A stretch of DNA of 64,000 nucleotides, from positions 896,001 through 960,000 of the forward strand of contig OZ271918.1 in the NCBI GenBank assembly GCA_965602015.1, given 5' to 3'. Below are positions 1 through 64,000 of the stretch, piece by piece. The first letter of the stretch is position 1, and each line of letters begins with the position of its first letter. The stretch is from Salinispira sp. (GTDB lineage: Bacteria > Spirochaetota > Spirochaetia > DSM-27196 > Salinispiraceae). The position numbers were made by a program, and so were the translations under genes. The notes below the pieces were generated by a model, which was not told where the DNA came from, ran no database searches, and saw only the letters and a list, made by a program, of their open reading frames with translations.

Positions 1-658
1 GGTAAAAGATTATGAGGGTCAGGGGGATGAAAAATGTCAGCATGCGAAACAGGTTCTTGCCGTAGATTGACAGGGGATACTGGGCGGCCTGGACGGTGCC
101 GTAGGTGAAAATATTCATCACTTCCAGGGACTCAACCGACAGGAAGCTGATTGCTGCCTGAATGTGATATATGCCCATGTACAGGCACACGCCCCCGACA
201 AACGACAGGGTCATGACGCTTATCCATCTGATATCCATGGGTATGCCCATATCGAATATGGCCCACACGAGGACCATCAGCCCCTGCGCCATCCGCCCGA
301 TCCTCCTTAAGGTAAACTCGTAGCCGAGCACCTGCAGCCCGGCGGGCCGGGGACGAAGCAGGACCGCATCGAATCCGCCGCTTTTAACCAGCTCTCCGAA
401 AATATCAAAACCCCTTCCCAGGGCGTCGGATACCGCAAAGGTGAACTGCATAAAGCCGTAAAAGAAGGCGACCTGCGCCAATGACCATCCCCTGATGCTG
501 CCGAATCGGGAGAACAGGGCGAGCACCCCCAGGATTTCGATTCCCGTCACCAGGAAATGACCCAGGCTCTGTAACAAGAAGGCGGTCTTGTGAATCATCT
601 GGCTTTTGATTGAAGTCGACGCATAGCGGAAATACAAACGGATATGATTCATGGTCAT
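1..658 (-). CDS. ABC-2 family (DUF990-type) permease, partial (runs off window start)
   Basis: Manual translation MTMNHIRLYFRYASTSIKSQMIHKTAFLLQ...RFGSIRGWSLAQVAFFYG...GGFDAVLLRPRP; ATGA overlap with the stop of the upstream permease. Not in the ORF track because it is truncated. Confidence 0.85.
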   Translation of the reverse strand, partial: MTMNHIRLYFRYASTSIKSQMIHKTAFLLQSLGHFLVTGIEILGVLALFSRFGSIRGWSLAQVAFFYGFMQFTFAVSDALGRGFDIFGELVKSGGFDAVLLRPRPAGLQVLGYEFTLRRIGRMAQGLMVLVWAIFDMGIPMDIRWISVMTLSFVGGVCLYMGIYHIQAAISFLSVESLEVMNIFTYGTVQAAQYPLSIYGKNLFRMLTFFIPLTLIIFY

Positions 659-1521
659 CCCCCCTGAACGACGAGCTTCGCGGTGCCCCTGGACATCATG
701 AATCGCCCCGCAGCCATAAAAAGTACGATCCATACAAGCTGAATCGTCAGGGCCAGGGCCGTTTCCGGACCGCTAATATCGCCGGAGTAAATCCGGTTCG
801 GCACATCCACCATTCCGCTGAACGGAAGCAGCCTGAGAAGGGTCTGGAGCACGTCGGGAAACAGCGGCAGGGGGATGATCATGCCGGAAAAAATCGTAAC
901 CACGGGCATTATAAAAAACCGTATGCCGTCGGCGGATATTGTCCACAGCATGGTGGCATGGGCAGATGTCAGAAAGGAAACTCCGAGCACCAAGGCCAGT
1001 ATGAGGCTCATGAGCCAGGAAGAGAGGACCATAAAATCCCGGGGCCAGATCAGCGCCAAGCGGGAGAGGGGAGTGAGGGGGAGAATAACGGTCACAAAAA
1101 ATAACAGGGGCAGCGCCCTCAGAAGTACCCGGCCCAGCTTGTCCCCCAGGGTGCTAACGAACCATTGGGAGTACAGCCCCAGGGGTTTCACCAGGGAATA
1201 CCCGATGTTGCCGCTTCGAATTTCCGACGCAAGATGCAGGTCGATATTCCAGGGCAGCATTCCCAAAAACGCCTGACCAAGCCAGATATAGGTCACAACC
1301 TGGGGGAAATCCATGGGAGCCGAAGCCGTTGAGGAAGCGTAAAATGCCTCCAGTATAAAAATCATGATGAAACCCCAGAATGTCTGGGTGGCGATTCCCG
1401 CCAATGCCGCCGCCCGGTATTGCAAGCTGACTTTAAGGCGGATTACGAAGAGGGAGCGCAGGGAGCGCATCCGCGATGGCAGCCCGGCGAAGAATCCAGG
1501 GGTCAAAAATCGTTTATGCAT
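655..1521 (-). CDS. ABC-2 family permease
   Basis: Hydrophobic 288 aa ORF with LQYR..., YIWLGQAF, IRSGNIGYSLVKP and FSGMIIPLPLFP, typical of the paired permeases; start may be slightly downstream. Confidence 0.85.
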   Translation of the reverse strand: MHKRFLTPGFFAGLPSRMRSLRSLFVIRLKVSLQYRAAALAGIATQTFWGFIMIFILEAFYASSTASAPMDFPQVVTYIWLGQAFLGMLPWNIDLHLASEIRSGNIGYSLVKPLGLYSQWFVSTLGDKLGRVLLRALPLLFFVTVILPLTPLSRLALIWPRDFMVLSSWLMSLILALVLGVSFLTSAHATMLWTISADGIRFFIMPVVTIFSGMIIPLPLFPDVLQTLLRLLPFSGMVDVPNRIYSGDISGPETALALTIQLVWIVLFMAAGRFMMSRGTAKLVVQGG

Positions 1522-2536
1522 CTCCGGCGCTCCCGGTCCGGTTCGACCTCGAACCCATCCGCTTGTACAAATCGGCGATCAGTTCTTCCACTGGCGGATT
1601 CTCCACGGTGAGATCCCTGATTCCGTGGCCCGCCGTCAGTTCGGTGATGACCGGACCGGCGGCGGCGCCGGAACTAATGCGGAACACCCCCCGTTTTTTG
1701 TTGAGGGAGATCAGCCCGGCTTGGGCCGGGAGGCGCAAGTCCGATTCCGCCGGAGCGATGTGAAAATCAACCGTGAGGATTTTTGAATCGCCTTCCCGAC
1801 GCCTCAGCTCGCTCAGGCTCCCGTTGTAGAGAATTTCGCCGTTCCCGATGACGATGACCCTCGAGCAGAGGGCCTCGATATCGTCCATGTCGTGGGTAGT
1901 GAGGATCATGGTGGTGTTCCGGTCCCGGTTAATCCGCCGGATGATATCCCTCACCGCCAGCTTCGCGATGGCGTCCAGGCCGATGGTCGGTTCGTCGAGG
2001 AAGAGGATGTCCGGAGAGTGCAGCAAGGCGGCGGCGATATCGCAGCGCATCCGCTGGCCGAGGCTGAGCTGCCGGACGGGAATGGGAAGCAGGGGCGCAA
2101 GGTCGAGCATGTCGACCAGTTCCTCAAGGGCTAATTGGTAGTCCTCTTCGCCGATGTCGTATATGTCTTTCAGGAGGAGAAATGACTCTTCAACCGGCAG
2201 GTCCCACCACAGTTGTGTCCGTTGTCCGAAGACCACGCCTATGCGCCTGACGTGCTCGATGCGGTTTTTCCAGGGGATGCGCCCGCCGACGGTGCAGCCT
2301 CCGCTGTCCGGAAGAAGTATCCCCGCCATTATTTTGACGGTGGTGCTCTTCCCCGCGCCGTTGGGCCCGATGTATCCCACCAGCTCCCCCTCGTCCAGGG
2401 CGAAGCTCACTCCATTGAGGGCGTGAACCCGGCGGCGGGCTCTGGTAAAAAGGCCGGCAAGGGCGCCTTTGAATCCCGGGCTTCGCTGGGAGACTGGGAA
2501 GGACTTACGCAAGTTCGTAACTTCGATATACGACAT
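1514..2536 (-). CDS. ABC exporter ATP-binding subunit
   Basis: Walker [10 protein letters not shown], signature LSLGQRMR, Walker B ILFLDEPT, GVVFGQRTQLWWDLP. Confidence 0.93.
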   Translation of the reverse strand: MSYIEVTNLRKSFPVSQRSPGFKGALAGLFTRARRRVHALNGVSFALDEGELVGYIGPNGAGKSTTVKIMAGILLPDSGGCTVGGRIPWKNRIEHVRRIGVVFGQRTQLWWDLPVEESFLLLKDIYDIGEEDYQLALEELVDMLDLAPLLPIPVRQLSLGQRMRCDIAAALLHSPDILFLDEPTIGLDAIAKLAVRDIIRRINRDRNTTMILTTHDMDDIEALCSRVIVIGNGEILYNGSLSELRRREGDSKILTVDFHIAPAESDLRLPAQAGLISLNKKRGVFRISSGAAAGPVITELTAGHGIRDLTVENPPVEELIADLYKRMGSRSNRTGSAGDA

Positions 2537-2785
2537 GGCAGTTTCCTGTAGGTTCTGACTATCCGGTTGATACCGGCGTGATTATGAAAAGAGGATAAAA
2601 CTATCACGGATTACTTTTTTTAAGCAATTCTCTTAGCACTGCGATGGCGAGGTTTTGTCCGTTATGTGACAAATTTCTATTTGCGCGGAAGGTTCAGTTC
2701 GCTAATTCTGCAGGATCCGGTTCCAACTTACCTTCACTAAGAATGGTGAGAATGGTCATCCGCCGTAAGCCGACGACATTATTTG

Positions 2786-3640
2786 CTACTCGGCTATTCT
2801 TATGCTTCTAATGCTCTTTCCCCTAACCTCGGATACATATAGGGTGAGGCCGTCCGAGGTAACCGCAATGCCGTTCGGAGCATTAAACGATGCGGAATCA
2901 CCGTCGCCGTCAATCCGACTCGGAGTTCCGTTGCCTGCCAGAGTCGCAACGTTACCGTCCATATCTACGGAATAAACCCGATTAGAGGCAATTCCCGTGG
3001 CGTATACATTTTCACCGGCTAAGGCAAGATACCCGATTCCTCCTCTGATCTGCGCCAAAGCCGACTCTTCATAATCGGGGGTAAAACGGATTATTCGCCC
3101 GTCATTGTAGTTCGAAATATAAATATCGCCGTTCTCATCTATTGCAATTCCCGACGGGCCATTGAGTAACTGGCTCGCAACGCTGATTGAATCACCGTCA
3201 GTATCGATACGGCGAAACTCATTGCGCACATAGTCGGTTACATATATGGCGCCGTGATTATCCACGGCAATTCCGACTGCTCGTGAAAAGTCTCCGGCGA
3301 TCTGCTCTAAATTCCCTTCAACTAAACGCAATACTTCTGTTTCCACAGCAATAAGCAGCTCTCCGTCGGCTGTCATTGCCAGACCAAGGGGATTATCTAA
3401 TCCGGAAGCCACGATACTGTTAGACCCATCGGCGTCAATCCGCCAAACAATGTTCCCGTCGCTGAAGTTTGAACGATTACCCAAATCAGAAACATATAAC
3501 TCACCGGCTTTACCGACCGCTATCCCGTCGAGTTGGGAAAGGTCATCTACCAGAGTAACGACCTGCTGTTCCAGCGACGAACATCCAAAAATCAAAGTGC
3601 TGCTGAATAACAGTATTAATAGTATTTTCACCTTTTCCAT
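2786..3640 (-). CDS. NHL/SMP-30-like beta-propeller lipoprotein
   Basis: Lipobox LIFGC after a hydrophobic signal; repeated P-x-G-I/L-A-V/I-D-x-x-G-x-I/L-Y-V/I blades; C-terminal TLAGNG...DG...ASFNAPNGIAV. Confidence 0.75.
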   Translation of the reverse strand: MEKVKILLILLFSSTLIFGCSSLEQQVVTLVDDLSQLDGIAVGKAGELYVSDLGNRSNFSDGNIVWRIDADGSNSIVASGLDNPLGLAMTADGELLIAVETEVLRLVEGNLEQIAGDFSRAVGIAVDNHGAIYVTDYVRNEFRRIDTDGDSISVASQLLNGPSGIAIDENGDIYISNYNDGRIIRFTPDYEESALAQIRGGIGYLALAGENVYATGIASNRVYSVDMDGNVATLAGNGTPSRIDGDGDSASFNAPNGIAVTSDGLTLYVSEVRGKSIRSIRIAE

Positions 3641-3739
3641 CCCTGCATTTCGATAAGATTGCTATAAACCTGATAAAAACACTGTATAATTTTCACCGGC
3701 CACATACAAGGGGACGCTCTGTGATTTTCCGCTTCCGGC

Positions 3740-5224
3740 TCAATATAGACCCCGGATGCTTCCCACAACGTAAATCACTATCGCCACGATTCCCGATGCC
3801 AGCACCGTAAGAATGCTCCCGGTCCAGGCCATGTCCTTTATGCTGAAATAGCCTGCCGAATAGGGGATGACATTGGTGGGACTGGAGGTTACCAAAATAA
3901 AAGCCATGGAGGTTGTCAGCGCCGCAGGTATGGCAATGGTCAGCGGATCGATGCCGATGCTCCCCGCCAGGGCGATCATGATGGGGATGACGATGGTGGC
4001 CGTGACGGTGTTGGATGAGAACGCAATCTTGAGAAAGCTGACCATGAGAACGACGATGAACACCAACACCAGGGGGTGAAGCCCGCCGATGCCCCCCAAA
4101 AGCGCCACCGCCAGCCAGTTGGCTGCTCCGGTCTGGTATAACATCATTCCCAGGGAAATTCCTGTGACAACCAGGAGGATTCCGCTCCAGCTGATGTCCT
4201 TCTCTATGGTTTTCCAGGGCAGGGATTTGATCCCCGGGAAGAAAAAGAGGCTGGAAGTCAGCAGGATGGGGAAGGAAATGGGGATATCCATTCCCAGCAG
4301 CCCTTCAAGCAGGGGGCTGGTTACCCACAGTAGTACGGTGAGAACGAAGAGAATCATGGTTATTTTTTCCGTGCGGTTCATCGGCGGAAGCTCGTGATAA
4401 TCCTGTGCCATTTCTTCCTTCGTTTTTTTTAGATGCTTCATTTCCGGCGGGAAAAACAGGAGTAGGGCAAGCCAGACCGGCACAATCAACAGGAGCGCCG
4501 ACGGAACGCCGTAAGCCATCCAGTCGGTAAAGCTGACGTCGATACCTGCCATTTCCTTGAGGAACCCGATGGCCAGGGGATTCGGTCCGGCTCCCGAAGG
4601 TGTGGCGATGCCCCCGACGATGGATCCCCAGCAAATGGAAATCATCAATGCCTTGCCGAAATTGGATTTGAGGGGCTCAACCCCTTCCTCTTCGAGAATG
4701 GCAACTCCGATGGGCATCAGCATGGCCGCAACCGCCATGTTGGTGAGCCACATGGAAAGGACGGTGCCGGTGAGAATGAACCCCAGAATGATTTTGCGGG
4801 TCGAGTTCCCGGTTTTCGACAGTAGAAACACGGAAATGCGCCGGCCCAGTCCGCTGTGAGTGATAAATGCCGAGAGGATGAGAACGCCGAGGAAGAACAC
4901 AAAGATGTGGTTCCCGAATCCCAGGGAGACAATGCTCTTGAAGCTGTCCACCCGGAACACGCTTAACAGGAAAATACTCATCAGGCCGGTTATGTGGAAG
5001 GGGACGGCTTCGGTCATCCAGAGGATCAGGGCAAACAGCAGTACACCTAAAGCCGCCTGGGCCGGCGGGGAGAGGCTGACTCCCCGCACGGTCGTTACCT
5101 CCACCGGCAGGGGGAGGAAGTAGCTGACCAGCGCCAGGGCCAGGGCGGACAACAGAATTACCCCAGCCCGGATTTCTCCAAAATGTGTACGGTGTTTCAC
5201 CGGCGCGTTTGCCTTAGCGTCCAT
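3740..5224 (-). CDS. DASS/SLC13-family anion transporter (candidate sulfoacetate exporter)
   Basis: LWMTEAVP, LSMWLTNMA, GGIATPSGAGPN, SSNTVTA and VTSSPTNVI motifs; last gene of the transketolase operon, overlapping the ligase gene. Confidence 0.85.
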   Translation of the reverse strand: MDAKANAPVKHRTHFGEIRAGVILLSALALALVSYFLPLPVEVTTVRGVSLSPPAQAALGVLLFALILWMTEAVPFHITGLMSIFLLSVFRVDSFKSIVSLGFGNHIFVFFLGVLILSAFITHSGLGRRISVFLLSKTGNSTRKIILGFILTGTVLSMWLTNMAVAAMLMPIGVAILEEEGVEPLKSNFGKALMISICWGSIVGGIATPSGAGPNPLAIGFLKEMAGIDVSFTDWMAYGVPSALLLIVPVWLALLLFFPPEMKHLKKTKEEMAQDYHELPPMNRTEKITMILFVLTVLLWVTSPLLEGLLGMDIPISFPILLTSSLFFFPGIKSLPWKTIEKDISWSGILLVVTGISLGMMLYQTGAANWLAVALLGGIGGLHPLVLVFIVVLMVSFLKIAFSSNTVTATIVIPIMIALAGSIGIDPLTIAIPAALTTSMAFILVTSSPTNVIPYSAGYFSIKDMAWTGSILTVLASGIVAIVIYVVGSIRGLY

Positions 5225-6116
5225 CCACTTCTCCCGGACCTAAAAGTTCGCGAAGCAGCGTTCCGGTTTCAGCCGGTCGCTTTGCCACCGGGACGCCGGC
5301 GGCTTCCAGGATTCTCGTTTTTTCCGCAACCGAGCCGCGGCCGCCGCTGACGATTGCCCCGGCATGGCCCATGCGTTTGCCCTCCGGGGCATTGCGGCCC
5401 CCCAGGAAGGCGGTCATGGGCTTGGTAAATCGCCCCTGGCGAACCATTTCGGCGCATTCTTCTTCCATGCTTCCCCCCAGTTCCCCGATTATCAGGACGC
5501 CGTCGGTCGCATCGTCGGCCTCGTACAATGACAGCATCTCTGCGAAGCGGGTGCCCGGCACCGGATCGCCGCCCACGCCGATGAGGGTGGATACCCCGAA
5601 ACCCTCGCGGACGATCATCGACGTCACTTCGTTGGTGAGGGAGCCTGAACGGGTCATTACGCCGATTCGCCCGGGTTTGTAGACCCGCTCGATCCAGTAC
5701 GGCAGGGCCCCCATCATGGCCTGGCCGGGGGAAATCACCCCGGAAGTGTTGCCGCCGATGACGGTGGCGCTCCGGCACAGGGCCGCAGAACGGATTTTCA
5801 TGGCGTCGTGTAGGGGAATGCCGTCGGCAATGGTGACGATTTTTCGTATTCCCGCGTCCAGGGCTTCGAACACCGCGTCCATGGTGAATCGGGGCGGGAC
5901 GAAGAGCATTGCGGCATCCGCCGGCTGGACTTCAATGGCTTCGGCCATGCTGTCGAACACCGGCACGCCGACGGCTTTCTGACCGCCTTTGCCCGGGGTT
6001 ACCCCGGCGACGACCCGGGTTCCCATGTCGCGCATATGGGCGGTCCAGAATCCGCCCTCCTTGCCGGTGATGCCCGAAACGATGACCCGGGTTTCGGAAT
6101 TGATAAATATGCTCAT
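5214..6116 (-). CDS. SucD-like ADP-forming acyl-CoA ligase alpha subunit (probable sulfoacetate-CoA ligase, SqwKL/SauCD type)
   Basis: GITGKEG, AGVTPGKGG, RSGSLT, GGDPVPG and phospho-His motif MGHAGA. Substrate inferred from gene context. Confidence 0.85.
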   Translation of the reverse strand: MSIFINSETRVIVSGITGKEGGFWTAHMRDMGTRVVAGVTPGKGGQKAVGVPVFDSMAEAIEVQPADAAMLFVPPRFTMDAVFEALDAGIRKIVTIADGIPLHDAMKIRSAALCRSATVIGGNTSGVISPGQAMMGALPYWIERVYKPGRIGVMTRSGSLTNEVTSMIVREGFGVSTLIGVGGDPVPGTRFAEMLSLYEADDATDGVLIIGELGGSMEEECAEMVRQGRFTKPMTAFLGGRNAPEGKRMGHAGAIVSGGRGSVAEKTRILEAAGVPVAKRPAETGTLLRELLGPGEVDGR

Positions 6117-7279
6117 GATGAAGCTCCCGAAGCCCCGGCGGCTAGGTGCACCGCCCGGCGCACCGCGGTTTCCGTATCGAATATCGCTTCAAGGCCCGCA
6201 TCCTCGAGGATCTTTACTGCTGCTTCCTCGTTCGTTCCCCGAATGCAGGTAATGATGGGCCGGTCCGGGCGCAATTCCCGAATCGCCGAGACAATGCCCT
6301 CGGCCATGACATCGGCCCGGGCGATGGTGCCGAAGGTAACCATGAGAATCACCGAGCTCTCGTTTTTTAAGCACAGTTCCATGGCCCGCCGGGCCTTTAA
6401 ATAATTCGGACCGCCGAACTCAAGATAATTGGCAACGCTGCCTCCGGCATCAATAACCAGATCGTATACCGTGGTGGTGAGCCCCGCGCCGGCGCACATC
6501 AGGCTTATGTCGCCGTCAAATTGCAGGTAGGGTATTCCCTCCTGGGCGGCTTCATAGGCTGCGTCGGATTCGTAGTATTCCCGGCCGGCATGATACTCCC
6601 GGTGGCGCGAGAGGGAATTATCGTCAATGGAGATTTTCCCGTCACCGGCTATCAACAATCCGTCGCGGGTAAGAAAAAGCGGGTTTATTTCCGCCAGTTC
6701 GCAGTCCATCCGGGTAAACAGCTTCCAGAGGTTGTGCATCAGCTCGGCGAAGTCCGATGCCGCTCGGCCTGTCAAGGCGAGGCCTTTTACCAGTCGCCGA
6801 ATCTGAAACGGCATGACGCCGCTCTGAAGATCTACCGGGATGCGCATAATGGCCTCGGGACGATCGACGGCCAATTGCTCGATTTCCACGCCGCCTTCCC
6901 CGCTTGCCAGAATAAGGGCGTTGCCGCCCGGCGGATCGACGGTAATCGACAGGTATAGTTCCCGCTCAATATCTACCGCCGCTTCGACCAATACCGAGGG
7001 AACCTGGATATCATGGTCAAACAGCCGTCGTAATTCGGGCAGGAGGTCCTCGTCTTTCTTGATGAAGGGGATGAGCCCGGCCTTGCCCCGGCCCCCAATG
7101 AGGACCTGACTCTTGAGAACCAGCGGAAGCCCCAGCACATCCCAGGCATCCTTAAGTTGGCGTTCCCCGTCGGCAGACTCAGAAGCTTGTTTTGCCGGGC
7201 GGAGTATCCGCACAGAGGGCGGCACCGCTATGCCGAAGTCCGTAAAGGCATCTTTCGCCTGATATTCGAATAACTTCAT
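6113..7279 (-). CDS. SucC-like ADP-forming acyl-CoA ligase beta subunit (probable sulfoacetate-CoA ligase)
   Basis: MKLFEYQAK start (ATG at 7279), KSQVLIGGRGKAG, EGGVEIE, AEINPL. CAGAGLTTTVYD, NYLEFGG and TFGTIARAD diverge from the succinate-type NGAGLAMATMD, NFLDVGG and IFGGIVRCD. Confidence 0.85.
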   Translation of the reverse strand: MKLFEYQAKDAFTDFGIAVPPSVRILRPAKQASESADGERQLKDAWDVLGLPLVLKSQVLIGGRGKAGLIPFIKKDEDLLPELRRLFDHDIQVPSVLVEAAVDIERELYLSITVDPPGGNALILASGEGGVEIEQLAVDRPEAIMRIPVDLQSGVMPFQIRRLVKGLALTGRAASDFAELMHNLWKLFTRMDCELAEINPLFLTRDGLLIAGDGKISIDDNSLSRHREYHAGREYYESDAAYEAAQEGIPYLQFDGDISLMCAGAGLTTTVYDLVIDAGGSVANYLEFGGPNYLKARRAMELCLKNESSVILMVTFGTIARADVMAEGIVSAIRELRPDRPIITCIRGTNEEAAVKILEDAGLEAIFDTETAVRRAVHLAAGASGASS

Positions 7280-7283
7280 TTTT

Positions 7284-8708
7284 CTATGTTCCCGCCTTTC
7301 CCTCGGCCAGCCAGGTTCCGAAAATCTCATCGTCGCCGGGTTTTGCGGTGGGCAGTAGATCGGAGACCCAGGTTACATTCAGAAAGTGCTTGTAGTAGAT
7401 ATTCTCGGTGGTAATGTTGCCCCCCCAGGTACCGCATCCCAGGGTAACGGTTGAGGGCATGCCGTTCCAGAAGTTCCCGCCATTACCCGGTGCCTGGGGC
7501 TGGTTGACCAGAATGCGGCTGGTGCGCTGATGCAGTCCCAGCTCTTCGACGTACGAGCGGGTATTGGTATGAATGCCGCATGAGTGGCCGGTTCCGGCGT
7601 TGTCGGTGAGCCGGGTAAGAATTTCGACGGCTTCGGGGAAGCTCCGGTATTTCCAAACCGTGAGCACCGGCGAGAGTTTTTCCCCGGCGAAGCGGTCGTC
7701 TTCAAGGGGCATCTCGCCTTCGACGACGATCATCCGTTTTCCCGACGGAATGCCGATGCCCGCGCCTTCGGCAATGGCCGCAGCGCTCCGGGCGATGATG
7801 GCCGGATTCAGGGCGCGGTATCCCGCCTTGTTCTCAACCCACATCCAGTCTTCCAGCTTGTTCCGGTCGGATCCCCGGGCGAACCATCCGCCCTCGCTCT
7901 CAAGGCAGGAGCAAAACGTTTCATATATCGACTCGTGGATAATAACCGAGTTTTCGCTGGAGCAGCTGGTTGCGTAATCGAAGCATTTGCTCACCGTTAT
8001 TTTCGCCGCAGCATCGGCGATGTCGGCGTCCTCGGCCACGATCTGCACCGCGTTGCCCGGGCCCACTCCGTAGGACGGGGTTCCGCTTGAATATGCGGCC
8101 TTCACCATGGCGCCGCCTCCGGTTGCCAGCACCAGATCCACCTGTTTCATCAGTTCATTGGTCGCGGGAATCGAGGGCTCGCGAATGATCTGGATCAAAT
8201 CCTCCGGAGCGCCAGCCTGACGCAGGCCATCGCGCATCATGTCCACCGCCAGAGCCGAACTGTTTTTCGATCTGGGGTGGGGGGCGAAGATTACCGCATT
8301 TCGGCCTTTAAGGATGGAAAGGGCATTGCTTCCCGGGGTGGCGGTTGGATTAGTAACCGGGGTAAGAGCGCCCACGACGCCAACGGGTTTGGCGTATTTG
8401 CTGATGCCCCTGGACTCGTCCCGTTCGATGAGGCCTACGGATTTGGCATCCTTTATATCCCTGAGCAGGCCAAGGATTTTTCCCTTGTGTTTTTTTATCT
8501 TGTCCTCGACATTGCCCATCCCCGTTTCCTGGACGGCGTCTGCCGCCAGCCGGGCGATGTTTCCATCGTTGTAGACCTGCCAACCGACGGCCACGCAGAC
8601 CCGGTCGATTTCTTCCTGGGTGTATGAGCTCACCGCCTCTTGGGCTCTGCGGGCTTTACCGACTAATTCGCTGATCATATCGCTGATGTGTGCATCGTGA
8701 TTGTTCAT
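7284..8708 (-). CDS. sauS: CoA-acylating aldehyde dehydrogenase, sulfoacetaldehyde dehydrogenase (SauS/SqwD)-like
   Basis: ATG at 8708 preceded by an AAGGAG RBS; PVTNPTAT, ATGGGAMVKAAYSSG, FDYATSCSSENS (catalytic Cys), EKLSPVL, TLGCGTWGGN. Confidence 0.8.
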   Translation of the reverse strand: MNNHDAHISDMISELVGKARRAQEAVSSYTQEEIDRVCVAVGWQVYNDGNIARLAADAVQETGMGNVEDKIKKHKGKILGLLRDIKDAKSVGLIERDESRGISKYAKPVGVVGALTPVTNPTATPGSNALSILKGRNAVIFAPHPRSKNSSALAVDMMRDGLRQAGAPEDLIQIIREPSIPATNELMKQVDLVLATGGGAMVKAAYSSGTPSYGVGPGNAVQIVAEDADIADAAAKITVSKCFDYATSCSSENSVIIHESIYETFCSCLESEGGWFARGSDRNKLEDWMWVENKAGYRALNPAIIARSAAAIAEGAGIGIPSGKRMIVVEGEMPLEDDRFAGEKLSPVLTVWKYRSFPEAVEILTRLTDNAGTGHSCGIHTNTRSYVEELGLHQRTSRILVNQPQAPGNGGNFWNGMPSTVTLGCGTWGGNITTENIYYKHFLNVTWVSDLLPTAKPGDDEIFGTWLAEGKAGT

Positions 8709-8736
8709 GGGGGCTCCTTGTATTTCGGTTGGAAGC

Positions 8737-9221
8737 TTACTTGAAGTTCTCCGCCTCAATGGACTGCACAAGCTCGAAATTTTTCTGGAGGAAATCCCTC
8801 TTGAATTCCATCTTCTGGGCGAATGCCATGGCGAGCCATGCCTGGGCAATCTGGACTCCCAGGAAGGGCGCGGTTATCCAGCCGCCCATGGTTATGACAT
8901 TCGCATTGTTGATGATTTTTGCCCGCTCGCCGCTGAAAATTGAGTCAGCCACGCAGGCATACACGCCCCGGTGCTTATTGGCGACGATGGCCATGCCCTG
9001 CCCGGTCCCGCACACCAGAATCCCCTTGTCCGCCGTGCCGCTTTGCACGGCTTTTGCGACCTTCGGGGCCTGGGCGGTGTACGGCTCGGGTTTATCCGGG
9101 TCGCTGATGCCGAAATCGATGACGGTGACATCGTCCCGTTCGGCCAGAAACTCGCCGATTGCCTTTTTAGGGGGAATCCCGAAAGGTCCGATGCGATGGC
9201 TATGGTGATGTTTTCTGCCAT
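8737..9221 (-). pseudogene. RpiB/LacAB-family isomerase (SqwI-like sulfoerythrose isomerase) with a single-base frameshift, possibly a sequencing error
   Basis: N-terminus MAENITIAIASDLSGFPLK and C-terminus GILVCGTGQGMAIVANK...NNANVITMG lie in different frames. Adding one A in the A5 run (plus-strand T run 9164-9168) restores LKKAIGEFLAERDDVTVIDFG. Confidence 0.85.
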
Positions 9222-9267
9222 GTAGTTCTCCTGTTATGGCGGGGCATGAGTAGCCCCGGTTGCTTAT

Positions 9268-10203
9268 TTACTTGCTGTTGTCGATCAGCGACGATGCCGC
9301 CCGGGCAATATGCTCGGCGGTCATACCGTAGGCTTCAAGAAGCCCGTCGAGAAGCCCCACCTGTCCGAATTCGTCCTGGCTGCCGATCCGGCTCAAGCGG
9401 CAGGGAATGGCTTCCTCGGCGATGACCTCCGCCACCGCGGAACCGAGGCCGTTGTGAATATTATGGTTCTCGCAGCTCACCGCCAGTCCGGTTTTTTCCA
9501 GGGAAGATGCGATGAGCCCGCGGTCCAAGGGCTTCAGGCTCAGGGCGTCGATGACTTCCGCTTCAATACCCCGGGACGCCAGGATGTCCGCGGCTTCCAG
9601 GGTCTGCTGAAGCATAACCAAACCAAGTGAAATGAGGGTAATGTGGCTGCCGCTGCGCACGACCTTTGCCTTTCCGAGTTCGAAGTTTTCGGACTCATCG
9701 TAGTAAGTCCATCCGCCCTTGCGGTGAAGGCGGATGTACACGGTTTTGGGGTATTCGGCGATGAGGGGAAGCAGTTTCCGCAGGGAGGTTTCATCCGACG
9801 GCTCAACTATTGTGAGCTTGGGTATGTTCCGCATCAGGCCGGCGTCCTCGAAGGGCATGTGGGTACCGCCGTTGTATTGGGCGGTAACCCCCGGATCGGT
9901 TCCCACCAGTTTGACATTGAGTTGGGCATAGTTGGCCGACAGAAAGAACTGATCGTACACCCGCCGGCTGGCGAAACAGCCGAATGTGGCGGCAAAGGGA
10001 ATTTTTCCGGCGGCGGAAAGCCCCGATGCGATGCCGACCATATTTGCCTCGGCGACGCCGACGTTTATTGTCCGTTCGGGATAGGCGCTCTTGAAGCCTT
10101 TTGTTCCCGACGCTCCCATAAGGTCGGCTTCGAGAATGCATATATTCTGGTTTTTCGCGGCGAGCTCCGTCAGCACATCGTTATATACCTGTCGCATATC
10201 CAT
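9268..10203 (-). CDS. Transketolase, C-terminal subunit (SqwGH-like)
   Basis: NVGVAEANMVGIASGLS, FGCFASRRVYDQ, NGGTHMPFED, ENHNIHNGLGSAVAE; ATG at 10203. Confidence 0.92.
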   Translation of the reverse strand: MDMRQVYNDVLTELAAKNQNICILEADLMGASGTKGFKSAYPERTINVGVAEANMVGIASGLSAAGKIPFAATFGCFASRRVYDQFFLSANYAQLNVKLVGTDPGVTAQYNGGTHMPFEDAGLMRNIPKLTIVEPSDETSLRKLLPLIAEYPKTVYIRLHRKGGWTYYDESENFELGKAKVVRSGSHITLISLGLVMLQQTLEAADILASRGIEAEVIDALSLKPLDRGLIASSLEKTGLAVSCENHNIHNGLGSAVAEVIAEEAIPCRLSRIGSQDEFGQVGLLDGLLEAYGMTAEHIARAASSLIDNSK

Positions 10204-10207
10204 ATTC

Positions 10208-11038
10208 TTACTTCTCCTGGTCTTCCAAGGCCCGGATGGCCTCATCTGCGGTTTCCCGGTCGAGGGGCATGTTGTGATTGCCCAAATTGTGCTCTGCGAA
10301 AGCCGCGCCTTTGCCCTTTACGGTATCCATAATGATCATGCTGGGCTTGCCTTGTACCCGTTTTGCGTTTTCGATGGCATCGTCGATGGCAGCCACGTCG
10401 TGGCCGTCTATTCTCTGGACGTGCCAGTTAAACGCGGTCCATTTGGCTGCAATATCTTCCAGACCCATGATGTCAGCCGTCATCCCGTCTATCTGCATCT
10501 TGTTGAAGTCGGTAAAGGCGATGAGGCGGTCGAGTTTGTAATGCGGAGCGGCCATGGCGGCTTCCCATATTTGCCCTTCCTGGCTCTCGCCGTCGCCAAT
10601 GCAGGCGTACACGAATGATTCCTTCTTATCCATGCGCAGACCCAGTGCAATGCCGATGGCCGCCGAAAGGCCCTGGCCGAGGCTTCCGGTAGTCATGTCG
10701 ATTCCCGGGGTGCGATTTCTATCCGCATGGCTGGGGAGGTTGGTTCCCACCACATTCAGGGTCTTTAACCAGTCGGAATGGAAAAAACCCCGGTCCGCCA
10801 GTACACTGTACAGGGCGGGGCCCGCATGGCCCTTGGAGAGGACGAACCAGTCCCGGTTATCCATCCGGGGTTGTTTCGGATCGATGTGCATCTGCCGGTA
10901 ATACAGGACGGTAAGCAGTTCGACAATGGACATCGAGCCGCCGACATGGCCGACTCCCAGGTTGGCGATTGATTCCAGGGTCATCCGGCGTATAAGGCGC
11001 GCCTTTCGCTCAAGGGTGATACGCGTGTTCTGATCCAT
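10208..11038 (-). CDS. Transketolase, N-terminal TPP-binding subunit (SqwGH-like)
   Basis: GHVGGSMS, DWFVLSKGHA, TGSLGQG, TPP motif GDGESQEG...N, DTVKGKG. Confidence 0.93.
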   Translation of the reverse strand: MDQNTRITLERKARLIRRMTLESIANLGVGHVGGSMSIVELLTVLYYRQMHIDPKQPRMDNRDWFVLSKGHAGPALYSVLADRGFFHSDWLKTLNVVGTNLPSHADRNRTPGIDMTTGSLGQGLSAAIGIALGLRMDKKESFVYACIGDGESQEGQIWEAAMAAPHYKLDRLIAFTDFNKMQIDGMTADIMGLEDIAAKWTAFNWHVQRIDGHDVAAIDDAIENAKRVQGKPSMIIMDTVKGKGAAFAEHNLGNHNMPLDRETADEAIRALEDQEK

Positions 11039-11058
11039 AATAGCCTCAAGATATTTAT

Positions 11059-11075
11059 TTACTTACAGGAAATAA
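11059..11075. promoter_or_regulatory. Putative ROK operator TTACTTA-CAG-GAAATAA in the divergent tkt/ROK promoter
   Basis: Matches TTACTTA-N3-TAAGTAA with 2 mismatches; lies just before a TATAAT at 11081-11086. Confidence 0.6.
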
Positions 11076-11118
11076 TTAAATATAATGTAGCATCGCTTCA
11101 CAGGACTGTAAAGCGGTT

Positions 11119-12312
11119 GTGAAGGAATTGAATACGGTGAATACGAAAAATCCGGTGAGAAGCAGCGATATCCGCGAAGCCAATGAGAAGCTCATTCTGA
11201 GCATTATACGTGAAGAGAGAAGCACCTCCCAAAGCGAGGTGGTATCCCGAACCGGGCTGAGAGCGCCGACGGTGCTGAGGTTTTTTACCGATCTTGAAGA
11301 GCGGGGATACATTCAAAAATCCGTCTCATCCGAGCCGCCAACTTCAGAGAGCGAAAAGCGCGGGCGCCGGCCGGTGTACTACGAGGTCGTGCCAGAATCC
11401 GCGTATGCCATAGGGCTCGAGTTCTGGCTGGAGTCTGCTTCGGTGGTAATCGAGGATTTTAGCGGGGAGGTGGTGTATTCCCAGATTGAAGATATTTCCG
11501 GCCGCAGCGGTAATTCCTTACCGGAGTTCCTTATGTCCCTGGTCCGGACAGGCATAAAGCATGCCGGGCTGGAAGATGCGAACATCATCGGCATCTGCGT
11601 CGCCGCACCCGGCCAGGTTGATGTGGAAACCGGCGACATAATCCAGTATTCCCGCAAGGGGCTTGCGGATATAAACCTGCGGGACTTATTCCAATCCGGG
11701 CTTTCCATACCTGTTCTCATCCAGAATAACAGCACCGCCGTCGCCTGGGATTTTTACATGAACGGACCCGGCAGAGAGCATCCGTCCCTGTTTACCATTA
11801 TGATCCGCTCCGGCGTCGGCGGAGCGTTTATCGACAACCGGGAAATTTTCGTTACCAAAACCCATACCACCCTGGAAATCGGTCATATCGCCGTGGAATA
11901 CAACGGACGGGCCTGCGACTGCGGCAGCAGCGGCTGCCTGGAAGCCTATGTGTCCGAACAGGCCATCCTCCAGGACTGCGCCTGTATACCGGGGATCAGT
12001 ACCATCGGCGATTTTGACAGTCTGGATGATGCGGCCCACAAAGAAACCGTCAGCGAATGTCTGCAATCCAAATCCGGCATGCTCGCCATGGCGGTGAGAA
12101 ACCTGATAAGCCTTTTCGGGCCGGAAATGGTGCTTATTGTGACCAGATCCCGGGTTCTCGGCGATATTCTCGCCGGTCAGGTTGCCAAGGAAGTTCGCGC
12201 CCAGTCCAGCGACCGGTGGCAGGGAGAAACCCGGATAGCATCGGCATGCTACGATCCCCTGAGAGCCGGCCGCGGGGCAGCGGAGCTGCTGTTCCGGCAA
12301 TTCCTAGGTTGA
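11119..12312 (+). CDS. ROK-family (NagC/XylR-like) transcriptional regulator
   Basis: N-terminal HTH (SQSEVVSRTGLRAPTV...LEERGYI, GRRP); ROK domain with GVGGAFI, EIGH and CDCGSSGCLE. Confidence 0.92.
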   Translation: MKELNTVNTKNPVRSSDIREANEKLILSIIREERSTSQSEVVSRTGLRAPTVLRFFTDLEERGYIQKSVSSEPPTSESEKRGRRPVYYEVVPESAYAIGLEFWLESASVVIEDFSGEVVYSQIEDISGRSGNSLPEFLMSLVRTGIKHAGLEDANIIGICVAAPGQVDVETGDIIQYSRKGLADINLRDLFQSGLSIPVLIQNNSTAVAWDFYMNGPGREHPSLFTIMIRSGVGGAFIDNREIFVTKTHTTLEIGHIAVEYNGRACDCGSSGCLEAYVSEQAILQDCACIPGISTIGDFDSLDDAAHKETVSECLQSKSGMLAMAVRNLISLFGPEMVLIVTRSRVLGDILAGQVAKEVRAQSSDRWQGETRIASACYDPLRAGRGAAELLFRQFLG

Positions 12313-12322
12313 GAGGCAATAC

Positions 12323-14389
12323 ATGTCAGCATTAGAGCAATCGTCAGGGTCTGGGGAGCAATACGCCGCTTTGTCCCTCACGGGAGAATTTACCGAGGAT
12401 TCCTTTTCCATCTTCTTTAAAGACCGGCTCATAATCCGGCACAGCCCCGACGACCCCTGCCTTGCCAGCGGTGAAGGGCGGGGGACATACCGCTTTGTCT
12501 ATGGACTGTTCAAAATTTCCGACAACATTACCAAACGACATGAGCACATCGGCTATGAGCGGCGGGAGCATACTGCTGACGGATTTACCCTGTCCTTCGA
12601 TAACGGCGCTACCCTGTCCTGTATGGTTCGACAGGGACGGCTGCACATAAGCGTCAAAACCAGCTCTCCGGAAAACCGGACTAACCGGGTATGGCTGCAG
12701 GTCCAGGGCCTTGCCGGCGAGCGTGTCTACGGCGGCGGTGAGCAGTACAGCTACCTCGATTTAAAGGGGAGAACGCTTCCGGTGTGGGTTCAGGAGCCGG
12801 GGCTCGGCCGCGGGCGGGACCTGGTGACGCTACGGGCGGAGCTCAAGTCGGGTTACGGCGGCAGCTGGTTTTCCACCTACTTCGCCCAGCCGACCTTCCT
12901 GTTTTCCCGGGGCGCGTATATCCACTGTGAATCCAGCGCGTATATGGAGGCGGATTTCAGGAAGGATGGAAAATATGAATTTGCAGTGTGGGAAGGGGAT
13001 TTCACCCTCGTCCTCGATGTGAATAAACAACCCCTGGACCTAATCGAGTCGCTTACGGGGTACATCGGCCGTCAGCCCCGGCTACCCGATTGGGCCTATG
13101 ACGGGTTGTGGCTTGGAACCCAGGGGGGGCGGGAAACCACGGGGCAGCGAATGAAAAAGATGCAGGCCGCCGGTGTGAAGATCGCCGCGCTCTGGTGTCA
13201 GGACTGGGAGGGCAAACGGGAAACCAGCTTTGGCAAACAGTTGTTCTGGGACTGGATCTTCAGCAGTGAGCTGTATCCAGACCTGCCCGGCTATATTAAA
13301 GAGCTAAAAAAGCAGCACGTCCGCTTTCTGGGCTATATCAATCCCTTCCTGGCCATTGAGGGAGAGCTCTACAAAACCGCTGCGAAGAACGGGTACTGCG
13401 TAAAAGATCCTTCGGGCAAGGATTACCTGGTAACCATAACCGACTTCCCCGCGGCGATGATCGACCTGACCAATCCCGAGTGCCGAACATGGATAAAATC
13501 AATTATCCGGTCGAATATGATCGACATCGGACTCGCCGGCTGGATGGCCGACTTTGGTGAATATATTCCGGCGGACGCCGTGTTCTACGACGGTTCGAAT
13601 GCCGAGCACTTTCATAACCGCTATGTGGTGGAGTGGGCAAAAATCAACCGAGAAGCCGTGGATGACGCGGGTAAGCGGGATGAAATCATCTTCTTTATGC
13701 GCGCGGGTTACAGCGGCAGCCAGGCCTTCGCATCGGCATTCTGGAACGGGGACCAGTTGGTAAACTGGAGCCGTCACCAGGGTCTTCCCACCGTCATTCC
13801 CGGCAGCCTTTCTCTCGGCCTCATCGGGGCCGGGTATGTACATAGTGATCTGGGCGGATATACCACAATCTTTCATCTTAAGCGGAGTAAAAGGCTGATG
13901 ATGCGCTGGGCCGAGCTATCGGCATTCAGTCAGACCATGCGCAGCCACGAGGGCAATCGGCCGCACATAGGGTGGCCCCTGGATGGGGATGATGAAACCA
14001 TGAAACATCTGGCGCGCATGACCGGCATCTTCACCGACTTGAAACCCTATCATCAGGAACTCTCGCAAGAATACCAGGAGAAGGGCACACCTCCAATGCG
14101 TCATCTTTGGCTGCACTATCCTGATGATCCTCAGATTCGAAACCGGAAGCTTCAGTACCAATACCTGTATGGTCCGGATCTTCTGGTGGCGCCGGCGTAT
14201 AAGCGCTTTTCCCGGTTTCGCACAGTATATCTGCCCTCTGATGACTGGGTGCATATGTGGACCGGCAAACCGTATCCCCGGGGGTGGGCGAGGGTTCCCG
14301 CTGTTCTCGGCTCCCCGCCGGTTTTCTACAGAAAACCGTCACGTTGGTCTGATTTTTTCAAGACTCTGGCAGATCGCTGGTCTTCGTGA
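12323..14389 (+). CDS. yihQ: GH31 alpha-glucosidase, sulfoquinovosidase (YihQ)-like
   Basis: LGTQGG, QDWEGKRETSFGKQLFWDW, LGYINPF, nucleophile WMADFGEY, acid/base WNGDQ, HSDLGGYT, MRSHEGNRP; no signal peptide. Confidence 0.85.
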   Translation: MSALEQSSGSGEQYAALSLTGEFTEDSFSIFFKDRLIIRHSPDDPCLASGEGRGTYRFVYGLFKISDNITKRHEHIGYERREHTADGFTLSFDNGATLSCMVRQGRLHISVKTSSPENRTNRVWLQVQGLAGERVYGGGEQYSYLDLKGRTLPVWVQEPGLGRGRDLVTLRAELKSGYGGSWFSTYFAQPTFLFSRGAYIHCESSAYMEADFRKDGKYEFAVWEGDFTLVLDVNKQPLDLIESLTGYIGRQPRLPDWAYDGLWLGTQGGRETTGQRMKKMQAAGVKIAALWCQDWEGKRETSFGKQLFWDWIFSSELYPDLPGYIKELKKQHVRFLGYINPFLAIEGELYKTAAKNGYCVKDPSGKDYLVTITDFPAAMIDLTNPECRTWIKSIIRSNMIDIGLAGWMADFGEYIPADAVFYDGSNAEHFHNRYVVEWAKINREAVDDAGKRDEIIFFMRAGYSGSQAFASAFWNGDQLVNWSRHQGLPTVIPGSLSLGLIGAGYVHSDLGGYTTIFHLKRSKRLMMRWAELSAFSQTMRSHEGNRPHIGWPLDGDDETMKHLARMTGIFTDLKPYHQELSQEYQEKGTPPMRHLWLHYPDDPQIRNRKLQYQYLYGPDLLVAPAYKRFSRFRTVYLPSDDWVHMWTGKPYPRGWARVPAVLGSPPVFYRKPSRWSDFFKTLADRWSS

Positions 14390-14458
14390 GCACCACTAGT
14401 TAGCTCACGAATCACCGAGAAATTCGCTTGCGGATATCGATAAATCGGGTATAATTAC

Positions 14459-14475
14459 TTACTTATTGTAAGTAA
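14459..14475. promoter_or_regulatory. Putative ROK operator TTACTTA-TTG-TAAGTAA
   Basis: Perfect 7-bp inverted repeat immediately downstream of a TATAAT (14450-14455), upstream of the cupin/ABC operon. Confidence 0.7.
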
Positions 14476-14523
14476 GGTAAAATCCAAGCTGCACCATCAA
14501 GCGTACAAAAGCGAGGGCATTCA

Positions 14524-15279
14524 ATGACAAAAAGCGGTCAGCTGTTTAGCGCAGATGCCAGCCGATGCGAATTAAAAGAGTTATTCAACCACCACACCTC
14601 CAATCTCGATGGTCTGAGCGCTGCGGAAATTCGAATACAGAATTCTATCAGTCCGCCATTCGCCTTTGAAGGTGAGGAAGTACTGCTGTTTAACCTGGGG
14701 GCGCCGCTTACCGCCCGGGTGAACGGAGCAGACTACCAGCTGGCCCATTACGATGTTCTCTATGTCCCGCTCAACAAGGGTTTTAGGCTAAGCCACAATG
14801 GAGATGAACCGGGTCTTGTGTATGCGTATCGGGCGACCGGTACTGAAGACTACCCGGTGTTCCATTCCGGCTATGAAGACGCCAGGAAGAGTAAAGAGCG
14901 CATCCGCCACCTGAACCGGAAAGTCGTGTATAAAATGTTCGATGTCTCCGAGGGGGCCAACAAATTCATGGCGGGCTATACATTCTACGACGACCACACC
15001 AGAGCCTGGCCGCCTCATAACCACACCGATCAAGAGGAGGTCTACAGCTTCATCGAAGGCAAGGGCGCCATGACGGTATACGAAGACGATGAACACCAGA
15101 CCTTTGTGACATCGGTAAAGGTGGGAAGCCACGTTACCATTCCGGTGCTCAATTACCATCCGGTGTTCAGTCACGATGAGCCCCTGTGTTTTATCTGGTG
15201 CATCGCCGGGGAACGGTATTGGGTAGGGGACAAAAACACCGACTTCATGAAGGGAGACGGGGAAAAGATAACCACGTAA
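14524..15279 (+). CDS. IolB/KduI-like bicupin sugar isomerase
   Basis: AWPPHNHTDQEEVY and YHPV metal-binding motifs resemble IolB SSYPPHKHD...EEIY...GYHPV; the N-terminal cupin has YDVLYVP. Confidence 0.7.
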   Translation: MTKSGQLFSADASRCELKELFNHHTSNLDGLSAAEIRIQNSISPPFAFEGEEVLLFNLGAPLTARVNGADYQLAHYDVLYVPLNKGFRLSHNGDEPGLVYAYRATGTEDYPVFHSGYEDARKSKERIRHLNRKVVYKMFDVSEGANKFMAGYTFYDDHTRAWPPHNHTDQEEVYSFIEGKGAMTVYEDDEHQTFVTSVKVGSHVTIPVLNYHPVFSHDEPLCFIWCIAGERYWVGDKNTDFMKGDGEKITT

Positions 15280-15398
15280 TTCATCCGCCGGCGTACCGAC
15301 CGGCGGTGGAGATACTTTTTCGGCGGATTCCGGTGGACAGAGAGCTTGTCCGGACCGGACTGCCGGTCAAAACAGGTGTATACCTGAAGGAGGAATGT

Positions 15399-16655
15399 AT
15401 GAAGCTTGTGTACCGCAGTACGGTAATTCTAATGGTGCTGTCCGCAATGGTGCTATTAGCTGTGGGCTGCAGTCCCGCGGAAGAAGAGGTAGTGGTTCTG
15501 AACTTCCCGACTTTCTGGGTCGGACAGGATTCAAAGGCTGAACCCATCGCCGCCCTTGTTGAGAGTTTCAACAACATGTATGAGGGGCAATATCAGGTTG
15601 TTATCGAGCCGAATCCCGATACCGACGGATATCGTGATAAACTGAACACCCAACTGGCTTCCGGACAGGCTCCGGACATCTTTGTATTCAATCCCGACCC
15701 CACCACCTTCCAGTACTACGAAAGCGACATCCTCATGGATTTCACCGACGAACTGACCGGCGCATGGGCTTCGGATTTTGTCAGCAGCTATATCACCGAC
15801 AGCACCCGAAACGGGGCTATTAAGTCCGTGCCCTTCGAAATCGGCATCACCCCGGTATGGTACAACATGGACCTTCTGGCCCGGGCAGGCGTTGACGAGA
15901 TTCCGGCGACCATCGAAGATTTCTACGTCATGGCTGAAGCGCTCAAAGCCGAAGGAATTGTTCCCGGCAGCCAAATGACCGGCGGTTCCAATGCGTGGAC
16001 CAGCATGCTCTGGTACAGTCACATAGTCGGCAGCATCGGCGGACCCGATGTATGGTCCAAGCCCCTGACCGATCCGGTTTTTGTTGAAGCGGCAGCGGTT
16101 CTCCAGCAGCTGTACCAAAACGGCAATACCACCAGGGACGCGGTAGGCGGGGACGCCGGTGTCTCAGGAGGACACTTCCTGGCTTCCAATACCGCGACTT
16201 TTATCAACGGTCCCTGGTACATCGGCCGTATCCGCGGCGATGCTCCGGAAGTCCACGCGGTAACCCGTCTGGCTCCGGCTCCCCAGGTAGGCGATTACTC
16301 CGGACATCAGATCGGTTTTATGCTTTCAAACCTGGCGGCGGCCAATACCGATGATCCCCGCCGGAGGGAGGCGGTCATCACATTCTTGAAACACATGACC
16401 GATCCGGACAATGTGAAAATGGTCAGCGAAGCGGCGGGTTCCCTGTTCGCCATAAAGTACGAGCTCGGCGCCAACGCCGATCCCCTTCAGCGGGAATTCG
16501 TACGGGCGGCCAGCGAGGCCACCTTCGTCATCAACCACTTCCAGTCGGCCTTCGACATAGCGGTTGTGCAGGAATTCGGACAGGCCCTGGCGCTTTTGGC
16601 CCTCGATGAAGCGACTCCCGAAGAGTTTGTCCAGGCCTTGGTAGACGCCCAATAA
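15399..16655 (+). CDS. Sugar ABC transporter substrate-binding lipoprotein (CUT1)
   Basis: GGAGG RBS before ATG at 15399; lipobox LAVGC; LASGQAPDIF, WYNMDLLARAG, FINGPW. Confidence 0.9.
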   Translation: MKLVYRSTVILMVLSAMVLLAVGCSPAEEEVVVLNFPTFWVGQDSKAEPIAALVESFNNMYEGQYQVVIEPNPDTDGYRDKLNTQLASGQAPDIFVFNPDPTTFQYYESDILMDFTDELTGAWASDFVSSYITDSTRNGAIKSVPFEIGITPVWYNMDLLARAGVDEIPATIEDFYVMAEALKAEGIVPGSQMTGGSNAWTSMLWYSHIVGSIGGPDVWSKPLTDPVFVEAAAVLQQLYQNGNTTRDAVGGDAGVSGGHFLASNTATFINGPWYIGRIRGDAPEVHAVTRLAPAPQVGDYSGHQIGFMLSNLAAANTDDPRRREAVITFLKHMTDPDNVKMVSEAAGSLFAIKYELGANADPLQREFVRAASEATFVINHFQSAFDIAVVQEFGQALALLALDEATPEEFVQALVDAQ

Positions 16656-16760
16656 GTAAGTATGCCCTGAGCTGCCAGGCTCTCGGCCACGACGGTCGTC
16701 CGGTCTGTATCCTTGGCCGGACGGCCGCACTATTTCACCGTACCCCAGGGAGAACCGCCA

Positions 16761-17651
16761 ATGCGTGTCCGAAGCAAAAAAAATGCCTTGTGGATATTAC
16801 TTTTCCTCGCCCCGGTTTTGATTTTGTACGGACTGTACTTCATCTATCCTCTTGGTTTTATTTTCGTCACCAGCACGCTCGACTGGAACGGTATAAGCGA
16901 ACCGGTTTTTGTTGGTTTGCAGAATTATGTAAAGAATTTTTCCAACGCCACCTTTCAAATATCCCTTCGAAATAATGCGGTGTGGCTATTCGCCAACGGT
17001 ATTCTTCAAATAAGTATGGCCGCCCTCGTAGCCCTCATACTGGCAAGGCAGCCGAAAGGGTGGCGCTTCCTGAGAACCGCGTATTTTCTTCCGAATGTCA
17101 TCTCCCAGGTCGCCATCGCCATGATGTGGGCCGCCCTGTACAATGCGGAGTACGGCGCCATCAATCAATTCCTCTCGGCGATCGGGCTTAACGAGCTGAC
17201 CCGAAACTGGCTTGGGGAACTCAATACCGCCCTCCCGGCAATTATTATCCAGCAGATTTTTTACATCGGATATTTCATGATTATCATTCTCGCCTCGCGC
17301 ATGACTATTCCCGAAAGCCTCTATGAAGCCGCGGAAATGGACGGGGCAAACGCCGTTCAGCAGGACTGGTTCATCACCCTCCCCATGATAAAGCCGATAC
17401 TTATCACCGCAATGACCCTGGCCATGGCCTATGGTCTCAGGCATTTCGAGGCTACATTCCTTTTAACAAACGGCGGGCCGGCGAACCGAACCTCCGTTCT
17501 GGGAATCATGATGTATAAGCGCCTGAGCTCACTTGATTACGGTGAGGCCGCCGCCATCGGCGTTACCCTGGTGATTTTGGGGCTCATTATGATCGTCGTA
17601 ATTCGCAGCACCATCGGGCGCAGAGATTCCGCCTCCGATGTAACGCAATAG
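16761..17651 (+). CDS. Sugar ABC transporter permease
   Basis: FVGLQNY, FLPNVIS and EAA loop IPESLYEAAEMDGA. Confidence 0.92.
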   Translation: MRVRSKKNALWILLFLAPVLILYGLYFIYPLGFIFVTSTLDWNGISEPVFVGLQNYVKNFSNATFQISLRNNAVWLFANGILQISMAALVALILARQPKGWRFLRTAYFLPNVISQVAIAMMWAALYNAEYGAINQFLSAIGLNELTRNWLGELNTALPAIIIQQIFYIGYFMIIILASRMTIPESLYEAAEMDGANAVQQDWFITLPMIKPILITAMTLAMAYGLRHFEATFLLTNGGPANRTSVLGIMMYKRLSSLDYGEAAAIGVTLVILGLIMIVVIRSTIGRRDSASDVTQ

Positions 17652-17662
17652 GGGAGGGCACA

Positions 17663-18511
17663 ATGGCAATCGTTCGTTACGAAACCTCGGGAGACAGGGT
17701 CGGCAAAATCGCCAAGTGGCTGATTCTCGGTTTTTTCTTCCTGTTCACCTTCATGCCGCTGGTATGGCTGCTAATATCGAGCTTCAAGACGAATCTCGAG
17801 CTGCAAATTGCCCCCTTCAGTCTGCCTGAGGTGTGGCAGATTTCCAATTACATCAACGCTTTGAAGATCAGCGGTCTGCCGCGGCTCTTTTTGAACAGCT
17901 TTGTCGTGTCAACTGCATCAACGGCGCTGACAATCCTGGTTACTTCCATGGCGGGTTTTGTGTTTTCCCGGGAGGTTTTCCGGTTTCGTCAGTCCATTCT
18001 CAATCTGATCATCGCCGGCGTTCTGGTCCCCATCATCGCCCTCATGGCCCCCTATTTCAGACTTACCGCGGCCCTCGGCATATATGACACTCTGCTCGCC
18101 CTGATTCTGACCTACACCGCTATAAACATTCCGATTTCCACATTCCTGATGTACGGATTTATGCAGACCCTACCCAAGGAGCTGGAGGAGGCGGCCACCA
18201 TCGACGGAGTAGGATTCGCCGGCCGCTATTGGAAAATCATATTACCGCTGAGCAAATCGGGGATTGTCACCGCGGGAACATTTGTTTTCCTATTCAGCTG
18301 GAATGAATTCATTTACGCCCTGCTGCTGACCTCCCGCCCCGCCGCCCGTACGCTTCAGCTCGGAATCCGTTTTTTCGTAAGTCAATTCTTTACGGATAAT
18401 ACATCCATGTTCGCCGCCATCGTACTGACCATGCTGCCCACTGTTTTGCTGTACGTATTTATGCATGAACAGATTATCAAGGGCTTAACCAGCGGTTCGG
18501 TGAAAGGGTAG
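17663..18511 (+). CDS. Sugar ABC transporter permease
   Basis: EAA loop LPKELEEAATIDG, FSWNEF, C-terminal GSVKG. Confidence 0.92.
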   Translation: MAIVRYETSGDRVGKIAKWLILGFFFLFTFMPLVWLLISSFKTNLELQIAPFSLPEVWQISNYINALKISGLPRLFLNSFVVSTASTALTILVTSMAGFVFSREVFRFRQSILNLIIAGVLVPIIALMAPYFRLTAALGIYDTLLALILTYTAINIPISTFLMYGFMQTLPKELEEAATIDGVGFAGRYWKIILPLSKSGIVTAGTFVFLFSWNEFIYALLLTSRPAARTLQLGIRFFVSQFFTDNTSMFAAIVLTMLPTVLLYVFMHEQIIKGLTSGSVKG

Positions 18512-18523
18512 AGAATAACATTG

Positions 18524-18672
18524 CACTGCCCCGAAAACAGCTGATGTGCGAGGGGAAAACATTGTGCAGCAATGATTTGCGAAGATATTTGCCGATCAGT
18601 TCACCGGAGGGCGGGCAATTCCTGTCCAGAAAAACGCTTAGACTGTTTAAATCAGCTGTTTTGGGGGCACTG
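18524..18672. mobile_element. MITE-like intergenic element bounded by 22-bp imperfect inverted repeats
   Basis: CACTGCCCCGAAAACAGCTGAT (18524-18545) versus ATCAGCTGTTTTGGGGGCACTG (18651-18672), 2 mismatches; no transposase; no clear target duplication. Confidence 0.4.
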
Positions 18673-18707
18673 TTAATTCCACACTCCGCGGGTGAAGGGG
18701 ATGAGCC

Positions 18708-19553
18708 ATGAAGCCGGGTAGAAAAATCAGTGGACTCTCACAACAAACACCGGAAGGTAACCATGAGCTGAGCTCTGACGCAGCCAATCTTCCCTTGCCG
18801 CTGGAGATAGTCGAAAATGACACCGAGCTGTACTGGCTCATGGCCCTGGAGCTCTACGGGGCTCTTGCCAGGCTCACTCCCGGAGAATCCCTGCGCTGCA
18901 TCGCTCCGGTGGGGCCGGTTTTCCAGTACCGACGATTTATCAGGCTTGTTGACGAGCTCCCCATTGATTTGGCCGGGCTTCATCTGTTTTTTATGGACGA
19001 ATACCTTAACGACGACGGAAGTGTTATTAATAGGACCGATCCTCTTTCGTTCCGCGGCTTCATCGATAAGGAACTCGTCGAACCGCTGGGGACCCGGCAC
19101 GGCTTCAATCCCGGGCAGCTGTATTTTCCCGACCCCGCTGATCCGTCTTCCTACGACCGCATCATCGATGAACATGGGGGCATCGATGTCTGCTTCGCCG
19201 GTGTGGGAATCAACGGACATCTGGCATTCAACGAAGCGCCGAGCGCCGCCGATTCGCCTTCCAGAGTGGTGGAGCTGTCCGCCGAAACCCGGGTCACTAA
19301 CGGCCATACCGCCCTGGGGGGCGACTGGGAGAGCATTCCCCGGCTTGCCGTCACTGTCGGGATGAAGAGCATACTCGCGAGCCGAAGGCTTCGAATCTAC
19401 TGTAACCGTCCATGGCAGCGATCGGTGGTGCGTAAGCTGCTGTACGGACCGGTCGGTCAGGCCTTTCCGGCATCATTCGCGCAAAACCACCGGGATGCCC
19501 GGCTCACGGTCACAAGGACTGTTGCCGAATCGCCCCGGCCGGGGCTGAAGTAG
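18708..19553 (+). CDS. NagB-like glucosamine-6-phosphate deaminase/isomerase family protein
   Basis: PVGPVFQY, FFMDEY, PLSFRGF, GVGINGHLAFNE, AVTVGMKSIL, FPASFAQNH; start uncertain. Confidence 0.8.
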   Translation: MKPGRKISGLSQQTPEGNHELSSDAANLPLPLEIVENDTELYWLMALELYGALARLTPGESLRCIAPVGPVFQYRRFIRLVDELPIDLAGLHLFFMDEYLNDDGSVINRTDPLSFRGFIDKELVEPLGTRHGFNPGQLYFPDPADPSSYDRIIDEHGGIDVCFAGVGINGHLAFNEAPSAADSPSRVVELSAETRVTNGHTALGGDWESIPRLAVTVGMKSILASRRLRIYCNRPWQRSVVRKLLYGPVGQAFPASFAQNHRDARLTVTRTVAESPRPGLK

Positions 19554-19560
19554 ATACGCT

Positions 19561-20516
19561 ATGGAACTAATTGATTTTCATGTGCACGGCGGGCCGCCCA
19601 AACGCAGCGAAGAAATCACCCGCTATATAAATGAGAGCGGCATTGCAGCCATGGGCATGCTCTCCCTTCCCTGCCTCCTTTGTATGCCTGTGCCACCCTC
19701 AATGACGAGATCCTGGAAACCGCCCGCCGCGTGGATGCCGCCCGGCCGGGCTTTCCGCTTGTTCTCTTCGGCTCCCTCGATGATGAAAAATTACGGGTAT
19801 CAGGCTATGAACCCGAAGAAATGGTGGACGATTTGAAGTCCCGGGGCTTCGGCGGTGTGAAACTCTGGGAGGGCAAACCCCATCTTGTCAGGCGACTTTC
19901 GATGCTTCCCGATGACAGGCGCTTCGTTTTGCTGTGCCGCCGGGCAGCCCAGCTCTCCATGCCGGTCATTTTCCATATTGCGGATCCCCCGGCATTCTGG
20001 AAAAACGGCGGCCCCTATGCCTCCGACGATTCGCTTCCGGGCTTTTCCGACCTTATTGAAGCCGCAAGCCGCCTGGCATCTTTAGCGCCCCAATGCACCT
20101 TCATTTTTCCCCACATGCTGTTTCTCGCCGGGGACCTTGGAGTTGCCGCCCGCTTCCTTGATGAGCACCCGTCTTGTTACTTCGACCTGGCTCCCGGGAA
20201 CTACCTGTTTGCCGATTTGGCCTTGCGCAGGGAGGAGGCTGCTGCGTTTTTCGCACGGTATTCGAAGCGCATTGTATTCGGCACCGACGGCTTCTGGTTC
20301 GACCCCGGTGACAAGACCCTCGCCGGTGACAGCTACGGTGGAAACCTGCTGCGCTTCACCAGACTTCTGGATTTCCTGTCTACGGACCGGCAATTTGACA
20401 ATCCATTTGGCTTTAGCGTTGAAGCCCACCCCCGCATTACCGGCCTCAAGCTGCCGGAAAGCATCCTTCGTCCCATTCTTTCTGAGAATGCAAAGGTCAT
20501 TATGGAGGCCCTATGA
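19561..20516 (+). pseudogene. Amidohydrolase-family (TIM barrel) metalloenzyme split by a one-base frameshift, possibly a sequencing error
   Basis: N-terminal IDFHVH in the frame of 19561; GVKLW, PVIFHIAD, FPH and IVFGTD in the frame of 19680. One extra C in the run at 19669-19671 joins them (LSLPLPPLYACATLN). Confidence 0.8.
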
Positions 20517-21631
20517 TGCGCTGTGCCGTCGCCGGATTGGGTATCGGACTGGCCCATGTCGCCGGCTATTTTGCATCGCCGGATGCCGAACTCGTCGCCG
20601 TTGCCGACCCGTGGGAACCACGTAGGCAGTCCCTCGGCGGAACCTTCGGGCAGGGGAGCATGAGGGTTCTCGAACCCCTGTTCGACGAGGGGCAAAAATC
20701 TGCCAGTTGGGACGAGCTGGGGATAGCGGCGTATGCGGACATATCGTACCTGGCTGAACGCCGCGATATTGATGTGGTCAGTATCTGTACGCCGGCCTAC
20801 CTGCACGAACAGCATGCCCTCTTGCTTCTGGAGGCGGGGAAACACATCATCCTCGAAAAGCCCATTGCCCTGAGTTTGGAGGCGGCGGAGAATATACGCC
20901 GAGCAGCCCGAAGGCTCGGGCTCACGGTGGCTGTGGCCTATGAGTTTCGGGAGAACCCCGCAATCATCGCGTTGAAAGGCCTCGTTGAAGCGGGGGAGTT
21001 CGGGGATATTAGCGCATGGAGCCTGTATCACACCCGCAGGCCCTTCCGAAGGGATAAATGGAATGGCTGGATTCAAAAGCAGGAGAACTGCGGAGGACTG
21101 CTGACCGAGGAAACATCTCATTGGTTCGATCTTCTCTGCCATGTAAGCGGGGATGCAATAACATCGGTGTACTGCCTGGGATCTGCTTCTATCCATGGGG
21201 ATTTTGATTATGAGGATATCGCGTTCTGTCAGGGGAGGATGCAAAGAGGGGCGGTCTGGCAGTTGTCCCACGCGCTTACCAGCCACGATTTCGCCTTGAC
21301 AATCGAGGTTCACGGTACCCGGAGGATGGCCCGGCTATCGCTCAAAGAGGGAGCGTACAGCAGCTTCGACGGCGGCCAAAGCGATTACTGGGGCATACTC
21401 AGCCACGGCCCTGTGAACGGCGGCCCCGGCGATGCGGAAATTACGCGCTGGTCAAGAGAGGCCGGAGAACCCGAGAGTATCAGGGATAACGTGGTTCGGG
21501 TAGTGCAATGCCTCCGCGGCAACAGACCGCTGCCGGTGGGCATTGAAGACGCCATCAGGGCGCTCCGGATATCCCTGGCGGCCAGGGAAAGCATGAACAG
21601 CGGAACTGTTATCGAGATTCCACTGGCTTGA
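20513..21631 (+). CDS. Gfo/Idh/MocA-family NAD(P)-dependent oxidoreductase
   Basis: GLGIG Rossmann motif, ICTPAYLH, GKHIILEKP, GGLLTEETSHWFD. Confidence 0.9.
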   Translation: MMRCAVAGLGIGLAHVAGYFASPDAELVAVADPWEPRRQSLGGTFGQGSMRVLEPLFDEGQKSASWDELGIAAYADISYLAERRDIDVVSICTPAYLHEQHALLLLEAGKHIILEKPIALSLEAAENIRRAARRLGLTVAVAYEFRENPAIIALKGLVEAGEFGDISAWSLYHTRRPFRRDKWNGWIQKQENCGGLLTEETSHWFDLLCHVSGDAITSVYCLGSASIHGDFDYEDIAFCQGRMQRGAVWQLSHALTSHDFALTIEVHGTRRMARLSLKEGAYSSFDGGQSDYWGILSHGPVNGGPGDAEITRWSREAGEPESIRDNVVRVVQCLRGNRPLPVGIEDAIRALRISLAARESMNSGTVIEIPLA

Positions 21632-22271
21632 TTCTGATATTGTCCCCTGTGATGCCCACGTATGCCCCCCGCTGCGCTGCGGGGGATTCGGGATGGCAGA
21701 GCATCCATTTGTTTTTCATGAAGTACGTCGGGTCATCAGACTGCGGAGTTTCCAGGGGGCGGTTGGTTCCCTCCGGAAGGATGATAATCGTGCAAAAGGG
21801 ATGTTCGCTCACCCGGCACGGGGCAAGATGAAGCGTGTTGCCGTATAATTCGACCAGGCTTCCCGCCGGCAGATAGAACGGGACCGCCATTGAGGAATCC
21901 CACGTGAAATCGGTAATATCCTCGGCTCTGCCGAGAAATAGCACCACATCGCTCACCGCAACGATAACCTCGCTTCCCCGATGATACTCCATACCGTTCA
22001 TTCGGTCGTTCATGCCGAAGCATAATCCCGCCTGCAGGGCAGTGGAATTGCCGTATACCTCCGATCGGATTTTTGAAAATGACTCGAAGTGCTTCAGAAC
22101 TTCCAACTCCCGCTTGTATGCCGGACCTTCCAGATCAACCTCGGTCAGCGCCTGTACAAACATCTCGCTGCAGTCTATCCCACGAACCAAACGGCCGTAT
22201 CTCGCCAAATCCGGAGAATCTGCGGGAAGTATCCGCAGGGGGGCATTTGCCTTGTTTAATTGCTCTAACAT
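21609..22271 (-). CDS. DUF4867-family protein (SftX-like, found in sulfoglycolysis clusters)
   Basis: YGRLV, QAGLCFGMNDRMNGMEYHRGSE, VELYGNTLHLAPC, ILPEGTN, KNKWMLCH, GAYVGITGDNI. Confidence 0.8.
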   Translation of the reverse strand: MLEQLNKANAPLRILPADSPDLARYGRLVRGIDCSEMFVQALTEVDLEGPAYKRELEVLKHFESFSKIRSEVYGNSTALQAGLCFGMNDRMNGMEYHRGSEVIVAVSDVVLFLGRAEDITDFTWDSSMAVPFYLPAGSLVELYGNTLHLAPCRVSEHPFCTIIILPEGTNRPLETPQSDDPTYFMKNKWMLCHPESPAAQRGAYVGITGDNIRIKPVESR

Positions 22272-22298
22272 TTATGCTCCTCTTTTAAGCCGGGGATA

Positions 22299-22455
22299 GG
22301 CGCCGCAGCCAAACCGCTGCCGCCAAACCGGCGCCGCAGCCAAACCGCTGCCGCCAAACCGGCGCCGCAGCCAAACCGGCGCTGCCACCCGACCAGCGCC
22401 GCAGCCAAACCGCCGCAGCTCAAATCGGCGCGGCAGGCCAATCTGCGCCGCAGCC
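22299..22455. repeat. GC-rich intergenic tandem repeat
   Basis: 31-bp unit GGCGCCGCAGCCAAACCGCTGCCGCCAAACC exact at 22299-22329 and 22330-22360, followed by degenerate ~15-17 bp GCCGCAGCCAAACC-like subunits. Confidence 0.85.
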
Positions 22456-24437
22456 TATTGACCTGCCAGCTCGGCAAACAGCCCGGCCCAGCGGGATTCG
22501 AGCCGGTAGAATACCGGCGGCTGGCCGTAGGGGGCATCGATCGGCCGGGTCCCGCCGCGGTATTCCGATCCGCTAAAAACGTGAATCCATCGGTCATCGG
22601 GAAAGTACACCGCTCGCTCTGCGGCTTGCTCCTTCACCACTGGGGCCACGAGAATATCCCGGCCCAACAGATATTGCTGGCTATCTTCGTATGCCCGGTC
22701 TTCTTCGTAGTAGAAAAACAGCGGTCTGATTGCCGGAACTCCCTGCTGGTAGTACTCATCCAACACCCCCAGCAGGTAGGGTTTGAGTCGTTTGTGGATT
22801 CTGCTGAAAAGGGCAGTGAGGGACACCGTCAATCCGTCATGGTCGAACTGAACGTTGTCCTTCGGCCGGTTGCCCTCATGGCTCCTCATGAGCGGAGAGA
22901 AGCAGCTCATCTCAAGCCACCGGATATACAGATCCCTCGATCGTTTAATAGATGCCACCGTGATGTATCCGCCGATATCGGAATGGCTGACTCCCATTCC
23001 GCTGAGTCCGGCGGAGATTTGAGCGCGGATGACCGAACCCATTCCGTAATCATCGCTAAAGTCGCAGTGCTGGTCGCCGTTCCACAACATGCCAGCGTGG
23101 CGGCTGGTTCCGGAATACGCGGCCCGGACAAAGAAAAACACGTCTTCCCCGGCGCCCGATTCGACAAGGGCTTCGCGGTTCATTCTGCTCCAGAGCACGG
23201 GCCACAAATTATGAATCAGCTCCGGGTCGCCGGCATGAAGGATGCAGTCGGTGGGCAGATATTCGCTGAAATCCGCCATCCACCCTGAAAGCCCGTAGCC
23301 GATCATATTGGTTTTGACGATGGCTTTCATCCATTCGAAAGCATCCGGGTTGGTCAGGTCCACCATCCCCACGGGGAAACTGGTAGTTTTTACGATATAC
23401 GGCTGCCGGTGCTGGTTTACTACAAGATACCCCCGCGATTCGGCTTCGGCGTATTGCTCGCCGTCGCACGCCAGGAATGGATTAATGTATCCCAGGAATC
23501 TGATGCCCTCCCGCTTCCATTCGCTAATTTTGTGCCGCAGTCCGGGGTAGAGATTCTCATCGGCCTTCCAGTTCCAGAATAACTGTTTGCCGAAGCCGGT
23601 TATCCGCTCGCCCTGCCAGTCCTGCGCCCATATGCCGCACAGCTCGGCGCCGGCCCGCTTCATCGCCCCAACTTTCTCTTCGCATACCGAGCTGCCTCCC
23701 TGGATTCCGAGAATGATGCCGTCGTGAATCCACTCGGGAAGTCTCGGTTGGATGCCCAGGCGTGTATTCAGCTCTCCAACCAGATCTGTGTAGTTCCGGG
23801 CGAATGTCAACACAATTTCTGCCGGCGCTGTGGAAAAGCTCAAGCTGTGACAATCACCGGCGCGGAAATCCAGGACGGCATGGGCTGAGGTATCCACATG
23901 ACAGGAATAGCGGGCCGTGGATATAAAATCAGGTTGTACCTGATATGTGGAATATTTTTCAAATGGCATCGGTTTTTTTATGCCAAGGAGTTTGAGAAGT
24001 TCCTTCCTGATGATCGACCAGGTGGTGGTGTGTTCGCTGATCCAGTTGATCACCCTGCATCCCCTGAGGTTGAAGCGGGCGAATTGTTCGCCGCAGCCGA
24101 AAATCATCTCATCCTTATCCGCCGCAAATTTCACCCTGACAGCCTGATCCTCGGCTAGGTTTCGAAAGCTGAGGCTGACTGAGTTCCCGGTTTCACGAAT
24201 ATCAATGCTGACTTTCTGGAATGCCAGGCTTATGCATTCGCTCTCGCTGATTTCTCCCCGGCCCGCGGAAAAGAATCGGGTCCGGTCCCGTATGCGGAAA
24301 TGACCCTTCTTCATGGCGAAGGTCTGTCGGCGTTTTCCGACAAAGAACGCCGGATCCCCCGGGGAATGCGAAAGAAGGAGACGGTCATTCCAGCGCAGCT
24401 CGAGGACGTGATTATTTGCCTCCAGCTTTATGCTCAT
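22455..24437 (-). CDS. yihQ: Second GH31 sulfoquinovosidase (YihQ)-like glycosidase
   Basis: LGIQGG, QDWQGERITGFGKQLFWNW, LGYINPF, WMADFSEY, WNGDQ, HSDIGGY, MRSHEGNRP. Confidence 0.85.
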   Translation of the reverse strand: MSIKLEANNHVLELRWNDRLLLSHSPGDPAFFVGKRRQTFAMKKGHFRIRDRTRFFSAGRGEISESECISLAFQKVSIDIRETGNSVSLSFRNLAEDQAVRVKFAADKDEMIFGCGEQFARFNLRGCRVINWISEHTTTWSIIRKELLKLLGIKKPMPFEKYSTYQVQPDFISTARYSCHVDTSAHAVLDFRAGDCHSLSFSTAPAEIVLTFARNYTDLVGELNTRLGIQPRLPEWIHDGIILGIQGGSSVCEEKVGAMKRAGAELCGIWAQDWQGERITGFGKQLFWNWKADENLYPGLRHKISEWKREGIRFLGYINPFLACDGEQYAEAESRGYLVVNQHRQPYIVKTTSFPVGMVDLTNPDAFEWMKAIVKTNMIGYGLSGWMADFSEYLPTDCILHAGDPELIHNLWPVLWSRMNREALVESGAGEDVFFFVRAAYSGTSRHAGMLWNGDQHCDFSDDYGMGSVIRAQISAGLSGMGVSHSDIGGYITVASIKRSRDLYIRWLEMSCFSPLMRSHEGNRPKDNVQFDHDGLTVSLTALFSRIHKRLKPYLLGVLDEYYQQGVPAIRPLFFYYEEDRAYEDSQQYLLGRDILVAPVVKEQAAERAVYFPDDRWIHVFSGSEYRGGTRPIDAPYGQPPVFYRLESRWAGLFAELAGQ

Positions 24438-25879
24438 CAGTTTCCTCCGAGGCTCTGATAGGTCCGTCCGGTGACCAGCTCGCAGGCTCGTATCACCTCG
24501 GGGTCATCGGCGCTGTTTTCCCCCCTTGCCCGGGCTTTAAGTTCCTTCCTCATGAGCTCATGGGTTTCCGGGTCGATTTTGAAGTTTCGTGAAAAGGCGA
24601 TGCCGGCAATGAGCAGCACAAAGGGGAAGAATATGAACATAAAGCGGATTCCGTTGATGGTTTGAACGCTTTGGACTGCTCCCCCCTCGACGAAATTGAA
24701 CAGGCTCAGACCGATGCCCACAACCTGGAGGGCGATGGCCTGGGAGATCTTCCTTATAAAAGTCGTCATTCCCGAGTAAATCCCCTCGCGGCTTCTCCCG
24801 CACATAATCGTATCCGCATCAATGACGAAGGGAAGATTGTTGTACGGGACAAAGATTCCCCCAGCCAGTCCGAATGCGAAGACCGCTCCGGTCGTCATTA
24901 TGACCCATGCAGGAACGCCAGAGGGGAGCAGGGAAAGGCCGAGAATGCCCGCCAGGCAGATAAGAAGGTGGCGACGGAAAACCCTGGCGTTCCCCCATTT
25001 CATACAGCTTCGGGCCACAACAATGATTCCGATAATCTGGACAATCAGCACGGTACCGAGAATGAGATTCTCACCCTGGGCATAGTTGAGATAATAAATG
25101 AGGTAGAACATCAAAAGAGCCATAAAAATATCCATGGAGGCGTAGGCTGACAGGTACATGCCGATATGGCTTCTGAAGGACTTGTTCCTGAAGGTGGAAA
25201 AGAACTCGCCGAAGATTTCCCCAATGGTTTTTGCCTGCCGGCTGCGCTCTTCCTCGCTTACCTCCCGCTCCCAGGTGCCGAGATAGGTGAAGATCCAGGG
25301 GGTGGAAAAGAAGATGCCGATGATCAGGGCGAAGTAAAAATACCCCAGATCATTGCGGCCCACCAGGGAAAAAATGATTCCAGGAACTACTGCGCTTACC
25401 AGCGTGCCGAATTGGGAAAACACCATTCTGATTCCCAGCATCTTCGAACGGGATGTATACTCATGAAGCATCTCTGCCGGCAGCGCGTTGTACGGAACCA
25501 TTACCATGGTAAACACCGTGTTAAAAAGCATATAGCTCAGCAGATAATAGATGAACTGGGCGGCTCCGCTCAGCGGCGGGTTAAGCCAGAGAAGAACAAA
25601 AGAGAGGGTGATGGGCACAATACCCAGAAGAAAAAATACCCTCCGGCGGCCGAAACGGCTCCTGGTTTTATCGGAGATAATGCCCATCATGGGGTCGGTA
25701 ACCGCATCCCAAATCTTGCCGAGAGATACGATCAGGCCGGCCATAACCGGATGTATGCCCACATTGGTGGTGAGGAAGAGCAAAAAGTACGTCCCGATGA
25801 TGATAAATGCTCCCCCGCCGTAGATGTCCCCTGCGCCGTAGGCAAGCATGTTCCTGAGTTTTACTTCTCGTTCGCTCAT
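24437..25879 (-). CDS. GPH-family (MelB/YihO-like) glycoside:cation symporter
   Basis: YGAGD, KIWDAVTDPMMGIISDKTRSRFGRRR, VPYNAL, REGIYSG. Confidence 0.9.
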   Translation of the reverse strand: MSEREVKLRNMLAYGAGDIYGGGAFIIIGTYFLLFLTTNVGIHPVMAGLIVSLGKIWDAVTDPMMGIISDKTRSRFGRRRVFFLLGIVPITLSFVLLWLNPPLSGAAQFIYYLLSYMLFNTVFTMVMVPYNALPAEMLHEYTSRSKMLGIRMVFSQFGTLVSAVVPGIIFSLVGRNDLGYFYFALIIGIFFSTPWIFTYLGTWEREVSEEERSRQAKTIGEIFGEFFSTFRNKSFRSHIGMYLSAYASMDIFMALLMFYLIYYLNYAQGENLILGTVLIVQIIGIIVVARSCMKWGNARVFRRHLLICLAGILGLSLLPSGVPAWVIMTTGAVFAFGLAGGIFVPYNNLPFVIDADTIMCGRSREGIYSGMTTFIRKISQAIALQVVGIGLSLFNFVEGGAVQSVQTINGIRFMFIFFPFVLLIAGIAFSRNFKIDPETHELMRKELKARARGENSADDPEVIRACELVTGRTYQSLGGN

Positions 25880-25895
25880 CAGCAGTCCACCCTCT

Positions 25896-25922
25896 TATTA
25901 TTACTTACGGTAAGTAATAATA
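25896..25922. promoter_or_regulatory. Putative ROK operator, palindrome TATTATTACTTAC-G-GTAAGTAATAATA
   Basis: Perfect 13-bp arms containing the TTACTTA-N3-TAAGTAA core, just upstream of the symporter RBS. Confidence 0.75.
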
Positions 25923-25973
25923 GATCCGAAAGAGGCCGGCGTCAAACGCTTCCTTTGCTATGTTGATAATACG

Positions 25974-26630
25974 CTATGTTGAACGCACGCGCAGCTTCCC
26001 GGCCACCGAAAAACTGATCGCCGTTTCGCCGTTGTCGCTTCGAATGGTTAAGGTTTCCGCCGAGGGGTTGTGCTCCATAATCTCGATGCGGGCCCCGGGA
26101 ACCAGGCCGGTCTGTGTCAGGTAATTCAGAAATCCCGGATCGTCATGGGCCACCTGAACGACTTCGTAAAATTTTCCATGCCCCGCTTCCGACAGGGGAA
26201 TGGTACTCGACTCCGCGAAGCTGCCGTCGGCGGCGGGTATGGGGTCGCCATGGGGATCGGTCGTCGGATGACCGAGCATTTCGTCGATCCGGTTGAGCAG
26301 CCGGGTGCTGATGGCGTGTTCAAGGATTTCCGCCTCCTCATGTACTTCAGACCAGTCGAGCCCGATAATTTCCACTAAAAACAGTTCGATGAGACGATGC
26401 CTTCGCACCACAGCCAGGGCCGCATCCTTGCCCTTCTCCGTTAGAAGCACTCCGACCCGGGGGCGATACTCCACAAGCCCGTCATCTGCCAGGCTTTTCA
26501 TCATGGTGGTGACCGTCCCCGGCGTGACCCCTAACGATTGAGCAAGGTCTCCAAGAGACACCAGATCATCCCCGGTCGATTCGGAAAACCCGTAAATCTT
26601 TTTCAAATAATTCTCGGTGGTGCTGCTCAT
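25974..26630 (-). CDS. troR: DtxR/MntR/TroR-family metal-dependent repressor with C-terminal FeoA-like domain
   Basis: TENYLKKIY, HTH, RRHRLIELFL, HEEAEILEH, DPHGDPIP. Confidence 0.9.
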   Translation of the reverse strand: MSSTTENYLKKIYGFSESTGDDLVSLGDLAQSLGVTPGTVTTMMKSLADDGLVEYRPRVGVLLTEKGKDAALAVVRRHRLIELFLVEIIGLDWSEVHEEAEILEHAISTRLLNRIDEMLGHPTTDPHGDPIPAADGSFAESSTIPLSEAGHGKFYEVVQVAHDDPGFLNYLTQTGLVPGARIEIMEHNPSAETLTIRSDNGETAISFSVAGKLRVRST

Positions 26631-26680
26631 GCTTCAATAGTATACGAGCGGTGGGAGATGGTCAAACTCCTGACTTTTTA

Positions 26681-26734
26681 TTGACATTATAGATTGTTTG
26701 AATTACATTGTGTAATACTTTGATCAATCAAAGT
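26681..26734 (+). promoter_or_regulatory. tro promoter (TTGACA-17bp-TACATT) with palindromic operator ACTTTGAT-CA-ATCAAAGT
   Basis: -35 at 26681-26686, -10 at 26704-26709; perfect 8-bp inverted repeat at 26717-26734; second IR ATTACA-TTG-TGTAAT at 26702-26716. Confidence 0.7.
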
Positions 26735-26748
26735 GTAAGGAGAAGAAT

Positions 26749-27828
26749 ATGAAAAAGCAATGCCTATTGGCTTTTCTGATAGTAATCATGGGCGCCGCAG
26801 CCTTTGCCGCAGGCGCCGGCGAGGCAAACCCTCGGGCGGATGGAAGCGCCGTCGAGCTTGAGAACGTCAATCGCGACGACGGCGTTCTGCGGGTTGTGGG
26901 CACCACCACCCAGGCATTCGATTTGCTCACCATTCTCACCACAGGCGCCCAGAACGTCGAAGTTACCGGACTCATGGGCGCCGGTGTCGATCCGCACCTC
27001 TACCAGCCCACCGAGGGCGATATCCGGGAAATGAATGAAGCGGACGCGGTGGTGTACAACGGACTTCATCTCGAGGGTCAGTACGACGCGGTCTTCGAAG
27101 CCCTGGGAGAGCAGGGGGTGACAATCTACGCTATGTCAAAGCCGGTGAAAGACGGCGGCTTTATTATCGGAGCCTTCGACGAGGGCGCGGCAGCCCTGGG
27201 AAGCGACGATCCCCATTTTTGGTTCGACCCGAGGAACTGGGCAATCACCGTCAGGGATACCGCGCGACTTCTCGCCGAGCTCGATCCGTCCCAGGCGACA
27301 GTCTTCCTGGACAACGCCGAGAGCTACGCCGATCAGCTTGACCTGTTGTACGACTGGGCCGACCGGGGAATGCGAAGCGTTCCGGGCAGTCAGCGCTACC
27401 TGGTGACATCCCACGACGCCTTCCAGTACTTCGGCGCGGCCTTCGGCTGGAGAATGGCGGCGATCCAGGGAATCAGCACCGAAGATGAGGCCGGCGTCGG
27501 TGATGTGCAGCAGACCGTTGATTTCGTGATTGAAAACAACATTCCGGTACTCTTCGTTGAATCGACAATACCCCCGGATACCATTCAGGCGGTCATTGAA
27601 GCCATCGAGGCCGACGGGGGCAGGGCGAGAATCGGCGTGCGCGAGCTGTACTCAGACGCCATGGGTTCTCCGGGCACTTTCGGCGGAACCTACGTGGGCA
27701 TGATTGCGGAGAATGTCTATACTGTTCTCCAGTCATACCGGGCAGCCGGCGCAGCCGCGGAAATCCCCGACTGGCCTGCAGGATTGCTTCCCGAGCCCCC
27801 GGCATCCATAGTAAATCCAGGAGAATAG
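26749..27828 (+). CDS. troA: Mn/Zn/Fe ABC transporter binding protein (TroA/MntA)
   Basis: [41 protein letters not shown]. Confidence 0.93.
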
Positions 27829-27830
27829 CA

Positions 27831-28588
<758 letters not shown>

Positions 28589-28589
<1 letters not shown>

Positions 28590-29782
28590 TGCGCAAAGAA
28601 GCCCTGTCCGACCGGGAAACCTGGCTCTTTATCGCCGCGGTTTCCGCAGCGCTGCTGCTCCTCATTCCCCTGTTTATTCTCACAGGGGTCCGTTTCAGCT
28701 ATACCCTCCGGATGGTTTCCGCCGGCGGCCTGCTCCTGGGCGCACTAAGCGGCGTCATCGGAAGTTTCGCCGTGCTTCGAAAGCAGAGCCTCCTCGGCGA
28801 TGCCCTCAGCCACGCAGCCCTGCCGGGAGTGGGCATCGCCTTTCTTATTGCCGGCAGGCGGCTGGGCGTTCTGTTGACCGGGGCTGCGGTGTCGAGTCTT
28901 GCGGGGGTGTGGTTCATCTCCCTCATCACCCGGAATACCCGGATAAAGCAGGACGGGGCCATGGGAATAGTGCTTGCCGGCTGGTTCGCAATCGGCATCG
29001 GCATCCTGGCCTTTGTACAGCAGAGGCCCGACGCCAGTCAGGCAGGTCTGGACAGTTTTATTTTCGGCCAGGCCGCGGCAATCCGGGCCAGGGACGTCAG
29101 CCTCCTCGCGCTGGTCGGCGGCCTTATGCTCCTGACCCTCGTGATGAACTGGAAGGAATTCAAACTGGTCACCTTCGACCCCGAGTTCGCCCGGGCGAAC
29201 GGATACCGGGTCGGCCTGATAACCGCCGTCCTCCTTGCGCTTATCGTCGCGACGGTGGTACTGGGCCTCCAGCTTGCCGGTGTGGTGCTGATGGTCGGCC
29301 TGCTTATCGCCCCGGGCATAGCGGCGAGGCAGTGGACGAACCGGCTCGAGCAAATGGTCGTGCTGGCTGGGGTCATCGGCGCGGCTTCCGGCGGCCTCGG
29401 CGCGGTCATCAGCGCCCTGGATGCCGGGCTTCCCACCGGACCGATGATTATCATAACCGCATTTCTGTTCGTCCTGCTGTCCCTTTTGCTCGCTCCCGGG
29501 CGGGGCGTACTGTGGAATTTGCTGCGCCTGAAGAATGACCAACGGCGCTACGCGGCGGCAAATGTACGGAAAACCGCATACCGTTACGCAATGAGTCACG
29601 GGGACACGGCGAAGCCCGTAAGCGAAGACTTCCTTCGCGGCGTCCTGGGGCGCCCCGCAGTCGAGGGGATACGTCAGCTCGTAGAAAACGATGAGCTGAG
29701 GTATACCCCCGCCGGCTACGTGTTGACCGGCAGCGGCATAGAACTGGCGATGGCCGATGAACAGCTCAAGGGGGATAGCTGA
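28589..29782 (+). CDS. troC: Metal ABC permease with C-terminal soluble extension
   Basis: SLLGDALSHAALPG, FIFGQAA, TFDPEFA; C-terminal ...YVLTGSGIELA resembles a winged-helix wing. Confidence 0.9.
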
Positions 29783-31275
29783 TGTACGCTCTCGAACAGG
29801 CGCTCGTCTGGCTTTTTACCCGATTCTTCGAACCAGAGGCCATCAATCTGTTTTTCCGAAATCCCCAGAACACCGCCATCCTCATCGGCAGCTTTATCGC
29901 CGTGGCGGGAGGGCTGTTGGGCACCTTTCTGCTTCTCAGAGGCCTGGCGTTGACTTCCGACGCCATCAGCCACACGGTTCTCCTGGGGATAGTCGTGGCG
30001 TTTATGATCATGCTCGGTCTTGGCGGGGAGGCCAATCTCTCCTCGCCCTGGCTCCTGATCGGCGCTGCAGCCGCCGGGGTTGGAACGGTAATCCTCACCG
30101 AGTTATTGAGCAAAACAAAGCTGGTGAAGATGGACGCCGCCCTGGGGCTGGTGTTTCCCTTGCTGTTTGCCGTGGCGGTGGTGTTCGTTTCCCGCTATGT
30201 GGATGACGTGCACATGGATGAGGACGCCGTAATGGTCGGGGAAATCGGCATTGCCTGGGCGAATACCAACAGCCATGCACTGGGAGACTACGAAACCATC
30301 GTCATTACCGAGGACGACCCCCGGGCGACCTTCACCCGGCAATGCACCAACTGCCGGGAGCTGGGCATCAGCCCCCGGGACCCCATGGCCGAGTTCGAGA
30401 TCGTGTACACCAATCTTGGCGAGTATACCCCGGCCCAGGCCTATCTGGCCGGATTAACGGATGTTGAACCGCTTCTGGTCTTCTGGCCCGAGTCGGTAAC
30501 CCTTACCTTCGCCATGATGGCCCTGACCCTGGTGTTCATTACGCTGTTTTACAAGGAAGTGAAGATTTCCACCTTCGATCCCGCACTGGCCAAATCCTTG
30601 GGCTTCCGGCCGACCCTTGTGCTCTATGCGCTCATGACCCTGGTGAGCCTGGTCTCCGTAGGAGCATTCGATGCGGTGGGTTCCATTCTGGTCATTGCGT
30701 TTTTTATCATCCCCGCGGCTTCTGCCTACCTGCTTACCGACAACCTGCCGGTAATGCTGACAATAAGCGCCGTTTTTGGTTCCCTCAGCGCCTGGCTTGG
30801 CTATGATTTCGCCCGGGGGCAAGTGCTCGGCATAGATTTTTCAACCTTGTTTCCCGGAGGCTGGGACACGTCGATTTCCGCCTCCATGGTTTTTATGATG
30901 CTGGTTCTATTCGTTGGGGCCTTCGTCGCCTCTCCGCGATACGGGGTGGTATCATCGATTATCCGCCGCTATGGTCAGCGCAGGCGCTTTGAAGAGCAGG
31001 TTCTTATGGGGCATGTGTTTCACCACACCGACACCCCCGAGGCAACGGTCGAACTTCCCCGAAAAACCCTCCCGGAACACATCCGCTGGAATCCCCAGCG
31101 CCTGGACAGGGTCTACCGCCGCCTCGAAACCCGGGCCCTGGTGCGCACCGGAGAGAACGGACTGGTACGCCTGACCGACAAGGGCCGCCAGCGCGTCAAA
31201 GACTTTTGGTCGAAGAATCTTGCCCGGGAGGCCGGAGCCGCCGCCGGAAGCGCAGAGGCGGGAACGGTGCTGTAG
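29782..31275 (+). CDS. troD: Metal ABC permease with CxxC loop insertion and C-terminal winged-helix-like domain
   Basis: DAISHTVLLG, HMDEDAVMVGEI, STFDPALA, AFDAVGSILV; insert containing CTNC; C-terminal VRLTDKGRQR. Confidence 0.88.
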   Translation: MYALEQALVWLFTRFFEPEAINLFFRNPQNTAILIGSFIAVAGGLLGTFLLLRGLALTSDAISHTVLLGIVVAFMIMLGLGGEANLSSPWLLIGAAAAGVGTVILTELLSKTKLVKMDAALGLVFPLLFAVAVVFVSRYVDDVHMDEDAVMVGEIGIAWANTNSHALGDYETIVITEDDPRATFTRQCTNCRELGISPRDPMAEFEIVYTNLGEYTPAQAYLAGLTDVEPLLVFWPESVTLTFAMMALTLVFITLFYKEVKISTFDPALAKSLGFRPTLVLYALMTLVSLVSVGAFDAVGSILVIAFFIIPAASAYLLTDNLPVMLTISAVFGSLSAWLGYDFARGQVLGIDFSTLFPGGWDTSISASMVFMMLVLFVGAFVASPRYGVVSSIIRRYGQRRRFEEQVLMGHVFHHTDTPEATVELPRKTLPEHIRWNPQRLDRVYRRLETRALVRTGENGLVRLTDKGRQRVKDFWSKNLAREAGAAAGSAEAGTVL

Positions 31276-31420
31276 CAGGATTAAGATACTGCAAGCATAT
31301 ATTCTTAGTACATAGATAGTTAATAAAAATTAATCCCGATTGACCATCGTAAACAAATCATATACCCTCCTTATACGTCAGAAACAGTCAGAAATAGTAC
31401 AAAAAATAGAGGTACCCCAT

Positions 31421-33646
31421 ATGAATCAGTGGAGAGACTACAACCCCGGCGCCTGGCAGCATAAAATTGACATCCGGGATTTCATTCAGAAAAATTACAG
31501 CCCTTACGAAGGCGATGATTCCTTCCTTGAAGGTCCCAGCGAAGCGACCGAGAGCCTGTGGCAGACCGTGTCGGCCCTCATGAAAGAAGAAAATGCCAAA
31601 GGCGTCATCGATCTGGAAACCGAGGTTCCCTCGTCGATTACCTCCCACGGACCGGGCTACATCAATAAAGACCTGGAGAGCATCGTCGGTCTTCAGACCG
31701 ACAAGCCCCTGAAGCGGGGAATTATGCCCAAGGGCGGTCTTCGGGTGGTTGAATCCGCCCTCGATTCCTACGGATACCGCCTCTCGCCGGCAGTCAGCGA
31801 GATTTACGGCAAGTACCGCAAGACCCACAATGAAGGGGTCTTCAGCGCCTACACCGACGAAATGCTGAGGGCGAGAAAGTCTGGAATTCTCACCGGCCTG
31901 CCCGATGCCTACGGCCGGGGCCGGATTATCGGCGACTACCGCAGGGTGGCACTGTACGGGGTTACGCGCCTCATCGAGGACAAGCAGAAGACCCAGGAAG
32001 GTTTTGATACCAACAATTTCACCGAGGAGAATATTCGGGGCAGGGAAGAGATAACCGAACAGATCTCCGCCCTGCGGGACCTCATCGAATTGGGAAAAGC
32101 CTACGGTTTTGATATCTCCGTTCCCGCCGCCGATGCCCGGGAAGCGGTACAATGGACCTATTTTGCCTATCTGGCGGCAATCCGCGACCAGGACGGCGCC
32201 GCCATGTCCCTGGGCCGGGTGTCGGATTTCCTGGACATCTATATCGAGCGGGACATCCGCGATGGTGTCCTCAATGAGGCCCAGGCCCAGGAGCTGATCG
32301 ATCATTTTGTCATGAAACTGCGCATGGTCCGCTTCCTGAGGACTCCGGCGTACAACGAGCTGTTCTCCGGCGATCCCACCTGGGTTACCGAAGCCCTGGG
32401 CGGAATCGGCGTAGATGGGCGTCCCCTGGTAACCAAAACCAGCTTCCGCGTCCTTCATACCCTGGAAAACCTCGGTCCGGCGCCTGAGCCAAACCTCACG
32501 GTGCTGTGGACCCCCCGGCTTCCCCAGGGTTTCAAGGATTTCTGCGCCCGCTTATCCATCGAAACTTCGGCAATCCAGTACGAAAACGACTGCACGATGC
32601 GCACCTATTTCGGCGATGACTATGCCATCGCCTGCTGCGTCTCGGCAATGAAGGTCGGCAAACAGATGCAGTTTTTCGGCGCTCGGGCAAACCTCGCAAA
32701 GGCATTGCTGTATGCGATTAACGGCGGTGTTGACGAGAAAAGCGGCGTGCAGGTCGCCCCGGCATTTTTGCCGATTACCAGCGAGTACCTCGATTACGAC
32801 GAGGTGATGGAGCGCTTCGATGCCCTTCTGGAATGGCTCGCCGAGGTGTACATCAAGACCCTCAATGTCATCCACTTCATGCATGATCGCTACAATTACG
32901 AAGCGCTGCAGATGGCCCTGCACGACCGGGAAGTTGTGAGAACCATGGCCTGCGGCATCGCCGGCCTGTCGGTGGCCGCGGACTCGCTTTCGGCCATCAA
33001 ACACGCCAGGGTAAAGGTCATCCGCGATGAAAAAGGTCTTGCAGTGGACTATCAGGTCGAAGGCGAGTATCCGGCCTACGGAAACAACGACGACCGGGCC
33101 GACCAGATTGCGGTGAATCTCACCGAAACCTTTATGAAGAAGCTTCAGAAACAGAATACCTACCGAAACGCAATTCCGACCCAGTCCATCCTCACCATTA
33201 CCAGCAATGTGGTGTACGGAAAAAAAACCGGATCGACCCCCGACGGACGCAAAGCCGGGGTTCCCTTCGGCCCCGGAGCCAACCCCATCCACGGCAGGGA
33301 CAAAAACGGTGCACTGGCAAGCTTCGCTTCGGTGGCCAAGCTGCCCTACGAACACGCCAGCGACGGAATCTCGTACACCTTTTCCATCATTCCCGGAGCC
33401 CTGGGCAAAAATGCCGCTGATCAGAAGAAGAACCTCATTTCACTGATGGACGGCTATTTCCTCTCCGGCGGCCACCATGTGAACATCAATGTGATGAACC
33501 GTGACACCTTATTGGACGCCATGGATCACCCGGAGAAGTATCCTCAGCTCACAATCCGGGTGTCGGGATATGCGGTGAATTTCGTAAAACTTACAAGGGA
33601 ACAGCAGGAAGACGTCATCAGCCGGACGTTCCACTCGATGATTTGA
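31421..33646 (+). CDS. pflB: Pyruvate formate-lyase
   Basis: [22 protein letters not shown], active-site IACCVS, glycyl radical motif [11 protein letters not shown] at 31421 after GAGGT. Confidence 0.97.
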
Positions 33647-33668
33647 GGAGAGAGTACGGAGTTTCATA

Positions 33669-34400
33669 GTGAAAGACATTGAGGGATACATACACTCCTT
33701 CGAAAGCGGCGGAATGGTGGACGGCCCGGGCTTGCGATTCGTCGCATTCCTTCAGGGCTGTCCGCTGCGCTGCCTCTACTGCCACAACCCCGACAGCTGG
33801 AAATTCAAGACCGGCCGGCGGATGACCGCCGGCGAACTGGTCGCCGAAGCAATGAAATATAAAATGTGGATGGACAGCTCCGGAGGCGGCATCACCCTCT
33901 CAGGCGGCGAGGCCCTTTCCCAGGCTGACTTCGCCGAGGCTATTTTCCGGGTCGCCTCTTCACGGGGTATCCACGGATGCCTGGACACCTCGGGTTTTGG
34001 TCCCCTGTCCCGCACCGCCCGGGCCCTTGACGCCGCCGACTTGGTAATCCTGGATATTAAGGCGGCGGACGGCGACCTACACAAACGGCTGACCGGCGTT
34101 GATCTTGATCCGGTCCTGGCCACCCTGAAATACCTCACAGAACAGAAAAAACCGTTGTGGATTCGCCATGTGGTTGCCCCCGGCCTGACCGACCGGCGGG
34201 AAGACCTGGAGAAACTGTTACTGCTGGTAAAGGCCGTTCCCACCCTCCAACGCTTCGAGTTTCTTCCCTTTCACAAACTCGGCGAGCCCAAATGGGCTGA
34301 AGAGGGTTTGAGGTACACTCTATCCCAAACTCCGGTGCCCGAGCCCGTATTCATGGAAGAATTGCGCTCATGGTTCACGTCTGAAGGCCTCCCGCTGTAA
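33669..34400 (+). CDS. pflA: PFL-activating enzyme (radical SAM)
   Basis: VDGPGLR, GCPLRCLYCHNPD, SGGE, LPFHKLG. Confidence 0.95.
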   Translation: MKDIEGYIHSFESGGMVDGPGLRFVAFLQGCPLRCLYCHNPDSWKFKTGRRMTAGELVAEAMKYKMWMDSSGGGITLSGGEALSQADFAEAIFRVASSRGIHGCLDTSGFGPLSRTARALDAADLVILDIKAADGDLHKRLTGVDLDPVLATLKYLTEQKKPLWIRHVVAPGLTDRREDLEKLLLLVKAVPTLQRFEFLPFHKLGEPKWAEEGLRYTLSQTPVPEPVFMEELRSWFTSEGLPL

Positions 34401-34567
34401 ATACTTCGAAGACCGGCACTTCACCCCGCATCTCTGGGCCCTCGATGATTTGTGGGATACTTGACGGGGAAATCTCAGATACCTATGCAAATCTCAGGGC
34501 ATACCGTGTAACCCTTTTTCCTTCCCGGCCTTTAATATGAGTAAAACAGTCAGGAATAGGAGGAGAT

Positions 34568-34963
34568 ATGAGGTATCACCTGACAGGCAAAAAAGGGATT
34601 TCTTTTATGGTAATGCTTGTGCTGATAACTGCGAGCTTTGGGCTCATCGCCGAGTCGGAAGACGAGCTGGACATTCGTGAGATTGCCTCGGTCAGACGGG
34701 GAGAGTTCGTTGCGGTTCGGGGGGAGGTTGTGCGTTTCCGTGAGGAGGACGAGTTTCGAATCCGAGATGAAAGTGGCAGGATCGATATTTATATTGGCCA
34801 AGGGAACTTCTCACGTCCGCCGTTTTCCCTGGGAGATACGGTGACGGTCCTCGGATGGGTCGACGATGATATCCTCGATTTTCCCAAGGATATCTATGCT
34901 ACCGAATTGATACTCGCCGACGGAACGGTGCTTGCGGTCAGGTACAACAGGGATTGGGACTGA
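34568..34963 (+). CDS. Secreted OB-fold protein (YgiW/YdeI-like)
   Basis: Signal peptide; VAVRGEVVR...FRIRDESGRIDIYIG...GDTVTVLGWVD; GGAG RBS. Confidence 0.65.
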   Translation: MRYHLTGKKGISFMVMLVLITASFGLIAESEDELDIREIASVRRGEFVAVRGEVVRFREEDEFRIRDESGRIDIYIGQGNFSRPPFSLGDTVTVLGWVDDDILDFPKDIYATELILADGTVLAVRYNRDWD

Positions 34964-34964
34964 C

Positions 34965-35486
34965 ATGCGTAAGATTTTTTTGCTGTTCGCATTGCTTTTG
35001 GTACCTGTAATGATGCTGCATTCTGCCGTCGATCCGTCAATAGCGTTTGGGCTCGGGGGTACAGCGGGTTTTGCCGATGAAGATCCGGTCTACGGCGGTT
35101 ACGCATCTCTCATTAGAAGCATGCCCTCCGATTTTATCTGGGGTATCGATATTGACGCTTTATGGTCTACTGAAGACAGCGGGGAATTTATCTCTGCGGC
35201 TCAAACTGTATTTGCCTGGCCGATTGAACAGCTTGTGTCTGCTCCGGAACATGTGGAGCTGTGGATCGGAGGCCGAGCGGGCATTCTTCTGGAATCCGAC
35301 GCTGCGCCATTTCAGAATACCGAGCCGAACACAGGGCAGGGCTCGGTTGAACTCTATCCGACGGCGGGGGTTCTTGTCAGCGCACGGTTAAATCTCAATC
35401 AACAGTTCGGATTCGACGGCCGCGTATCGATAGATACATTATCCGCCACGAGATTGGCCCTCAGCATGGGCTTTTTCATTCGATAA
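34965..35486 (+). CDS. Hypothetical secreted protein, possible small outer-membrane beta-barrel
   Basis: Signal peptide MRKIFLLFALLLV; alternating amphipathic strands; aromatic C-terminus LSMGFFIR. Confidence 0.55.
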   Translation: MRKIFLLFALLLVPVMMLHSAVDPSIAFGLGGTAGFADEDPVYGGYASLIRSMPSDFIWGIDIDALWSTEDSGEFISAAQTVFAWPIEQLVSAPEHVELWIGGRAGILLESDAAPFQNTEPNTGQGSVELYPTAGVLVSARLNLNQQFGFDGRVSIDTLSATRLALSMGFFIR

Positions 35487-35573
35487 TCGGTCTGACGGTT
35501 TTTGACATAAAACGTTTTATCTGCAAGGTTTCCGCTATTGCACATATTGTAATGTTCTATTAGAACTTTTGGT

Positions 35574-38500
35574 ATGAAAACACTACTGGCCGGCCTGGAT
35601 GTTGGTTCGACTACCGTAAAAATCGTCGTCCTCCACCCGGATACCCGGGAAATGCTGCACGGCGATTACCGTCGTCACGACGCGAACCAGGCCGGGGTAG
35701 TCAGGGAACTCCTGGAGGAAGCCCACGGCCTTTTCCCGGACAATGATTTCCGCCTGTCGTTCTGCGGGTCGGCGGGCGAGCCCTTTGCCGGGTTGACCGG
35801 CGCCTTCTTTATCCAGGAAGTGGTGGCTAATGCCGTAGCGATTAAGGAACTCCATCCTGAGGTCCGGGTGGCCATCGAACTGGGCGGGCAGGATGCCAAG
35901 GTGGTGTTTTTCCGAATCGACGATATTACCGGTCAGCTGATAGCCAGCGACATGCGGATGAACGGCTCATGCGCCGGGGGCACCGGGGCCTTTGTCGATC
36001 AGATTGCCGAGTTGCTCAGCATCAAAACCGAAGATTTTAACGAACTGGCTGCCCGGGGTAACACGGTGTACGACATTTCCGGGCGATGCGGAGTGTTCGC
36101 AAAAACCGACATCCAGCCTCTGCTCAACCAGGGCGTGGCAAAGTCCGACATCGCCCTATCATGCTTTCATGCGTTGGCCAAGCAGACCATCGGCGGCCTG
36201 GCTCAGGGCATGGAAATCAGCCCTCCGGTCATTTTTGAAGGAGGGCCGCTCACCTTTAATCCGGTGCTCATCCGGGTTTTTGCCGAGCGTTTGAATCTCG
36301 GGGAGCATCAGATCGTCCACACCTCAAGGCCCGAGCTCATTGTCGCCACTGGCGCAGCGCTTTCGAATCAAATAATGTTCGCCGACCGGCCCAACGGCTA
36401 CGGCGGGCGCCGTGCGCTTTCCGCCCTCGCTAAAGCCCGTTCACGCTCGGGTTTTGAGATTCGCAATGACAGCCCCAGGCTGTTTGACAATGCTTCTGAA
36501 GTCGACGCATTTACGAAGCGGTATCCCGGTGATCTGTGGAAGCCCCGCCCCCTGGTTTCCGGTTCGCGGGTGGAGGCATGGCTCGGCATAGACGGCGGTT
36601 CCACCACGACCAAATTCGTCCTCATGGCGGATGACCAAAGCGTCATCGACAAATTCTATGCGAACAACCAAGGAGATCCCCTGGCCGTCTTAAAAAAGAG
36701 CTTAATCGAGCTGCGCGACCGGTATCGGGAATCCGGCGTCGACCTGGTAATAAAAGCCTGCGGAACCACAGGCTATGGCGAGCAATTATTCGCCGCCGCC
36801 CTCAAGGCCGACTTTCACTGCGTTGAGACCGTTGCCCATGCCAAGGCCGCCCAGAGCATTGACCCCGACGCCAGCTTCATCCTGGACATCGGCGGCCAGG
36901 ACATGAAGGCCATCTTTGTCAACAAGGGCATTGTCACCGGTATAGTTCTCAACGAGGCGTGCTCGGCGGGCTGCGGGTCCTTTCTCGAAACCTATGCAAA
37001 AAGCCTGAAAATACCCGTGCAGGACATCGCGTCCCTTGCGTTTGCGGCGGAAAATCCCTCACGTTTAGGCAGCCGTTGTACGGTGTTTATGAACTCATCA
37101 ATCATCACCGAGCAAAAAGCCGGAAAGACTACCGCGGAAATAATGTCCGGACTCTGCCGATCTGTCATAGAAAATGTTTTTACCAAGGTCGTTCGGGTAT
37201 CGAATCTCGAAACCCTGGGGGATCATGTAGTGGTTCAGGGGGGCACCTTTAAAAACGATGCGGTGCTTCGGGCCTTCGAGCAATACCTCGGCAAGACGGT
37301 AAACCGGCCGCCGTTGCCCGGCGAAATGGGAGCAATCGGAGCCGCCATTCTCACCAAAGAGAATTTTGAGCGTCGGATTGCCGCAAACCCGGAGCTAAAA
37401 TCCCGGTTTATCGGACTGGATGACCTGGAATCCTTCACTTGGACCAATGAGAGCGGAGTTATATGCCGTTTTTGCGCAAACAACTGCAACCGCACCGTCG
37501 TGAGCTTCTGTGATGGCTCGAGCTATATTACGGGAAACCGCTGCGAAAAAGGCGAGATTATCGGGGACATCCACGACCCGGGTACCAGGGAGAAACTACA
37601 GGCGGCGATCCGCAGGCAGGGCAGCATCCCCGATACCATGAAGCTCTACCGGGAACTGCTGTTTAAGGATTGGCCGATAGCCGAGGTTAAGCACCGTCAT
37701 CCCCTGATTATCGGGCTTCCCCGGGTGCTTGAGTTTTGGGCTTCCATGCCCTTCTGGACCACGCTTTTCCGGTCCCTTGGAATGACTGTGAAAATCAGCC
37801 GCAAATCAAGTTACGAGATATTTGAACGGGGCCTTCCGAACGTACCCTCCGATACCGCCTGCTTTCCCGCGAAGCTTTCCCACGGTCATATTCTCGACCT
37901 AATCGATCAGGGGGTGGACAGGATCTTTTTTCCCATGATGGCCATAACCCCGGTGGAGCAGCGGCTGACCGAAGACAGCTACACCTGTCCCCTGGTTCAG
38001 GGATACCCGGCGGTTATCGACAAGGCAGATGAACCGGCGACCCGTTACGGCGTACCCTACGACCATCCGATTTTCTTCTGGTATGACGAATCTCATAAGG
38101 AAAAGCAGGTTGTGCGCTACCTGACCGAAACCCTGGGAATTATCCCGTCCCGGGCCCGCCGGGCGTTTGCCGCAGGGCAGAGAGCCATGAGCGGTCTTCG
38201 AAGCGCCATGCACCGAGAAGGCCGGCGCATCCTCAATGAAACCGCCGCCGAGGGCCGGTTTGCGGTGGTGCTCTCCGGACGGCCGTACCACTGCGACGAG
38301 CTGATCAACCACAATCTCTCAAACCTGTTCACCTCTCTGGGATTTCCGGTGCTCACCCTGGAGGCTCTGGAGGGTCTTTCGGATCACGACATTTCGCGAA
38401 GCCGGATGGACGCCTACAACGCCTTTCACACCCGGATGATAGCCGCGGCCTTCGAAGTAGGGAAGAATCCCCATCTCGAGCTGGTGCAAATAGTGAACTT

Positions 38501-40013
38501 CGGCTGCGGTCACGACGCAATAATCAGCGACGAAATGGTCCGCATACTCCGGGAAAAATCAGGAAAAGAAATGCTGGTCCTCAAGCTCGATGAAGGGGAA
38601 AACATCGGGCCGCTCACCATTCGGGTCAAGAGCTTCGTGGAAACCATAAAAAGCCGCAGGCAGGCCCTTGTTGAACGGGAATCCCGGGAGTCAGGCCAAG
38701 GCGACGGCAGGAGCTGGAAACCCCTATCCGATCCGTATCCCGTGCGATTTACCCGCAGTGACAGGAAAAAAACCATACTGGTACCGAATCTGTCTGAAAG
38801 TTTCAGCCGGATAATCGGGGCCGCCATCGAGGTCGACGGCTACCGGGTGATGAACATGCCCCTTGCCGACGCCTCGGCAATCGAACTGGGCAAAAAGCAC
38901 GTGCACAACGACATCTGTTTTCCCGCCCAGGTCAATGTCGGTGAAATCCTGGCTACCCTCAAATCCGGAGCGGTGGATCCCGACAGCGCGGTTGCAGGCA
39001 TCGCGAAAAACTGCAAAGACTGCCGGGCCGGCCACTACATGATGCTTGCCCGCAAAGCCCTCGACGAAGCGGGTTTTCCCCAGGTCCCCATCATCACCAC
39101 CGGCGAGGACAAGAAGCACGCCCATCCGGGGTTTCGCCTGTCACTGGGCTTTCAAGTCAGGATGGTATGGGGTCTGGCAATGGTGGACGCATTGGAATCC
39201 ATGGTGCGGATGATCCGCCCCTACGAGCGGGTTTCGGGAGAAACCGACCGGGCCTGGAAAGAAGCCATCGATCACATATCCGCAGCCTTGGAAAAGCCCG
39301 CAAGGCAGTGCGTTGCATTAATGCGGCGTATCGTGGATCGCTTTAACCGCATTCCATGCGACAGGTCAGAGAGAAAACCCAGAGTCGGAATTCTCGGTGA
39401 GATTCTTTTAAATTTCCACCCCAGTTCGAATTCCAATATCGAAGCCTACCTTGAAAGCCATGGAATGGAGGTGGTCCAGCCGTCCATGACGGACTTCTTC
39501 AGACGCGATTCTTATGCGGCTATAAAAAAGTACAAACGGGATCTGCTTGACGACAGATTTATCCAGCCGCTCATAGCCGGAATTACCGATAAGGTTTTTA
39601 CCCATATCGGCAGGCGAATTGATGAAGTGATGCAGAGCTTCAGGTACTACCGCGGACATTTTGATCTGGACGATCTGACGCGCAATATCAAAGGGCTCAT
39701 TGATGACGTCTACTTGCCGGGAGAGGGATGGCTCATGGCCGGGGAAATAATCGAAATGGCCCGAGACGGGGTGGATAACTTTCTCATCCTCAATCCCTTC
39801 GGCTGCCTGCCGAACCACATTACCGGCAGGGGATTTATCAAACCTTTAAAAAAGCGCCTTCCCCACATTCAGATTTTGAGTCTGGATTTTGATCCCGATA
39901 CGGCCTTCGCCAATATTGAAAACCGACTGCAAATGCTCATAATCACCGCCCGTGAGCTGCATAAGCGACGGGAAGCCGCCGCGCAAAAGACGGCCGAACG
40001 GGCGATGCTTTGA
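35574..40013 (+). CDS. Fused 2-hydroxyacyl-CoA dehydratase activase-like protein (two BadF/BcrA ATPase domains, DUF2229, dehydratase-like domain)
   Basis: GLDVGSTT...ELGGQD...CAGGTG...RCGVFA; second GIDGGSTT...DIGGQD...CSAGCG...RCTVF; CRFCANNC; SDTACFP, FGCGHD, HNDICFPA, PFGCLPNH. Confidence 0.9.
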   Translation: MKTLLAGLDVGSTTVKIVVLHPDTREMLHGDYRRHDANQAGVVRELLEEAHGLFPDNDFRLSFCGSAGEPFAGLTGAFFIQEVVANAVAIKELHPEVRVAIELGGQDAKVVFFRIDDITGQLIASDMRMNGSCAGGTGAFVDQIAELLSIKTEDFNELAARGNTVYDISGRCGVFAKTDIQPLLNQGVAKSDIALSCFHALAKQTIGGLAQGMEISPPVIFEGGPLTFNPVLIRVFAERLNLGEHQIVHTSRPELIVATGAALSNQIMFADRPNGYGGRRALSALAKARSRSGFEIRNDSPRLFDNASEVDAFTKRYPGDLWKPRPLVSGSRVEAWLGIDGGSTTTKFVLMADDQSVIDKFYANNQGDPLAVLKKSLIELRDRYRESGVDLVIKACGTTGYGEQLFAAALKADFHCVETVAHAKAAQSIDPDASFILDIGGQDMKAIFVNKGIVTGIVLNEACSAGCGSFLETYAKSLKIPVQDIASLAFAAENPSRLGSRCTVFMNSSIITEQKAGKTTAEIMSGLCRSVIENVFTKVVRVSNLETLGDHVVVQGGTFKNDAVLRAFEQYLGKTVNRPPLPGEMGAIGAAILTKENFERRIAANPELKSRFIGLDDLESFTWTNESGVICRFCANNCNRTVVSFCDGSSYITGNRCEKGEIIGDIHDPGTREKLQAAIRRQGSIPDTMKLYRELLFKDWPIAEVKHRHPLIIGLPRVLEFWASMPFWTTLFRSLGMTVKISRKSSYEIFERGLPNVPSDTACFPAKLSHGHILDLIDQGVDRIFFPMMAITPVEQRLTEDSYTCPLVQGYPAVIDKADEPATRYGVPYDHPIFFWYDESHKEKQVVRYLTETLGIIPSRARRAFAAGQRAMSGLRSAMHREGRRILNETAAEGRFAVVLSGRPYHCDELINHNLSNLFTSLGFPVLTLEALEGLSDHDISRSRMDAYNAFHTRMIAAAFEVGKNPHLELVQIVNFGCGHDAIISDEMVRILREKSGKEMLVLKLDEGENIGPLTIRVKSFVETIKSRRQALVERESRESGQGDGRSWKPLSDPYPVRFTRSDRKKTILVPNLSESFSRIIGAAIEVDGYRVMNMPLADASAIELGKKHVHNDICFPAQVNVGEILATLKSGAVDPDSAVAGIAKNCKDCRAGHYMMLARKALDEAGFPQVPIITTGEDKKHAHPGFRLSLGFQVRMVWGLAMVDALESMVRMIRPYERVSGETDRAWKEAIDHISAALEKPARQCVALMRRIVDRFNRIPCDRSERKPRVGILGEILLNFHPSSNSNIEAYLESHGMEVVQPSMTDFFRRDSYAAIKKYKRDLLDDRFIQPLIAGITDKVFTHIGRRIDEVMQSFRYYRGHFDLDDLTRNIKGLIDDVYLPGEGWLMAGEIIEMARDGVDNFLILNPFGCLPNHITGRGFIKPLKKRLPHIQILSLDFDPDTAFANIENRLQMLIITARELHKRREAAAQKTAERAML

Positions 40014-40053
40014 GCTGTGTTTTCTCCATCCGGAAAAAATGATCAGAGGGCAT

Positions 40054-41256
40054 TCACAAGCCGAAGGGCTCAAGAACCCGCGGGAGCACGCCGTGCATTT
40101 TGCTGATGGCTATTCCGTAATTTGTTATGGGCAGTCCTCGAGTATCAGCTTCGCCCATCCGAGCGAGCATCATCTTGCGGGTAATCATGCAGCCCCCGCA
40201 GTGAATTATGAGTTTGAAATCTTCCAAATCCTCGGGAAAGTCGCCGGCAGCCACCTGAATGTCAAGGGTTTTGCCGCTGTGCTGTTTGAGCCAGCGGGGT
40301 AGTTTAACCCTTCCGATATCATCGCACATGGTCTTGTGTGTGCAGGATTCGGCTATGAGGATTTTGTCGCCGTGCTGCAGGTCATCGATTACTGCTGAGG
40401 CTTGAACGAAGGATTCCAGATCTCCTTTTAATCGGCTGAACAAAATGGAAAAGGTTGTGAGAGGAATCTCCCGGGGTATGCTCGACGCCGCTTTGAGAAC
40501 CGCCTGGCTGTCGGTGATTGCCAGGTCAGGCTTTTGCTTGAGTATGGAGAGGGCCCAGTCAATTTCCTTCTCTTTCACCACCAGGCTCGCGGCGTCGGCG
40601 TCAAGGGTTTCCCGGATGGCCTGAACCTGGGGGAGAATGAGCCTACCCGCCGGAGCCTCCATGTCGATGGGGACCACCATCAAGATTAATTGAAAGTTTC
40701 TCACTAAATCTTCGAGTAAACTCTGTTGGCCGGTTTTCCGCGATTGAAGGATGCCGACCAGGGCATCCGCCGCCTCAGCAAGTCCCTGGCCTCCGTGGTT
40801 GCTCACCTGTATAACCCGTGCTCCCATGCGTGATAGTTCGGCGCTCAGGTTGTCGGCCAGGGCCGCCTCATCGGGAATATCAATAAATGTGAAAATCACA
40901 ACGGGCTTTTCTTTCCCTGAGCGCTCCATCACGAGGCTGCGGAAATCGTCATCAAACAAGCTCGGCCGGCAGATATGTATAAGCAGGTCTCCCGAAGCCA
41001 TGACCCGGCGTGCCCGGTCTACCCGCCTCTGACCAAGCTCGCCGGTATCGTCCAGGCCGGGAGTGTCGACGAAGGTTACCGGCCCGAAGGGTAATAGCTC
41101 CATGTTAATGTATACCGGGTCGCTAGTTGTTCCCGGGGTGTCCGATACTATCGCCCGCGCTTTCCCGCAGATGGAATTAAGAAAGCTCGATTTTCCGCAG
41201 TTGCGTTTTCCCGCCAGAATGATGTGCGGCCGAAGACCTCTTGGTGTTGCAGTCAT
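40054..41256 (-). CDS. hydF: [FeFe]-hydrogenase maturation GTPase
   Basis: GKRNCGKSS, GTTSDPV, DTPGLDD, GRLILPQVQ, ESCTH...HCGGCM. Confidence 0.95.
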   Translation of the reverse strand: MTATPRGLRPHIILAGKRNCGKSSFLNSICGKARAIVSDTPGTTSDPVYINMELLPFGPVTFVDTPGLDDTGELGQRRVDRARRVMASGDLLIHICRPSLFDDDFRSLVMERSGKEKPVVIFTFIDIPDEAALADNLSAELSRMGARVIQVSNHGGQGLAEAADALVGILQSRKTGQQSLLEDLVRNFQLILMVVPIDMEAPAGRLILPQVQAIRETLDADAASLVVKEKEIDWALSILKQKPDLAITDSQAVLKAASSIPREIPLTTFSILFSRLKGDLESFVQASAVIDDLQHGDKILIAESCTHKTMCDDIGRVKLPRWLKQHSGKTLDIQVAAGDFPEDLEDFKLIIHCGGCMITRKMMLARMGEADTRGLPITNYGIAISKMHGVLPRVLEPFGL

Positions 41257-42653
41257 GGCTTCGCTCCTTCGAGGGCGGACAGATACTCATCAAGCTTTTT
41301 GCCGTAGCGCCGGCGAAAATCATGGACAACTGCCGGGTCGTAGCCCGCGGAGGTGAGACTGTCACCTGAGAGCAAGGTATCTAAATCCGCTTTGCCGATT
41401 ACATTACTGCCCTCGAGCATGCTGCGCAGAGTCCTTTCCTGTTTACGGCTGTGGGTCATAAGGGCTTCAAGCTTTTTGTACCCGAGAATGGGGAGGAGAC
41501 AGAGGCTCTCTGTGTTGCTGTGCCGGATGTTTTTGTCGCATCGCGTGGCATTCACGGATAGTCGGGATAGAAAATCCTCGAAGCCTGGAATAAAACGGAG
41601 CATAAGCTCAAGACTTTCACAGCAGGTCCAGGCGATCAGGGGCCAAAACGCATTTAACTGCAGTTCGCTTTTTGCTGCCAGCTCGGACAGAATGGCGTCA
41701 TTGTGCCGGATTTTTACGCCGACTTGAACGGCGGCCTCTGCGATTACCGGGTTGTTCTTTCCAGCCATTATGGAAGAGCCTTTGACCAAGGAGGGCAGGG
41801 CGATTTCTCCCACCGGTCCCGATGAAAGGAATCGTATGTCGCCGGCTATTTTCTCCAGATTTTGAGCGATAATACGCAGGGAACTCATAGCCTCGCTGAT
41901 ACCGTCATAGTTCACGGTTGCCTCCATCAGGTCATCGGCTTTGGCGAAGGGAAGGCCGGAGTGCTCATTCAGGACACGGGAGACCGTACGGACATAGTCC
42001 CAGGGTGCGCCGCTGCCTGCGCCGACGGCAGTGCCGCCGAGATTGATCTCCTTTATGCGCTCGCGGCTTTTAAAACAGCGCCAACGGTCCCGGCTTATGG
42101 CCTGGGCCCAGCTTCCGAACAGGCGTCCGGCATCCATAAGCTGGGCATCCTGCAGCTGGGTTCTTCCGTTCATAAGCTGCCCGCTCCATGAACTCTCCTG
42201 ATTCTGGCAACAGGACTGAAGGGAAGCCAGGGCAGATTCAATTTTCTGAAACATGCCGTACAGGTAGAGCCTAAGCGCAGTAGGTAGAACGTCATTGGTA
42301 GACTGATGAAGGTTAACTTCGTCGTAGGGGTCGAGGTCCGTGTTAAGGGCTATGGCCTCGTTGAGATTCATGTTCATGGAGGTCCCCGCGCCGCCCATAA
42401 ACGGGTCAAGCGGAAAGAGCGAGAAAAGCCGTTCTTCATCAAGGATCCTGAGTTCGCTGATTCTGGCGGCAATGAGCTCGAACCGTTCTACGCCTATATA
42501 CCCAAGTCGGCAGTTGGCATCCGCAGCCGCGCCCTTGACGGTCAGCCCTGCGTGTATAAGCTCAAGGGGGAAGCGGTAGGGAGTATAATTGTATAGCCGG
42601 GCCGATATTGCCGTGTGGCTTTCCGGAGGGTACGGGTTATTGCGCAGCATCAT
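41253..42653 (-). CDS. Aspartate ammonia-lyase-like (fumarase/aspartase superfamily) protein
   Basis: GGAGTSMNMNLNE, HQSTNDV, GRTQLQDA, LGGTAVG, signature GSSIMAGKNNP. Confidence 0.85.
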   Translation of the reverse strand: MMLRNNPYPPESHTAISARLYNYTPYRFPLELIHAGLTVKGAAADANCRLGYIGVERFELIAARISELRILDEERLFSLFPLDPFMGGAGTSMNMNLNEAIALNTDLDPYDEVNLHQSTNDVLPTALRLYLYGMFQKIESALASLQSCCQNQESSWSGQLMNGRTQLQDAQLMDAGRLFGSWAQAISRDRWRCFKSRERIKEINLGGTAVGAGSGAPWDYVRTVSRVLNEHSGLPFAKADDLMEATVNYDGISEAMSSLRIIAQNLEKIAGDIRFLSSGPVGEIALPSLVKGSSIMAGKNNPVIAEAAVQVGVKIRHNDAILSELAAKSELQLNAFWPLIAWTCCESLELMLRFIPGFEDFLSRLSVNATRCDKNIRHSNTESLCLLPILGYKKLEALMTHSRKQERTLRSMLEGSNVIGKADLDTLLSGDSLTSAGYDPAVVHDFRRRYGKKLDEYLSALEGAKP

Positions 42654-42934
42654 GTATCGTCCTCTATACGAAGGGCCGACGGCAGTTTCCCCAGGCCGGA
42701 TTTTACCGTGATTCCCGGAATCCGCCCGAGCTGACCGGTGAGGCTTCCCAGCTCATCGGTGCTGCCGTGGATAATCAGGGTGATAATCGCAAGTCGGTTT
42801 TCATCCAAATGGGGAAGCCCCATCCGCCCGAGAATAATCTCGCTGTGCCGTTCCAGGATGTTCTGGATTTTACCTCCCGCCTTGAGCTCTCGCGGGATAA
42901 TGATGCCCACAAATCCGTACCGTTTTTCTGTCAT
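42650..42934 (-). CDS. TM1266-family iron-only hydrogenase system putative regulator (ACT fold)
   Basis: EKRYGFVGIII...IILGRMGLP...LTGQLGRIPGITVKS, inside the hyd operon. Confidence 0.85.
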   Translation of the reverse strand: MTEKRYGFVGIIIPRELKAGGKIQNILERHSEIILGRMGLPHLDENRLAIITLIIHGSTDELGSLTGQLGRIPGITVKSGLGKLPSALRIEDDT

Positions 42935-44040
42935 GATGTTAGCTCCTTGGCTGAGGCTTTTTCATTCTTCCGCCGTTCAAAAAAATGCAGAGGGTCGCCC
43001 CATTCATCCCGGGCCACCTCCCTGCTGGTGCTGGCAACCCGGCTCAGCAGGCAGTCCCGGCAGTCCTCGGTCCTGTCGTCCAGGCATGGTTTGCCGTCGT
43101 AGAGTTGGTAATCCCGTCTGGTAGCAGCCGGTGTCACCAGGGGCATGAGGACGTTTGCTCCGGATTTTAAGCCCATTTCCCTTCCCATCGGATGTATTGC
43201 CTGGAGCGCAGTCGTTGCGGCGATATTTGCCGAGGGTATGGCCAGTCGCATTACCGCCGTCATTTTTAGGGTCATGGCGAGGCGGATTTTATCATCCCAC
43301 AGTTCGGGAAAACCGTGCATTGCCGATGCATGGTGGGGAAGGTAGGGCCCCATGCCGATCATGTCTATTCCCCTCTCCTTGAGAAAGAGAACGTCATCGG
43401 CCAGATCTGCAATGCTCTGACCGGGAATGCCGATCATTACGCCGCTGCCCACCTGATATCCGATTGCCTGAAGTGTTTCGAGACAGCGGACCCGGTCTTT
43501 CCAGTCGTCGGCTGGAGGGTGGATTCGGGCATACAGTGTTGGGTTGGAAGTTTCTATTCGCAGTAAATAGCGGTGAGCTCCTGCCAGGAAAAGCCGCCGG
43601 TAATCCTCCGGCTTTTGTTCGCCGATGCACAGGGTAATGCCCAGGCCGTCGGGAAGACGGGGATGTTTTCCGGCTGATTTTACGGCTTGCAGCATTCTGA
43701 TGGCGAAGTCGATGGATTCCCGGTCCCGGGTCTCGCCGCCCTGCAGAGTGAGCGAACCGTAGCCGTTGTCGGCAACCCAGGCAGCCACCTGCTCAATTTC
43801 CTCGATTGACAGCCGGTAACGGCGAACCGCCGAATTGGAACGGCGAATGCCGCAGTAAAGGCAGTCCCGGGCGCAGCGGTTCGAATATTCCAGCAATCCT
43901 CGGTAGTATACCTTCTCACCAACGGTGCGCTTCATGGTTTCATATGCCCACCGTTGCAGACGCTCCAGATCTGCCGGGTCGGTTAATGACAGCAGTTCTA
44001 TAATTTCCGCGCGGCTTAAGCTGGTCCTAACCCCGCTCAT
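42931..44040 (-). CDS. hydE: [FeFe]-hydrogenase maturation radical SAM
   Basis: CARDCLYC, YLLRIET, MIGMGPYLPH, ATTAL, YQLYDGKPC-x7-C-x2-C. Confidence 0.93.
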   Translation of the reverse strand: MSGVRTSLSRAEIIELLSLTDPADLERLQRWAYETMKRTVGEKVYYRGLLEYSNRCARDCLYCGIRRSNSAVRRYRLSIEEIEQVAAWVADNGYGSLTLQGGETRDRESIDFAIRMLQAVKSAGKHPRLPDGLGITLCIGEQKPEDYRRLFLAGAHRYLLRIETSNPTLYARIHPPADDWKDRVRCLETLQAIGYQVGSGVMIGIPGQSIADLADDVLFLKERGIDMIGMGPYLPHHASAMHGFPELWDDKIRLAMTLKMTAVMRLAIPSANIAATTALQAIHPMGREMGLKSGANVLMPLVTPAATRRDYQLYDGKPCLDDRTEDCRDCLLSRVASTSREVARDEWGDPLHFFERRKNEKASAKELTS

Positions 44041-45527
44041 AAATAGAGGTCCCGTTTTCCCCTGCAGGTCTCTGCGTACATGGGCTTGAATTTGCCCTGG
44101 TATTGAGGGAGCTCCCGACCTATGGAAGACAGCTCGCGTCGAATCAGCGCCTCCCCTTTCTTCCGAATGTCATCGCCTGCAAAATCGTCCAGCCACTCCC
44201 GGAAGGTGATGACCGCATTGAGCTTGCAAAACTCCGCCTCATGGCATCCCCTGAGCAGCTTCATTATCCGCTCTCCGGTTCTGCCGATGCGGTAGCCGGC
44301 GGTGCAAAAACTCGTAATGTGACCCCTGTCTGCCAGATCGCCAATGAGCTCCTCCAGGCTTCTGGTGTCTCCCAGCTCGAACTGCTGCTTCGAAACATCC
44401 TGCTTCGTATCATTGATTTCGCTGTATGCCCCGAGACCGATTCGGGTGGACGCATCCATTTGGGTGACTCCGGATTCCAGGGCCGAATTTCTGATATGTG
44501 CCGGCTCCCTGGCGGTAATTATCATACCAGTGTAGGGAACCGCGAGGCGGATGATGCTGATTATTTTTTGAAAATCCTCGTCGCTGACCCTATAATCCAG
44601 GTTCTTCAGGAACGGGGCATTATCCGCCGTCTCCAGCCGGGGGAAACTAATTGTGTGGGGGCCGATTTTGTTGTACCGGCTCTCAAGTTCCCTGCTGTGA
44701 TGAATCAGGCCCATCAGTTCAAAACGCCAGTCGTAGAGGCCGAGTAACGCTCCGATGCCCACATCGTCAATGCCGGCGTCCATAGCCCGGTGCATGGCAT
44801 AAAGCCGCCAGAGATAGTTCCCTTTTACGCTTCCTGCAGGATGGACCGTTTCATAGGTCTTTTGATGATAGGTCTCCTGAAAAACCTGATAGGTTCCCAC
44901 TCCTACCCGTTGAAGCCGGGTCAGTTTTTCAATATCCATCGGCGCCGCATTCACATTGACCCGGCGGATACTTGCCTTGCCCTTACGGGTAGGCATTTCA
45001 ACATTGTAGATCGTGTCTATGCTCTCTTCGATGTAGTCGATGTCCGACCGGGGATCTTCGCCGTACACTACAATGAGGCGTTTGTGACCGAGATGTCCTG
45101 CCAAGGCCTCGGTTTCCCTCCGCACTTCGTCCATCGAAAGGCTTCGTCTGGGCATGCGGGTGTTTTCATCCCGAAAGCCGCAATATTTGCAGGCATTTAC
45201 GCAATAATTCGACAGGTACAAGGGGGCGAAAGTGACAATCCTGTTATCGTACACCTTGTTTTTCACCGTAAGCGCTGCATCGCGCATTTCTGCAAGGAGC
45301 TGCGGGTCTGAAACGCGAATAAGTGTCGCGGTTTCCTCAGGGGTGAGAGAGCAGATGCTCAAGCTTTTGGCGAGAATTTCCCGCACCCTTCCGGGTTCAG
45401 GAGCAGCAGCATAATTGATTTGATGCCAGATCTGCTGTTCGTCAATGAAGCTGCTGCTGTCGGGCCGCAGATATCTGGATATTTCGTCGGGCTTTATGAC
45501 CGATGAGACCCATTCCTTAACAGACAT
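44037..45527 (-). CDS. hydG: [FeFe]-hydrogenase maturation radical SAM (CO/CN synthon)
   Basis: FAPLYLSNYCVNACKYC, FQETYH, GIDDVGIG, GPHTISFPR, SFCTAGYR, GKRDLYL. Confidence 0.95.
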   Translation of the reverse strand: MSVKEWVSSVIKPDEISRYLRPDSSSFIDEQQIWHQINYAAAPEPGRVREILAKSLSICSLTPEETATLIRVSDPQLLAEMRDAALTVKNKVYDNRIVTFAPLYLSNYCVNACKYCGFRDENTRMPRRSLSMDEVRRETEALAGHLGHKRLIVVYGEDPRSDIDYIEESIDTIYNVEMPTRKGKASIRRVNVNAAPMDIEKLTRLQRVGVGTYQVFQETYHQKTYETVHPAGSVKGNYLWRLYAMHRAMDAGIDDVGIGALLGLYDWRFELMGLIHHSRELESRYNKIGPHTISFPRLETADNAPFLKNLDYRVSDEDFQKIISIIRLAVPYTGMIITAREPAHIRNSALESGVTQMDASTRIGLGAYSEINDTKQDVSKQQFELGDTRSLEELIGDLADRGHITSFCTAGYRIGRTGERIMKLLRGCHEAEFCKLNAVITFREWLDDFAGDDIRKKGEALIRRELSSIGRELPQYQGKFKPMYAETCRGKRDLYL

Positions 45528-45805
45528 AGTTCCTCCTCAGAGGATATGGCAACGGAAAGAGCGAACGGAGGGGGGCAGTGCCCGTTTGTGTGGTACGGTC
45601 TCCGCATTGCTCAGTACCATATCGTCCTTGCAAGCGTTGTGGTTTCGAATCCTTTTGCGATCGGCCTCTTGCGGATGGTAATCCGAAAAAGCGGACAGCA
45701 ATCAGATAAGGAAAATGGTAGAGAGATAACTTGCAGGTGTCAATATTAGATAAATATATATCTATAAAAAAATGATTTAAATTTCAATCTTCAATAAAAA
45801 ATCAA

Positions 45806-45865
45806 TTGACAGCCATAGTTAGTTGAGATAAACTTCATTTCGAAACTGTTAGCACGGACTAACAG
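45806..45865 (+). promoter_or_regulatory. feo promoter with DtxR/MntR-type palindromes (GTTAG-N6-CTAAC)
   Basis: TTGACA at 45806-45811; CTGTTAG-CACGGA-CTAACAG perfect IR at 45846-45865; degenerate copy at 45818-45833; third copy GTTAG-CCTTGT-ATAAC at 46166-46181. Confidence 0.65.
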
Positions 45866-45882
45866 CTTAATGGAGGCGAACC

Positions 45883-46143
45883 ATGACATTGGCCAATGCG
45901 ACTGCCGATTCCACATATATCATTTCATCTGTTCAGCCTGACGAAGCGGGCATGAAGGATTTTTTGTTCACCCTGGGTTGCTATCCCGGCGAGAAGATTA
46001 CCGTGTTGTCCCGGCTTTCGGGCAACCATATCGTGAATGTGAAGAACTCCCGGTACAGTCTGGACAGCCGGCTCGCCGAAGCGATTCATCTGGCATCAAA
46101 CTCCAGCATGCCGGAATACGATTCCGTGTTAAAAGTCGGGTAA
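45883..46143 (+). CDS. feoA: Ferrous iron transport protein A
   Basis: FLFTLGCYPGEKITV...VKNSRYSLDSRLAEAI; GGAGG RBS. Confidence 0.88.
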   Translation: MTLANATADSTYIISSVQPDEAGMKDFLFTLGCYPGEKITVLSRLSGNHIVNVKNSRYSLDSRLAEAIHLASNSSMPEYDSVLKVG

Positions 46144-46222
46144 TCCGGCTTTTTTTACCCAGAAAGTTAGCCTTGTATAACAAACCAGAAACCAGTACCA
46201 GGTTTTCCCTTAGGAGATATAT

Positions 46223-48235
46223 ATGCGAATAGCGTTAACCGGCAATCCGAACTGCGGAAAAACGACCCTGTTCAATGCCATCACCGGCAAGGTGGAACAT
46301 GTGGGCAACTGGCCCGGCGTCACCGTCGAAAAGAAGGAAGGCAGCGTAAAGGACGAACTGAACCCCGTCCGGATTCCTCTGACCGTCGTCGACCTTCCCG
46401 GCGCCTACTCCATGTCCGCCTACACCAGTGAAGAGTCCATAACCAGCGAGTTCGTTAACAACGAATCGCCGGATGTCATCGTCAACATAGTTGATGCGAC
46501 CAATCTGAACAGGAGCCTGTTTTTTACCACTCAGCTCCTGGAACTTGGCATCCCGGTGGTCGTCGCGGTGAATAAAAGCGATGTGAGCGCAAAACAAAAC
46601 ATCATTATCGATACCCAGCTCCTGAGCGAATCGCTGAGCTGTCCGGTAATCGAAACCGTTGCCACCAAGGGCAAAAACAACGGCCTGGGAGACCTCATCG
46701 AGGCGGTGGTCCTGGTGAAAAAAGAAGGGAATCGGCAAAAAGCCGTCGCCATACGCGGCGCCAAATCCGCCGACAGTGCAGAAAAAATGGAAGTCGTTGA
46801 CGCCCGGCGATACGATTTCGTTAACGATCTTGTCGAGCAGGCAGAGCGCCGCAAGATCGATTCGTCCAAGCAAACGGTGCAGGACCGCTTTGACCGCATC
46901 GTCGCTCATAAATGGCTGGGACTGCCGATTTTTGCCGGCGTCATCTACCTGGTATTTTCTATTTCCCAAACCTGGGTCGGGCCCTGGCTGGCTGATCTGC
47001 TGGTGGGTTGGATCGATTCGTTCTACGGCTTCGTTGAGGGCCTCATGGGCGATTCGGTCAGCCCCCTGTTAAGCGCACTGCTGCTGGACGGAATTATCGG
47101 CGGTGTCGGAGCGGTGGTCGGATTTCTGCCGCTCATAATGGTGCTCTTTTTTATGCTTGCCCTCCTCGAGGACTCGGGCTACATGAGCCGGGTAGCGGTG
47201 ATTATGGACCGCTTCTTCAAGCGGATCGGCCTATCGGGCAAGTCAATTATCCCGATGATCGTTTCAACCGGCTGCGCCATACCGGGCATCATGGCCACGC
47301 GAACCATCAAGAATGAACGGCAGCGCCGGACTACCGCCATGCTCGCTCCCTTTATGCCCTGCGGCGCAAAGCTGCCGATCATCGCACTGTTCGCCGGGGT
47401 GTTCTTCGGTGATCAGGCCTGGGTGGGAACATCCATGTATTTCCTGGCGATTTTTGTCATCGTCCTCAGCGGCCTCATTATCCGGAGAATCACCGGCGAT
47501 ACCTCCCAGTCATATTTTATTATGGAACTGCCTGAATACCGTCTGCCGAGCGTGAAGCGGGCTGCGGTATCCATGTTGTTTCGCGGAAAGGCATTTATCA
47601 TCAAGGCCGGTACGGTAATCCTTATCTGTAACGCCATTGTTCACATACTTCAAACGTTCACCTGGAGCTTTGCTCCGGTGGCCGAAGGCATGGCCGAGAC
47701 CAGCATCCTCGCCGGCCTTGCTTCCCCATTGGCCTTCCTGTTCATACCCCTTGGTTTCGGGCTCTGGCAGTTCGCCGCTGCGGCCATTACCGGCTTTATT
47801 GCTAAGGAAAATGTGGTGGGCACCCTTGCGGTAACCTTCGCGGTAACCAACTTCATAAACGTGGAGGAGCTGGCGCTGGTGGGCGGTTCTGCAGAAGTGC
47901 TGGGGGTATTCGGCATCGGCGCGGTTGCCGCCATGTCATACCTGGTGTTCAACCTCTTTACTCCTCCGTGTTTCGCCGCCATCGGATCGATGAACTCGGA
48001 AATGGAAGATCCGAAATGGGTCTGGGGGGCAGTGGGCTTCCAGCTGGGAATGGGCTACGTTCTTGCGTTCCTGGTGTATCAGATCGGCACCCTCATCAGC
48101 ACCGGTTCCCCGGGAAGCGGTTTTCTTCCCGGTCTGATTGCCGTAACCCTTATGGCCGGTCTTGTGGCGTATCTCATGCGACGCGGAAGCCGAAGCGTGA
48201 AACTTGAGCTGGCCAGCGTGGCGGCAGGAGAATAA
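46223..48235 (+). CDS. feoB: Ferrous iron transporter B
   Basis: GNPNCGKT, GNWPGVTVE, DLPG, NKSD, LEDSGYM, PFMPCGAKLP, MELPEY, AKENVV. Confidence 0.96.
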   Translation: MRIALTGNPNCGKTTLFNAITGKVEHVGNWPGVTVEKKEGSVKDELNPVRIPLTVVDLPGAYSMSAYTSEESITSEFVNNESPDVIVNIVDATNLNRSLFFTTQLLELGIPVVVAVNKSDVSAKQNIIIDTQLLSESLSCPVIETVATKGKNNGLGDLIEAVVLVKKEGNRQKAVAIRGAKSADSAEKMEVVDARRYDFVNDLVEQAERRKIDSSKQTVQDRFDRIVAHKWLGLPIFAGVIYLVFSISQTWVGPWLADLLVGWIDSFYGFVEGLMGDSVSPLLSALLLDGIIGGVGAVVGFLPLIMVLFFMLALLEDSGYMSRVAVIMDRFFKRIGLSGKSIIPMIVSTGCAIPGIMATRTIKNERQRRTTAMLAPFMPCGAKLPIIALFAGVFFGDQAWVGTSMYFLAIFVIVLSGLIIRRITGDTSQSYFIMELPEYRLPSVKRAAVSMLFRGKAFIIKAGTVILICNAIVHILQTFTWSFAPVAEGMAETSILAGLASPLAFLFIPLGFGLWQFAAAAITGFIAKENVVGTLAVTFAVTNFINVEELALVGGSAEVLGVFGIGAVAAMSYLVFNLFTPPCFAAIGSMNSEMEDPKWVWGAVGFQLGMGYVLAFLVYQIGTLISTGSPGSGFLPGLIAVTLMAGLVAYLMRRGSRSVKLELASVAAGE

Positions 48236-48236
48236 A

Positions 48237-48458
48237 ATGAGTGTGGCCGACCTGCTGGTGCTTTTGTTGATCGTTTCGTTACTCGCATCGGCGGGGTATA
48301 AGCTCTACCGCGATCGGCGTCGGGCCAGAGCGGCCGGTGGTGAAATGCTGCCCGTATGCGTCGGCTGCCCAATCGCGGCCCAGTGCCGGAAAGAAAACGC
48401 GAGCTGCGCCGATCATCACAAGCAAAAACCCGTGGCATCAAGCTTCTCATGTCATTAG
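48237..48458 (+). CDS. FeoB-associated Cys-rich membrane protein
   Basis: N-terminal TM helix followed by CVGCPIAAQC; directly after feoB. Confidence 0.7.
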   Translation: MSVADLLVLLLIVSLLASAGYKLYRDRRRARAAGGEMLPVCVGCPIAAQCRKENASCADHHKQKPVASSFSCH

Positions 48459-48505
48459 GTATTATGTAGGCATTCTTCATCAGGAGAAAGGCGTAAAAAA
48501 TGCAG

Positions 48506-48537
48506 AAACGAGAGGGTTTGCGCCCTCTCGTTTTTTT
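48506..48537 (+). terminator. Rho-independent terminator of the feo operon
   Basis: AAACGAGAGGG-TTTGCG-CCCTCTCGTTT hairpin followed by a T run. Confidence 0.85.
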
Positions 48538-48608
48538 CTTCCCTGTGGTACCGTTACTTCTGTGGCGGGCATGTAGTTGGCGTGGGTTAATTGAGGAGAG
48601 TAACGTCG

Positions 48609-48998
48609 ATGAACGACATCGGTGAATACAGCGAATCCATAGAAATGTATCTGGAAACCATACTCGACTTATCGAATGAGGACGCTGAAGTGCATTCAGT
48701 CGACGTTGCAAAAAAACTTGAGGTATCAAAGCCCAGCGTCAACCGGGCCTTGGGCATTCTCAAGGACGACGGGCTGATAAACCACGAGCGTTACGGCAGC
48801 ATCACCTTGACCGAGGACGGGCGGGCGGTAGCCGAGGATGTAAGGCAGCGTCATGATTACATTAAAGCTTTTTTAATTCAGTCGCTTAATCTCGATCCGG
48901 TTCTCGCCGAAAAGGATGCCTGCCGGATGGAGCATATCCTGTCTCCCGAAACCCTCAGAGCTATTAAGGCCCTTGTTAACCGGCGGCAGTCCAAATGA
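48609..48998 (+). CDS. Short DtxR/MntR-family metal-dependent regulator
   Basis: ESIEMYLETI, DVAKKLEVSKPSV, RHDYIKAFL, AEKDACRMEH. Confidence 0.9.
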   Translation: MNDIGEYSESIEMYLETILDLSNEDAEVHSVDVAKKLEVSKPSVNRALGILKDDGLINHERYGSITLTEDGRAVAEDVRQRHDYIKAFLIQSLNLDPVLAEKDACRMEHILSPETLRAIKALVNRRQSK

Positions 48999-49045
48999 CT
49001 GCGTTTTAGATCGTCAGATTTCTGCCGCCTATCCCCTCCAGACAA

Positions 49046-50107
49046 TCAGAATGCGTAAAAAACCTGTAGTTCGAAGGGTGTGAACATCGACTCATCCATC
49101 TTTTCTCCAAGAGAGAGAATACTCAAGCGTCCCCCGATCTGCACCAGGTCCAGGATGTTGAGGTACAGGGCCGCTCCGTGGCTGACTATTATGCCGCTGT
49201 AATCCGCATTCTCGTAATAGTAGCCGACGTCGGTGAACAGGAGGAAGCTGGGAGTAATAAACAGGAAAGCGATGGCCGGCGCCGTCAGTCCAAAACGGAT
49301 GTCAGTCCGGTTTGAGACAACGAAGGGGACGGCGAAACGGGGGGTTTCTATCCCCCGTACTCCGATATCCTTCGAAAGGCCTTCCTCTACCGGCGCGCTA
49401 CCGTACCACAAGTAGCGCATCCCGGTACTATTGGCCAGATATGAGGAAAAGATGTTGTTTCCCGCTTCGGGTTCCGCATTAAAAAGGGGGATATAGGCGT
49501 TTACCTGCAATGAACTGTGAACGTAATCCGCATAGGCATTTAGCGCCGATGGAGCATATTCAATTTCAGCCAGGGCTTCGACTCCCCGAATAACGCTGTA
49601 TGAGTTAGTTATGGCCTCATCATAGGTCAGGCTGAGCAGCAATGCGTGCTGCACAAAACTATCGGCTTCGGGAAGTCCCGCTTCCTGAATATATTTCCCG
49701 TCTAGATCTCCAAGGCCCGTAAAGTAATACCCCTGGTATTCAATGCCCGCTTCAAGAATGTCGTTGGCCTCATTCTTCGGAGGCAGAATTCCCTGGGCAA
49801 AACCACTTCGCCAGCTAATCTGAAGGCGATTGAACTCTGCCAATGACTCATCAAAATCAGAATCTCCCGGGAGGTAAAACGTGCCGTCCGGTCGGCGGTA
49901 ATACGAACTGTTGCCGTAGTTTACCTCGGTACCGATGAATACCCGGGAATCACGACCTTCGACGAGACCCAAACGGGCGAACCCAAGCTCAAGTTCCGCC
50001 GCCCAGAACTTTGACGGCGCTCCGGAAATGTAAAACTGAGGCTCGGAAACAAGCGATGCGCTTACGAAAAAAAACAGTACTGCGGTAAACAGAATGCGTT
50101 TGATCAT
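49046..50107 (-). CDS. Hypothetical outer-membrane beta-barrel protein (Omp85/surface-antigen-like C-terminus)
   Basis: Signal peptide; VRG motif (IGVRGIE), FTDVG, amphipathic strands, terminal Phe. Confidence 0.55.
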   Translation of the reverse strand: MIKRILFTAVLFFFVSASLVSEPQFYISGAPSKFWAAELELGFARLGLVEGRDSRVFIGTEVNYGNSSYYRRPDGTFYLPGDSDFDESLAEFNRLQISWRSGFAQGILPPKNEANDILEAGIEYQGYYFTGLGDLDGKYIQEAGLPEADSFVQHALLLSLTYDEAITNSYSVIRGVEALAEIEYAPSALNAYADYVHSSLQVNAYIPLFNAEPEAGNNIFSSYLANSTGMRYLWYGSAPVEEGLSKDIGVRGIETPRFAVPFVVSNRTDIRFGLTAPAIAFLFITPSFLLFTDVGYYYENADYSGIIVSHGAALYLNILDLVQIGGRLSILSLGEKMDESMFTPFELQVFYAF

Positions 50108-50211
50108 TATCGACTCTCCAAAGGTTGCGGGAATTAATACCGTTACTGGTATAGTGTACTACAGCTTTGGGCATTTGGGATGATACGCTGCCGTCTTCTG
50201 CCACGTACATG

Positions 50212-50784
50212 TTATTTCATCCTCGGCTTGAAAAGTTTCCACTTTTCTTCAGCTACTCCCTCATCCTGCATGAGTACTCTGGCCATGAGAAACAGGGTGT
50301 CGCTCAGGCGGTTTATGTATACCAGCATATACGGCATTACGCAGTTCGGATCAGCCTTTTTGAGGCTGATTACCCGTCGTTCTGCCCGACGGACGGCGGT
50401 TCGTACTACATGGCATTGTGCGGAAGCGACATTGCCGCCGGGCAGGAGAAACCAGTCCGATGCCTCATCCAGGGATTTTTCAAGCTCAAAACTCCACATT
50501 TCCAGGTAGCGCGGACCGTCCTGAGGGTGGGGCCGCGTATTAGTCCCCGACATGTCTCCCGGAGTTGCAAGATGGGACATAATTTCCATCATGTCCGTTT
50601 GGACCTTCTGAAGGCTCTCTTGCCATCTATGCTCCGGGCCAAGCCAGGCGCGAAGCAGGCCCAGGCCGCTGTTGAATTCATCTATTTCACCGAGACATTC
50701 GACCCGCACATCGTCCTTGTCTACCCGTAATCCGCCGCCCACGCCGGTCTGACCGGTATCGCCTTTTCCCGTCGATATATTCAT
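50212..50784 (-). CDS. pduO: ATP:cob(I)alamin adenosyltransferase, PduO type
   Basis: ISTGKGDTGQT, GEIDEFNS, FLLPGG, RTAVRRAER, YINRLSD. Confidence 0.92.
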   Translation of the reverse strand: MNISTGKGDTGQTGVGGGLRVDKDDVRVECLGEIDEFNSGLGLLRAWLGPEHRWQESLQKVQTDMMEIMSHLATPGDMSGTNTRPHPQDGPRYLEMWSFELEKSLDEASDWFLLPGGNVASAQCHVVRTAVRRAERRVISLKKADPNCVMPYMLVYINRLSDTLFLMARVLMQDEGVAEEKWKLFKPRMK

Positions 50785-50889
50785 GCGTTTAGCATATGAA
50801 TGGAAAGGGAAAATGTCACTAGCTGCGGAAATTGCTTGAGGCCTTGATTGACAGAGAGGATGCTTGGGACTACGATGAACTCCTCATAG

Positions 50890-51078
50890 CATACGGTTTC
50901 CATCCGGTCCCTTAGGACCGAATGGACGAAGAGGGAAGCAGGTGCAATTCCTGCGCGGTCCCGCCACTGTGATAGAGGTTAGAATGCCCCTCCGCGGTCA
51001 CCCCGCGGCGGCACGCCACTGAGGCCAGGTCCTCGGGAAGGCGGCATTCCTGATTCCTCTCAGCCAGGAGACCTGCCG
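50890..51078 (+). ncRNA. Cobalamin riboswitch
   Basis: AGGGAAGCAGGTGCAATTCCTGCGCGGTCCCGCCACTGT, GCCACTG...GGGAAGG and B12 box AGCCAGGAGACCTGCC upstream of btuF; ends approximate. Confidence 0.95.
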
Positions 51079-51180
51079 GATGATATGCCCAACGGGACCA
51101 CGGTGTATGGTTCCAGGGCCGGATCGCTTGTACCCACTGCATTCCGCCCAAAACCCATCTCATTTTAAAAGGATGCTGCC

Positions 51181-52107
51181 GTGAAACGAGCACTTTCCTT
51201 CATTCTCATCCTAGTTCTGCCTCTGGCCATATTTGCCGGAGGTACAAGTGAACCGGCTGCCGGCGCTGAGCCGGCTGTTGTCGAAGCTCCGTATCAGGTC
51301 GATATTGTCGATTCCTATGACAGGGCAATCAGTTTAACCGAGGTCCCGCTCAGGGTCATTTCCGTCGCTCCGAGCATCACGGAGTTCGTGTATGCCCTCG
51401 GCGCAGGGGACCGCCTGATCGGTCGCACGGATTTCTGCAATTATCCGGAAGCTGTCAGCTCGGTGGAGAGCATCGGGTCGCTGCGCGAGCCTAATCTCGA
51501 GCGAATCGTGGAACTCAACCCCGACGTGGTTCTGGTATCGACCCACTTCACTCGTGACAATCTGAATACCCTCGAAGACCTGGGAATTACCGTCGTGTCG
51601 CTGTACAACGAAGCGAGTTTCGACGGTGTGTACGGATTAGCCCAAACCCTGGGCGAGATTCTCGACACCGAAGAGACCGCAGCAGTCCTGGTCACCGAAA
51701 TGCAGGATACTGTGGCTCGGGTAACCGAACGCATCGCAACGGTCGATGAGCGCCCGAAAGTGTACTACGTGGTCGGCTTTGGGCAATACGGCGATTTCAC
51801 CGCCGGCGGAGATACCTTTATCGGCGAAATGATTGAAATGGCCGGTGGAAACAATATTGCATCAGAGCTGGAAGGCTGGTCATATAGTTTCGAGAAGATC
51901 GTGGAAAATGATCCTGAAATCATTATTTGTTCGGAATTTTATGATACGCCTGCTTCGCTGCAAACCGCCGAAGGCTACCGTGAACTGAACGCCATTAGAA
52001 ACGGCAATCTCCGTCCTCTGAACAATAACCTCATTGACCGGCAGGGTCCACGGCTGGCTGACGGTCTGCTGGCTTTGGCTAGCGCTATCCACCCAGATCT
52101 GTTTTAG
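51181..52107 (+). CDS. btuF: Cobalamin ABC transporter binding protein
   Basis: RVISVAPSITE, GRTDFCNYP, PNLERIVELNPD, RQGPRL; downstream of the riboswitch. Confidence 0.88.
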   Translation: MKRALSFILILVLPLAIFAGGTSEPAAGAEPAVVEAPYQVDIVDSYDRAISLTEVPLRVISVAPSITEFVYALGAGDRLIGRTDFCNYPEAVSSVESIGSLREPNLERIVELNPDVVLVSTHFTRDNLNTLEDLGITVVSLYNEASFDGVYGLAQTLGEILDTEETAAVLVTEMQDTVARVTERIATVDERPKVYYVVGFGQYGDFTAGGDTFIGEMIEMAGGNNIASELEGWSYSFEKIVENDPEIIICSEFYDTPASLQTAEGYRELNAIRNGNLRPLNNNLIDRQGPRLADGLLALASAIHPDLF

Positions 52108-52115
52108 GGTAGCGG

Positions 52116-53132
52116 GTGCGAAAGACTTCATCTCTGTTTGTAGTACTCTCGGCGGCGATTCCCATCGCCGCCCTGATATCTGTGACTGTGGGGACAGCTG
52201 ACATTTCCGTAGCGGACACCCTTCGGGTCCTCGCCGCTTCAACGGGTTTGGGAAGTTTTGAAGGCATTGCCGATAGTTCCCGAATTATTATTGTAAATCT
52301 CCGGCTTCCGCGCATTATTCTGGCCCTGAGTTCAGGTGCCAGTTTGGCGGCGGCCGGTGCGGTGTTACAAGGAGTCTTTCTCAATCCCATGGCTGATCCA
52401 TATGTCATGGGTATTTCTTCTGGAGCTGCGTTCGCAGTGGCCATCGGAATCATTCTGGGAACATCCAGTCAGTTGGCGCTCCAGGCATTCGCCCTCATAG
52501 GATCGGCAGGGGCAATGGTATTGGTCCTCGTGGTCGCCGGTTTGGCGAGCAGAAGGGGGGAGTCTACCGGTATGCTCCTGGCGGGAATCGCCATTTCAGT
52601 AATGCTGTCATCCGGAGTGTCCCTCATCATGTATATGAATCATGAACAGGCTGAAAGAATTATCTTCTGGACTTTCGGAAGCCTCAGCTCGTCCGGCTGG
52701 GGAAAACTGTCATCAGCCCTGGGCTTTCAGATTGCCGGTCTGGCTCTCATTCTTCTGCAGTGGCGGGACGTGAACATGTTATCCCAAGGAGACGAAAGCG
52801 CCCGCTCCCTCGGGCTGGTGCCCGGACGGGCACGGGTGCGTCTGCTGCTGTCGGCGTCCTTCGTAACCGCAATTACTGTTTCGGTTACGGGTATCATCGG
52901 ATTTGCTGGTCTTATGGTGCCTCATGTTTTCCGGATGCTCAGCGGTCCCGACCATCGCAGCCTTCTACCGCTATCAGTTTTGGGCGGCGCTCTCTTTCTG
53001 ATGCTCGCAGATATGTTTGGCCGGGTACTGCTCTCGCCGGCGGAACTTCCCGTCGGTGTAATCACCTCCATGCTCGGTGCACCATATCTGCTGTATATTC
53101 TGATAAGCCGACGACGGGGGGATGTTCGATGA
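52116..53132 (+). CDS. btuC: Cobalamin ABC permease (FecCD family)
   Basis: LRLPR, NPMADPYVMGISSGA, GIIGFAGLMVPH, ELPVG. Confidence 0.9.
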   Translation: MRKTSSLFVVLSAAIPIAALISVTVGTADISVADTLRVLAASTGLGSFEGIADSSRIIIVNLRLPRIILALSSGASLAAAGAVLQGVFLNPMADPYVMGISSGAAFAVAIGIILGTSSQLALQAFALIGSAGAMVLVLVVAGLASRRGESTGMLLAGIAISVMLSSGVSLIMYMNHEQAERIIFWTFGSLSSSGWGKLSSALGFQIAGLALILLQWRDVNMLSQGDESARSLGLVPGRARVRLLLSASFVTAITVSVTGIIGFAGLMVPHVFRMLSGPDHRSLLPLSVLGGALFLMLADMFGRVLLSPAELPVGVITSMLGAPYLLYILISRRRGDVR

Positions 53133-53938
53133 ATTCCCTGAGCCTTCGCGGATTACAGTATGCCTATGCCTCCGACGCTGTCGCGGCTTTCTGCCTGGAA
53201 GACATCTCATTAAATATCACCGGCGGCATGCGGGTGGGAATTATCGGTCCCAATGGATCGGGCAAAAGCACGATCATTCGCCTTCTGCTAAAAATCATCA
53301 GTCCGCCGGAAGATATGGTGTTTTATGATGAGCAGGACATCACCGCGATACCGCAAAAGACCCTGGCCCGAATGGTCTCATATGTGCCTCAAATGGCAAA
53401 TGGTCATTACGCCTATGCCGCTGAGGATGTCATTGCCATGGGCCGTTATCCCCACGGTCGGCAGCTGTTTTACCGGCCGGGGGAGGCAGACCGGGAAATC
53501 GTCGAGGATATTATCGAGCGGCTGGACCTCGCGCATCTGAGACATCGTGCGGTCACCACCTTGAGCGGAGGAGAGTATCAGCGAGTCCTGCTGGGCCGGG
53601 CCTTTGCCCAACAGACTCCGCTGATTCTGTTGGACGAACCCACCAATCATCTTGATATGCGCCACCAATTAACTCTCCTGCACATGATTACCGAAGAACA
53701 GCGCCGGCGAAGGCTGACAGTTATATCTGTATTTCATGACATCAATCTGGCCTTGGGATTTGCCCACCGTCTCCTCCTCCTGGACCGGGGCCGAATGGCT
53801 GCCTGGGCCACCCCGTCGGAACTGGCCGCATCACCCTTACTTGAAGAGGTGTACCGCCTTTCATTCCGCAGGCTGAATAATCCCTTCAACGACGCCCCCC
53901 ACCTGGTTGCGGGGTCGGTCCACGCGGGAGAATTCTGA
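53129..53938 (+). CDS. btuD: Cobalamin ABC ATPase
   Basis: GPNGSGKST, LSGGEYQR, LDEPTNHLD; ATGA overlap with btuC. Confidence 0.9.
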   Translation: MNSLSLRGLQYAYASDAVAAFCLEDISLNITGGMRVGIIGPNGSGKSTIIRLLLKIISPPEDMVFYDEQDITAIPQKTLARMVSYVPQMANGHYAYAAEDVIAMGRYPHGRQLFYRPGEADREIVEDIIERLDLAHLRHRAVTTLSGGEYQRVLLGRAFAQQTPLILLDEPTNHLDMRHQLTLLHMITEEQRRRRLTVISVFHDINLALGFAHRLLLLDRGRMAAWATPSELAASPLLEEVYRLSFRRLNNPFNDAPHLVAGSVHAGEF

Positions 53939-53939
53939 A

Positions 53940-56795
53940 ATGCACGGCGGAAACCCCGATAAAATTGCATCGGAACTCGGCGTCGATCCACTATCACTTA
54001 GTGACCTCAGCGCATGCATTAATCCCCTCGGCTTTCCTTCCTGGACCCGGCAGCTTATCAGCCGTCATATTTCCCGGCTCAGCTGCTATCCCGACCCGGA
54101 ATACCCCGATCTGAAGCGCGCTGCCGCCCATTCTTGGTCCGTCGAGCCATTCCAGATCTGCGCTGGAAACGGCAGCTCCGAGCTCCTGCTCGCCGTGCTG
54201 CGAGCGAGATTCTCCCGCTACAGCGAGGGCGAGCTCATTGTCCCGGCTCCCGCCTATATTGATTACGAACGCAACGCCGACGCCCTGGAGATAGCCGTCC
54301 GGTGGGTGAATCTTCCGGAACCCGCGGACTTTTCTCCCCGCGATCCCGGTTTTTTATCTGAACTGTCCTCCCATATCCTCAACTCGCCGACGGGCAGCGC
54401 CGTCCTTATTACCAATCCGGTGAATCCCGCCGGAGTCTGTTACCGCAGGCAGGACATTATGTCGCTAACGAGCCTTCGCTCCGATGTCCAGATTATCGTG
54501 GACGAGGCGTATAGTGACTTTGTGCTCGAAGGCGAGGATAGCCGATGCCCGGGGTTTCCCGATCCCGAAACGACCCCAAACTTGGTTCGGATAAAAAGCA
54601 TGACAAAGATATATGCAGTTCCGGGACTGCGTTTGGGGTTTTGCATCGGCGCCGCCGATGGTATTCAAAAAATAGACCGTCAGCTGCCGAGCTGGAACGT
54701 CGGCTCCCTTGCCGCGGCCTGCGGCGTACGGCTACTTGCCGACACTGCACATCGGGAACAGACCCTGGATTTCATTGCGCGAGAGCGAAAAGGGCTTTGT
54801 ACAGCCCTTAACTCGATTTCCCGTATCCGCCTCATCCCTTCGGAAGCGAATTTCCTCCTTTTTTATGTCGAAGATGACAGACTGGAAGCCTCCCGGCCCG
54901 GGGATCTGTTCTATACCTACATGATTAATCGGGGCCTGCTGCTTCGCCGCTGCGACGATTACCGGAACCTCGGTCCCCAATGGTTCCGCCTTGGTATTTC
55001 TACACATGAGGTAAACCGTCGGTTCATACAAGCCCTCCATGAGTGGGCCGGGACGTTGCCCCAGGCAACAGCTCGGGGATCGGCCTCCGATCCGGCCTCC
55101 GATCCGGCCTCCGATCCGGCTTCCGATCCGGCTTCCGATCCGGCTTCCGATCCGGCCTCCGATCCGGCCTCCGGGACCGCTGAACCGACTAATACACGCC
55201 GGCGCGTCCCGGCAATTATGTTCCAAGGAACCGGCTCTAATGCCGGAAAGAGCTTAATGACCGCCGCCTTTCTTCGCTGCCTAAAACGTCGGGGTATACG
55301 CTGCGCACCGTTCAAGGCACAGAATATGTCCCTCAATTCAATGGTCACCCTTGACGGCGGTGAGATCGGCCGGGCGCAGGCCTTGCAAGCCCGGGCAGCA
55401 GGTATTGAACCACATGTCGAGATGAATCCGGTGCTTTTGAAACCGAACTCAGAGACCGGTTCCCAGGTAGTGGTTTTGGGTAAACCCTGGCGAAATTTTG
55501 AGGCGTCGGATTATTACGAGCAAAAAAATCGCCTTCGGCAGACCGTTTTCCAGGCCTATGACCGATTGGCAGAGAAGTATGAGTTCATCGTGCTTGAAGG
55601 TGCCGGGTCTCCGGGAGAGGTGAATCTCAAAAAGGCAGATATCGTGAACATGGCCATGGCCCGCCATGCGCGCAGCCCGGTGGTCCTCGTTGGCGACATA
55701 GACCGAGGCGGAGTCTACGCATCCTTTATCGGCCATATGGAGGTAATGGAAGAATGGGAACGGGAACTTACCGCTGGATTCCTGGTAAACCGCTTCCGGG
55801 GCGACGAAAGGCTGTTGACAGATGCCCATAAGTACCTGTACGAAAGCACCGGGCTTCCGGTACTGGGTACCATGCCTTATGTGGCAGACCATCGACTACC
55901 CGAGGAAGATGGGGTGGATTTCGACCTGCGGTACCGGCGGGAAGGCGGAGCCTCTGCTCCTGCTTCAGAGCAAAGGGACGGTGGACGGGATACTACGATG
56001 AGGATTGCAGTAATAGCACTGCGGCATATATCAAATTCCACCGATATTGACCCGCTGCTTGATGTGGAAAACCTGGATCTACGATTGGTCACTTCCGGAC
56101 AAGAGCTAAGTGATTTTGACCCAAACCTTATTATCATTCCCGGTTCAAAGAACGTAATCGCCGATTTCCGTATTCTTGAGGCATCCGGCTTGGCCCAAGC
56201 GATCAAGCGACTGGTTGAGTCCCACAGCGCCGCTGTTCTGGGAATTTGCGGGGGCTTTCAGATGCTGGGTGATCGAATCTCTGATCCGGGAGGTGTTGAA
56301 ATGGATCCGGGAGAGAGCTGTTCTGCCCTGGGTATACTGCCCCTTCGCACGGTTCTCCAGGAAGATAAGACCACGCTGTTGCGAAAAACCCGCCTGGCTG
56401 CAGGCGGCGAGGCCATTGAGGGCTATGAGATCCACCATGGAAAAAGCGAATACCCCTATTCATTAGAGCTTTTTGATGACCCGGGGCTGGGGGCAAGGCA
56501 AAAATGCGTCTGGGGCACCTACCTGCACGGAATTCTTGAGAACCGGGGCTTCCTTAATGAACTGATCAGCTCGGCACGAGGTCTCAGGCCGAATGATTTC
56601 GCCGGTAATGAATCCCATAGCAGTTTCGGCCCCGGGGAGCCGGGAGATCGTCCTTTAGAGCCGGGCAACCGCGAGAACTCCCAGAGCTCGGCCGGACTCG
56701 AAGCAGCCCTGGAGCGATTTTCCCTGATTTTCGAAGAGCACGTCGACGTGGATGCCCTGCTGGCCATCAGCGGGTACCGGGGAAAACCGTCATGA
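53940..56795 (+). CDS. cobQ: Fusion of threonine-phosphate decarboxylase (CobD) and cobyric acid synthase (CobQ/CbiP)
   Basis: N-terminal HGGN, DLSACINPLG, SMTKIYAVPGLRLG (PLP Lys); C-terminal FQGTGSNAGKS, PFKAQNMS, EGAGSPGE, GICGGFQMLG, GYEIH, GTYLHG. Confidence 0.92.
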   Translation: MHGGNPDKIASELGVDPLSLSDLSACINPLGFPSWTRQLISRHISRLSCYPDPEYPDLKRAAAHSWSVEPFQICAGNGSSELLLAVLRARFSRYSEGELIVPAPAYIDYERNADALEIAVRWVNLPEPADFSPRDPGFLSELSSHILNSPTGSAVLITNPVNPAGVCYRRQDIMSLTSLRSDVQIIVDEAYSDFVLEGEDSRCPGFPDPETTPNLVRIKSMTKIYAVPGLRLGFCIGAADGIQKIDRQLPSWNVGSLAAACGVRLLADTAHREQTLDFIARERKGLCTALNSISRIRLIPSEANFLLFYVEDDRLEASRPGDLFYTYMINRGLLLRRCDDYRNLGPQWFRLGISTHEVNRRFIQALHEWAGTLPQATARGSASDPASDPASDPASDPASDPASDPASDPASGTAEPTNTRRRVPAIMFQGTGSNAGKSLMTAAFLRCLKRRGIRCAPFKAQNMSLNSMVTLDGGEIGRAQALQARAAGIEPHVEMNPVLLKPNSETGSQVVVLGKPWRNFEASDYYEQKNRLRQTVFQAYDRLAEKYEFIVLEGAGSPGEVNLKKADIVNMAMARHARSPVVLVGDIDRGGVYASFIGHMEVMEEWERELTAGFLVNRFRGDERLLTDAHKYLYESTGLPVLGTMPYVADHRLPEEDGVDFDLRYRREGGASAPASEQRDGGRDTTMRIAVIALRHISNSTDIDPLLDVENLDLRLVTSGQELSDFDPNLIIIPGSKNVIADFRILEASGLAQAIKRLVESHSAAVLGICGGFQMLGDRISDPGGVEMDPGESCSALGILPLRTVLQEDKTTLLRKTRLAAGGEAIEGYEIHHGKSEYPYSLELFDDPGLGARQKCVWGTYLHGILENRGFLNELISSARGLRPNDFAGNESHSSFGPGEPGDRPLEPGNRENSQSSAGLEAALERFSLIFEEHVDVDALLAISGYRGKPS
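55083..55172 (+). repeat. 12-bp in-frame tandem repeat (GCYTCCGATCCG x7, Ala-Ser-Asp-Pro) in the CobD-CobQ linker
   Basis: Seven full copies plus a partial one, read directly from the sequence. Confidence 0.95.
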
Positions 56796-57868
56796 GCGAG
56801 GCAATCATTGCCGCAATTTTGTGCCTATACGGCGCGGTTTTAGCCGATGCAATCATCGCTGATCCTCCATGGTGGCCGCATCCCGTGAGAGCAATCGGCT
56901 TTCTGGCTAACGCACTGGAGTCTATTCTGACAAGGCTCTTGGGGCGAACAGTACGGGCGGGTTTGATTGCCCTGGTCGCAGCGCTTATCCTGATTGCCAT
57001 CATCTCAGCTCTTGCCGTTCCCGTTTTTGCACTTCTCCTCAGAATCAGCATAGCGGATTCCTTCACCACCGATGTGCTGACAGTGTCTTTCGCCTCACTC
57101 CTGCTTTCATTCTCCTTTGCCAGTCATGAATTAAACGCAGCTGGGCGAGGGGTCCAACGGGCGCTTGTTTCAGGCGACCTCCCTGAGGCCCGAAGGCGAC
57201 TGTCATTGATCGTCAGCCGTCAAACCGCAGAGCTGGAAAAAGATGAGATTATTCGCGGTACCCTGGAAAGTCTGTCGGAGAACTGGCTCGACAGTGTTGG
57301 TGCGCCCATCATGTGGGCCCTGCTCGGCGCAGGATTCGCATTCATCGGTACCGGGGTAAATCAGGCCGGCGGTCTCATCGCGGTATTGTCCGGACTGCTC
57401 TCCGGCGCGTGGACCTACCGCTGCGTGAATACTCTGGATGCTATGTGGGGTTACCGGAGCACTCTCTATGAGAAATTCGGCAAGGCAGCGGCCCGGGCGG
57501 ATGATGTTATGAATTACCTGCCCGCCCGCCTTTCTGCCCTTATTCTTGTTATCACCGCTCTGGCGGTGCCCCGGACATCGGTGGTACACGCTGCGGCAAT
57601 GTGCGGCCGGGATGGACGAAAAAGCCGAAGTCCCAACTCAGGTTGGGTGGAGGCAGCTTGTGCCGGGGCAATCGGCGTCGCATTGGGCGGCCCGGCACGT
57701 TATGGCGGAGTGCTGGTGGAAAACCCCCGGATTGGCGAGGGTAATGCAAAGCTCCGTCACATTTCCTCGGCCATCACGCTTAATCAGACGGCCTTAGCTC
57801 TGATCCTGAGTATGACAACCGCAGTTCTTCTGCTTGTAGTTGATTCCGTGGGGTATTATGGGCGCTAA
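56792..57868 (+). CDS. cbiB: Adenosylcobinamide-phosphate synthase
   Basis: DPPWWPHPV, IVSRQT, ESLSEN, NTLDAMWGY, ADDVMNYLPARL, SPNSGW. Confidence 0.9.
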   Translation: MSEAIIAAILCLYGAVLADAIIADPPWWPHPVRAIGFLANALESILTRLLGRTVRAGLIALVAALILIAIISALAVPVFALLLRISIADSFTTDVLTVSFASLLLSFSFASHELNAAGRGVQRALVSGDLPEARRRLSLIVSRQTAELEKDEIIRGTLESLSENWLDSVGAPIMWALLGAGFAFIGTGVNQAGGLIAVLSGLLSGAWTYRCVNTLDAMWGYRSTLYEKFGKAAARADDVMNYLPARLSALILVITALAVPRTSVVHAAAMCGRDGRKSRSPNSGWVEAACAGAIGVALGGPARYGGVLVENPRIGEGNAKLRHISSAITLNQTALALILSMTTAVLLLVVDSVGYYGR

Positions 57869-59603
57869 AAGAGTTGAGCCGCGAGGCGACCGACGCAGGC
57901 AGAATGGGGTCATAATCGCCGGAACCCATTCAGGTTGCGGAAAGACCACCGTCACCATGGGCATTATTGCAGCCCTTCGTCGGGCGGGCCTGACCGTTCA
58001 GCCGTATAAATGCGGCCCCGATTTTATTGACCCGGGATTTCACCGTCTGGCAGCGGGCCGGGCTTGCCGCAATCTCGATACCCGTATGCTCGATGATACT
58101 ACTGTGAGGGACCTGTACGCCCGTACATCCCTGGGAAGCGATATAGCAATTGTGGAAGGGGTTATGGGCCTTTTTGACGGTGCGGGGCCGGACGATGAAA
58201 GGGGCGGGGCCGCTCATCTCGCCCGGCTCCTGGGTCTGCCGGTTATTTTGGTAGTGGATGCCCGGGCCATGGTTCGAAGCGCCGCTGCTGTGGTCAGGGG
58301 GTTCGCGGCCTTTGATCCGGAGGTGCGGGTAGCAGCCGTCGTGCTTAATCGCCTTGGATCGGCGCGCCATGGCGAAATGGTCCGGCAGGCGGTGGAAGAT
58401 GCAACAGGGGTGCCGGTGATCCTGACAATGGAGCGCCGTGAGGAGTGGTCCATGGCCGAACGGCACCTCGGTCTTGTGCCTTGGTGGCTGAACGGGGATG
58501 TTGAAGGAGACAAAAACCCGACCCGGATAGATCTGCTTGCACAGTATGTGAGTGATGCCATGGATAGGGACCTGCTTCTGAAAATATCCTCAGAGACTGC
58601 CCCTCTATCTGGTCCGACTGATGGGCCGATCGTCCATCACGCTCGTGGGGGCAGCGTTGGCGGAGAAGCCGCTTCTTTGAAGACCGCGCATGAAGCCCAG
58701 GCGCATGAAACCCGACCCGTCATTGCAATCGCAGGGGATGAGGCTTTTAGCTTTTACTATGAGGAAAACCTCGAGCTGCTTGAGGCGCATGGCGCTCGAC
58801 TGGAATTTTTCAGCCCCATTCATGACCATAGGCTTCCGCCTGGCAGCTGCGCCATATATATCGGAGGAGGCTATCCCGAACTCCATGCCCAGAAACTCTC
58901 GGGTAACAGTTCCATTCGCCGCTCTGTTCTCCAGGCAGCCCAAGGCGGTATGCCGGTCTATGCTGAATGCGGGGGGTACATGTATCTGAGCAGAGCCATT
59001 GTCGATGTACACGGTGTGCGGCATGCAATGGTCGGCCTGTTTAGCGGCACTGCTCGCATGGGCTCAACGCTTCGGGCATTGGGCTATGCGGATGTGCGGA
59101 TCATGGGAGAGTCAGCCGTCGGCGGTGACGGCTTGAACGTACGGGGGCATGTGTTCCATTGGGCGGATATCTCCGACGAGCCTGACGACAGGGGAGACAG
59201 TTTTTTTGGCGATGATGGCAGTCGCCGCACTCAGGACCTAGCTGATGCCGGCATAGAGAGAGCTGCGGAGTTTTCAGTGTCGTATAGGGGTGAGACGAAA
59301 AACCGCGACAACAGCATCGGTCGGCAGGTGTACAATAGCACAGCCAGCTGGCTTCACCTGCATTTCGCATCTAATCCTCAGGCAGCAAGAGCCTTTGTTC
59401 ACCGCGCCCGTGACTATTATGCGACTGTCCGCGGCCGATGTCCCATGTGCGGGGAACCGAACCGTTGCAGCGTGGAGACCGGAATCTGCTGGTGTTTCTC
59501 CCGTAACGTTCCCGACGGTTTGAAAACACAAATTCCTGCCGGACGCTGCATCTGCGAGAATTGCCTGAATCAATATTTGAAGGAACTTAGGAACCTGACA
59601 TGA
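57858..59603 (+). CDS. cbiA: Cobyrinate a,c-diamide synthase with C-terminal cysteine-rich CWC-like domain
   Basis: SGCGKTT, KCGPDFIDP, EGVMGLFDG, ERHLGL, AFSFYY, GGYPE, AECGGYMYL; tail CPMCGEPNRC...CWC...CICENCL. Confidence 0.9.
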   Translation: MGAKRVEPRGDRRRQNGVIIAGTHSGCGKTTVTMGIIAALRRAGLTVQPYKCGPDFIDPGFHRLAAGRACRNLDTRMLDDTTVRDLYARTSLGSDIAIVEGVMGLFDGAGPDDERGGAAHLARLLGLPVILVVDARAMVRSAAAVVRGFAAFDPEVRVAAVVLNRLGSARHGEMVRQAVEDATGVPVILTMERREEWSMAERHLGLVPWWLNGDVEGDKNPTRIDLLAQYVSDAMDRDLLLKISSETAPLSGPTDGPIVHHARGGSVGGEAASLKTAHEAQAHETRPVIAIAGDEAFSFYYEENLELLEAHGARLEFFSPIHDHRLPPGSCAIYIGGGYPELHAQKLSGNSSIRRSVLQAAQGGMPVYAECGGYMYLSRAIVDVHGVRHAMVGLFSGTARMGSTLRALGYADVRIMGESAVGGDGLNVRGHVFHWADISDEPDDRGDSFFGDDGSRRTQDLADAGIERAAEFSVSYRGETKNRDNSIGRQVYNSTASWLHLHFASNPQAARAFVHRARDYYATVRGRCPMCGEPNRCSVETGICWCFSRNVPDGLKTQIPAGRCICENCLNQYLKELRNLT

Positions 59604-60196
59604 GGGAACTGATTTATATTTCAGGGGGGCAACGCTCAGGCAAAAGCCGGTACGCTCAAAAACTGGCTTGCGCAATGAGTGAGGAACCCATATATCTGGC
59701 AACTGCAAGGGTGTGGGATGATGATTTTCGCCGGCGTATTGAACGCCACCAGGCCGATCGTGGTGAACATTGGCGCAGTATTGAGATTGATCGTAGCATT
59801 TCTGATATACACCGGTATCTTGCACAACCCTCTATGCGAGGGAACAATGAATCGCCAGTTGACTCCCGGCTTCCCAAAACCATAGAGGATGGAGGAGAAG
59901 TGGTTCTTGTGGACTGCATCACCCTTTGGGTCACGAACTTTTTCACCGATGCAGATGGTGATATTGAAAGGGCTTTCCAGGAAATTACGGCCGAATGGGA
60001 GCGCTTCAACAGCCTCAACATCCGAACCATAGCAGTGAGCAACGAAATCGGCATGGGAGTAATCCCGGACAACGAAATTGCGAGGAAATTTGCCGACCTC
60101 CAGGGTTTTGTCAATCAACACATTGCCGGACAGGCGAACCGTCAGATACTCATGCTTTCAGGCTCAGCTGTGACGGTAAAAGGAGAGAGTGGGTGA
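59600..60196 (+). CDS. cobU: Adenosylcobinamide kinase/guanylyltransferase
   Basis: GGQRSGKS, RIERHQADR, VDCITLW, VSNEIGMG. Confidence 0.92.
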   Translation: MRELIYISGGQRSGKSRYAQKLACAMSEEPIYLATARVWDDDFRRRIERHQADRGEHWRSIEIDRSISDIHRYLAQPSMRGNNESPVDSRLPKTIEDGGEVVLVDCITLWVTNFFTDADGDIERAFQEITAEWERFNSLNIRTIAVSNEIGMGVIPDNEIARKFADLQGFVNQHIAGQANRQILMLSGSAVTVKGESG

Positions 60197-61203
60197 GCAT
60201 AGAAGAGGACATTCGCCGGATTATCGATGAAAAAACCAAACCGCCGGGATCCCTGGGAAAACTGGAGGAGCTGGCCTTTCGCATCGCACGTATTCAAAAC
60301 AGCCTTACCCCCCGGCTGAGTAATCCCAGGATTGTCGTGTTTGCCGCAGATCATGGCGTCGTGGCCGAAGGGGTAAGCCCCTATCCTCAAGAGGTGACCA
60401 GCCAAATGGTGCGAAACTTCCTTGAGGGTGGAGCCGCGGTCAATGCCTTCTGTAATGCCAACGGCATCGATCTCGAAATCGTCGATGCGGGGGTTGCTGC
60501 AGACCTTACCGGCCTACCGAATCTGAAACACGAAAAAATACGACGGGGAACCGAAAACTTTACCCGGGCTCCAGCCATGGGTAAAGAAGAACTCGAAGCG
60601 GCTCTTGCCGGAGGCGCAGCGGCCGTTGAACGGGCGGTGCGGGCAGGCTGTAACTGCATCGGCTTCGGGGAAATGGGGATCGGCAACACGACCTCGGCGG
60701 CGGCTCTGATGAGTGCGTACACAGGCTACGCTCCCGAGCGCTGTGCCGGAAGGGGAACCGGACTGGATGACCGGGGTCTCGAGCGCAAAATTGCGATAAT
60801 TAAGCGCGGGCTTGCCCACCACGGTCAGCATCTTGGCGGGGCAAAGTCAGTCCTTGCCCGTCTAGGAGGGTTTGAAATTGCGATGATTGCCGGCGGCATT
60901 ATAGAGGCCCGACGTAAATCCCTGATAACCCTCATCGACGGATTTATCGCATCTGCCGCATATCTGGCAGCAAGCCGGATTCGGGACGATGTGGCTGACA
61001 CTGCGGTATTCTGCCACCAAAGCGATGAGCGAGGGCACGCCCTCCTGTTGGACTATTTGAATGTTGAGCCGCTGTTGAATTTGGGAATGAGGCTCGGCGA
61101 GGGTTCGGGAGCCGCAGTGGCCTATCCCCTGTTAAAAAGTGCGCTTGCGTTTTTTAACGAAATGGCCAGCTTTGCATCCGCAGAGGTCAGTACCCGTGAT
61201 TAG
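60193..61203 (+). CDS. cobT: Nicotinate-nucleotide:DMB phosphoribosyltransferase
   Basis: KTKPPGSLGKLE, AADHG, GEMGIGNTT, GRGTG, MRLGEGSGA; GTG start at 60193. Confidence 0.93.
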   Translation: MSIEEDIRRIIDEKTKPPGSLGKLEELAFRIARIQNSLTPRLSNPRIVVFAADHGVVAEGVSPYPQEVTSQMVRNFLEGGAAVNAFCNANGIDLEIVDAGVAADLTGLPNLKHEKIRRGTENFTRAPAMGKEELEAALAGGAAAVERAVRAGCNCIGFGEMGIGNTTSAAALMSAYTGYAPERCAGRGTGLDDRGLERKIAIIKRGLAHHGQHLGGAKSVLARLGGFEIAMIAGGIIEARRKSLITLIDGFIASAAYLAASRIRDDVADTAVFCHQSDERGHALLLDYLNVEPLLNLGMRLGEGSGAAVAYPLLKSALAFFNEMASFASAEVSTRD

Positions 61204-61954
61204 GCTGTTTCGCACTGCCCTCATGTTCTACACCCGCATCCCCGCCGGCCAAAATATTTCGGGGTCGAACGAAGACCTGAACCGGGCGACAGGTTTTCTG
61301 CCGCTCATCGGGTTAATCGTCGGAGGGCTATCCGCTGCGGCTTACGCACTGACTGCCGTAGTTCTTCCCCCGAATGCCGCTGTGGTAATCGCCATGATCG
61401 TCGGGGTGCTAGCTACCGGTTCATTTCACGAGGATGGATTCGCTGATACCTGCGACGGGTTGGGAGGCGGTTGGAGCGTCGAGGACAAATTGCGCATAAT
61501 GAAGGACAGCAGAGTCGGCTCCTATGCCCTTGCGGGTCTGACGCTGCTGTTCCTTCTCAAATTCGCCCTGCTTTCATCTTTCGCTCCCGCATTGGCTGTC
61601 TTCGCCATGATGGCCAGCCACATAACTGCGCGGGTAATTCCCCTGCTAATAATAAAGATGCTGCCTTATGTACGCGCCGATGATTTGAGCAAGGCTAAGC
61701 CGGTGTCTAAAGGAATCTCATGGTTCGTGCTGCTGACGGGAATGCTTTCGTCAGGTGCTCTGATAGGCGGACTGTATCTGTTGATGACTCCCGGACCTCC
61801 GCTTATGGTAATTATTGTGGTTCTACCTCTTATCCTCTCTCCGCTTATTGCGGCCTACTATCGGCGGAAGATGGGAGGATATACCGGCGACCTTCTTGGT
61901 GCGGCGGAACAGCTGGGTGAAGTCTGTGCCTTAGCATTTCTGGCTGCCCTGTGA
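61196..61954 (+). CDS. cobS: Cobalamin (5'-phosphate) synthase
   Basis: FYTRIP, TGSFHEDGFADTCDG, IMKDSRVG, GGYTGDLLGA. Confidence 0.92.
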   Translation: MIRLFRTALMFYTRIPAGQNISGSNEDLNRATGFLPLIGLIVGGLSAAAYALTAVVLPPNAAVVIAMIVGVLATGSFHEDGFADTCDGLGGGWSVEDKLRIMKDSRVGSYALAGLTLLFLLKFALLSSFAPALAVFAMMASHITARVIPLLIIKMLPYVRADDLSKAKPVSKGISWFVLLTGMLSSGALIGGLYLLMTPGPPLMVIIVVLPLILSPLIAAYYRRKMGGYTGDLLGAAEQLGEVCALAFLAAL

Positions 61955-62508
61955 TTCTGAACGTTGTACGACATCCTCCGGTGAATGTTCCTAACGGCCT
62001 CTGCTATGGCAAAATGGATGTTCCTTTGCAGCCCGGTTGGCAAGATTCTGCCGATCGGCTCGCCCAGCAATACCGACATCTCTTCGATGACTTCCAAGAT
62101 TCAAACCGAAAAATCTACAGCAGCCCTTCGCTGCGCTGCGCTGAGCCTGCAGCCTACCTGGCCGATGCGCTCGGCCTCAGCTTGGTGCAGGATGACCGCT
62201 TGAGGGAGCTGGATTTTGGGGCTTGGGAAGGATGGACCTATAAAGAACTATGGGAAAAAGAGCCCGCCTATCGTCACTGGATGGAATACTGGCAGACCGA
62301 ACAGACACCTTCTGGGGATTCCCTTCCCAAAATGATTCTCCGAGTTAACAGTTTCATCAGCAGTATTCAAAAAACTTCAGCGCTGTTGTGCACTCATGCC
62401 GGAGTTATTCGCATAGCCAGGGCCCTGTCCAGGAAGACCGAAGTACATAAAGCAATGAGTGTACCTGTGCCGTTTTTTGAGCTGATTACTATTGATAGCG
62501 AACTATGA
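61951..62508 (+). CDS. cobC: Alpha-ribazole phosphatase (histidine phosphatase family)
   Basis: VRH, CYGKMDV, SSPSLRC, ELDFGAWEG, THAGVIR. Confidence 0.85.
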   Translation: MILNVVRHPPVNVPNGLCYGKMDVPLQPGWQDSADRLAQQYRHLFDDFQDSNRKIYSSPSLRCAEPAAYLADALGLSLVQDDRLRELDFGAWEGWTYKELWEKEPAYRHWMEYWQTEQTPSGDSLPKMILRVNSFISSIQKTSALLCTHAGVIRIARALSRKTEVHKAMSVPVPFFELITIDSEL

Positions 62509-62573
62509 AATGAAAACCAAGCAGGGTATTATAAGATGATAGGTACTAACCATCCATCCCTTTTGGAGGCTTC

Positions 62574-63599
62574 ATGAACGATAAAAGCGCCCTCGGCCTG
62601 CGCCATGCGATTCCCTTTTTAGTGGGGTACAGCCTCATCCCGATATACCTTTTTGCACCAACGCCCTTAGCGGTTCCCCTTTTCATTTTTGTGGCCATCC
62701 CGCTGTTCGACCTGCTTCTTGGCAAAAGTACGGTGAATTTTCTGTCCGACCATATCCCCGCCGCCTTCGACATACTCGTGTGGCTCTGGCCCATAGTTCA
62801 AATCGTAAATCTCGCCTTTGCGCTCTACCAGGTATCAATCGGGGTAATTGCGGGCCCTTCATTAATAGGCCATGCTCTGGCCCTGGGGATGATAAACGGC
62901 GCGGTGGGAATCACCTATGCCCATGAACTGATTCACCGTAAGTCCCGGGCGGAGGTGTTTTTGGGAGAGATCATCCTGGCAAGCGTCTGCTATCTTCATT
63001 GGCGTATCGAGCATGTCCGGGGACACCATGCCCATGTGGCAACCCCTGAAGATCCGGCCAGCGCGCCTCGCGGCATGACGGTGTACCGGTTTATTCCCCG
63101 CTCAATCATCGGCACATGGGTGAGCGCCTGGCAGCTCGAAAAAACCCGGCTGGCCCGCCTGGACAAAGGCCCGTTCTCCGCCGGCAGTTACCTGTGGCCG
63201 GCGATACTGCTTCCGTTTGTTTTAACAGTTGGCACCGGCTTGGCGCTGGGCTTGGCGGCGATGGCCGTGTTTCTCCTGCAATCGCTTATTGCCGTAGTGC
63301 TGCTGGAGATCGTCAATTACATAGAGCACTACGGCCTAGAGCGTCGGCAGCTTGAAAGCGGGAATTATGAAAAACCCCACCCCGGCATATCGTGGAATGC
63401 GGACAACCGGCTAACCAATGCCTTTCTTATTAATCTTCAACGCCATTCAGATCACCACTCCCGGCCGCGGGTGCCGTATCCCCTTTTGGAATCGAAGGAG
63501 GAAGCTCCCCAGCTTCCCTTCGGATATGCAACCATGATTATCATGAGCCTAATTCCCCCGCTGTACAAGCGGGTTGTGGAGCCGCGGATTCCCGGTTAG
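62574..63599 (+). CDS. alkB: AlkB-family membrane di-iron alkane 1-monooxygenase
   Basis: All four His motifs: HELIH, EHVRGHH, NYIEHYG, LQRHSDHH; also ATPEDPASA and PQLPFGY. Confidence 0.9.
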   Translation: MNDKSALGLRHAIPFLVGYSLIPIYLFAPTPLAVPLFIFVAIPLFDLLLGKSTVNFLSDHIPAAFDILVWLWPIVQIVNLAFALYQVSIGVIAGPSLIGHALALGMINGAVGITYAHELIHRKSRAEVFLGEIILASVCYLHWRIEHVRGHHAHVATPEDPASAPRGMTVYRFIPRSIIGTWVSAWQLEKTRLARLDKGPFSAGSYLWPAILLPFVLTVGTGLALGLAAMAVFLLQSLIAVVLLEIVNYIEHYGLERRQLESGNYEKPHPGISWNADNRLTNAFLINLQRHSDHHSRPRVPYPLLESKEEAPQLPFGYATMIIMSLIPPLYKRVVEPRIPG

Positions 63600-63637
63600 G
63601 CTCCTGAGCGGCAAAACGGCATCGCCTATATTCCAGG

Positions 63638-64000
63638 TTATACCAGCGCCGAGACCAGTGGAGCTATGCTTGATTCGTCCATGCGGTCGAAGCCCCGCGC
63701 CATTTCAGTCATGGGACCGGTGCCGTTTTCCTTTTGTGACAGTTTAGCAAACAGCCAGCGCAACAAGGCGGGCCCCTCTGCGGGATTCCATCTTCCGGGA
63801 AATGCGTGGTAGCTCGCCGAGCTCTTCAGCCATTCGGGAACCGCGGCCTCTCTAAAACGTTCTGCTTCTTCGCCATCGGCGCCGGCGCCGCTTACTGTGA
63901 ACAGATGTACTGTTTTACCATGCAGGATTGACCGGTTTTTCTGCAGCCATGCAGCCGCATCGCTTTTTCCCATTTTGATGCTTCCCCCGACCACGATGGT
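63638..64000 (-). CDS. Flavodoxin-domain (HemG-like) protein, partial (start beyond window end)
   Basis: VVGGSIKMGK...VHLFTVSG...FPGRW...FDRMDESSIAPLV, typical of the flavodoxin_5 fold. Confidence 0.7.
   Translation of the reverse strand, partial: TIVVGGSIKMGKSDAAAWLQKNRSILHGKTVHLFTVSGAGADGEEAERFREAAVPEWLKSSASYHAFPGRWNPAEGPALLRWLFAKLSQKENGTGPMTEMARGFDRMDESSIAPLVSALV

Follow-up and report, generated by a model that had tools for sequence, protein, structure and literature searches.

We find that a 64,000-nt stretch of the Salinispira sp. genome (the window; positions count from its first letter) carries a putative SQ-degradation locus at 3740..25922 in which a cupin of the KduI/IolB family (14524..15279, plus strand) probably takes over from SqvD or YihS as the isomerase that turns the plant sulfur-sugar sulfoquinovose (SQ) into sulfofructose (SF), an activity that we predict from genomic context and from the mutual exclusion of the cupin and SqvD. 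An initial annotation of the window had postulated a new upper pathway, and this idea is now well supported in the form of the cupin as a replacement for SqvD.

Family-model searches recovered all the genes named in that annotation, position included. On the minus strand, the locus encodes a split transketolase with a SqwG-like N-terminal subunit (10208..11038; PF00456) and a SqwH-like C-terminal subunit (9268..10245; PF02779 and PF02780), a SqwI-like RpiB-family isomerase (8737..9221; PF02502), a SqwD/SauS-like CoA-acylating sulfoacetaldehyde dehydrogenase (7284..8708; best model NF047625, 515.5 bits against a cut-off of 600), and a CoA ligase with a SqwK-like beta subunit (6113..7330; SucC-like, 291 bits and under the SucC cut-off of 375) and a SqwL-like alpha subunit (5214..6116; SucD-like). 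The dehydrogenase likely starts at 8708, where a ribosome-binding site precedes the ATG, within a frame that is open to 8849. Next to these genes lies a DASS/SLC13 carrier (3740..5224, minus strand; TIGR00785, 232.5 bits and over the cut-off), the predicted sulfoacetate exporter. Assigned by family models and gene order, the core genes match the published sulfoacetate-forming sulfo-transketolase (sulfo-TK) pathway, which bears out the earlier pathway assignment. As outlined for Chu et al. 2023 in PMC12890257, PMC11659671, and PMC9594981, this pathway comprises SqvD, SqwGH, SqwI, SqwD, and SqwKL and shares with the locus the split transketolase, RpiB-family isomerase, acylating dehydrogenase, ADP-forming CoA ligase, YihQ, and SqvB. 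Unlike the pathway described there, the locus is without SqvD, has a KduI/IolB cupin in its regulon, has the DASS carrier instead of the TauE-type exporter SqwE, and includes two GH31s with an R301Q substitution and an accessory NagB/amidohydrolase/Gfo trio. The DASS carrier adjoins sqw genes in 17 of 80 loci that contain the cupin. The suggested spirochaete origin holds; the statement that the pathway is known mainly from Firmicutes and Mollicutes needs correction, because the sulfoacetate variant has already been reported from Spirochaetes (PMC12890257).

The SqwI and amidohydrolase genes each contain a one-base frameshift in the assembly, at 9163 and 19668, respectively. Contigs built from the reads of four public runs of one sample contain the missing base at full depth (three of the four for 9163 and all four for 19668), and we therefore reject the reading of these genes as pseudogenes: the frameshifts are assembly errors and both genes are intact. 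Over its C-terminal part, SqwI shares 68–83% identity with the RpiB genes found in sqw operons of spirochaetes.

Both glycosidases belong to the YihQ family, score over the NF007746 cut-off of 553 bits, and are predicted sulfoquinovosidases with the catalytic Asp pair D405 and D472. The first GH31 (12323..14389, plus strand; 834 bits) is 45% identical to Escherichia coli YihQ and also keeps Q288, W304, and Y508, and the second (22455..24437, minus strand; 732 bits) is 42% identical to E. coli YihQ and 39% to the first copy. With respect to the YihQ sulfonate motif Q/E-R-W-Y (Q288, R301, W304, and Y508; PMC12780224), Q, W, and Y are kept, but at position 301 both proteins have Q, preceded by K, where E. 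coli YihQ has its sulfonate-binding R, a point against the proposed SQ route. Predicted import functions are an ABC sugar-binding protein (15399..16655, plus strand; PF01547), which likely starts at 15399 in a frame open from 15186 and which recurs in related sqw clusters, two ABC permeases (16713-17651 and 17663-18511, plus strand; PF00528), and a GPH/YihO-like symporter (24437..25879, minus strand; TIGR00792, over the cut-off) predicted to import SQ or SQ glycosides; no ABC ATPase gene was seen in the locus. The initial annotation saw no mutarotase, but the DUF4867 protein (21609..22271, minus strand; PF16161, 196 bits) is SqvB/SftX, which PMC9594981 proposes as a mutarotase or ring-opening partner, and for which one NMR assay reported in PMC11968277 gave no such activity. 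An aldose 1-epimerase gene is present elsewhere in the genome. A beta-propeller gene (2786-3640) and ABC genes (655-2536) next to the locus had no matches among the fetched loci and were set aside.

In the reviews consulted, two SQ isomerase families are described, YihS and SqvD/SftI. The genome is a single contig that is 99.67% complete, and whole-genome searches gave no match to either family: PF02952 (SqvD/SftI family), PF07221 (YihS family; a weak test because the control was silent in E. coli), the SftI model NF048012, tblastn with E. coli YihS (best e value 9.2), and a custom HMM built from SqvD-like proteins of spirochaetes (best e value 0.86). The last three were added because the two Pfam models are weak tests on their own, PF02952 having missed one SqvD-like protein. 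Thus, the absence of a YihS-type or SqvD/SftI-type isomerase, noted earlier for the window, extends to the genome. For the SqvD-like proteins, NF048012 is the best model, at 158–344 bits and under its cut-off of 700. Cluster u13, upstream of sqwG, was considered as a fourth isomerase and dropped, as it matches no Pfam model and resembles a lipoprotein.

The cupin matches PF04962 (KduI/IolB; 37.5 bits against a threshold of 23.9) and falls far below the cut-off of the KduI model NF002091 (DKI isomerase; 41.2 versus 250 bits), and current database labels for its family are 5-deoxy-glucuronate or KduI isomerase. Its AlphaFold model (pLDDT 89.4) has the KduI fold as the top Foldseek match, an Atlas search returned KduI-labelled clusters only, and all six PDB matches of the family at an e value of 1e-3 or less are KduI aldose-ketose isomerases. 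The bicupin fold is shared with KduI (7E4S, 7YE3, 7YRS, and 1XRU) and IolB (2QJV), both aldose-ketose isomerases of anionic sugars, at TM scores of 0.61–0.69, but identity to these structures is just 14–17%. According to PMC10792219, KduI binds its metal through H198, H200, E205, and H248, and R163 and T184 bind the sulfonate of MES in crystals. The four ligands align with cupin H165, H167, E172, and H212, which all 50 aligned homologues share, and metal binding is accordingly a prediction from this His-His-Glu-His motif; R163 and T184 align with the invariant K133 and T153. Equivalents of Tyr207 and Trp260 are also kept, whereas R203 is replaced by Q. Unlike KduI and IolB systems, no pectin or inositol genes are among the recurring neighbors of spirochaete cupins. 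Compared with YihS (PF07221) and SqvD/SftI (FucI-like; PF02952, NF048012), the cupin is predicted to catalyze the same reaction with an unrelated fold and sequence; SqvD has also been proposed to be metal dependent and to act on the open chain.

A gene-neighborhood survey, as the initial annotation had suggested, covered 80 cupin loci from 53 spirochaete and 27 non-spirochaete genomes, which are related and in many cases incomplete. SqwG/SqwI or a sulfofructose transaldolase is encoded in 48 of the 53 spirochaete genomes; the remaining five encode YihQ (four genomes) or a SqvA-type transaldolase (one). SqwG or SqwI lies within 26 of the 53 spirochaete loci, often in the order cupin-sqwGHIDKL-DASS, and SqwI is encoded elsewhere in the genome (70–88% identity) in another 19, compared with 7 of 401 genomes in a sample of the phylum. 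Three spirochaete cupins have GH188-like and BmSF-TAL-like genes as cluster neighbors. Because this context spans both cluster types, the cupin would serve transketolase and transaldolase routes alike, which share the missing step from SQ to SF.

The survey also revealed that the cupin alternates with SqvD. No SqvD-like gene occurs in any of the 80 cupin loci or in the 15 displaced sqw clusters, and 80 metagenome loci anchored on SqwI include 19 with a SqvD-like gene, 10 with the cupin, and none with both; neither isomerase is present in 14 of the 38 long SqwI loci. Among 99 genomes of the same order, 29 encode SqwI, two of which have the cupin, and 24 of the 27 that are without the cupin encode a SqvD-like protein (357 bits or more). 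On the SqwH tree the cupin and SqvD states require nine changes, at least three of which are forced by strongly supported branches; the swap between the two has therefore recurred at least three times. A FucI-like paralogue is encoded in 51 of the 80 cupin genomes and scores up to 239 bits in spirochaetes and 288 bits overall, which overlaps the scores of three held-out SqvD-like proteins (193–265 bits with the first HMM); none of the four paralogues checked is located beside SQ genes. Outside the spirochaetes, neither YihQ nor SqgA passed the thresholds in any of the 27 cupin genomes, and the cupin family may therefore not be isofunctional. The SqvA-type motif is absent from seven transaldolases beside Acidobacterial cupins, and the aldehyde dehydrogenase beside non-spirochaete cupins is indistinguishable from GabD.

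The locus is likely a regulon repressed by its ROK-family regulator (11119..12312, plus strand; PF00480 and an HTH), with repression and operator binding predicted from operator-like sites. The perfect palindrome TTACTTA-N3-TAAGTAA occurs only twice in the genome, at 14459..14475, 49 bases upstream of the cupin start, and at 25901..25917, upstream of the GPH-GH31-DUF4867 operon; the latter copy was found by searching and played no part in defining the pattern. A copy with two mismatches (11059..11075) in the divergent sqwG/ROK promoter region overlaps a sigma-70-like site (11058-11086), a type of site present at chance frequency in this region, as are promoters and terminators in general. These three sites, at the cupin, between sqwG and the ROK gene, and at the GPH operon, support co-regulation of the genes concerned. 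Upstream of displaced cupins it is found in 16 of 23 cases (up to three mismatches) versus 1 of 298 in a background that includes non-intergenic DNA and so flatters the contrast, and it also precedes 9 of 22 SqvD-like genes (up to two mismatches). The initial annotation had the cupin and the trio co-regulated as four extra genes; the cupin has its own palindrome, but the trio is without a site and its co-regulation is suggested by gene order only.

In the route that we propose, SQ glycosides would enter by ABC transport and through the GPH symporter, SQ would be released from them by the two GH31s, and its ring may be opened by DUF4867. The cupin would bind open-chain SQ at its metal site and isomerize C1/C2 in the manner of KduI, whose substrate is an anionic uronate; the sulfonate is predicted to lie near K133, T153, and R160. 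The sequence SqwGH-SqwI-SqwGH would then yield two xylulose-5-phosphate and sulfoacetaldehyde, from which SqwD and SqwKL would form sulfoacetate and ATP, and the DASS carrier would export the sulfoacetate.

Several other explanations were weighed. The core genes could be ordinary pentose-phosphate and succinyl-CoA enzymes in a locus that is not for sulfosugars, given that the ligase alpha subunit scores just over the SucD cut-off (339.8 versus 336 bits) and the dehydrogenase under that of SauS; however, a further transketolase-like gene (33% identical) and a second SucC/SucD-like pair (47% and 34%) are present elsewhere in the genome, and operons of the same make-up are found in other genomes together with YihQ, DUF4867, and SftI-like isomerases, in agreement with the published pathway, which makes this extremely improbable. 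It is unlikely, in our view, that the cupin is an accessory ring-opening enzyme or anomerase with SQ isomerized by a moonlighting SqwI, by DUF4867, or by a housekeeping isomerase. Ring-opening cupins such as KdgF exist, and PMC11968277 has DUF4867 as a cupin of unproven function, but such a role gives no reason for the exclusion of SqvD, and the cupin also serves transaldolase clusters in genomes without SqwI. Moreover, DUF4867 and the KduI-like cupin are separate families with no profile similarity (probability 0.12) that occur together here and in 18 fetched loci.

Another sulfosugar, sulforhamnose or another epimer, might be isomerized by the cupin to a ketose accepted by SqwGH. The missing R301 of both GH31s, the non-spirochaete cupin genomes without known SQases, and the extra GH116 and GH4 glycosidases in sister clusters are in line with such a substrate; we nevertheless consider it quite unlikely, as 22 of 38 motif-matched GH31s, spread over SqvD and cupin clusters alike, carry Q301, the cupin also occurs beside R301-type YihQ (loci L054, L057, and L063) and a GH188-like enzyme, and regulator, operator, and transporter are common to both cluster types. 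The NagB-like protein (18708..19553, plus strand) keeps its catalytic motifs and could in principle isomerize SQ without deamination, since NagB chemistry already turns an aldose 6-phosphate into a ketose. This is highly improbable, given that 36 of 50 cupin genomes have no NagB-like match and that NagB-like genes accompany SqvD-like genes in L164, L165, L169, and L260 (those of L164 and L169 are cut by contig ends).

The NagB-like gene is the first of the trio, followed by an Amidohydro_2 enzyme (19561..20516; PF04909) and a Gfo/Idh/MocA oxidoreductase (20513..21631), all on the plus strand. As the only NagB-like match in the genome, it falls below both NagB cut-offs (99.7 versus 326 and 91.1 versus 236.9 bits); its FMDEY and GHLAFNE motifs, which we take to contain the catalytic Asp, His, and Glu, align with solved NagB enzymes, and its phosphate loop, PVGPV, departs from that of NagB. 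This loop was rejected as a sulfonate signature because it is common to stand-alone copies and to copies beside GH20 across a broad subfamily. The Gfo protein was likewise rejected as a GH188 SqgA, since no GH188 structure is among its four PDB matches at an e value of 1e-15 or less; the Gfo protein of related locus L036 scores 370 bits on 8QC3 (GH188). Because the trio occurs with either isomerase type, it is not the replacement for SqvD; the four extra genes of the initial annotation thus separate into the cupin and the trio. The earlier suggestion of an additional sulfosugar substrate now concerns just the trio and is the weaker of the two ideas; the trio is accessory and possibly provides entry for an amino-sulfosugar.

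Tentatively, and with considerable doubt, one may envisage two new gateways to SF: the cupin as a third SQ isomerase family, which in Verrucomicrobia, Planctomycetes, and Acidobacteria would also mark unrecognized sulfo-transaldolase clusters without known sulfoquinovosidase, and the trio, which would release, deacetylate, and deaminate an amino-sulfosugar with an N-acetyl group, a sulfonate counterpart of GlcNAc-6-phosphate, to give SF directly. In the literature searched, we found neither an amino-sulfosugar substrate with a route via the trio, nor a paper that names sulfoquinovosamine, nor a proposal of a cupin SQ isomerase, although figures or supplements on gene clusters in Chu et al. 2023, Liu et al. 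2021, and Snow et al. 2023 may show the cupin. If our assignment is correct, the cupin is a third kind of SQ isomerase, recruited convergently from KduI/IolB cupins, and its family is a further marker of SQ fermentation in free-living spirochaetes and perhaps in other phyla. Sulfo-TK or sulfo-TAL clusters are called only with a known SQ isomerase in at least one recent survey (PMC13372026), which would therefore miss the cupin type; this type accounts for 10 of the 29 metagenome loci anchored on SqwI in which an isomerase could be identified.

The gene inventory of the initial annotation is borne out by the ORF list and family scans. A sqwG-sqwH-sqwI-sqwD-sqwK-sqwL-DASS operon runs leftward from 11038 to 3740, and divergent from it lie genes for a ROK regulator, a YihQ-family GH31 (12323–14389) and a KduI/IolB-family cupin (14524–15279), followed by an ABC binding protein, two permeases and a trio of NagB-like (18708–19553), amidohydrolase (19561–20516) and Gfo/Idh/MocA (20513–21631) genes; a convergent operon encodes a GPH symporter, a second GH31 (22455–24437) and DUF4867. 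Spirochaetota records supply the closest homologues, in agreement with the spirochaete origin proposed earlier. Two genes appear frameshifted, at 9163 (SqwI) and 19668 (amidohydrolase); one sample has four public runs, and the missing base is present at full depth in the contigs of three of them at 9163 and of all four at 19668. An intergenic repeat at 18512–18672, between the ABC permease and NagB-like genes, has 75 blastn matches in the genome, six of them near full length at 71–74% identity, and the locus is adjoined at 25974–31275 by a DtxR/TroR-like regulator and a TroABCD-like metal ABC transporter.

Sqw labels were assigned to the core genes by family scores, gene order and recurrence with YihQ and SftI-like genes; a further ground was that the genome has separate genes for transketolase and SucCD-like enzymes outside the locus. 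Because review texts describe the sulfo-TK (transketolase) route in its sulfoacetate variant, composed of SqwGH, SqwI, SqwD and SqwKL with SqvD as isomerase at the entry step, and count Spirochaetes among the organisms carrying it (PMC12890257, PMC11659671, PMC9594981), the core pathway of the locus is already described and is not new. We regard the pathway of the locus as known and its entry enzyme as likely new. The initial annotation also saw no mutarotase, which is incorrect because DUF4867 corresponds to SqvB/SftX, a proposed mutarotase or ring-opening partner (PMC9594981, PMC11968277), though an NMR assay of its activity described in PMC11968277 was negative.

The reported lack of a known sulfoquinovose (SQ) isomerase extends to the whole genome, which is a single contig with 99.67% completeness. 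Searches of it returned no match to PF02952 (the SqvD/SftI family), to PF07221 (the YihS family, a search with a weak control), to the SftI model NF048012 at an E value of 0.1 or less or, by tblastn, to YihS from E. coli, and an HMM built from the SqvD-like genes of sister clusters had no match (best E value 0.86). The gap is therefore real.

We examined the cupin as a candidate for this step using the best 80 of 103 GTDB loci encoding it, 53 from spirochaetes and 27 from other phyla. SqwG or SqwI is encoded within the locus in 26 of the 53 spirochaete loci, frequently in the order cupin-sqwGHIDKL-DASS with the cupin as first gene. For 19 of the remaining 27, a SqwI orthologue is encoded elsewhere in the genome, compared with 7 in a sample of 401 genomes from the phylum; this sample includes two duplicates of genomes already reached via the loci. 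None of the 15 fetched sqw clusters displaced from the cupin has a SqvD-like gene. Three further spirochaete loci (L036, L037 and L043, from small-genome Spirochaetia) are transaldolase clusters, and the transaldolase of L037 scores 273 bits on BmSF-TAL and at most 151 on other transaldolases. The Gfo protein of L036 scores 370 bits on 8QC3, which we take to be the structure of SqgA. These three clusters are compact, with a GH188-like enzyme, a TRAP transporter, the cupin, a SqvA-like transaldolase and TauE, and two of them (L036 and L037) include DUF4867. Among the last five spirochaete cupin genomes, four encode YihQ and one a SqvA-type transaldolase. Because SQ and sulfofructose (SF) are all that the transketolase and transaldolase routes have in common, and the cupin occurs together with SqwI and DUF4867, this pattern of co-occurrence points to the SQ-to-SF step for the cupin.

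The cupin and SqvD are mutually exclusive. Of 451 metagenome loci anchored on SqwI, the best 80 include 19 with a SqvD-like gene, 10 with the cupin and none with both; if only the 38 loci with a length of 10 kb or more are counted, the numbers are 15, 9 and 0, with neither gene in 14 (Fisher p 0.005, for loci that are not independent). SqwI is encoded in 29 of 99 genomes of the window's order, and the cupin in only two of these, G000 and G001 (next best score 53 bits), neither of which has a SqvD-type gene. A SqvD-type gene scoring at least 357 bits is found in 24 of the other 27 SqwI genomes (23 of 26 outside the training set); of the last three, one carries a partial copy on the contig that encodes SqwI, and the scores of the other two are 263 and 127 bits. 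A quick tree of SqwH, in which 79 rows were left after near-duplicates had been removed from 91 (42 with the cupin and 37 with SqvD), requires nine changes of state, at least three of them forced by strongly supported branches. The exclusion has its limits: FucI-like paralogues scoring up to 239 bits in spirochaetes and 288 bits overall occur in 51 of the 80 cupin genomes, and the SqvD-like proteins themselves score under the NF048012 cut-off.

The cupin belongs to a tight family, with at least 120 homologues listed at 55–87% identity. A profile of 50 homologues matched only KduI structures (six of six), and a Foldseek search with the AlphaFold model (pLDDT 89.4) gave KduI as the top hit, with an IolB-like protein in 16th place. 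In KduI from Lacticaseibacillus the metal ligands are H198, H200, E205 and H248, and R163, T184 and the backbone of T194 bind sulfonate buffers in the cleft (PMC10792219). In our alignment these metal ligands correspond to H165, H167, E172 and H212 of the cupin, and R163 and T184 to K133 and T153, all of which are invariant in the family. However, the cupin scores far under the cut-off of the KduI model, and it is therefore predicted to work like KduI without being a KduI. Judged from homology, it is a plausible isomerase and a candidate for SQ that would take the SQ-to-SF step in place of SqvD or YihS. No such proposal was found in the literature searched, which included PMC13219744, PMC13372026 and PMC13436972; primary sulfo-TK papers and supplements may nevertheless show the gene. 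The word cupin is absent from the main text of a 2026 review (PMC12890257) and of a rumen study (PMC13219744), and in the text of PMC11968277 it denotes DUF4867 and related folds.

The palindrome TTACTTA-N3-TAAGTAA, defined from sites at 14459 and 11059, has five matches in the window compared with 0.59 expected, a partly circular excess given that the pattern was read from two of them; a perfect copy at 25901 is independent, and perfect copies occur in the genome only there and at 14459. If up to three mismatches are allowed, 16 of 23 displaced cupins have the palindrome no more than 200 bases away (five with up to two), against a background of 1 in 298 windows that include coding DNA; with up to two mismatches it is found upstream of 9 of 22 SqvD-like genes. 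The ROK protein would bind this operator. Treponeme-type clusters lack it and have another palindrome, with core TTAAAGACTTTAAC, some 35 bases ahead of the cupin match in many cupin-sqw operons (L048–L069) with a more distant ROK regulator. A fourth operator-like site in the window, with two mismatches (2611–2627), lies upstream of an ABC transporter operon (655–2536) that had no match in the related SQ loci fetched.

Evidence on the other side comes from the 27 cupin genomes of other phyla, none of which encodes YihQ (E value of 1e-60 or less) or SqgA (1e-45 or less). Four of them encode a transaldolase in which both SqvA-type motifs are present, three have transketolase and RpiB, and the SqvA-type motif is absent from seven Acidobacterial transaldolases. 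In Verrucomicrobia and Planctomycetes (L090, L094, L099 and L100, in whose genomes no YihQ or SqgA was found) the cupin neighbours an aldehyde dehydrogenase as well as a transaldolase carrying the BmSF-TAL motifs TTNPRH and SPFxGWK, and three of these loci also encode a 2-hydroxyacid dehydrogenase along with a PLP enzyme. Acidobacterial cupins (L076, L077, L078, L080, L081 and L083) are found with a LarA-type racemase, aldehyde dehydrogenase, TIM-barrel epimerase-like genes and aldose 1-epimerase.

From the cupin and the trio, the initial annotation had inferred a new upper pathway or an additional sulfosugar substrate. The cupin part stands, as a likely replacement for SqvD; the trio is also found beside SqvD-like genes. 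Ten fetched loci, two of which belong to the same genome, carry all three trio genes; the cupin accompanies them in two loci and SqvD-like genes do so in four. The NagB-like gene is present in 14 of 50 cupin genomes. This distribution rules out the NagB-like protein as an isomerase substitute. The Gfo protein was also considered as a GH188 and rejected. The NagB-like protein retains catalytic motifs, and members of its subfamily are paired with a PIG-L de-N-acetylase beside the cupin in three loci (L090–L092), mirroring the NagB and amidohydrolase pair of the window, and elsewhere with amidohydrolase and GH20. Our best guess, held with low confidence, is that the trio forms an amino-sugar route in which a 6-sulfonated N-acetylhexosamine would be released, de-N-acetylated and deaminated to SF. 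A simpler alternative is that it serves the use of ordinary hexosamines, consistent with the NagB-like gene being the only one of its kind in the genome and with no NagA scoring over the cut-off there. The literature searched held nothing relevant on a sulfosugar of the 6-sulfonated N-acetylhexosamine type; an amino-dideoxyhexose sulfonate was reportedly found long ago in the Halococcus cell wall.

YihQ-family SQases are described as having a Q/E-RWY sulfonate-binding motif that includes R301 (PMC12780224). Both GH31s of the window have Q in place of R301, a further result that counts against the proposed reading of the locus. Among the motif-matched GH31s of fetched SQ loci, 22 of 38 share this variant; it is found with either isomerase type and so has no particular link with the cupin. 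These putative SQases perhaps carry an undescribed motif. SqvD-type clusters of the same order (L248–L264) encode extra glycosidases, GH116 in eight loci and GH4 with an APH-like kinase in seven, a hint that other sulfoquinovosides are substrates. Finally, five sqwGHI loci (L120, L179, L189, L193 and L194) lack SqwF or SqwD/KL, and all but L179 encode an aldehyde:ferredoxin oxidoreductase instead, a possible further end route for sulfoacetaldehyde.

Follow-up and report, generated by a model that had tools for sequence, protein, structure and literature searches.

The gene at 14524-15279 (+) of the window, the whole stretch of 64,000 nt of Salinispira sp. DNA that was analysed, is an ORF of 251 aa coding for a cupin, and this protein is our candidate for a third, non-orthologous isomerase converting sulfoquinovose (SQ) into sulfofructose (SF), a role in which it quite probably stands in for the two known enzymes, YihS and SqvD/SftI. 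The SQ pathway requires this conversion (excerpt of PMC9594981). The assignment is based on gene context, phylogenetic profile, a shared operator, the predicted fold and conserved metal ligands, and SQ to SF is the likely reaction because, in spirochaetes, the cupin is found with the SQ pathway almost only where neither of the known isomerases was detected. As the reaction and the pathway are already known, our proposal concerns a novel family of enzymes acting at an established step and not a novel kind of system. No assignment of a KduI/IolB-like cupin as SQ isomerase was found in the literature searched, which did not take in the primary reports on the sulfo-transketolase (sulfo-TK) pathway (Liu 2021, Chu 2023).

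The sulfoquinovose cluster and its host genome

To describe the surroundings of the cupin, 30 ORFs between 655 and 35486 were scanned with Pfam and NCBIfam models, and ORFs past 35.5 kb were judged by their N-termini. The SQ cluster spans positions 3740 to 25879; its features, together with the operator copies, are as follows:

3740..5224, minus strand: DASS anion transporter, likely for sulfoacetate export
5214..7330, minus strand: two-subunit ADP-forming CoA ligase, SqwKL-like (Pfam/NCBIfam)
7284..8849, minus strand: acylating sulfoacetaldehyde dehydrogenase-like protein, SqwD-like (SauS model, 515 bits, cut-off 600)
8737..9221, minus strand: RpiB-family SqwI-like isomerase, with a frameshift near 9163
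9268..10245, minus strand: transketolase C-subunit, probably SqwH-like from its context
10208..11038, minus strand: transketolase N-subunit, probably SqwG-like from its context
11056..11078 (site 11059), no strand: operator with 2 mismatches, in the gap that separates the transketolase genes from the divergent ROK gene
11119..12312, plus strand: ROK-family regulator (Pfam/NCBIfam)
12323..14389, plus strand: GH31 YihQ-family sulfoquinovosidase 1 (PRK10426, 834 bits, cut-off 553; Gln at the Arg301 position)
14456..14478, no strand: palindromic operator before the cupin, with a 17-bp core at 14459-14475 and 1 mismatch, directly following a TATAAT box at 14450-14455
14524..15279, plus strand: KduI/IolB-like bicupin, candidate SQ isomerase, 251 aa, predicted metal ligands H165, H167, E172 and H212
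15399..18511, plus strand: binding protein and two permeases of a sugar ABC transporter, immediately 3' of the cupin
18708..21631, plus strand: NagB-like protein, amidohydrolase (frameshift near 19668) and Gfo/Idh/MocA oxidoreductase
21609..22271, minus strand: DUF4867 protein of the SqvB/SftX family (Pfam)
22455..25879, minus strand: GH31 YihQ-family sulfoquinovosidase 2 and GPH symporter (Pfam/NCBIfam)
25898..25920 (site 25901), no strand: operator copy without mismatches, preceding the operon of the GPH symporter, YihQ2 and DUF4867

The cluster has the components of a sulfo-TK pathway, i.e., sulfoquinovosidases (SQases; both YihQ-family glycosidases exceed the PRK10426 cut-off), a split transketolase, an RpiB-type SqwI, sulfoacetaldehyde-handling genes and an exporter. 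All the downstream genes of the sulfoacetate-forming variant (SqwGH, SqwI, SqwD, SqwKL) have counterparts in the window, their names resting on family and context and not on alignment to characterised SqwGH, SqwI or SqwKL. This variant has been reported in Spirochaetes (excerpt of PMC12890257), with SqvD converting SQ into SF as its first step (excerpts of PMC12890257 and PMC9594981); in the window, the cupin takes the place that SqvD holds in the published scheme.

The window genome is 99.67% complete, and no match was detected in it by tblastn with E. coli YihS or four FucI/SftI-like queries, nor by hmmsearch --max with a FucI/SftI-like profile. These searches replaced whole-genome Pfam scans, which were insensitive (PF04962 missed the cupin itself). 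A TalC/SF-TAL-type transaldolase query also gave no match in this genome, so that it likely uses the transketolase branch only.

The possibility that the SqwI-like and amidohydrolase genes are pseudogenes was considered and rejected, since one extra base, missing from the assembly, is present near 9163 and near 19668 in short-read contigs of a sample that may itself be the source of the window, in agreement with both frameshifts being assembly slips (single-base deletions). Two repeats were also seen in the cluster: an inverted repeat at 18521-18672, with arms of ~22-27 nt and a 100-nt spacer, whose arms were found again on further contigs of that sample, as would be the case for a small dispersed repeat, and an array of 14-17-nt GC-rich repeats at 22284-22455, between YihQ2 and DUF4867.

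Both local YihQ copies (12323-14389 and 22455-24437) have Gln where E. coli has Arg301, a sulfonate-binding position at which all the solved GH31 SQases shown keep Arg, and this variant may mean an altered specificity. The cupin could then be an isomerase or epimerase for a related sulfosugar on which the clusters run, either an SQ epimer (e.g., sulfofucose, sulforhamnose) or the product of the NagB, amidohydrolase and Gfo proteins, as could also be read from the NagB-like and possible deacetylase genes near some cupin loci and from the non-spirochaete homologues in genomes without known SQases. We consider this unlikely, however, because the Arg301Gln variant, common in spirochaete clusters, and the NagB module both occur with either isomerase type, many cupin clusters have a YihQ with the canonical Arg301, and cupin and SftI clusters share close transketolase/SqwI genes, interleaved on the tree, and the same operator.

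Family, fold and predicted metal site

The label "IolB/KduI-like", given to the cupin in the earlier note, is adequate as a resemblance, as the protein matches the Pfam KduI/IolB family PF04962 above its gathering cut-off (E 2.2e-9, 37.5 bits, cut-off 23.9) and so belongs to the clan. It does not hold as membership of either enzyme family, with 41.2 bits against the KduI equivalog NF002091 (cut-off 250; E. coli KduI, used as control, reached 453.7) and 19.2 bits against IolB TIGR04378 (cut-off 205). No match was found between the cupin and the families of known SQ isomerases (PF02952, PF07221 or NF048012). A protein search produced 1268 matches, of which the best 120 were 55-87% identical and the named ones were all from Spirochaetota, and an exhaustive profile search gave 24 representatives at E<=1e-30, followed by weaker full-length matches, four of which were tested and were IolB-like, below the cut-off.

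Structure prediction gave a confident bicupin (pLDDT 91.4), the top structural match being the IolB-like 2qjv (Z 23.8, rmsd 2.8, 221 aligned), with KduI 9kcz at Z 21.7, rmsd 2.1 and 198 aligned. Functionally unrelated bicupin folds followed closely (Z 20-21.7), and because they score almost equally the fold does not fix the reaction. The PPHNH-x4-EVY and YHP motifs of the earlier note were located at residues 163-167 (PPHNH), followed by TDQE, 172-174 (EVY) and 211-213 (YHP). The four residues H165, H167, E172 and H212 are conserved in at least 95% of 81 cupin-family sequences; the first three align to the KduI metal ligands H198, H200 and E205, and H212 was assigned as fourth ligand by cupin-motif spacing only. 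The protein has a predicted bicupin fold with a His-His-Glu-His motif, a putative metal site.

IolB, the 5-deoxy-glucuronate isomerase (TIGR04378; PDB 2qjv), converts an aldose to a ketose, its substrate being a non-phosphorylated hexose derivative that is anionic at C6; it provides the top structural match for the fold, but it is only 16% identical to the cupin, which is not tied to iolD/iolE. KduI, for its part, is the best sequence match among solved structures (E 4.9e-6) and the top Foldseek match, and it shares with the cupin the bicupin fold and the His-x-His-x4-Glu metal motif. Further, K133, V135, T153 and Y174 of the cupin align to R163, I165, T184 and Y207 of KduI, and W225 to the tryptophan of FIW. 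The differences are an identity of 15-25%, the lack of the pectin or GAG context of KduI, additional conserved arginines in the cupin (R126, R128, R160, R231), and the absence of the catalytically needed T194 and R203, which in a low-identity alignment anchored on the metal motif correspond to A161 and Q170, near-invariant in the cupin family. The KduI of L. rhamnosus binds sulfonate buffers in its active cleft (excerpt of PMC10792219).

SqvD/SftI (FucI-like; PF02952, NF048012) shares with the cupin the predicted reaction, the pathway position and the operator, but it belongs to an unrelated family, has ~440 aa versus 251 aa, and shows a complementary distribution. YihS (AGE family, PF07221) shares the predicted reaction and is likewise unrelated to the cupin. 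According to an excerpt of PMC9594981, a metal-dependent action on the open chain has been proposed for SqvD, and YihS is a metal-independent enzyme.

If the cupin were a divergent IolB or KduI for inositol or uronate catabolism, located in the cluster by chance, its PF04962 match and the name "5-deoxy-glucuronate isomerase" that some homologues carry in the source database would be expected, as would the finding that all 7 Bryobacterales cupin genomes tested have IolD-like matches and, close to the cupin, a TIM barrel resembling IolE. The low scores against both equivalogs and several other data make this extremely unlikely. No other inositol or pectin genes were found among the 30 ORFs scanned (655-35486), as the earlier note had stated for the window, the Gfo protein reaching 99 bits against an IolG cut-off of 355. 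In the window genome, no IolD over the cut-off and no IolE match were detected, with positive controls, tblastn with E. coli KduI gave no match, and the cupin was the only match of its own profile. Among the same-class genomes with the cupin, IolD was present in 7 of 30, never beside the cupin, and was absent from the other 23, and the 10 IolD genomes checked all carry separate, better-scoring IolB-like genes. Finally, the SQ operator stays with the cupin away from the cluster, as described below.

Distribution and regulation

The genomic context of the homologues was studied in the best 80 of 103 confirmed cupin relatives in genome contigs. A transketolase subunit is present in 28 of these 80 loci, the cupin being immediately before it in 18, and no YihS or FucI-like match was found inside any of the 80. 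In three loci, the cupin is accompanied by a gene resembling SF transaldolases (BmSF-TAL, E 2.5e-79; next transaldolase, E 1.4e-42), and the Gfo protein of these same loci is closest to PDB 8qc3/8qc2, which we take to be GH188 SQases. No transketolase was visible in 27 spirochaete loci; for 19 of them, SqwI is encoded at another place in the genome (E<1e-80), and the remaining 8 comprise the three of the transaldolase type and five with no or weak SqwI match.

The exclusion of the known isomerases was analysed in 401 same-class genomes with an SqwI profile built without using the cupin, a phylum-wide sample being sparse (3/401). The SqwI profile was positive in 68 genomes and the cupin was present in 30, in such a manner that 25 of these 30 have SqwI, compared with 43 of the 371 cupin-less ones. 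The other five are three genomes with an SF transaldolase, G547, in which SqwG, beside YihQ, is truncated by the end of the contig, and G464, an unexplained case; YihQ was found in 24 of the 30.

The FucI/SftI-like profile was made from in-cluster FucI-like proteins (PF02952), putative SQ isomerases whose nearest model is SftI; for the three of them that were tested, the SftI model NF048012 gave the sole match, with a score under its cut-off. With this profile at E<=1e-50, matches were found in none of the 25 cupin-positive and in 34 of the 43 cupin-negative SqwI genomes, supporting the mutual exclusion between the cupin and sqvD/yihS for which the earlier note had suggested a test. The respective figures were 0/25 and 24/43 at E<=1e-130, 4/25 and 36/43 at E<=1e-40, and 15/25 and 40/43 at E<=1e-10, and Fisher p-values for the exclusion overstate it because the genomes are kin. 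YihS was detected in 0 of 53 cupin genomes, in a search where a 14-genome control was silent for the YihS-detecting model and E. coli K-12 was the positive control. Thus neither of the two genomic patterns that the earlier note named as contrary to its idea, a routine co-occurrence of the cupin with a canonical SQ isomerase or with iol genes, was observed.

None of the contigs with the four FucI-like matches at E<=1e-40 also carries the cupin or SqwI. Two genomes that are not among the 68, G464 and G766, have the cupin and a match at E<=1e-50, in both cases beside alpha-L-fucosidases. Nine of the 43 cupin-negative SqwI genomes did not reach E<=1e-50: in three, the SqwI contig has FucI-like genes that are weaker or split, in another five the contigs are short, and the last is G493 (97% complete), with neither cupin nor strong SftI match, and neither isomerase in 19.5 kb. 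The locus in question (L195, G493:C65:145000-164500), where SqwF, TauE and a long transaldolase form part of a sulfo-TK cluster, may hide a fourth isomerase.

Metagenome loci were also retrieved with SqwI alone (n=80), 9 having the cupin, 20 a FucI-like gene, none both, and 51 neither, many of them on short contigs. On a tree of the transketolase C-subunit with 85 rows (alignments of >=260 residues; metagenome labels taken from the locus, not from the whole genome), the label changed 7 times between cupin and SftI, at least 4 of the changes being forced by well-supported branches, which supports repeated exchange, in one direction or the other, rather than a single lineage. The cupin thus occupies the isomerase slot in SF-consuming pathways and excludes the known isomerases from it.

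NagB-family proteins perform aldose-ketose chemistry, and on these grounds the cupin could be an accessory ring-opener or mutarotase, with the NagB-like protein or a housekeeping isomerase making SF. The presence of DUF4867 lends some weight to this, as it is also a metal cupin for which ring opening has been proposed (excerpts of PMC11968277 and PMC9594981). Nevertheless, the cupin excludes SftI and not DUF4867, with which it coexists in 16 of the 80 loci (best 80 of 103) and in the window; the NagB-like gene is present in just 6 of the same 80, and it is also found beside SftI-like genes (L093, L095), so that we regard an accessory role as quite unlikely compared with that of SQ isomerase. 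A plasmid search with DUF4867 for a SqvD reference returned lactose and PTS clusters only.

Regarding the NagB-like protein itself, it accompanies the amidohydrolase and Gfo in spirochaetes (window 18708-21631; L002, L003, L053, L093, L095) and a PIG-L deacetylase in L069 and L070, its loci (also L069-L071) being clusters with either isomerase; L093 and L095 have the same ABC-NagB-amidohydrolase-Gfo operon, with an SftI-like gene in place of the cupin. By analogy with NagA/NagB, this module may turn an N-acetylated amino-sulfosugar into SF, and the literature search for "sulfoquinovosamine" found no paper.

The operator was searched as the 17-bp palindrome TTACTTAC-N-GTAAGTAA. According to the earlier note the cupin was the first gene behind a perfect copy: it is indeed the first gene after the palindrome, but this site has one mismatch. 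Its 8-bp arms are perfect only if the spacer is taken as 5 nt (14455), and the copy free of mismatches lies at 25901. Four sites with <=2 mismatches were found genome-wide, three of them in the SQ cluster, versus a mean of 0.9 in block shuffles (n=10), indicating that the operator is beyond chance. A profile was also trained on 35 sites from other loci, none near a cupin, and the three cluster sites were its top three in the 3.87-Mb genome. At a score of >=15, this profile found the operator within 200 nt upstream of 18 of the 21 cupins located outside any cluster, compared with 0 of 261 control upstream regions of the same loci, supporting that the cupin retains the SQ operator even where it has come to lie amid housekeeping genes; at the same score, the operator was also seen upstream of 9 FucI/SftI-like genes out of the 22 examined. 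Elsewhere, it was found in 6 of 29 Rectinemataceae/Treponemataceae cupin loci, in 0 of 3 of the transaldolase type and in 0 of 27 non-spirochaete ones.

The site at 14456-14478 is likely bound by the ROK repressor, which would likely place the cupin under common control with the remaining genes of the SQ pathway, and the TATAAT box abutting the palindrome would fit repression. A sigma-70 scan before the cupin called no plus-strand promoter, though the TATAAT box is visible at 14450. In the Rectinemataceae/Treponemataceae clusters (L027-L048), another palindrome, GTTAAAG-A-CTTTAAC-like, is often seen before the cupin, and their ROK is more distant (23-27% identity).

Proposed mechanism and wider distribution

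In the mechanism that we propose, YihQ would release SQ, which DUF4867 may supply in its open-chain form, and a divalent metal on H165, H167, E172 and H212 would bind C1/C2 of open-chain SQ, the C1 aldehyde becoming a C2 ketone as in KduI/IolB. The C6 sulfonate of SQ would replace the C6 carboxylate of the KduI/IolB substrates, and the invariant R126, R128, K133, R160 and R231 are candidates to hold it. The SF so formed would pass through the transketolase SqwGH, SqwI, SqwD and SqwKL to give sulfoacetate and ATP, or, in some relatives, would go instead to the SF transaldolase.

SQ, a sulfur sugar of plants and algae, is among the most abundant organosulfur compounds. If confirmed, the activity of the cupin would add a third fold to those known to convert SQ into SF and would assign a function to a family whose present annotation is 5-deoxy-glucuronate isomerase; it would also provide both a new marker gene and a small enzyme of 251 aa for SF production. 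SQ isomerase is one of the genes that at least one recent genome survey looks for when calling sulfo-TK/sulfo-TAL pathways (excerpt of PMC13372026), and as 25 of the 68 SqwI same-class genomes have only the cupin, around one third would likely be missed or scored incomplete.

Outside the spirochaetes, the 23 cupin genomes searched showed no YihQ, no SqwI and no close GH188-like match. One verrucomicrobial transaldolase tested was BmSF-TAL-like (E 6.7e-69 vs 8e-39), and one acidobacterial transaldolase looked canonical. Part of the cupin family may consequently act on another sugar, and the non-spirochaete clade may use either another entry route or another sugar.

A broader proposal would take the whole cupin family as a third, independently recruited class of SQ isomerase, marking unrecognised sulfoglycolysis in Planctomycetota, Verrucomicrobiota and Acidobacteriota without known SQases, where the cupin gene is joined by genes for an SF-transaldolase-like protein and an aldehyde dehydrogenase, to which some Acidobacteria add a possible sulfolactate racemase and sulfolyase. 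In this proposal, an N-acetylated amino-sulfosugar would also enter the SF pool, by way of a NagB-like deaminase and a deacetylase. We hold this extension as possible but rather doubtful.

The acidobacterial cupin loci (L061:373-1548, L060:3378-4655, L062, L064, L065) contain a split UxaA-type dehydratase, LarA-family racemases, aldehyde dehydrogenases and transaldolases; the dehydratase presumably resembles the sulfolactate sulfo-lyase SuyB, and complete SQ desulfonation in one cell is possibly encoded there. In Verrucomicrobia (L069, L073, L078), an operon of ROK, cupin, aldehyde dehydrogenase, SF-TAL-like, threonine-synthase-like and 2-hydroxyacid dehydrogenase genes was observed, a possible sulfolactate-to-cysteate route. 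Lastly, the sulfo-TK clusters of L107, L108 and L122 end in an aldehyde:ferredoxin oxidoreductase and not in SqwF or SqwD, which is a possible further route for sulfoacetaldehyde.

Follow-up and report, generated by a model that had tools for sequence, protein, structure and literature searches.

A three-gene cassette with a sulfonate-associated NagB-like protein in a Salinispira sulfoglycolysis locus: a candidate entry route for amino-sulfosugars

We analysed a stretch of 64,000 nucleotides of a Salinispira sp. genome (contig OZ271918.1; hereafter, the window) and found three linked genes, coding for a NagB-like protein, an amidohydrolase and a Gfo/Idh/MocA oxidoreductase, within a gene cluster for sulfosugar degradation. 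In the sulfoglycolysis loci of spirochaetes this trio is an add-on cassette; loci that match that of the window and do not contain the trio also exist. We consider it somewhat probable that the cassette turns N-acyl-sulfoquinovosamine into sulfoquinovosamine, and this into sulfofructose and ammonia. An amino-sulfosugar entry giving sulfofructose had been proposed in the preliminary description of this DNA: it now gains from the retained catalytic residues of the NagB-like protein, an unrelated de-N-acetylase in the same slot in Planctomycetota, adjacent true sulfofructose transaldolase orthologues and the GH188-like oxidoreductase, whereas its deacetylation step is one that we infer from gene context.

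The cassette and its locus

The NagB-like gene (18708..19553, + strand; 281 aa), which belongs to a PVGP/NRPWQ subfamily, encodes a predicted amino-sulfosugar deaminating isomerase. It is followed after 7 bp by an Amidohydrolase_2 gene (19561..20516, + strand; 318 aa with the frame restored), a predicted de-N-acylase, which overlaps by 4 bp with the oxidoreductase gene (20513..21631, + strand), GH188-like by its sequence profile and residues. The same order of the three genes was found again in 18 other spirochaete loci and thus is not due to chance. The 196-bp gap upstream of the cassette contains a 145-bp miniature inverted-repeat element (18526..18670, between the last permease gene and the cassette), which has 29 paired copies genome-wide and lies outside the pathway. 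The earlier picture of three tightly coupled genes after an ABC importer therefore stands for the trio and its position downstream of the permeases, but not for a tight coupling to the importer.

The window copy of the amidohydrolase gene is split by a frameshift, with one extra base after position 19668 in contigs from 3 out of 3 public runs, all of one sample that is possibly the window's own source. Reading through with an X at the frameshift gave a single 318-aa frame, and the frame is unbroken in relatives. The frameshift is an assembly error, and a frameshifted pseudogene was ruled out by the extra base in the public contigs.

Upstream of the cassette, the + strand carries a ROK-family repressor gene (11119..12312), a first YihQ-clade GH31 sulfoquinovosidase (12323..14389), a KduI/IolB-family cupin that is a candidate replacement sulfoquinovose (SQ) isomerase (14524..15279) and a sugar ABC importer composed of a binding protein and two permeases (15399..18511). 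Importer homologues at 54–60% identity were also present in the module-less loci of G014, G027 and G041, which rules out an importer dedicated to the cassette; the PDB matches of its binding protein were generic. The − strand carries a two-subunit SqwGH-like transketolase (9268..11038), a SqwI-like RpiB-family isomerase (8737..9221; 161 aa, with an assembly-error frameshift after 9163) and a sulfoacetate branch with a CoA-acylating sulfoacetaldehyde dehydrogenase-like gene, a two-subunit ADP-forming CoA ligase and a DASS transporter (3740..8849). The dehydrogenase scored 515.5 bits with the SauS model, below its cut-off of 600. Downstream, also on the − strand, are a DUF4867 protein (SqvB/SftX; 21609..22271) and a second YihQ-clade GH31 with a GPH-family symporter (22455..25879).

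The SqwGH, SqwI, SqwD and SqwKL gene set was thus present in the window, matched at family level. Compared to our reference system, the sulfoacetate variant of the sulfo-TK pathway (SqvD, SqwGH, SqwI, SqwD, SqwKL; PMC9594981, PMC12890257), the window has in common the transketolase pair, the RpiB-family isomerase, the acylating aldehyde dehydrogenase, the CoA ligase, DUF4867 and YihQ; it differs in the lack of SqvD in its genome, in the additional KduI-like cupin and three-gene module, and in its YihQ proteins. The Q/E-R-W-Y motif of YihQ sulfoquinovosidases (PMC12780224) is incomplete in both window copies, which keep Gln288, Trp304 and Tyr508 and have Gln at the Arg301 position. This Gln was found clade-wide, in 19 out of 20 GH31 copies and irrespective of whether the module is present, and was thus ruled out as a module marker.

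The NagB-like protein

The best NCBIfam match of the NagB-like protein was glucosamine-6-P deaminase (99.7 bits, below the cut-off of 326), and TIGR00502 gave 91.1 bits (cut-off 236.9). Its structural model has a NagB fold, with TM values of 0.74–0.76 to deaminases and around 0.6 to 6-phosphogluconolactonases in Foldseek. The best matches were all NagB (E 5e-20) and the 6-phosphogluconolactonases ranked from position 27 (E 6e-11 or weaker), so we rejected a 6-phosphogluconolactonase. D97, H171 and E176 are retained at what we take to be the catalytic Asp, His and Glu of E. coli NagB (D72, H143 and E148). The phosphate site of NagB, presumably formed by a Thr/Gly loop, Arg172 and Lys208, is replaced by P67-V-G-P70 and R234-P-W236-Q237, with Gln237 at the Lys208 position and a variable Arg172 position across the family. 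The substitution of the phosphate-binding loop by PVGP, already pointed out in the preliminary description, was recovered at residues 67–70 as part of a rebuilt anion site. Among the homologues listed, all 120 contained MDEY and GHxAFN[ED], alongside P[VI]GP and RxWQ, and 118 had the stricter form GHxAFNE; with an E-value of at most 1e-30, 2,879 proteins match, some of which lie outside this subfamily.

With NagA/NagB (B. subtilis NagB 2BKV, E. coli NagB 1DEA) the system shares the fold, the catalytic Asp/His/Glu motifs, an amide hydrolase partner and a predicted deacylate-then-deaminate logic towards a fructose-configured ketose. In contrast, it has the PVGP loop, Gln at the Lys208 position and a new invariant Arg and Trp, its partner is an amidohydrolase_2 or PIG-L protein instead of NagA, and it is located among sulfonate genes without a kinase or PTS.

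Co-occurrence with amide hydrolases and sulfonate genes

An amide-hydrolase-family gene was directly downstream of the NagB-like gene in 37 out of 49 subfamily loci: the spirochaete amidohydrolase in 18 and a PIG-L de-N-acetylase in 19 (mostly Planctomycetota), never both. Another 7 loci had room downstream, yet no adjacent amide hydrolase. Each partner was confined to one NagB-like clade in a quick-version tree, so the partner swap represents few events and not 37. The PIG-L protein tested was closer to BshB1, LmbE-type and diacetylchitobiose deacetylases than to a GalB-type hydratase. NagX-like genes were present in 4 loci and a creatininase-family gene in 1. In 61 related genomes, the amidohydrolase and the NagB-like gene were each present in 13, 12 of them shared.

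Strict sulfonate markers or a sulfofructose transaldolase (SF-TAL) orthologue were found in 32 of the 49 subfamily loci versus none of 21 outer-relative loci; homologous modules are thus not usually located away from sulfoglycolysis genes, a situation that the preliminary description had considered contrary to its proposal. In nine subfamily loci no sulfoglycolysis marker was seen; 4 of these loci lie on sequence no longer than about 7 kb. The transaldolase tested matched BmSF-TAL (8BC3) with 237.7 bits versus 144.6 bits for an ordinary transaldolase; a second transaldolase type (19 loci), nearer to ordinary transaldolases than to SF-TAL, was left out of the strict markers. Three related planctomycete genomes combine PIG-L, NagB-like and SF-TAL genes, and no SftI, YihQ or KduI-like gene was found in them. 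The aldehyde dehydrogenase of one planctomycete locus was not separable from succinate-semialdehyde dehydrogenases. Outer PVGP relatives occur in other contexts (e.g. a nucleoside-salvage cluster), so PVGP alone is no marker of amino-sulfosugars; among these outer relatives are those on Haloarcula and Vibrio plasmids, for which a strict sulfonate marker was likewise not found.

A SftI/SqvD-like gene was present in 13 of the 18 module loci and, in 5 genomes that lack the module, close to YihQ (SftI-like assignments score 130–331 bits versus a cut-off of 700), from which it follows that the module adds a substrate. The module had been thought to bypass an SQ isomerase, which is not the case in most loci. 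The NagB-like protein is for the same reason unlikely to be a plain SQ isomerase, the alternative offered in the preliminary description, although no FucI/SftI/SqvD-like gene was found in the window's near-complete genome (99.67%). The KduI-like cupin, present in 2 of the 61 genomes, both with the transketolase locus and without a SftI-like gene, is likely the SQ isomerase in the window's genome.

More generally, the NagB-like protein could be a non-deaminating isomerase of SQ or another neutral sulfosugar, with its partners preparing that sugar in some other way. The lack of a FucI/SftI-like gene in the window's genome and of a SftI-like gene in the three SF-TAL planctomycete genomes points in this direction, as does the outer relative in a nucleoside cluster, which gives no sign of an amino sugar. 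We nevertheless regard this as unlikely: most module loci already have a SftI-like gene, the cupin is present in both related transketolase-locus genomes that lack one, and the PIG-L gene directly downstream in 19 loci, as well as NagX, would be left unexplained.

Improbable, too, is a 6-O-sulfate ester (GlcNAc-6-sulfate) in place of the C-sulfonate, which would give fructose-6-sulfate by the same three steps. GlcNAc-6-sulfate is a common natural sugar, Gln takes the place of the sulfonate-binding Arg301 in the spirochaete YihQ proteins, and in the minimal planctomycete cluster SF-TAL is followed by a sulfatase (2 out of 2 scanned). However, the genes found downstream are sulfonate-type genes (SF-TAL orthologues, SauS-like, two-subunit UxaA/SuyAB-like, ComC-like, DUF4867), the Gln variant is independent of the module, and a sulfatase alone could hydrolyse a sulfate ester.

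The amidohydrolase and the oxidoreductase

The metal-site pattern of the amidohydrolase (DxHxH, Lys, His, His, Asp) is kept in its orthologues, and the model of the orthologue L016 is a TIM barrel (3IRS, Z 22.1, rmsd 2.9, 241 aligned residues); both support membership in the amidohydrolase superfamily. Its fold neighbours, at 11–19% identity, were uncharacterised proteins, lactonases, a hydratase (LigJ) and decarboxylases. Neither the window piece nor an intact orthologue matched NagA models (Amidohydro_2 only, no NCBIfam match), which agrees with the initial judgement that this is not a NagA orthologue. A PDB sequence search with the amidohydrolase profile gave no match, and an ESM Atlas search recovered only Amidohydro_2 clusters.

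The oxidoreductase family profile had GH188 8QC2 as top PDB match (99.4 bits), by a small margin over inositol dehydrogenase (98.9 bits). Compared to the GH188 NAD+-dependent sulfoquinovosidases (SqgA; 8QC2, 8QC3; PMC10755693), five positions are kept: K116, R175, K182, E199 and H203 align to GH188 K107, R166, K172, E189 and H193. R175 and K182, at the sulfonate-binding Arg166/Lys172 positions, were invariant (13 out of 13), an equivalence taken from a sequence alignment with a one-residue insertion. On the other hand, two catalytic residues of GH188 are lost: Tyr136, which contacts the C2-OH, is replaced by F145, and His321 is missing (the aligned loop has an invariant Glu-Pro and no His). 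The position of Leu170, conserved in 96% of GH188 (PMC11465081), is Arg or Lys; this last mismatch weighs little because Leu170 makes its contact via the backbone. By these comparisons the oxidoreductase is a sister of the GH188 sulfoquinovosidases, and we predict a NAD+-dependent glycosidase or a 3-dehydrogenase for 2-amino/acetamido sulfoglycosides. The retained sulfonate Arg and Lys together with the lost C2-OH tyrosine count for the amino-sulfosugar route, whereas the loss of two catalytic residues counts against it.

The oxidoreductase and the amidohydrolase might instead form a redox pair that acts on a sulfosugar with no deacylation, either as dehydrogenase and lactonase or as 3-dehydrogenase and lyase/hydratase for stepwise glycoside cleavage. 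The lactonases and LigJ among the fold neighbours, the loss of GH188 Tyr136 and His321, a single amidohydrolase-oxidoreductase fusion protein (a singleton) and the occurrence of a hydratase in both the PIG-L and amidohydrolase_2 families are compatible with such a pair, which we hold to be doubtful: the amidohydrolase gene comes after the NagB-like gene in 18 out of 18 module loci, 2 of which lack the oxidoreductase orthologue, the window locus has no Entner-Doudoroff dehydratase/aldolase pair, and the PIG-L proteins are closer to deacetylases than to the hydratase.

Finally, that the NagB-like protein is the ordinary glucosamine-6-phosphate deaminase of the cell in an incidental position is very improbable, given its replaced phosphate-site residues, its low deaminase score, the lack of a NagA match in the genome (one query) and the linkage to sulfonate genes in two phyla, even though it is the sole NagB-family match in the window's genome and many database entries carry that label.

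Proposed route and its meaning

In the amino-sulfosugar route that we favour, the GH188-like oxidoreductase would free the sugar from a glycoside in a NAD+-dependent way (the weakest step; it may alternatively be a plain dehydrogenase), the metal-dependent amidohydrolase would take off the N-acyl group, and the NagB-like enzyme would carry out ring opening, isomerisation and deamination in the manner of NagB, with the sulfonate bound in the place of NagB's phosphate. The product, 6-deoxy-6-sulfofructose, would be fed to the adjacent transketolase pathway (SqwGH, SqwI, SqwD, SqwKL) to sulfoacetate, and in other hosts the transaldolase route to sulfolactate.

As anticipated, sulfoquinovosamine occurs in haloarchaeal glycans: a beta-linked 6-sulfo-QuiN is reported in a Haloarcula hispanica glycan (PMC9943897). 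By mass, this sugar is the free amine (predicted 898.3, reported 898; the acetylated form would give 940.3). GH188 cleaves beta-glycosides. Our literature search found no published report of the N-acetyl form and no published description of amino-sulfosugar breakdown via deacylation and deamination. The sulfofucose pathway of Paracoccus wurundjeri (PMC12421959), as far as the accessible part of its report goes, also deals with a rare sulfosugar of archaeal/algal glycoconjugates through its own entry enzymes and is coupled to sulfolactate breakdown; it differs in being an oxidative Entner-Doudoroff pathway, and that part of the report mentions no NagB-like or amidohydrolase step.

We give an even chance to the broader proposal of an undescribed amino-sulfosugar catabolic route in at least Spirochaetota and Planctomycetota, in which a sulfonate-adapted NagB subfamily, interchangeable de-N-acylases and a sister family of GH188 lead N-acetyl-sulfoquinovosamine into sulfoglycolysis. 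If true, the occurrence of the route outside salt-loving hosts would mean that environmental glycans contain an aminosulfosugar that is common and has gone unreported. This locus also suggests that SQ isomerases include a new class, of the KduI cupin type. In the literature that we consulted, sulfosugar breakdown begins with sulfoquinovose or sulfofucose; an entry by deacylase and deaminase would bring another sulfosugar into the sulfur cycle, tie the surface glycans of archaea (and perhaps of bacteria) to the release of sulfonates, and assign a role to widespread proteins now labelled as glucosamine-6-phosphate deaminase.

Organization of the module and quality of the assembly

We favour, at somewhat better than even probability, a reading of the module as a NagA/NagB-like entry of an N-acyl amino-sulfosugar into sulfoglycolysis. 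The NagB-like gene (18708–19553), the amidohydrolase_2 gene (19561–20516) and the Gfo/Idh/MocA oxidoreductase gene (20513–21631) all lie on the + strand, with a gap of 7 bp and then an overlap of 4 bp, confirming the three-gene arrangement of the preliminary description. A 145-bp miniature inverted-repeat element (18526–18670) separates the last permease from the module; its terminal repeats of roughly 20 bp, often flanked by TA, form 29 paired copies genome-wide and have more than 100 matches across the genome.

The genome is a single contig with 99.67% completeness, and its closest relative bearing a name is an uncultured Salinispira. The amidohydrolase frame is broken in the window, and one extra base after 19668 was present in the contigs of 3/3 public runs, all from one sample that is possibly this assembly's own source; read through with X, the protein has 318 aa. 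The RpiB gene is likewise broken, by a base omitted after 9163 that both runs covering the site restore. These two single-base omissions (9163 and 19668) fall within 11 kb of assembly, and such errors may account for other split genes of the genome as well.

Sulfoglycolysis genes around the module

Within the 22 kb around the module lie two GH31 genes of the YihQ clade, a DUF4867 gene, a transketolase pair, genes for an RpiB isomerase, a CoA ligase and a DASS transporter, and the gene of a SauS-like acylating dehydrogenase, which scored 515.5 bits (cut-off 600). Together they match what PMC9594981 and PMC12890257 describe for the sulfo-TK pathway that forms sulfoacetate. In both YihQ-clade GH31 (12323–14389 and 22455–24437), the sulfonate-binding Arg301 is replaced by Gln, a substitution found in 19/20 spirochaete copies examined. 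A GH116 glycosidase was also located directly 5' of yihQ at L049:9739–12213 and L108:7430–9865, both spirochaete loci, of which one has the module and the other lacks it.

The module is an add-on to sulfoglycolysis loci. It is absent from the complete related genome G014, where the same importer and repressor occur along with the SftI-like gene, the transketolase route, YihQ and DUF4867, and from two others (G027 and G041) that have the importer, repressor and YihQ. A search of the window's genome gave no SqvD/SftI, the known isomerase of sulfoquinovose (SQ). Of 61 related genomes, 2 encode a KduI/IolB-family cupin (14524–15279 in the window), and each of the two has the transketolase locus and no SftI-like gene; for this reason the cupin is the better candidate for the isomerase missing here and a candidate new SQ isomerase. 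Its homologues (45–48% identity) adjoin the sulfofructose transaldolase (SF-TAL) in 4 planctomycete loci. SftI-like genes accompany 13 of the 18 module loci (9 within the first stretches, 4 in adjoining stretches), and we call them SftI-like, not proven SftI, because they score 130–331 bits against a cut-off of 700. Beside these genes and the cupin, a role of the NagB-like protein as a neutral-sugar isomerase seems unlikely.

Conservation across loci

Among the 61 related genomes, 13 had a close NagB-like orthologue, 13 the amidohydrolase and 12 both; in one exception the contig ends. The wider subfamily, defined by the NRPWQ-type motif, comprised 49 loci from three search sets (35 + 11 + 3), and 21 loci of more distant (outer) relatives served for comparison. 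Directly downstream of the NagB-like gene we found the amidohydrolase orthologue in 18/49 loci, all spirochaetes, and a PIG-L de-N-acetylase in 19/49, mostly Planctomycetota, and never the two together (0/49); the remaining 12 were contig edges (4), a locus with a creatininase-family gene nearby (1) and loci with neither (7). Each partner follows one clade of a quick NagB-like tree (support 93 and 98), and thus represents few independent events, not 37. A strict sulfonate marker or SF-TAL orthologue was present in 32/49 subfamily loci vs 0/21 outer loci, and the marker or any transaldolase/transketolase in 40/49, with marker queries and thresholds that were self-chosen and derived from these same loci, several of them near-duplicates.

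A small cluster in three related planctomycete genomes unites the NagB-like gene with PIG-L and an SF-TAL orthologue, and no SftI, YihQ or KduI-like genes were found in these genomes. A sulfatase came next in 2/2 of the clusters scanned. We give little credence to a substrate that is an O-sulfate.

A second transaldolase type (e.g. L044:7571–8212; L058:17739–18425), nearer ordinary transaldolases than SF-TAL, occurred in 19 loci, often accompanied by aldehyde dehydrogenase, SuyAB-like and LarA-family genes, and may represent a sulfofructose transaldolase that arose independently. The nickel-dependent LarA-family racemase adjoins the SuyAB-like genes (L044:13050–14348, L052–L054, L056, L058); this racemase, which in L044 scored above the cut-off of the LarAH5 malate racemase model, is a candidate sulfolactate racemase replacing the ComC/SlcC pair.

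Amidohydrolase and oxidoreductase

The amidohydrolase orthologues keep the full metal-site pattern. The nearest structures to a modelled intact orthologue were uncharacterised amidohydrolases, lactonases, a hydratase and decarboxylases (11–19% identity); NagA was not among the matches listed, in line with the preliminary judgement, made by eye, that this is not a NagA orthologue. Since the fold neighbours are not NagA, the amidohydrolase is a predicted deacylase on account of the slot it fills, where the PIG-L protein matches GlcNAc-type deacetylases. NagX-like genes stood alongside in 4 loci. One compared protein (P0163) is a 694-aa amidohydrolase-oxidoreductase fusion, which may be a gene-calling artefact, as it forms a singleton cluster.

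With a profile of 13 oxidoreductase orthologues, the structure 8QC2 of GH188, the NAD+-dependent sulfoquinovosidases, ranked first by a narrow margin. By manual count along the profile alignment, and for the residues named in PMC10755693 and PMC11465081, the sulfonate Arg and Lys, Lys107, Glu189 and His193 are kept, whereas Tyr136, which contacts the C2-OH, is Phe and His321 is absent; judged by these residues, the protein is not a GH188 member. The lost contact would fit a different group at C2. Another 8 loci of the subfamily, most of them planctomycete, encode a related oxidoreductase that shares the Tyr and His changes and lacks the Lys. A redox pair of oxidoreductase and amidohydrolase appears improbable.

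NagB-like protein

The top structural matches of the NagB-like model (pLDDT 90.9) were glucosamine-6-phosphate deaminases, with lactonases far lower. In the alignment, Asp97, His171 and Glu176 coincide with the deaminase motifs, and all three are near-invariant in the 120 homologues listed. PVGP stands in place of the phosphate loop of NagB, and Gln237 occupies the position of Lys208 in E. coli NagB, next to invariant Arg234 and Trp236. That this protein, the only NagB-family match in the genome, is a housekeeping NagB is very improbable. In YihQ, the GH31 sulfoquinovosidase, an Arg and Trp pair binds the sulfonate (PMC12780224), and by analogy Arg234 and Trp236 may do the same.

The PVGP loop alone is not diagnostic, because outer relatives carry it in unrelated contexts. 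Haloarcula plasmids (L122:10094–25000; L123:1800–17900) combine two divergent NagB-like genes with ketohexokinase, aldolase, Gfo/Idh/MocA, DUF3604 and an ABC importer, and a Vibrio plasmid (L124:4962–12188) has an outer-group NagB-like gene amid nucleoside hydrolase, adenosylhomocysteinase, adenosine deaminase, ribokinase and a nucleoside transporter.

Possible natural substrate

Our literature search, run on a collection with few subscription papers, gave no match to the name sulfoquinovosamine and nothing related to sulfoglycolysis together with glucosamine-6-phosphate; the searched passages of PMC11659671, PMC12421959 and PMC13219744 do not mention glucosamine. For variant names, the sole confirmed match was PMC9943897, which reports beta-linked 6-sulfo-QuiN, a sulfoquinovosamine-type sugar, in the S-layer glycan of H. 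hispanica, bearing out the earlier statement that sulfoquinovosamine has been reported in haloarchaeal glycans. Beta-glycosides are cleaved by GH188 enzymes. The masses published there agree with the free amine and do not fit an N-acetylated sugar, and therefore a deacylase would need an acylated form, of which we found no documentation. That so many hosts are planctomycetes points to a source of the sugar wider than haloarchaea.
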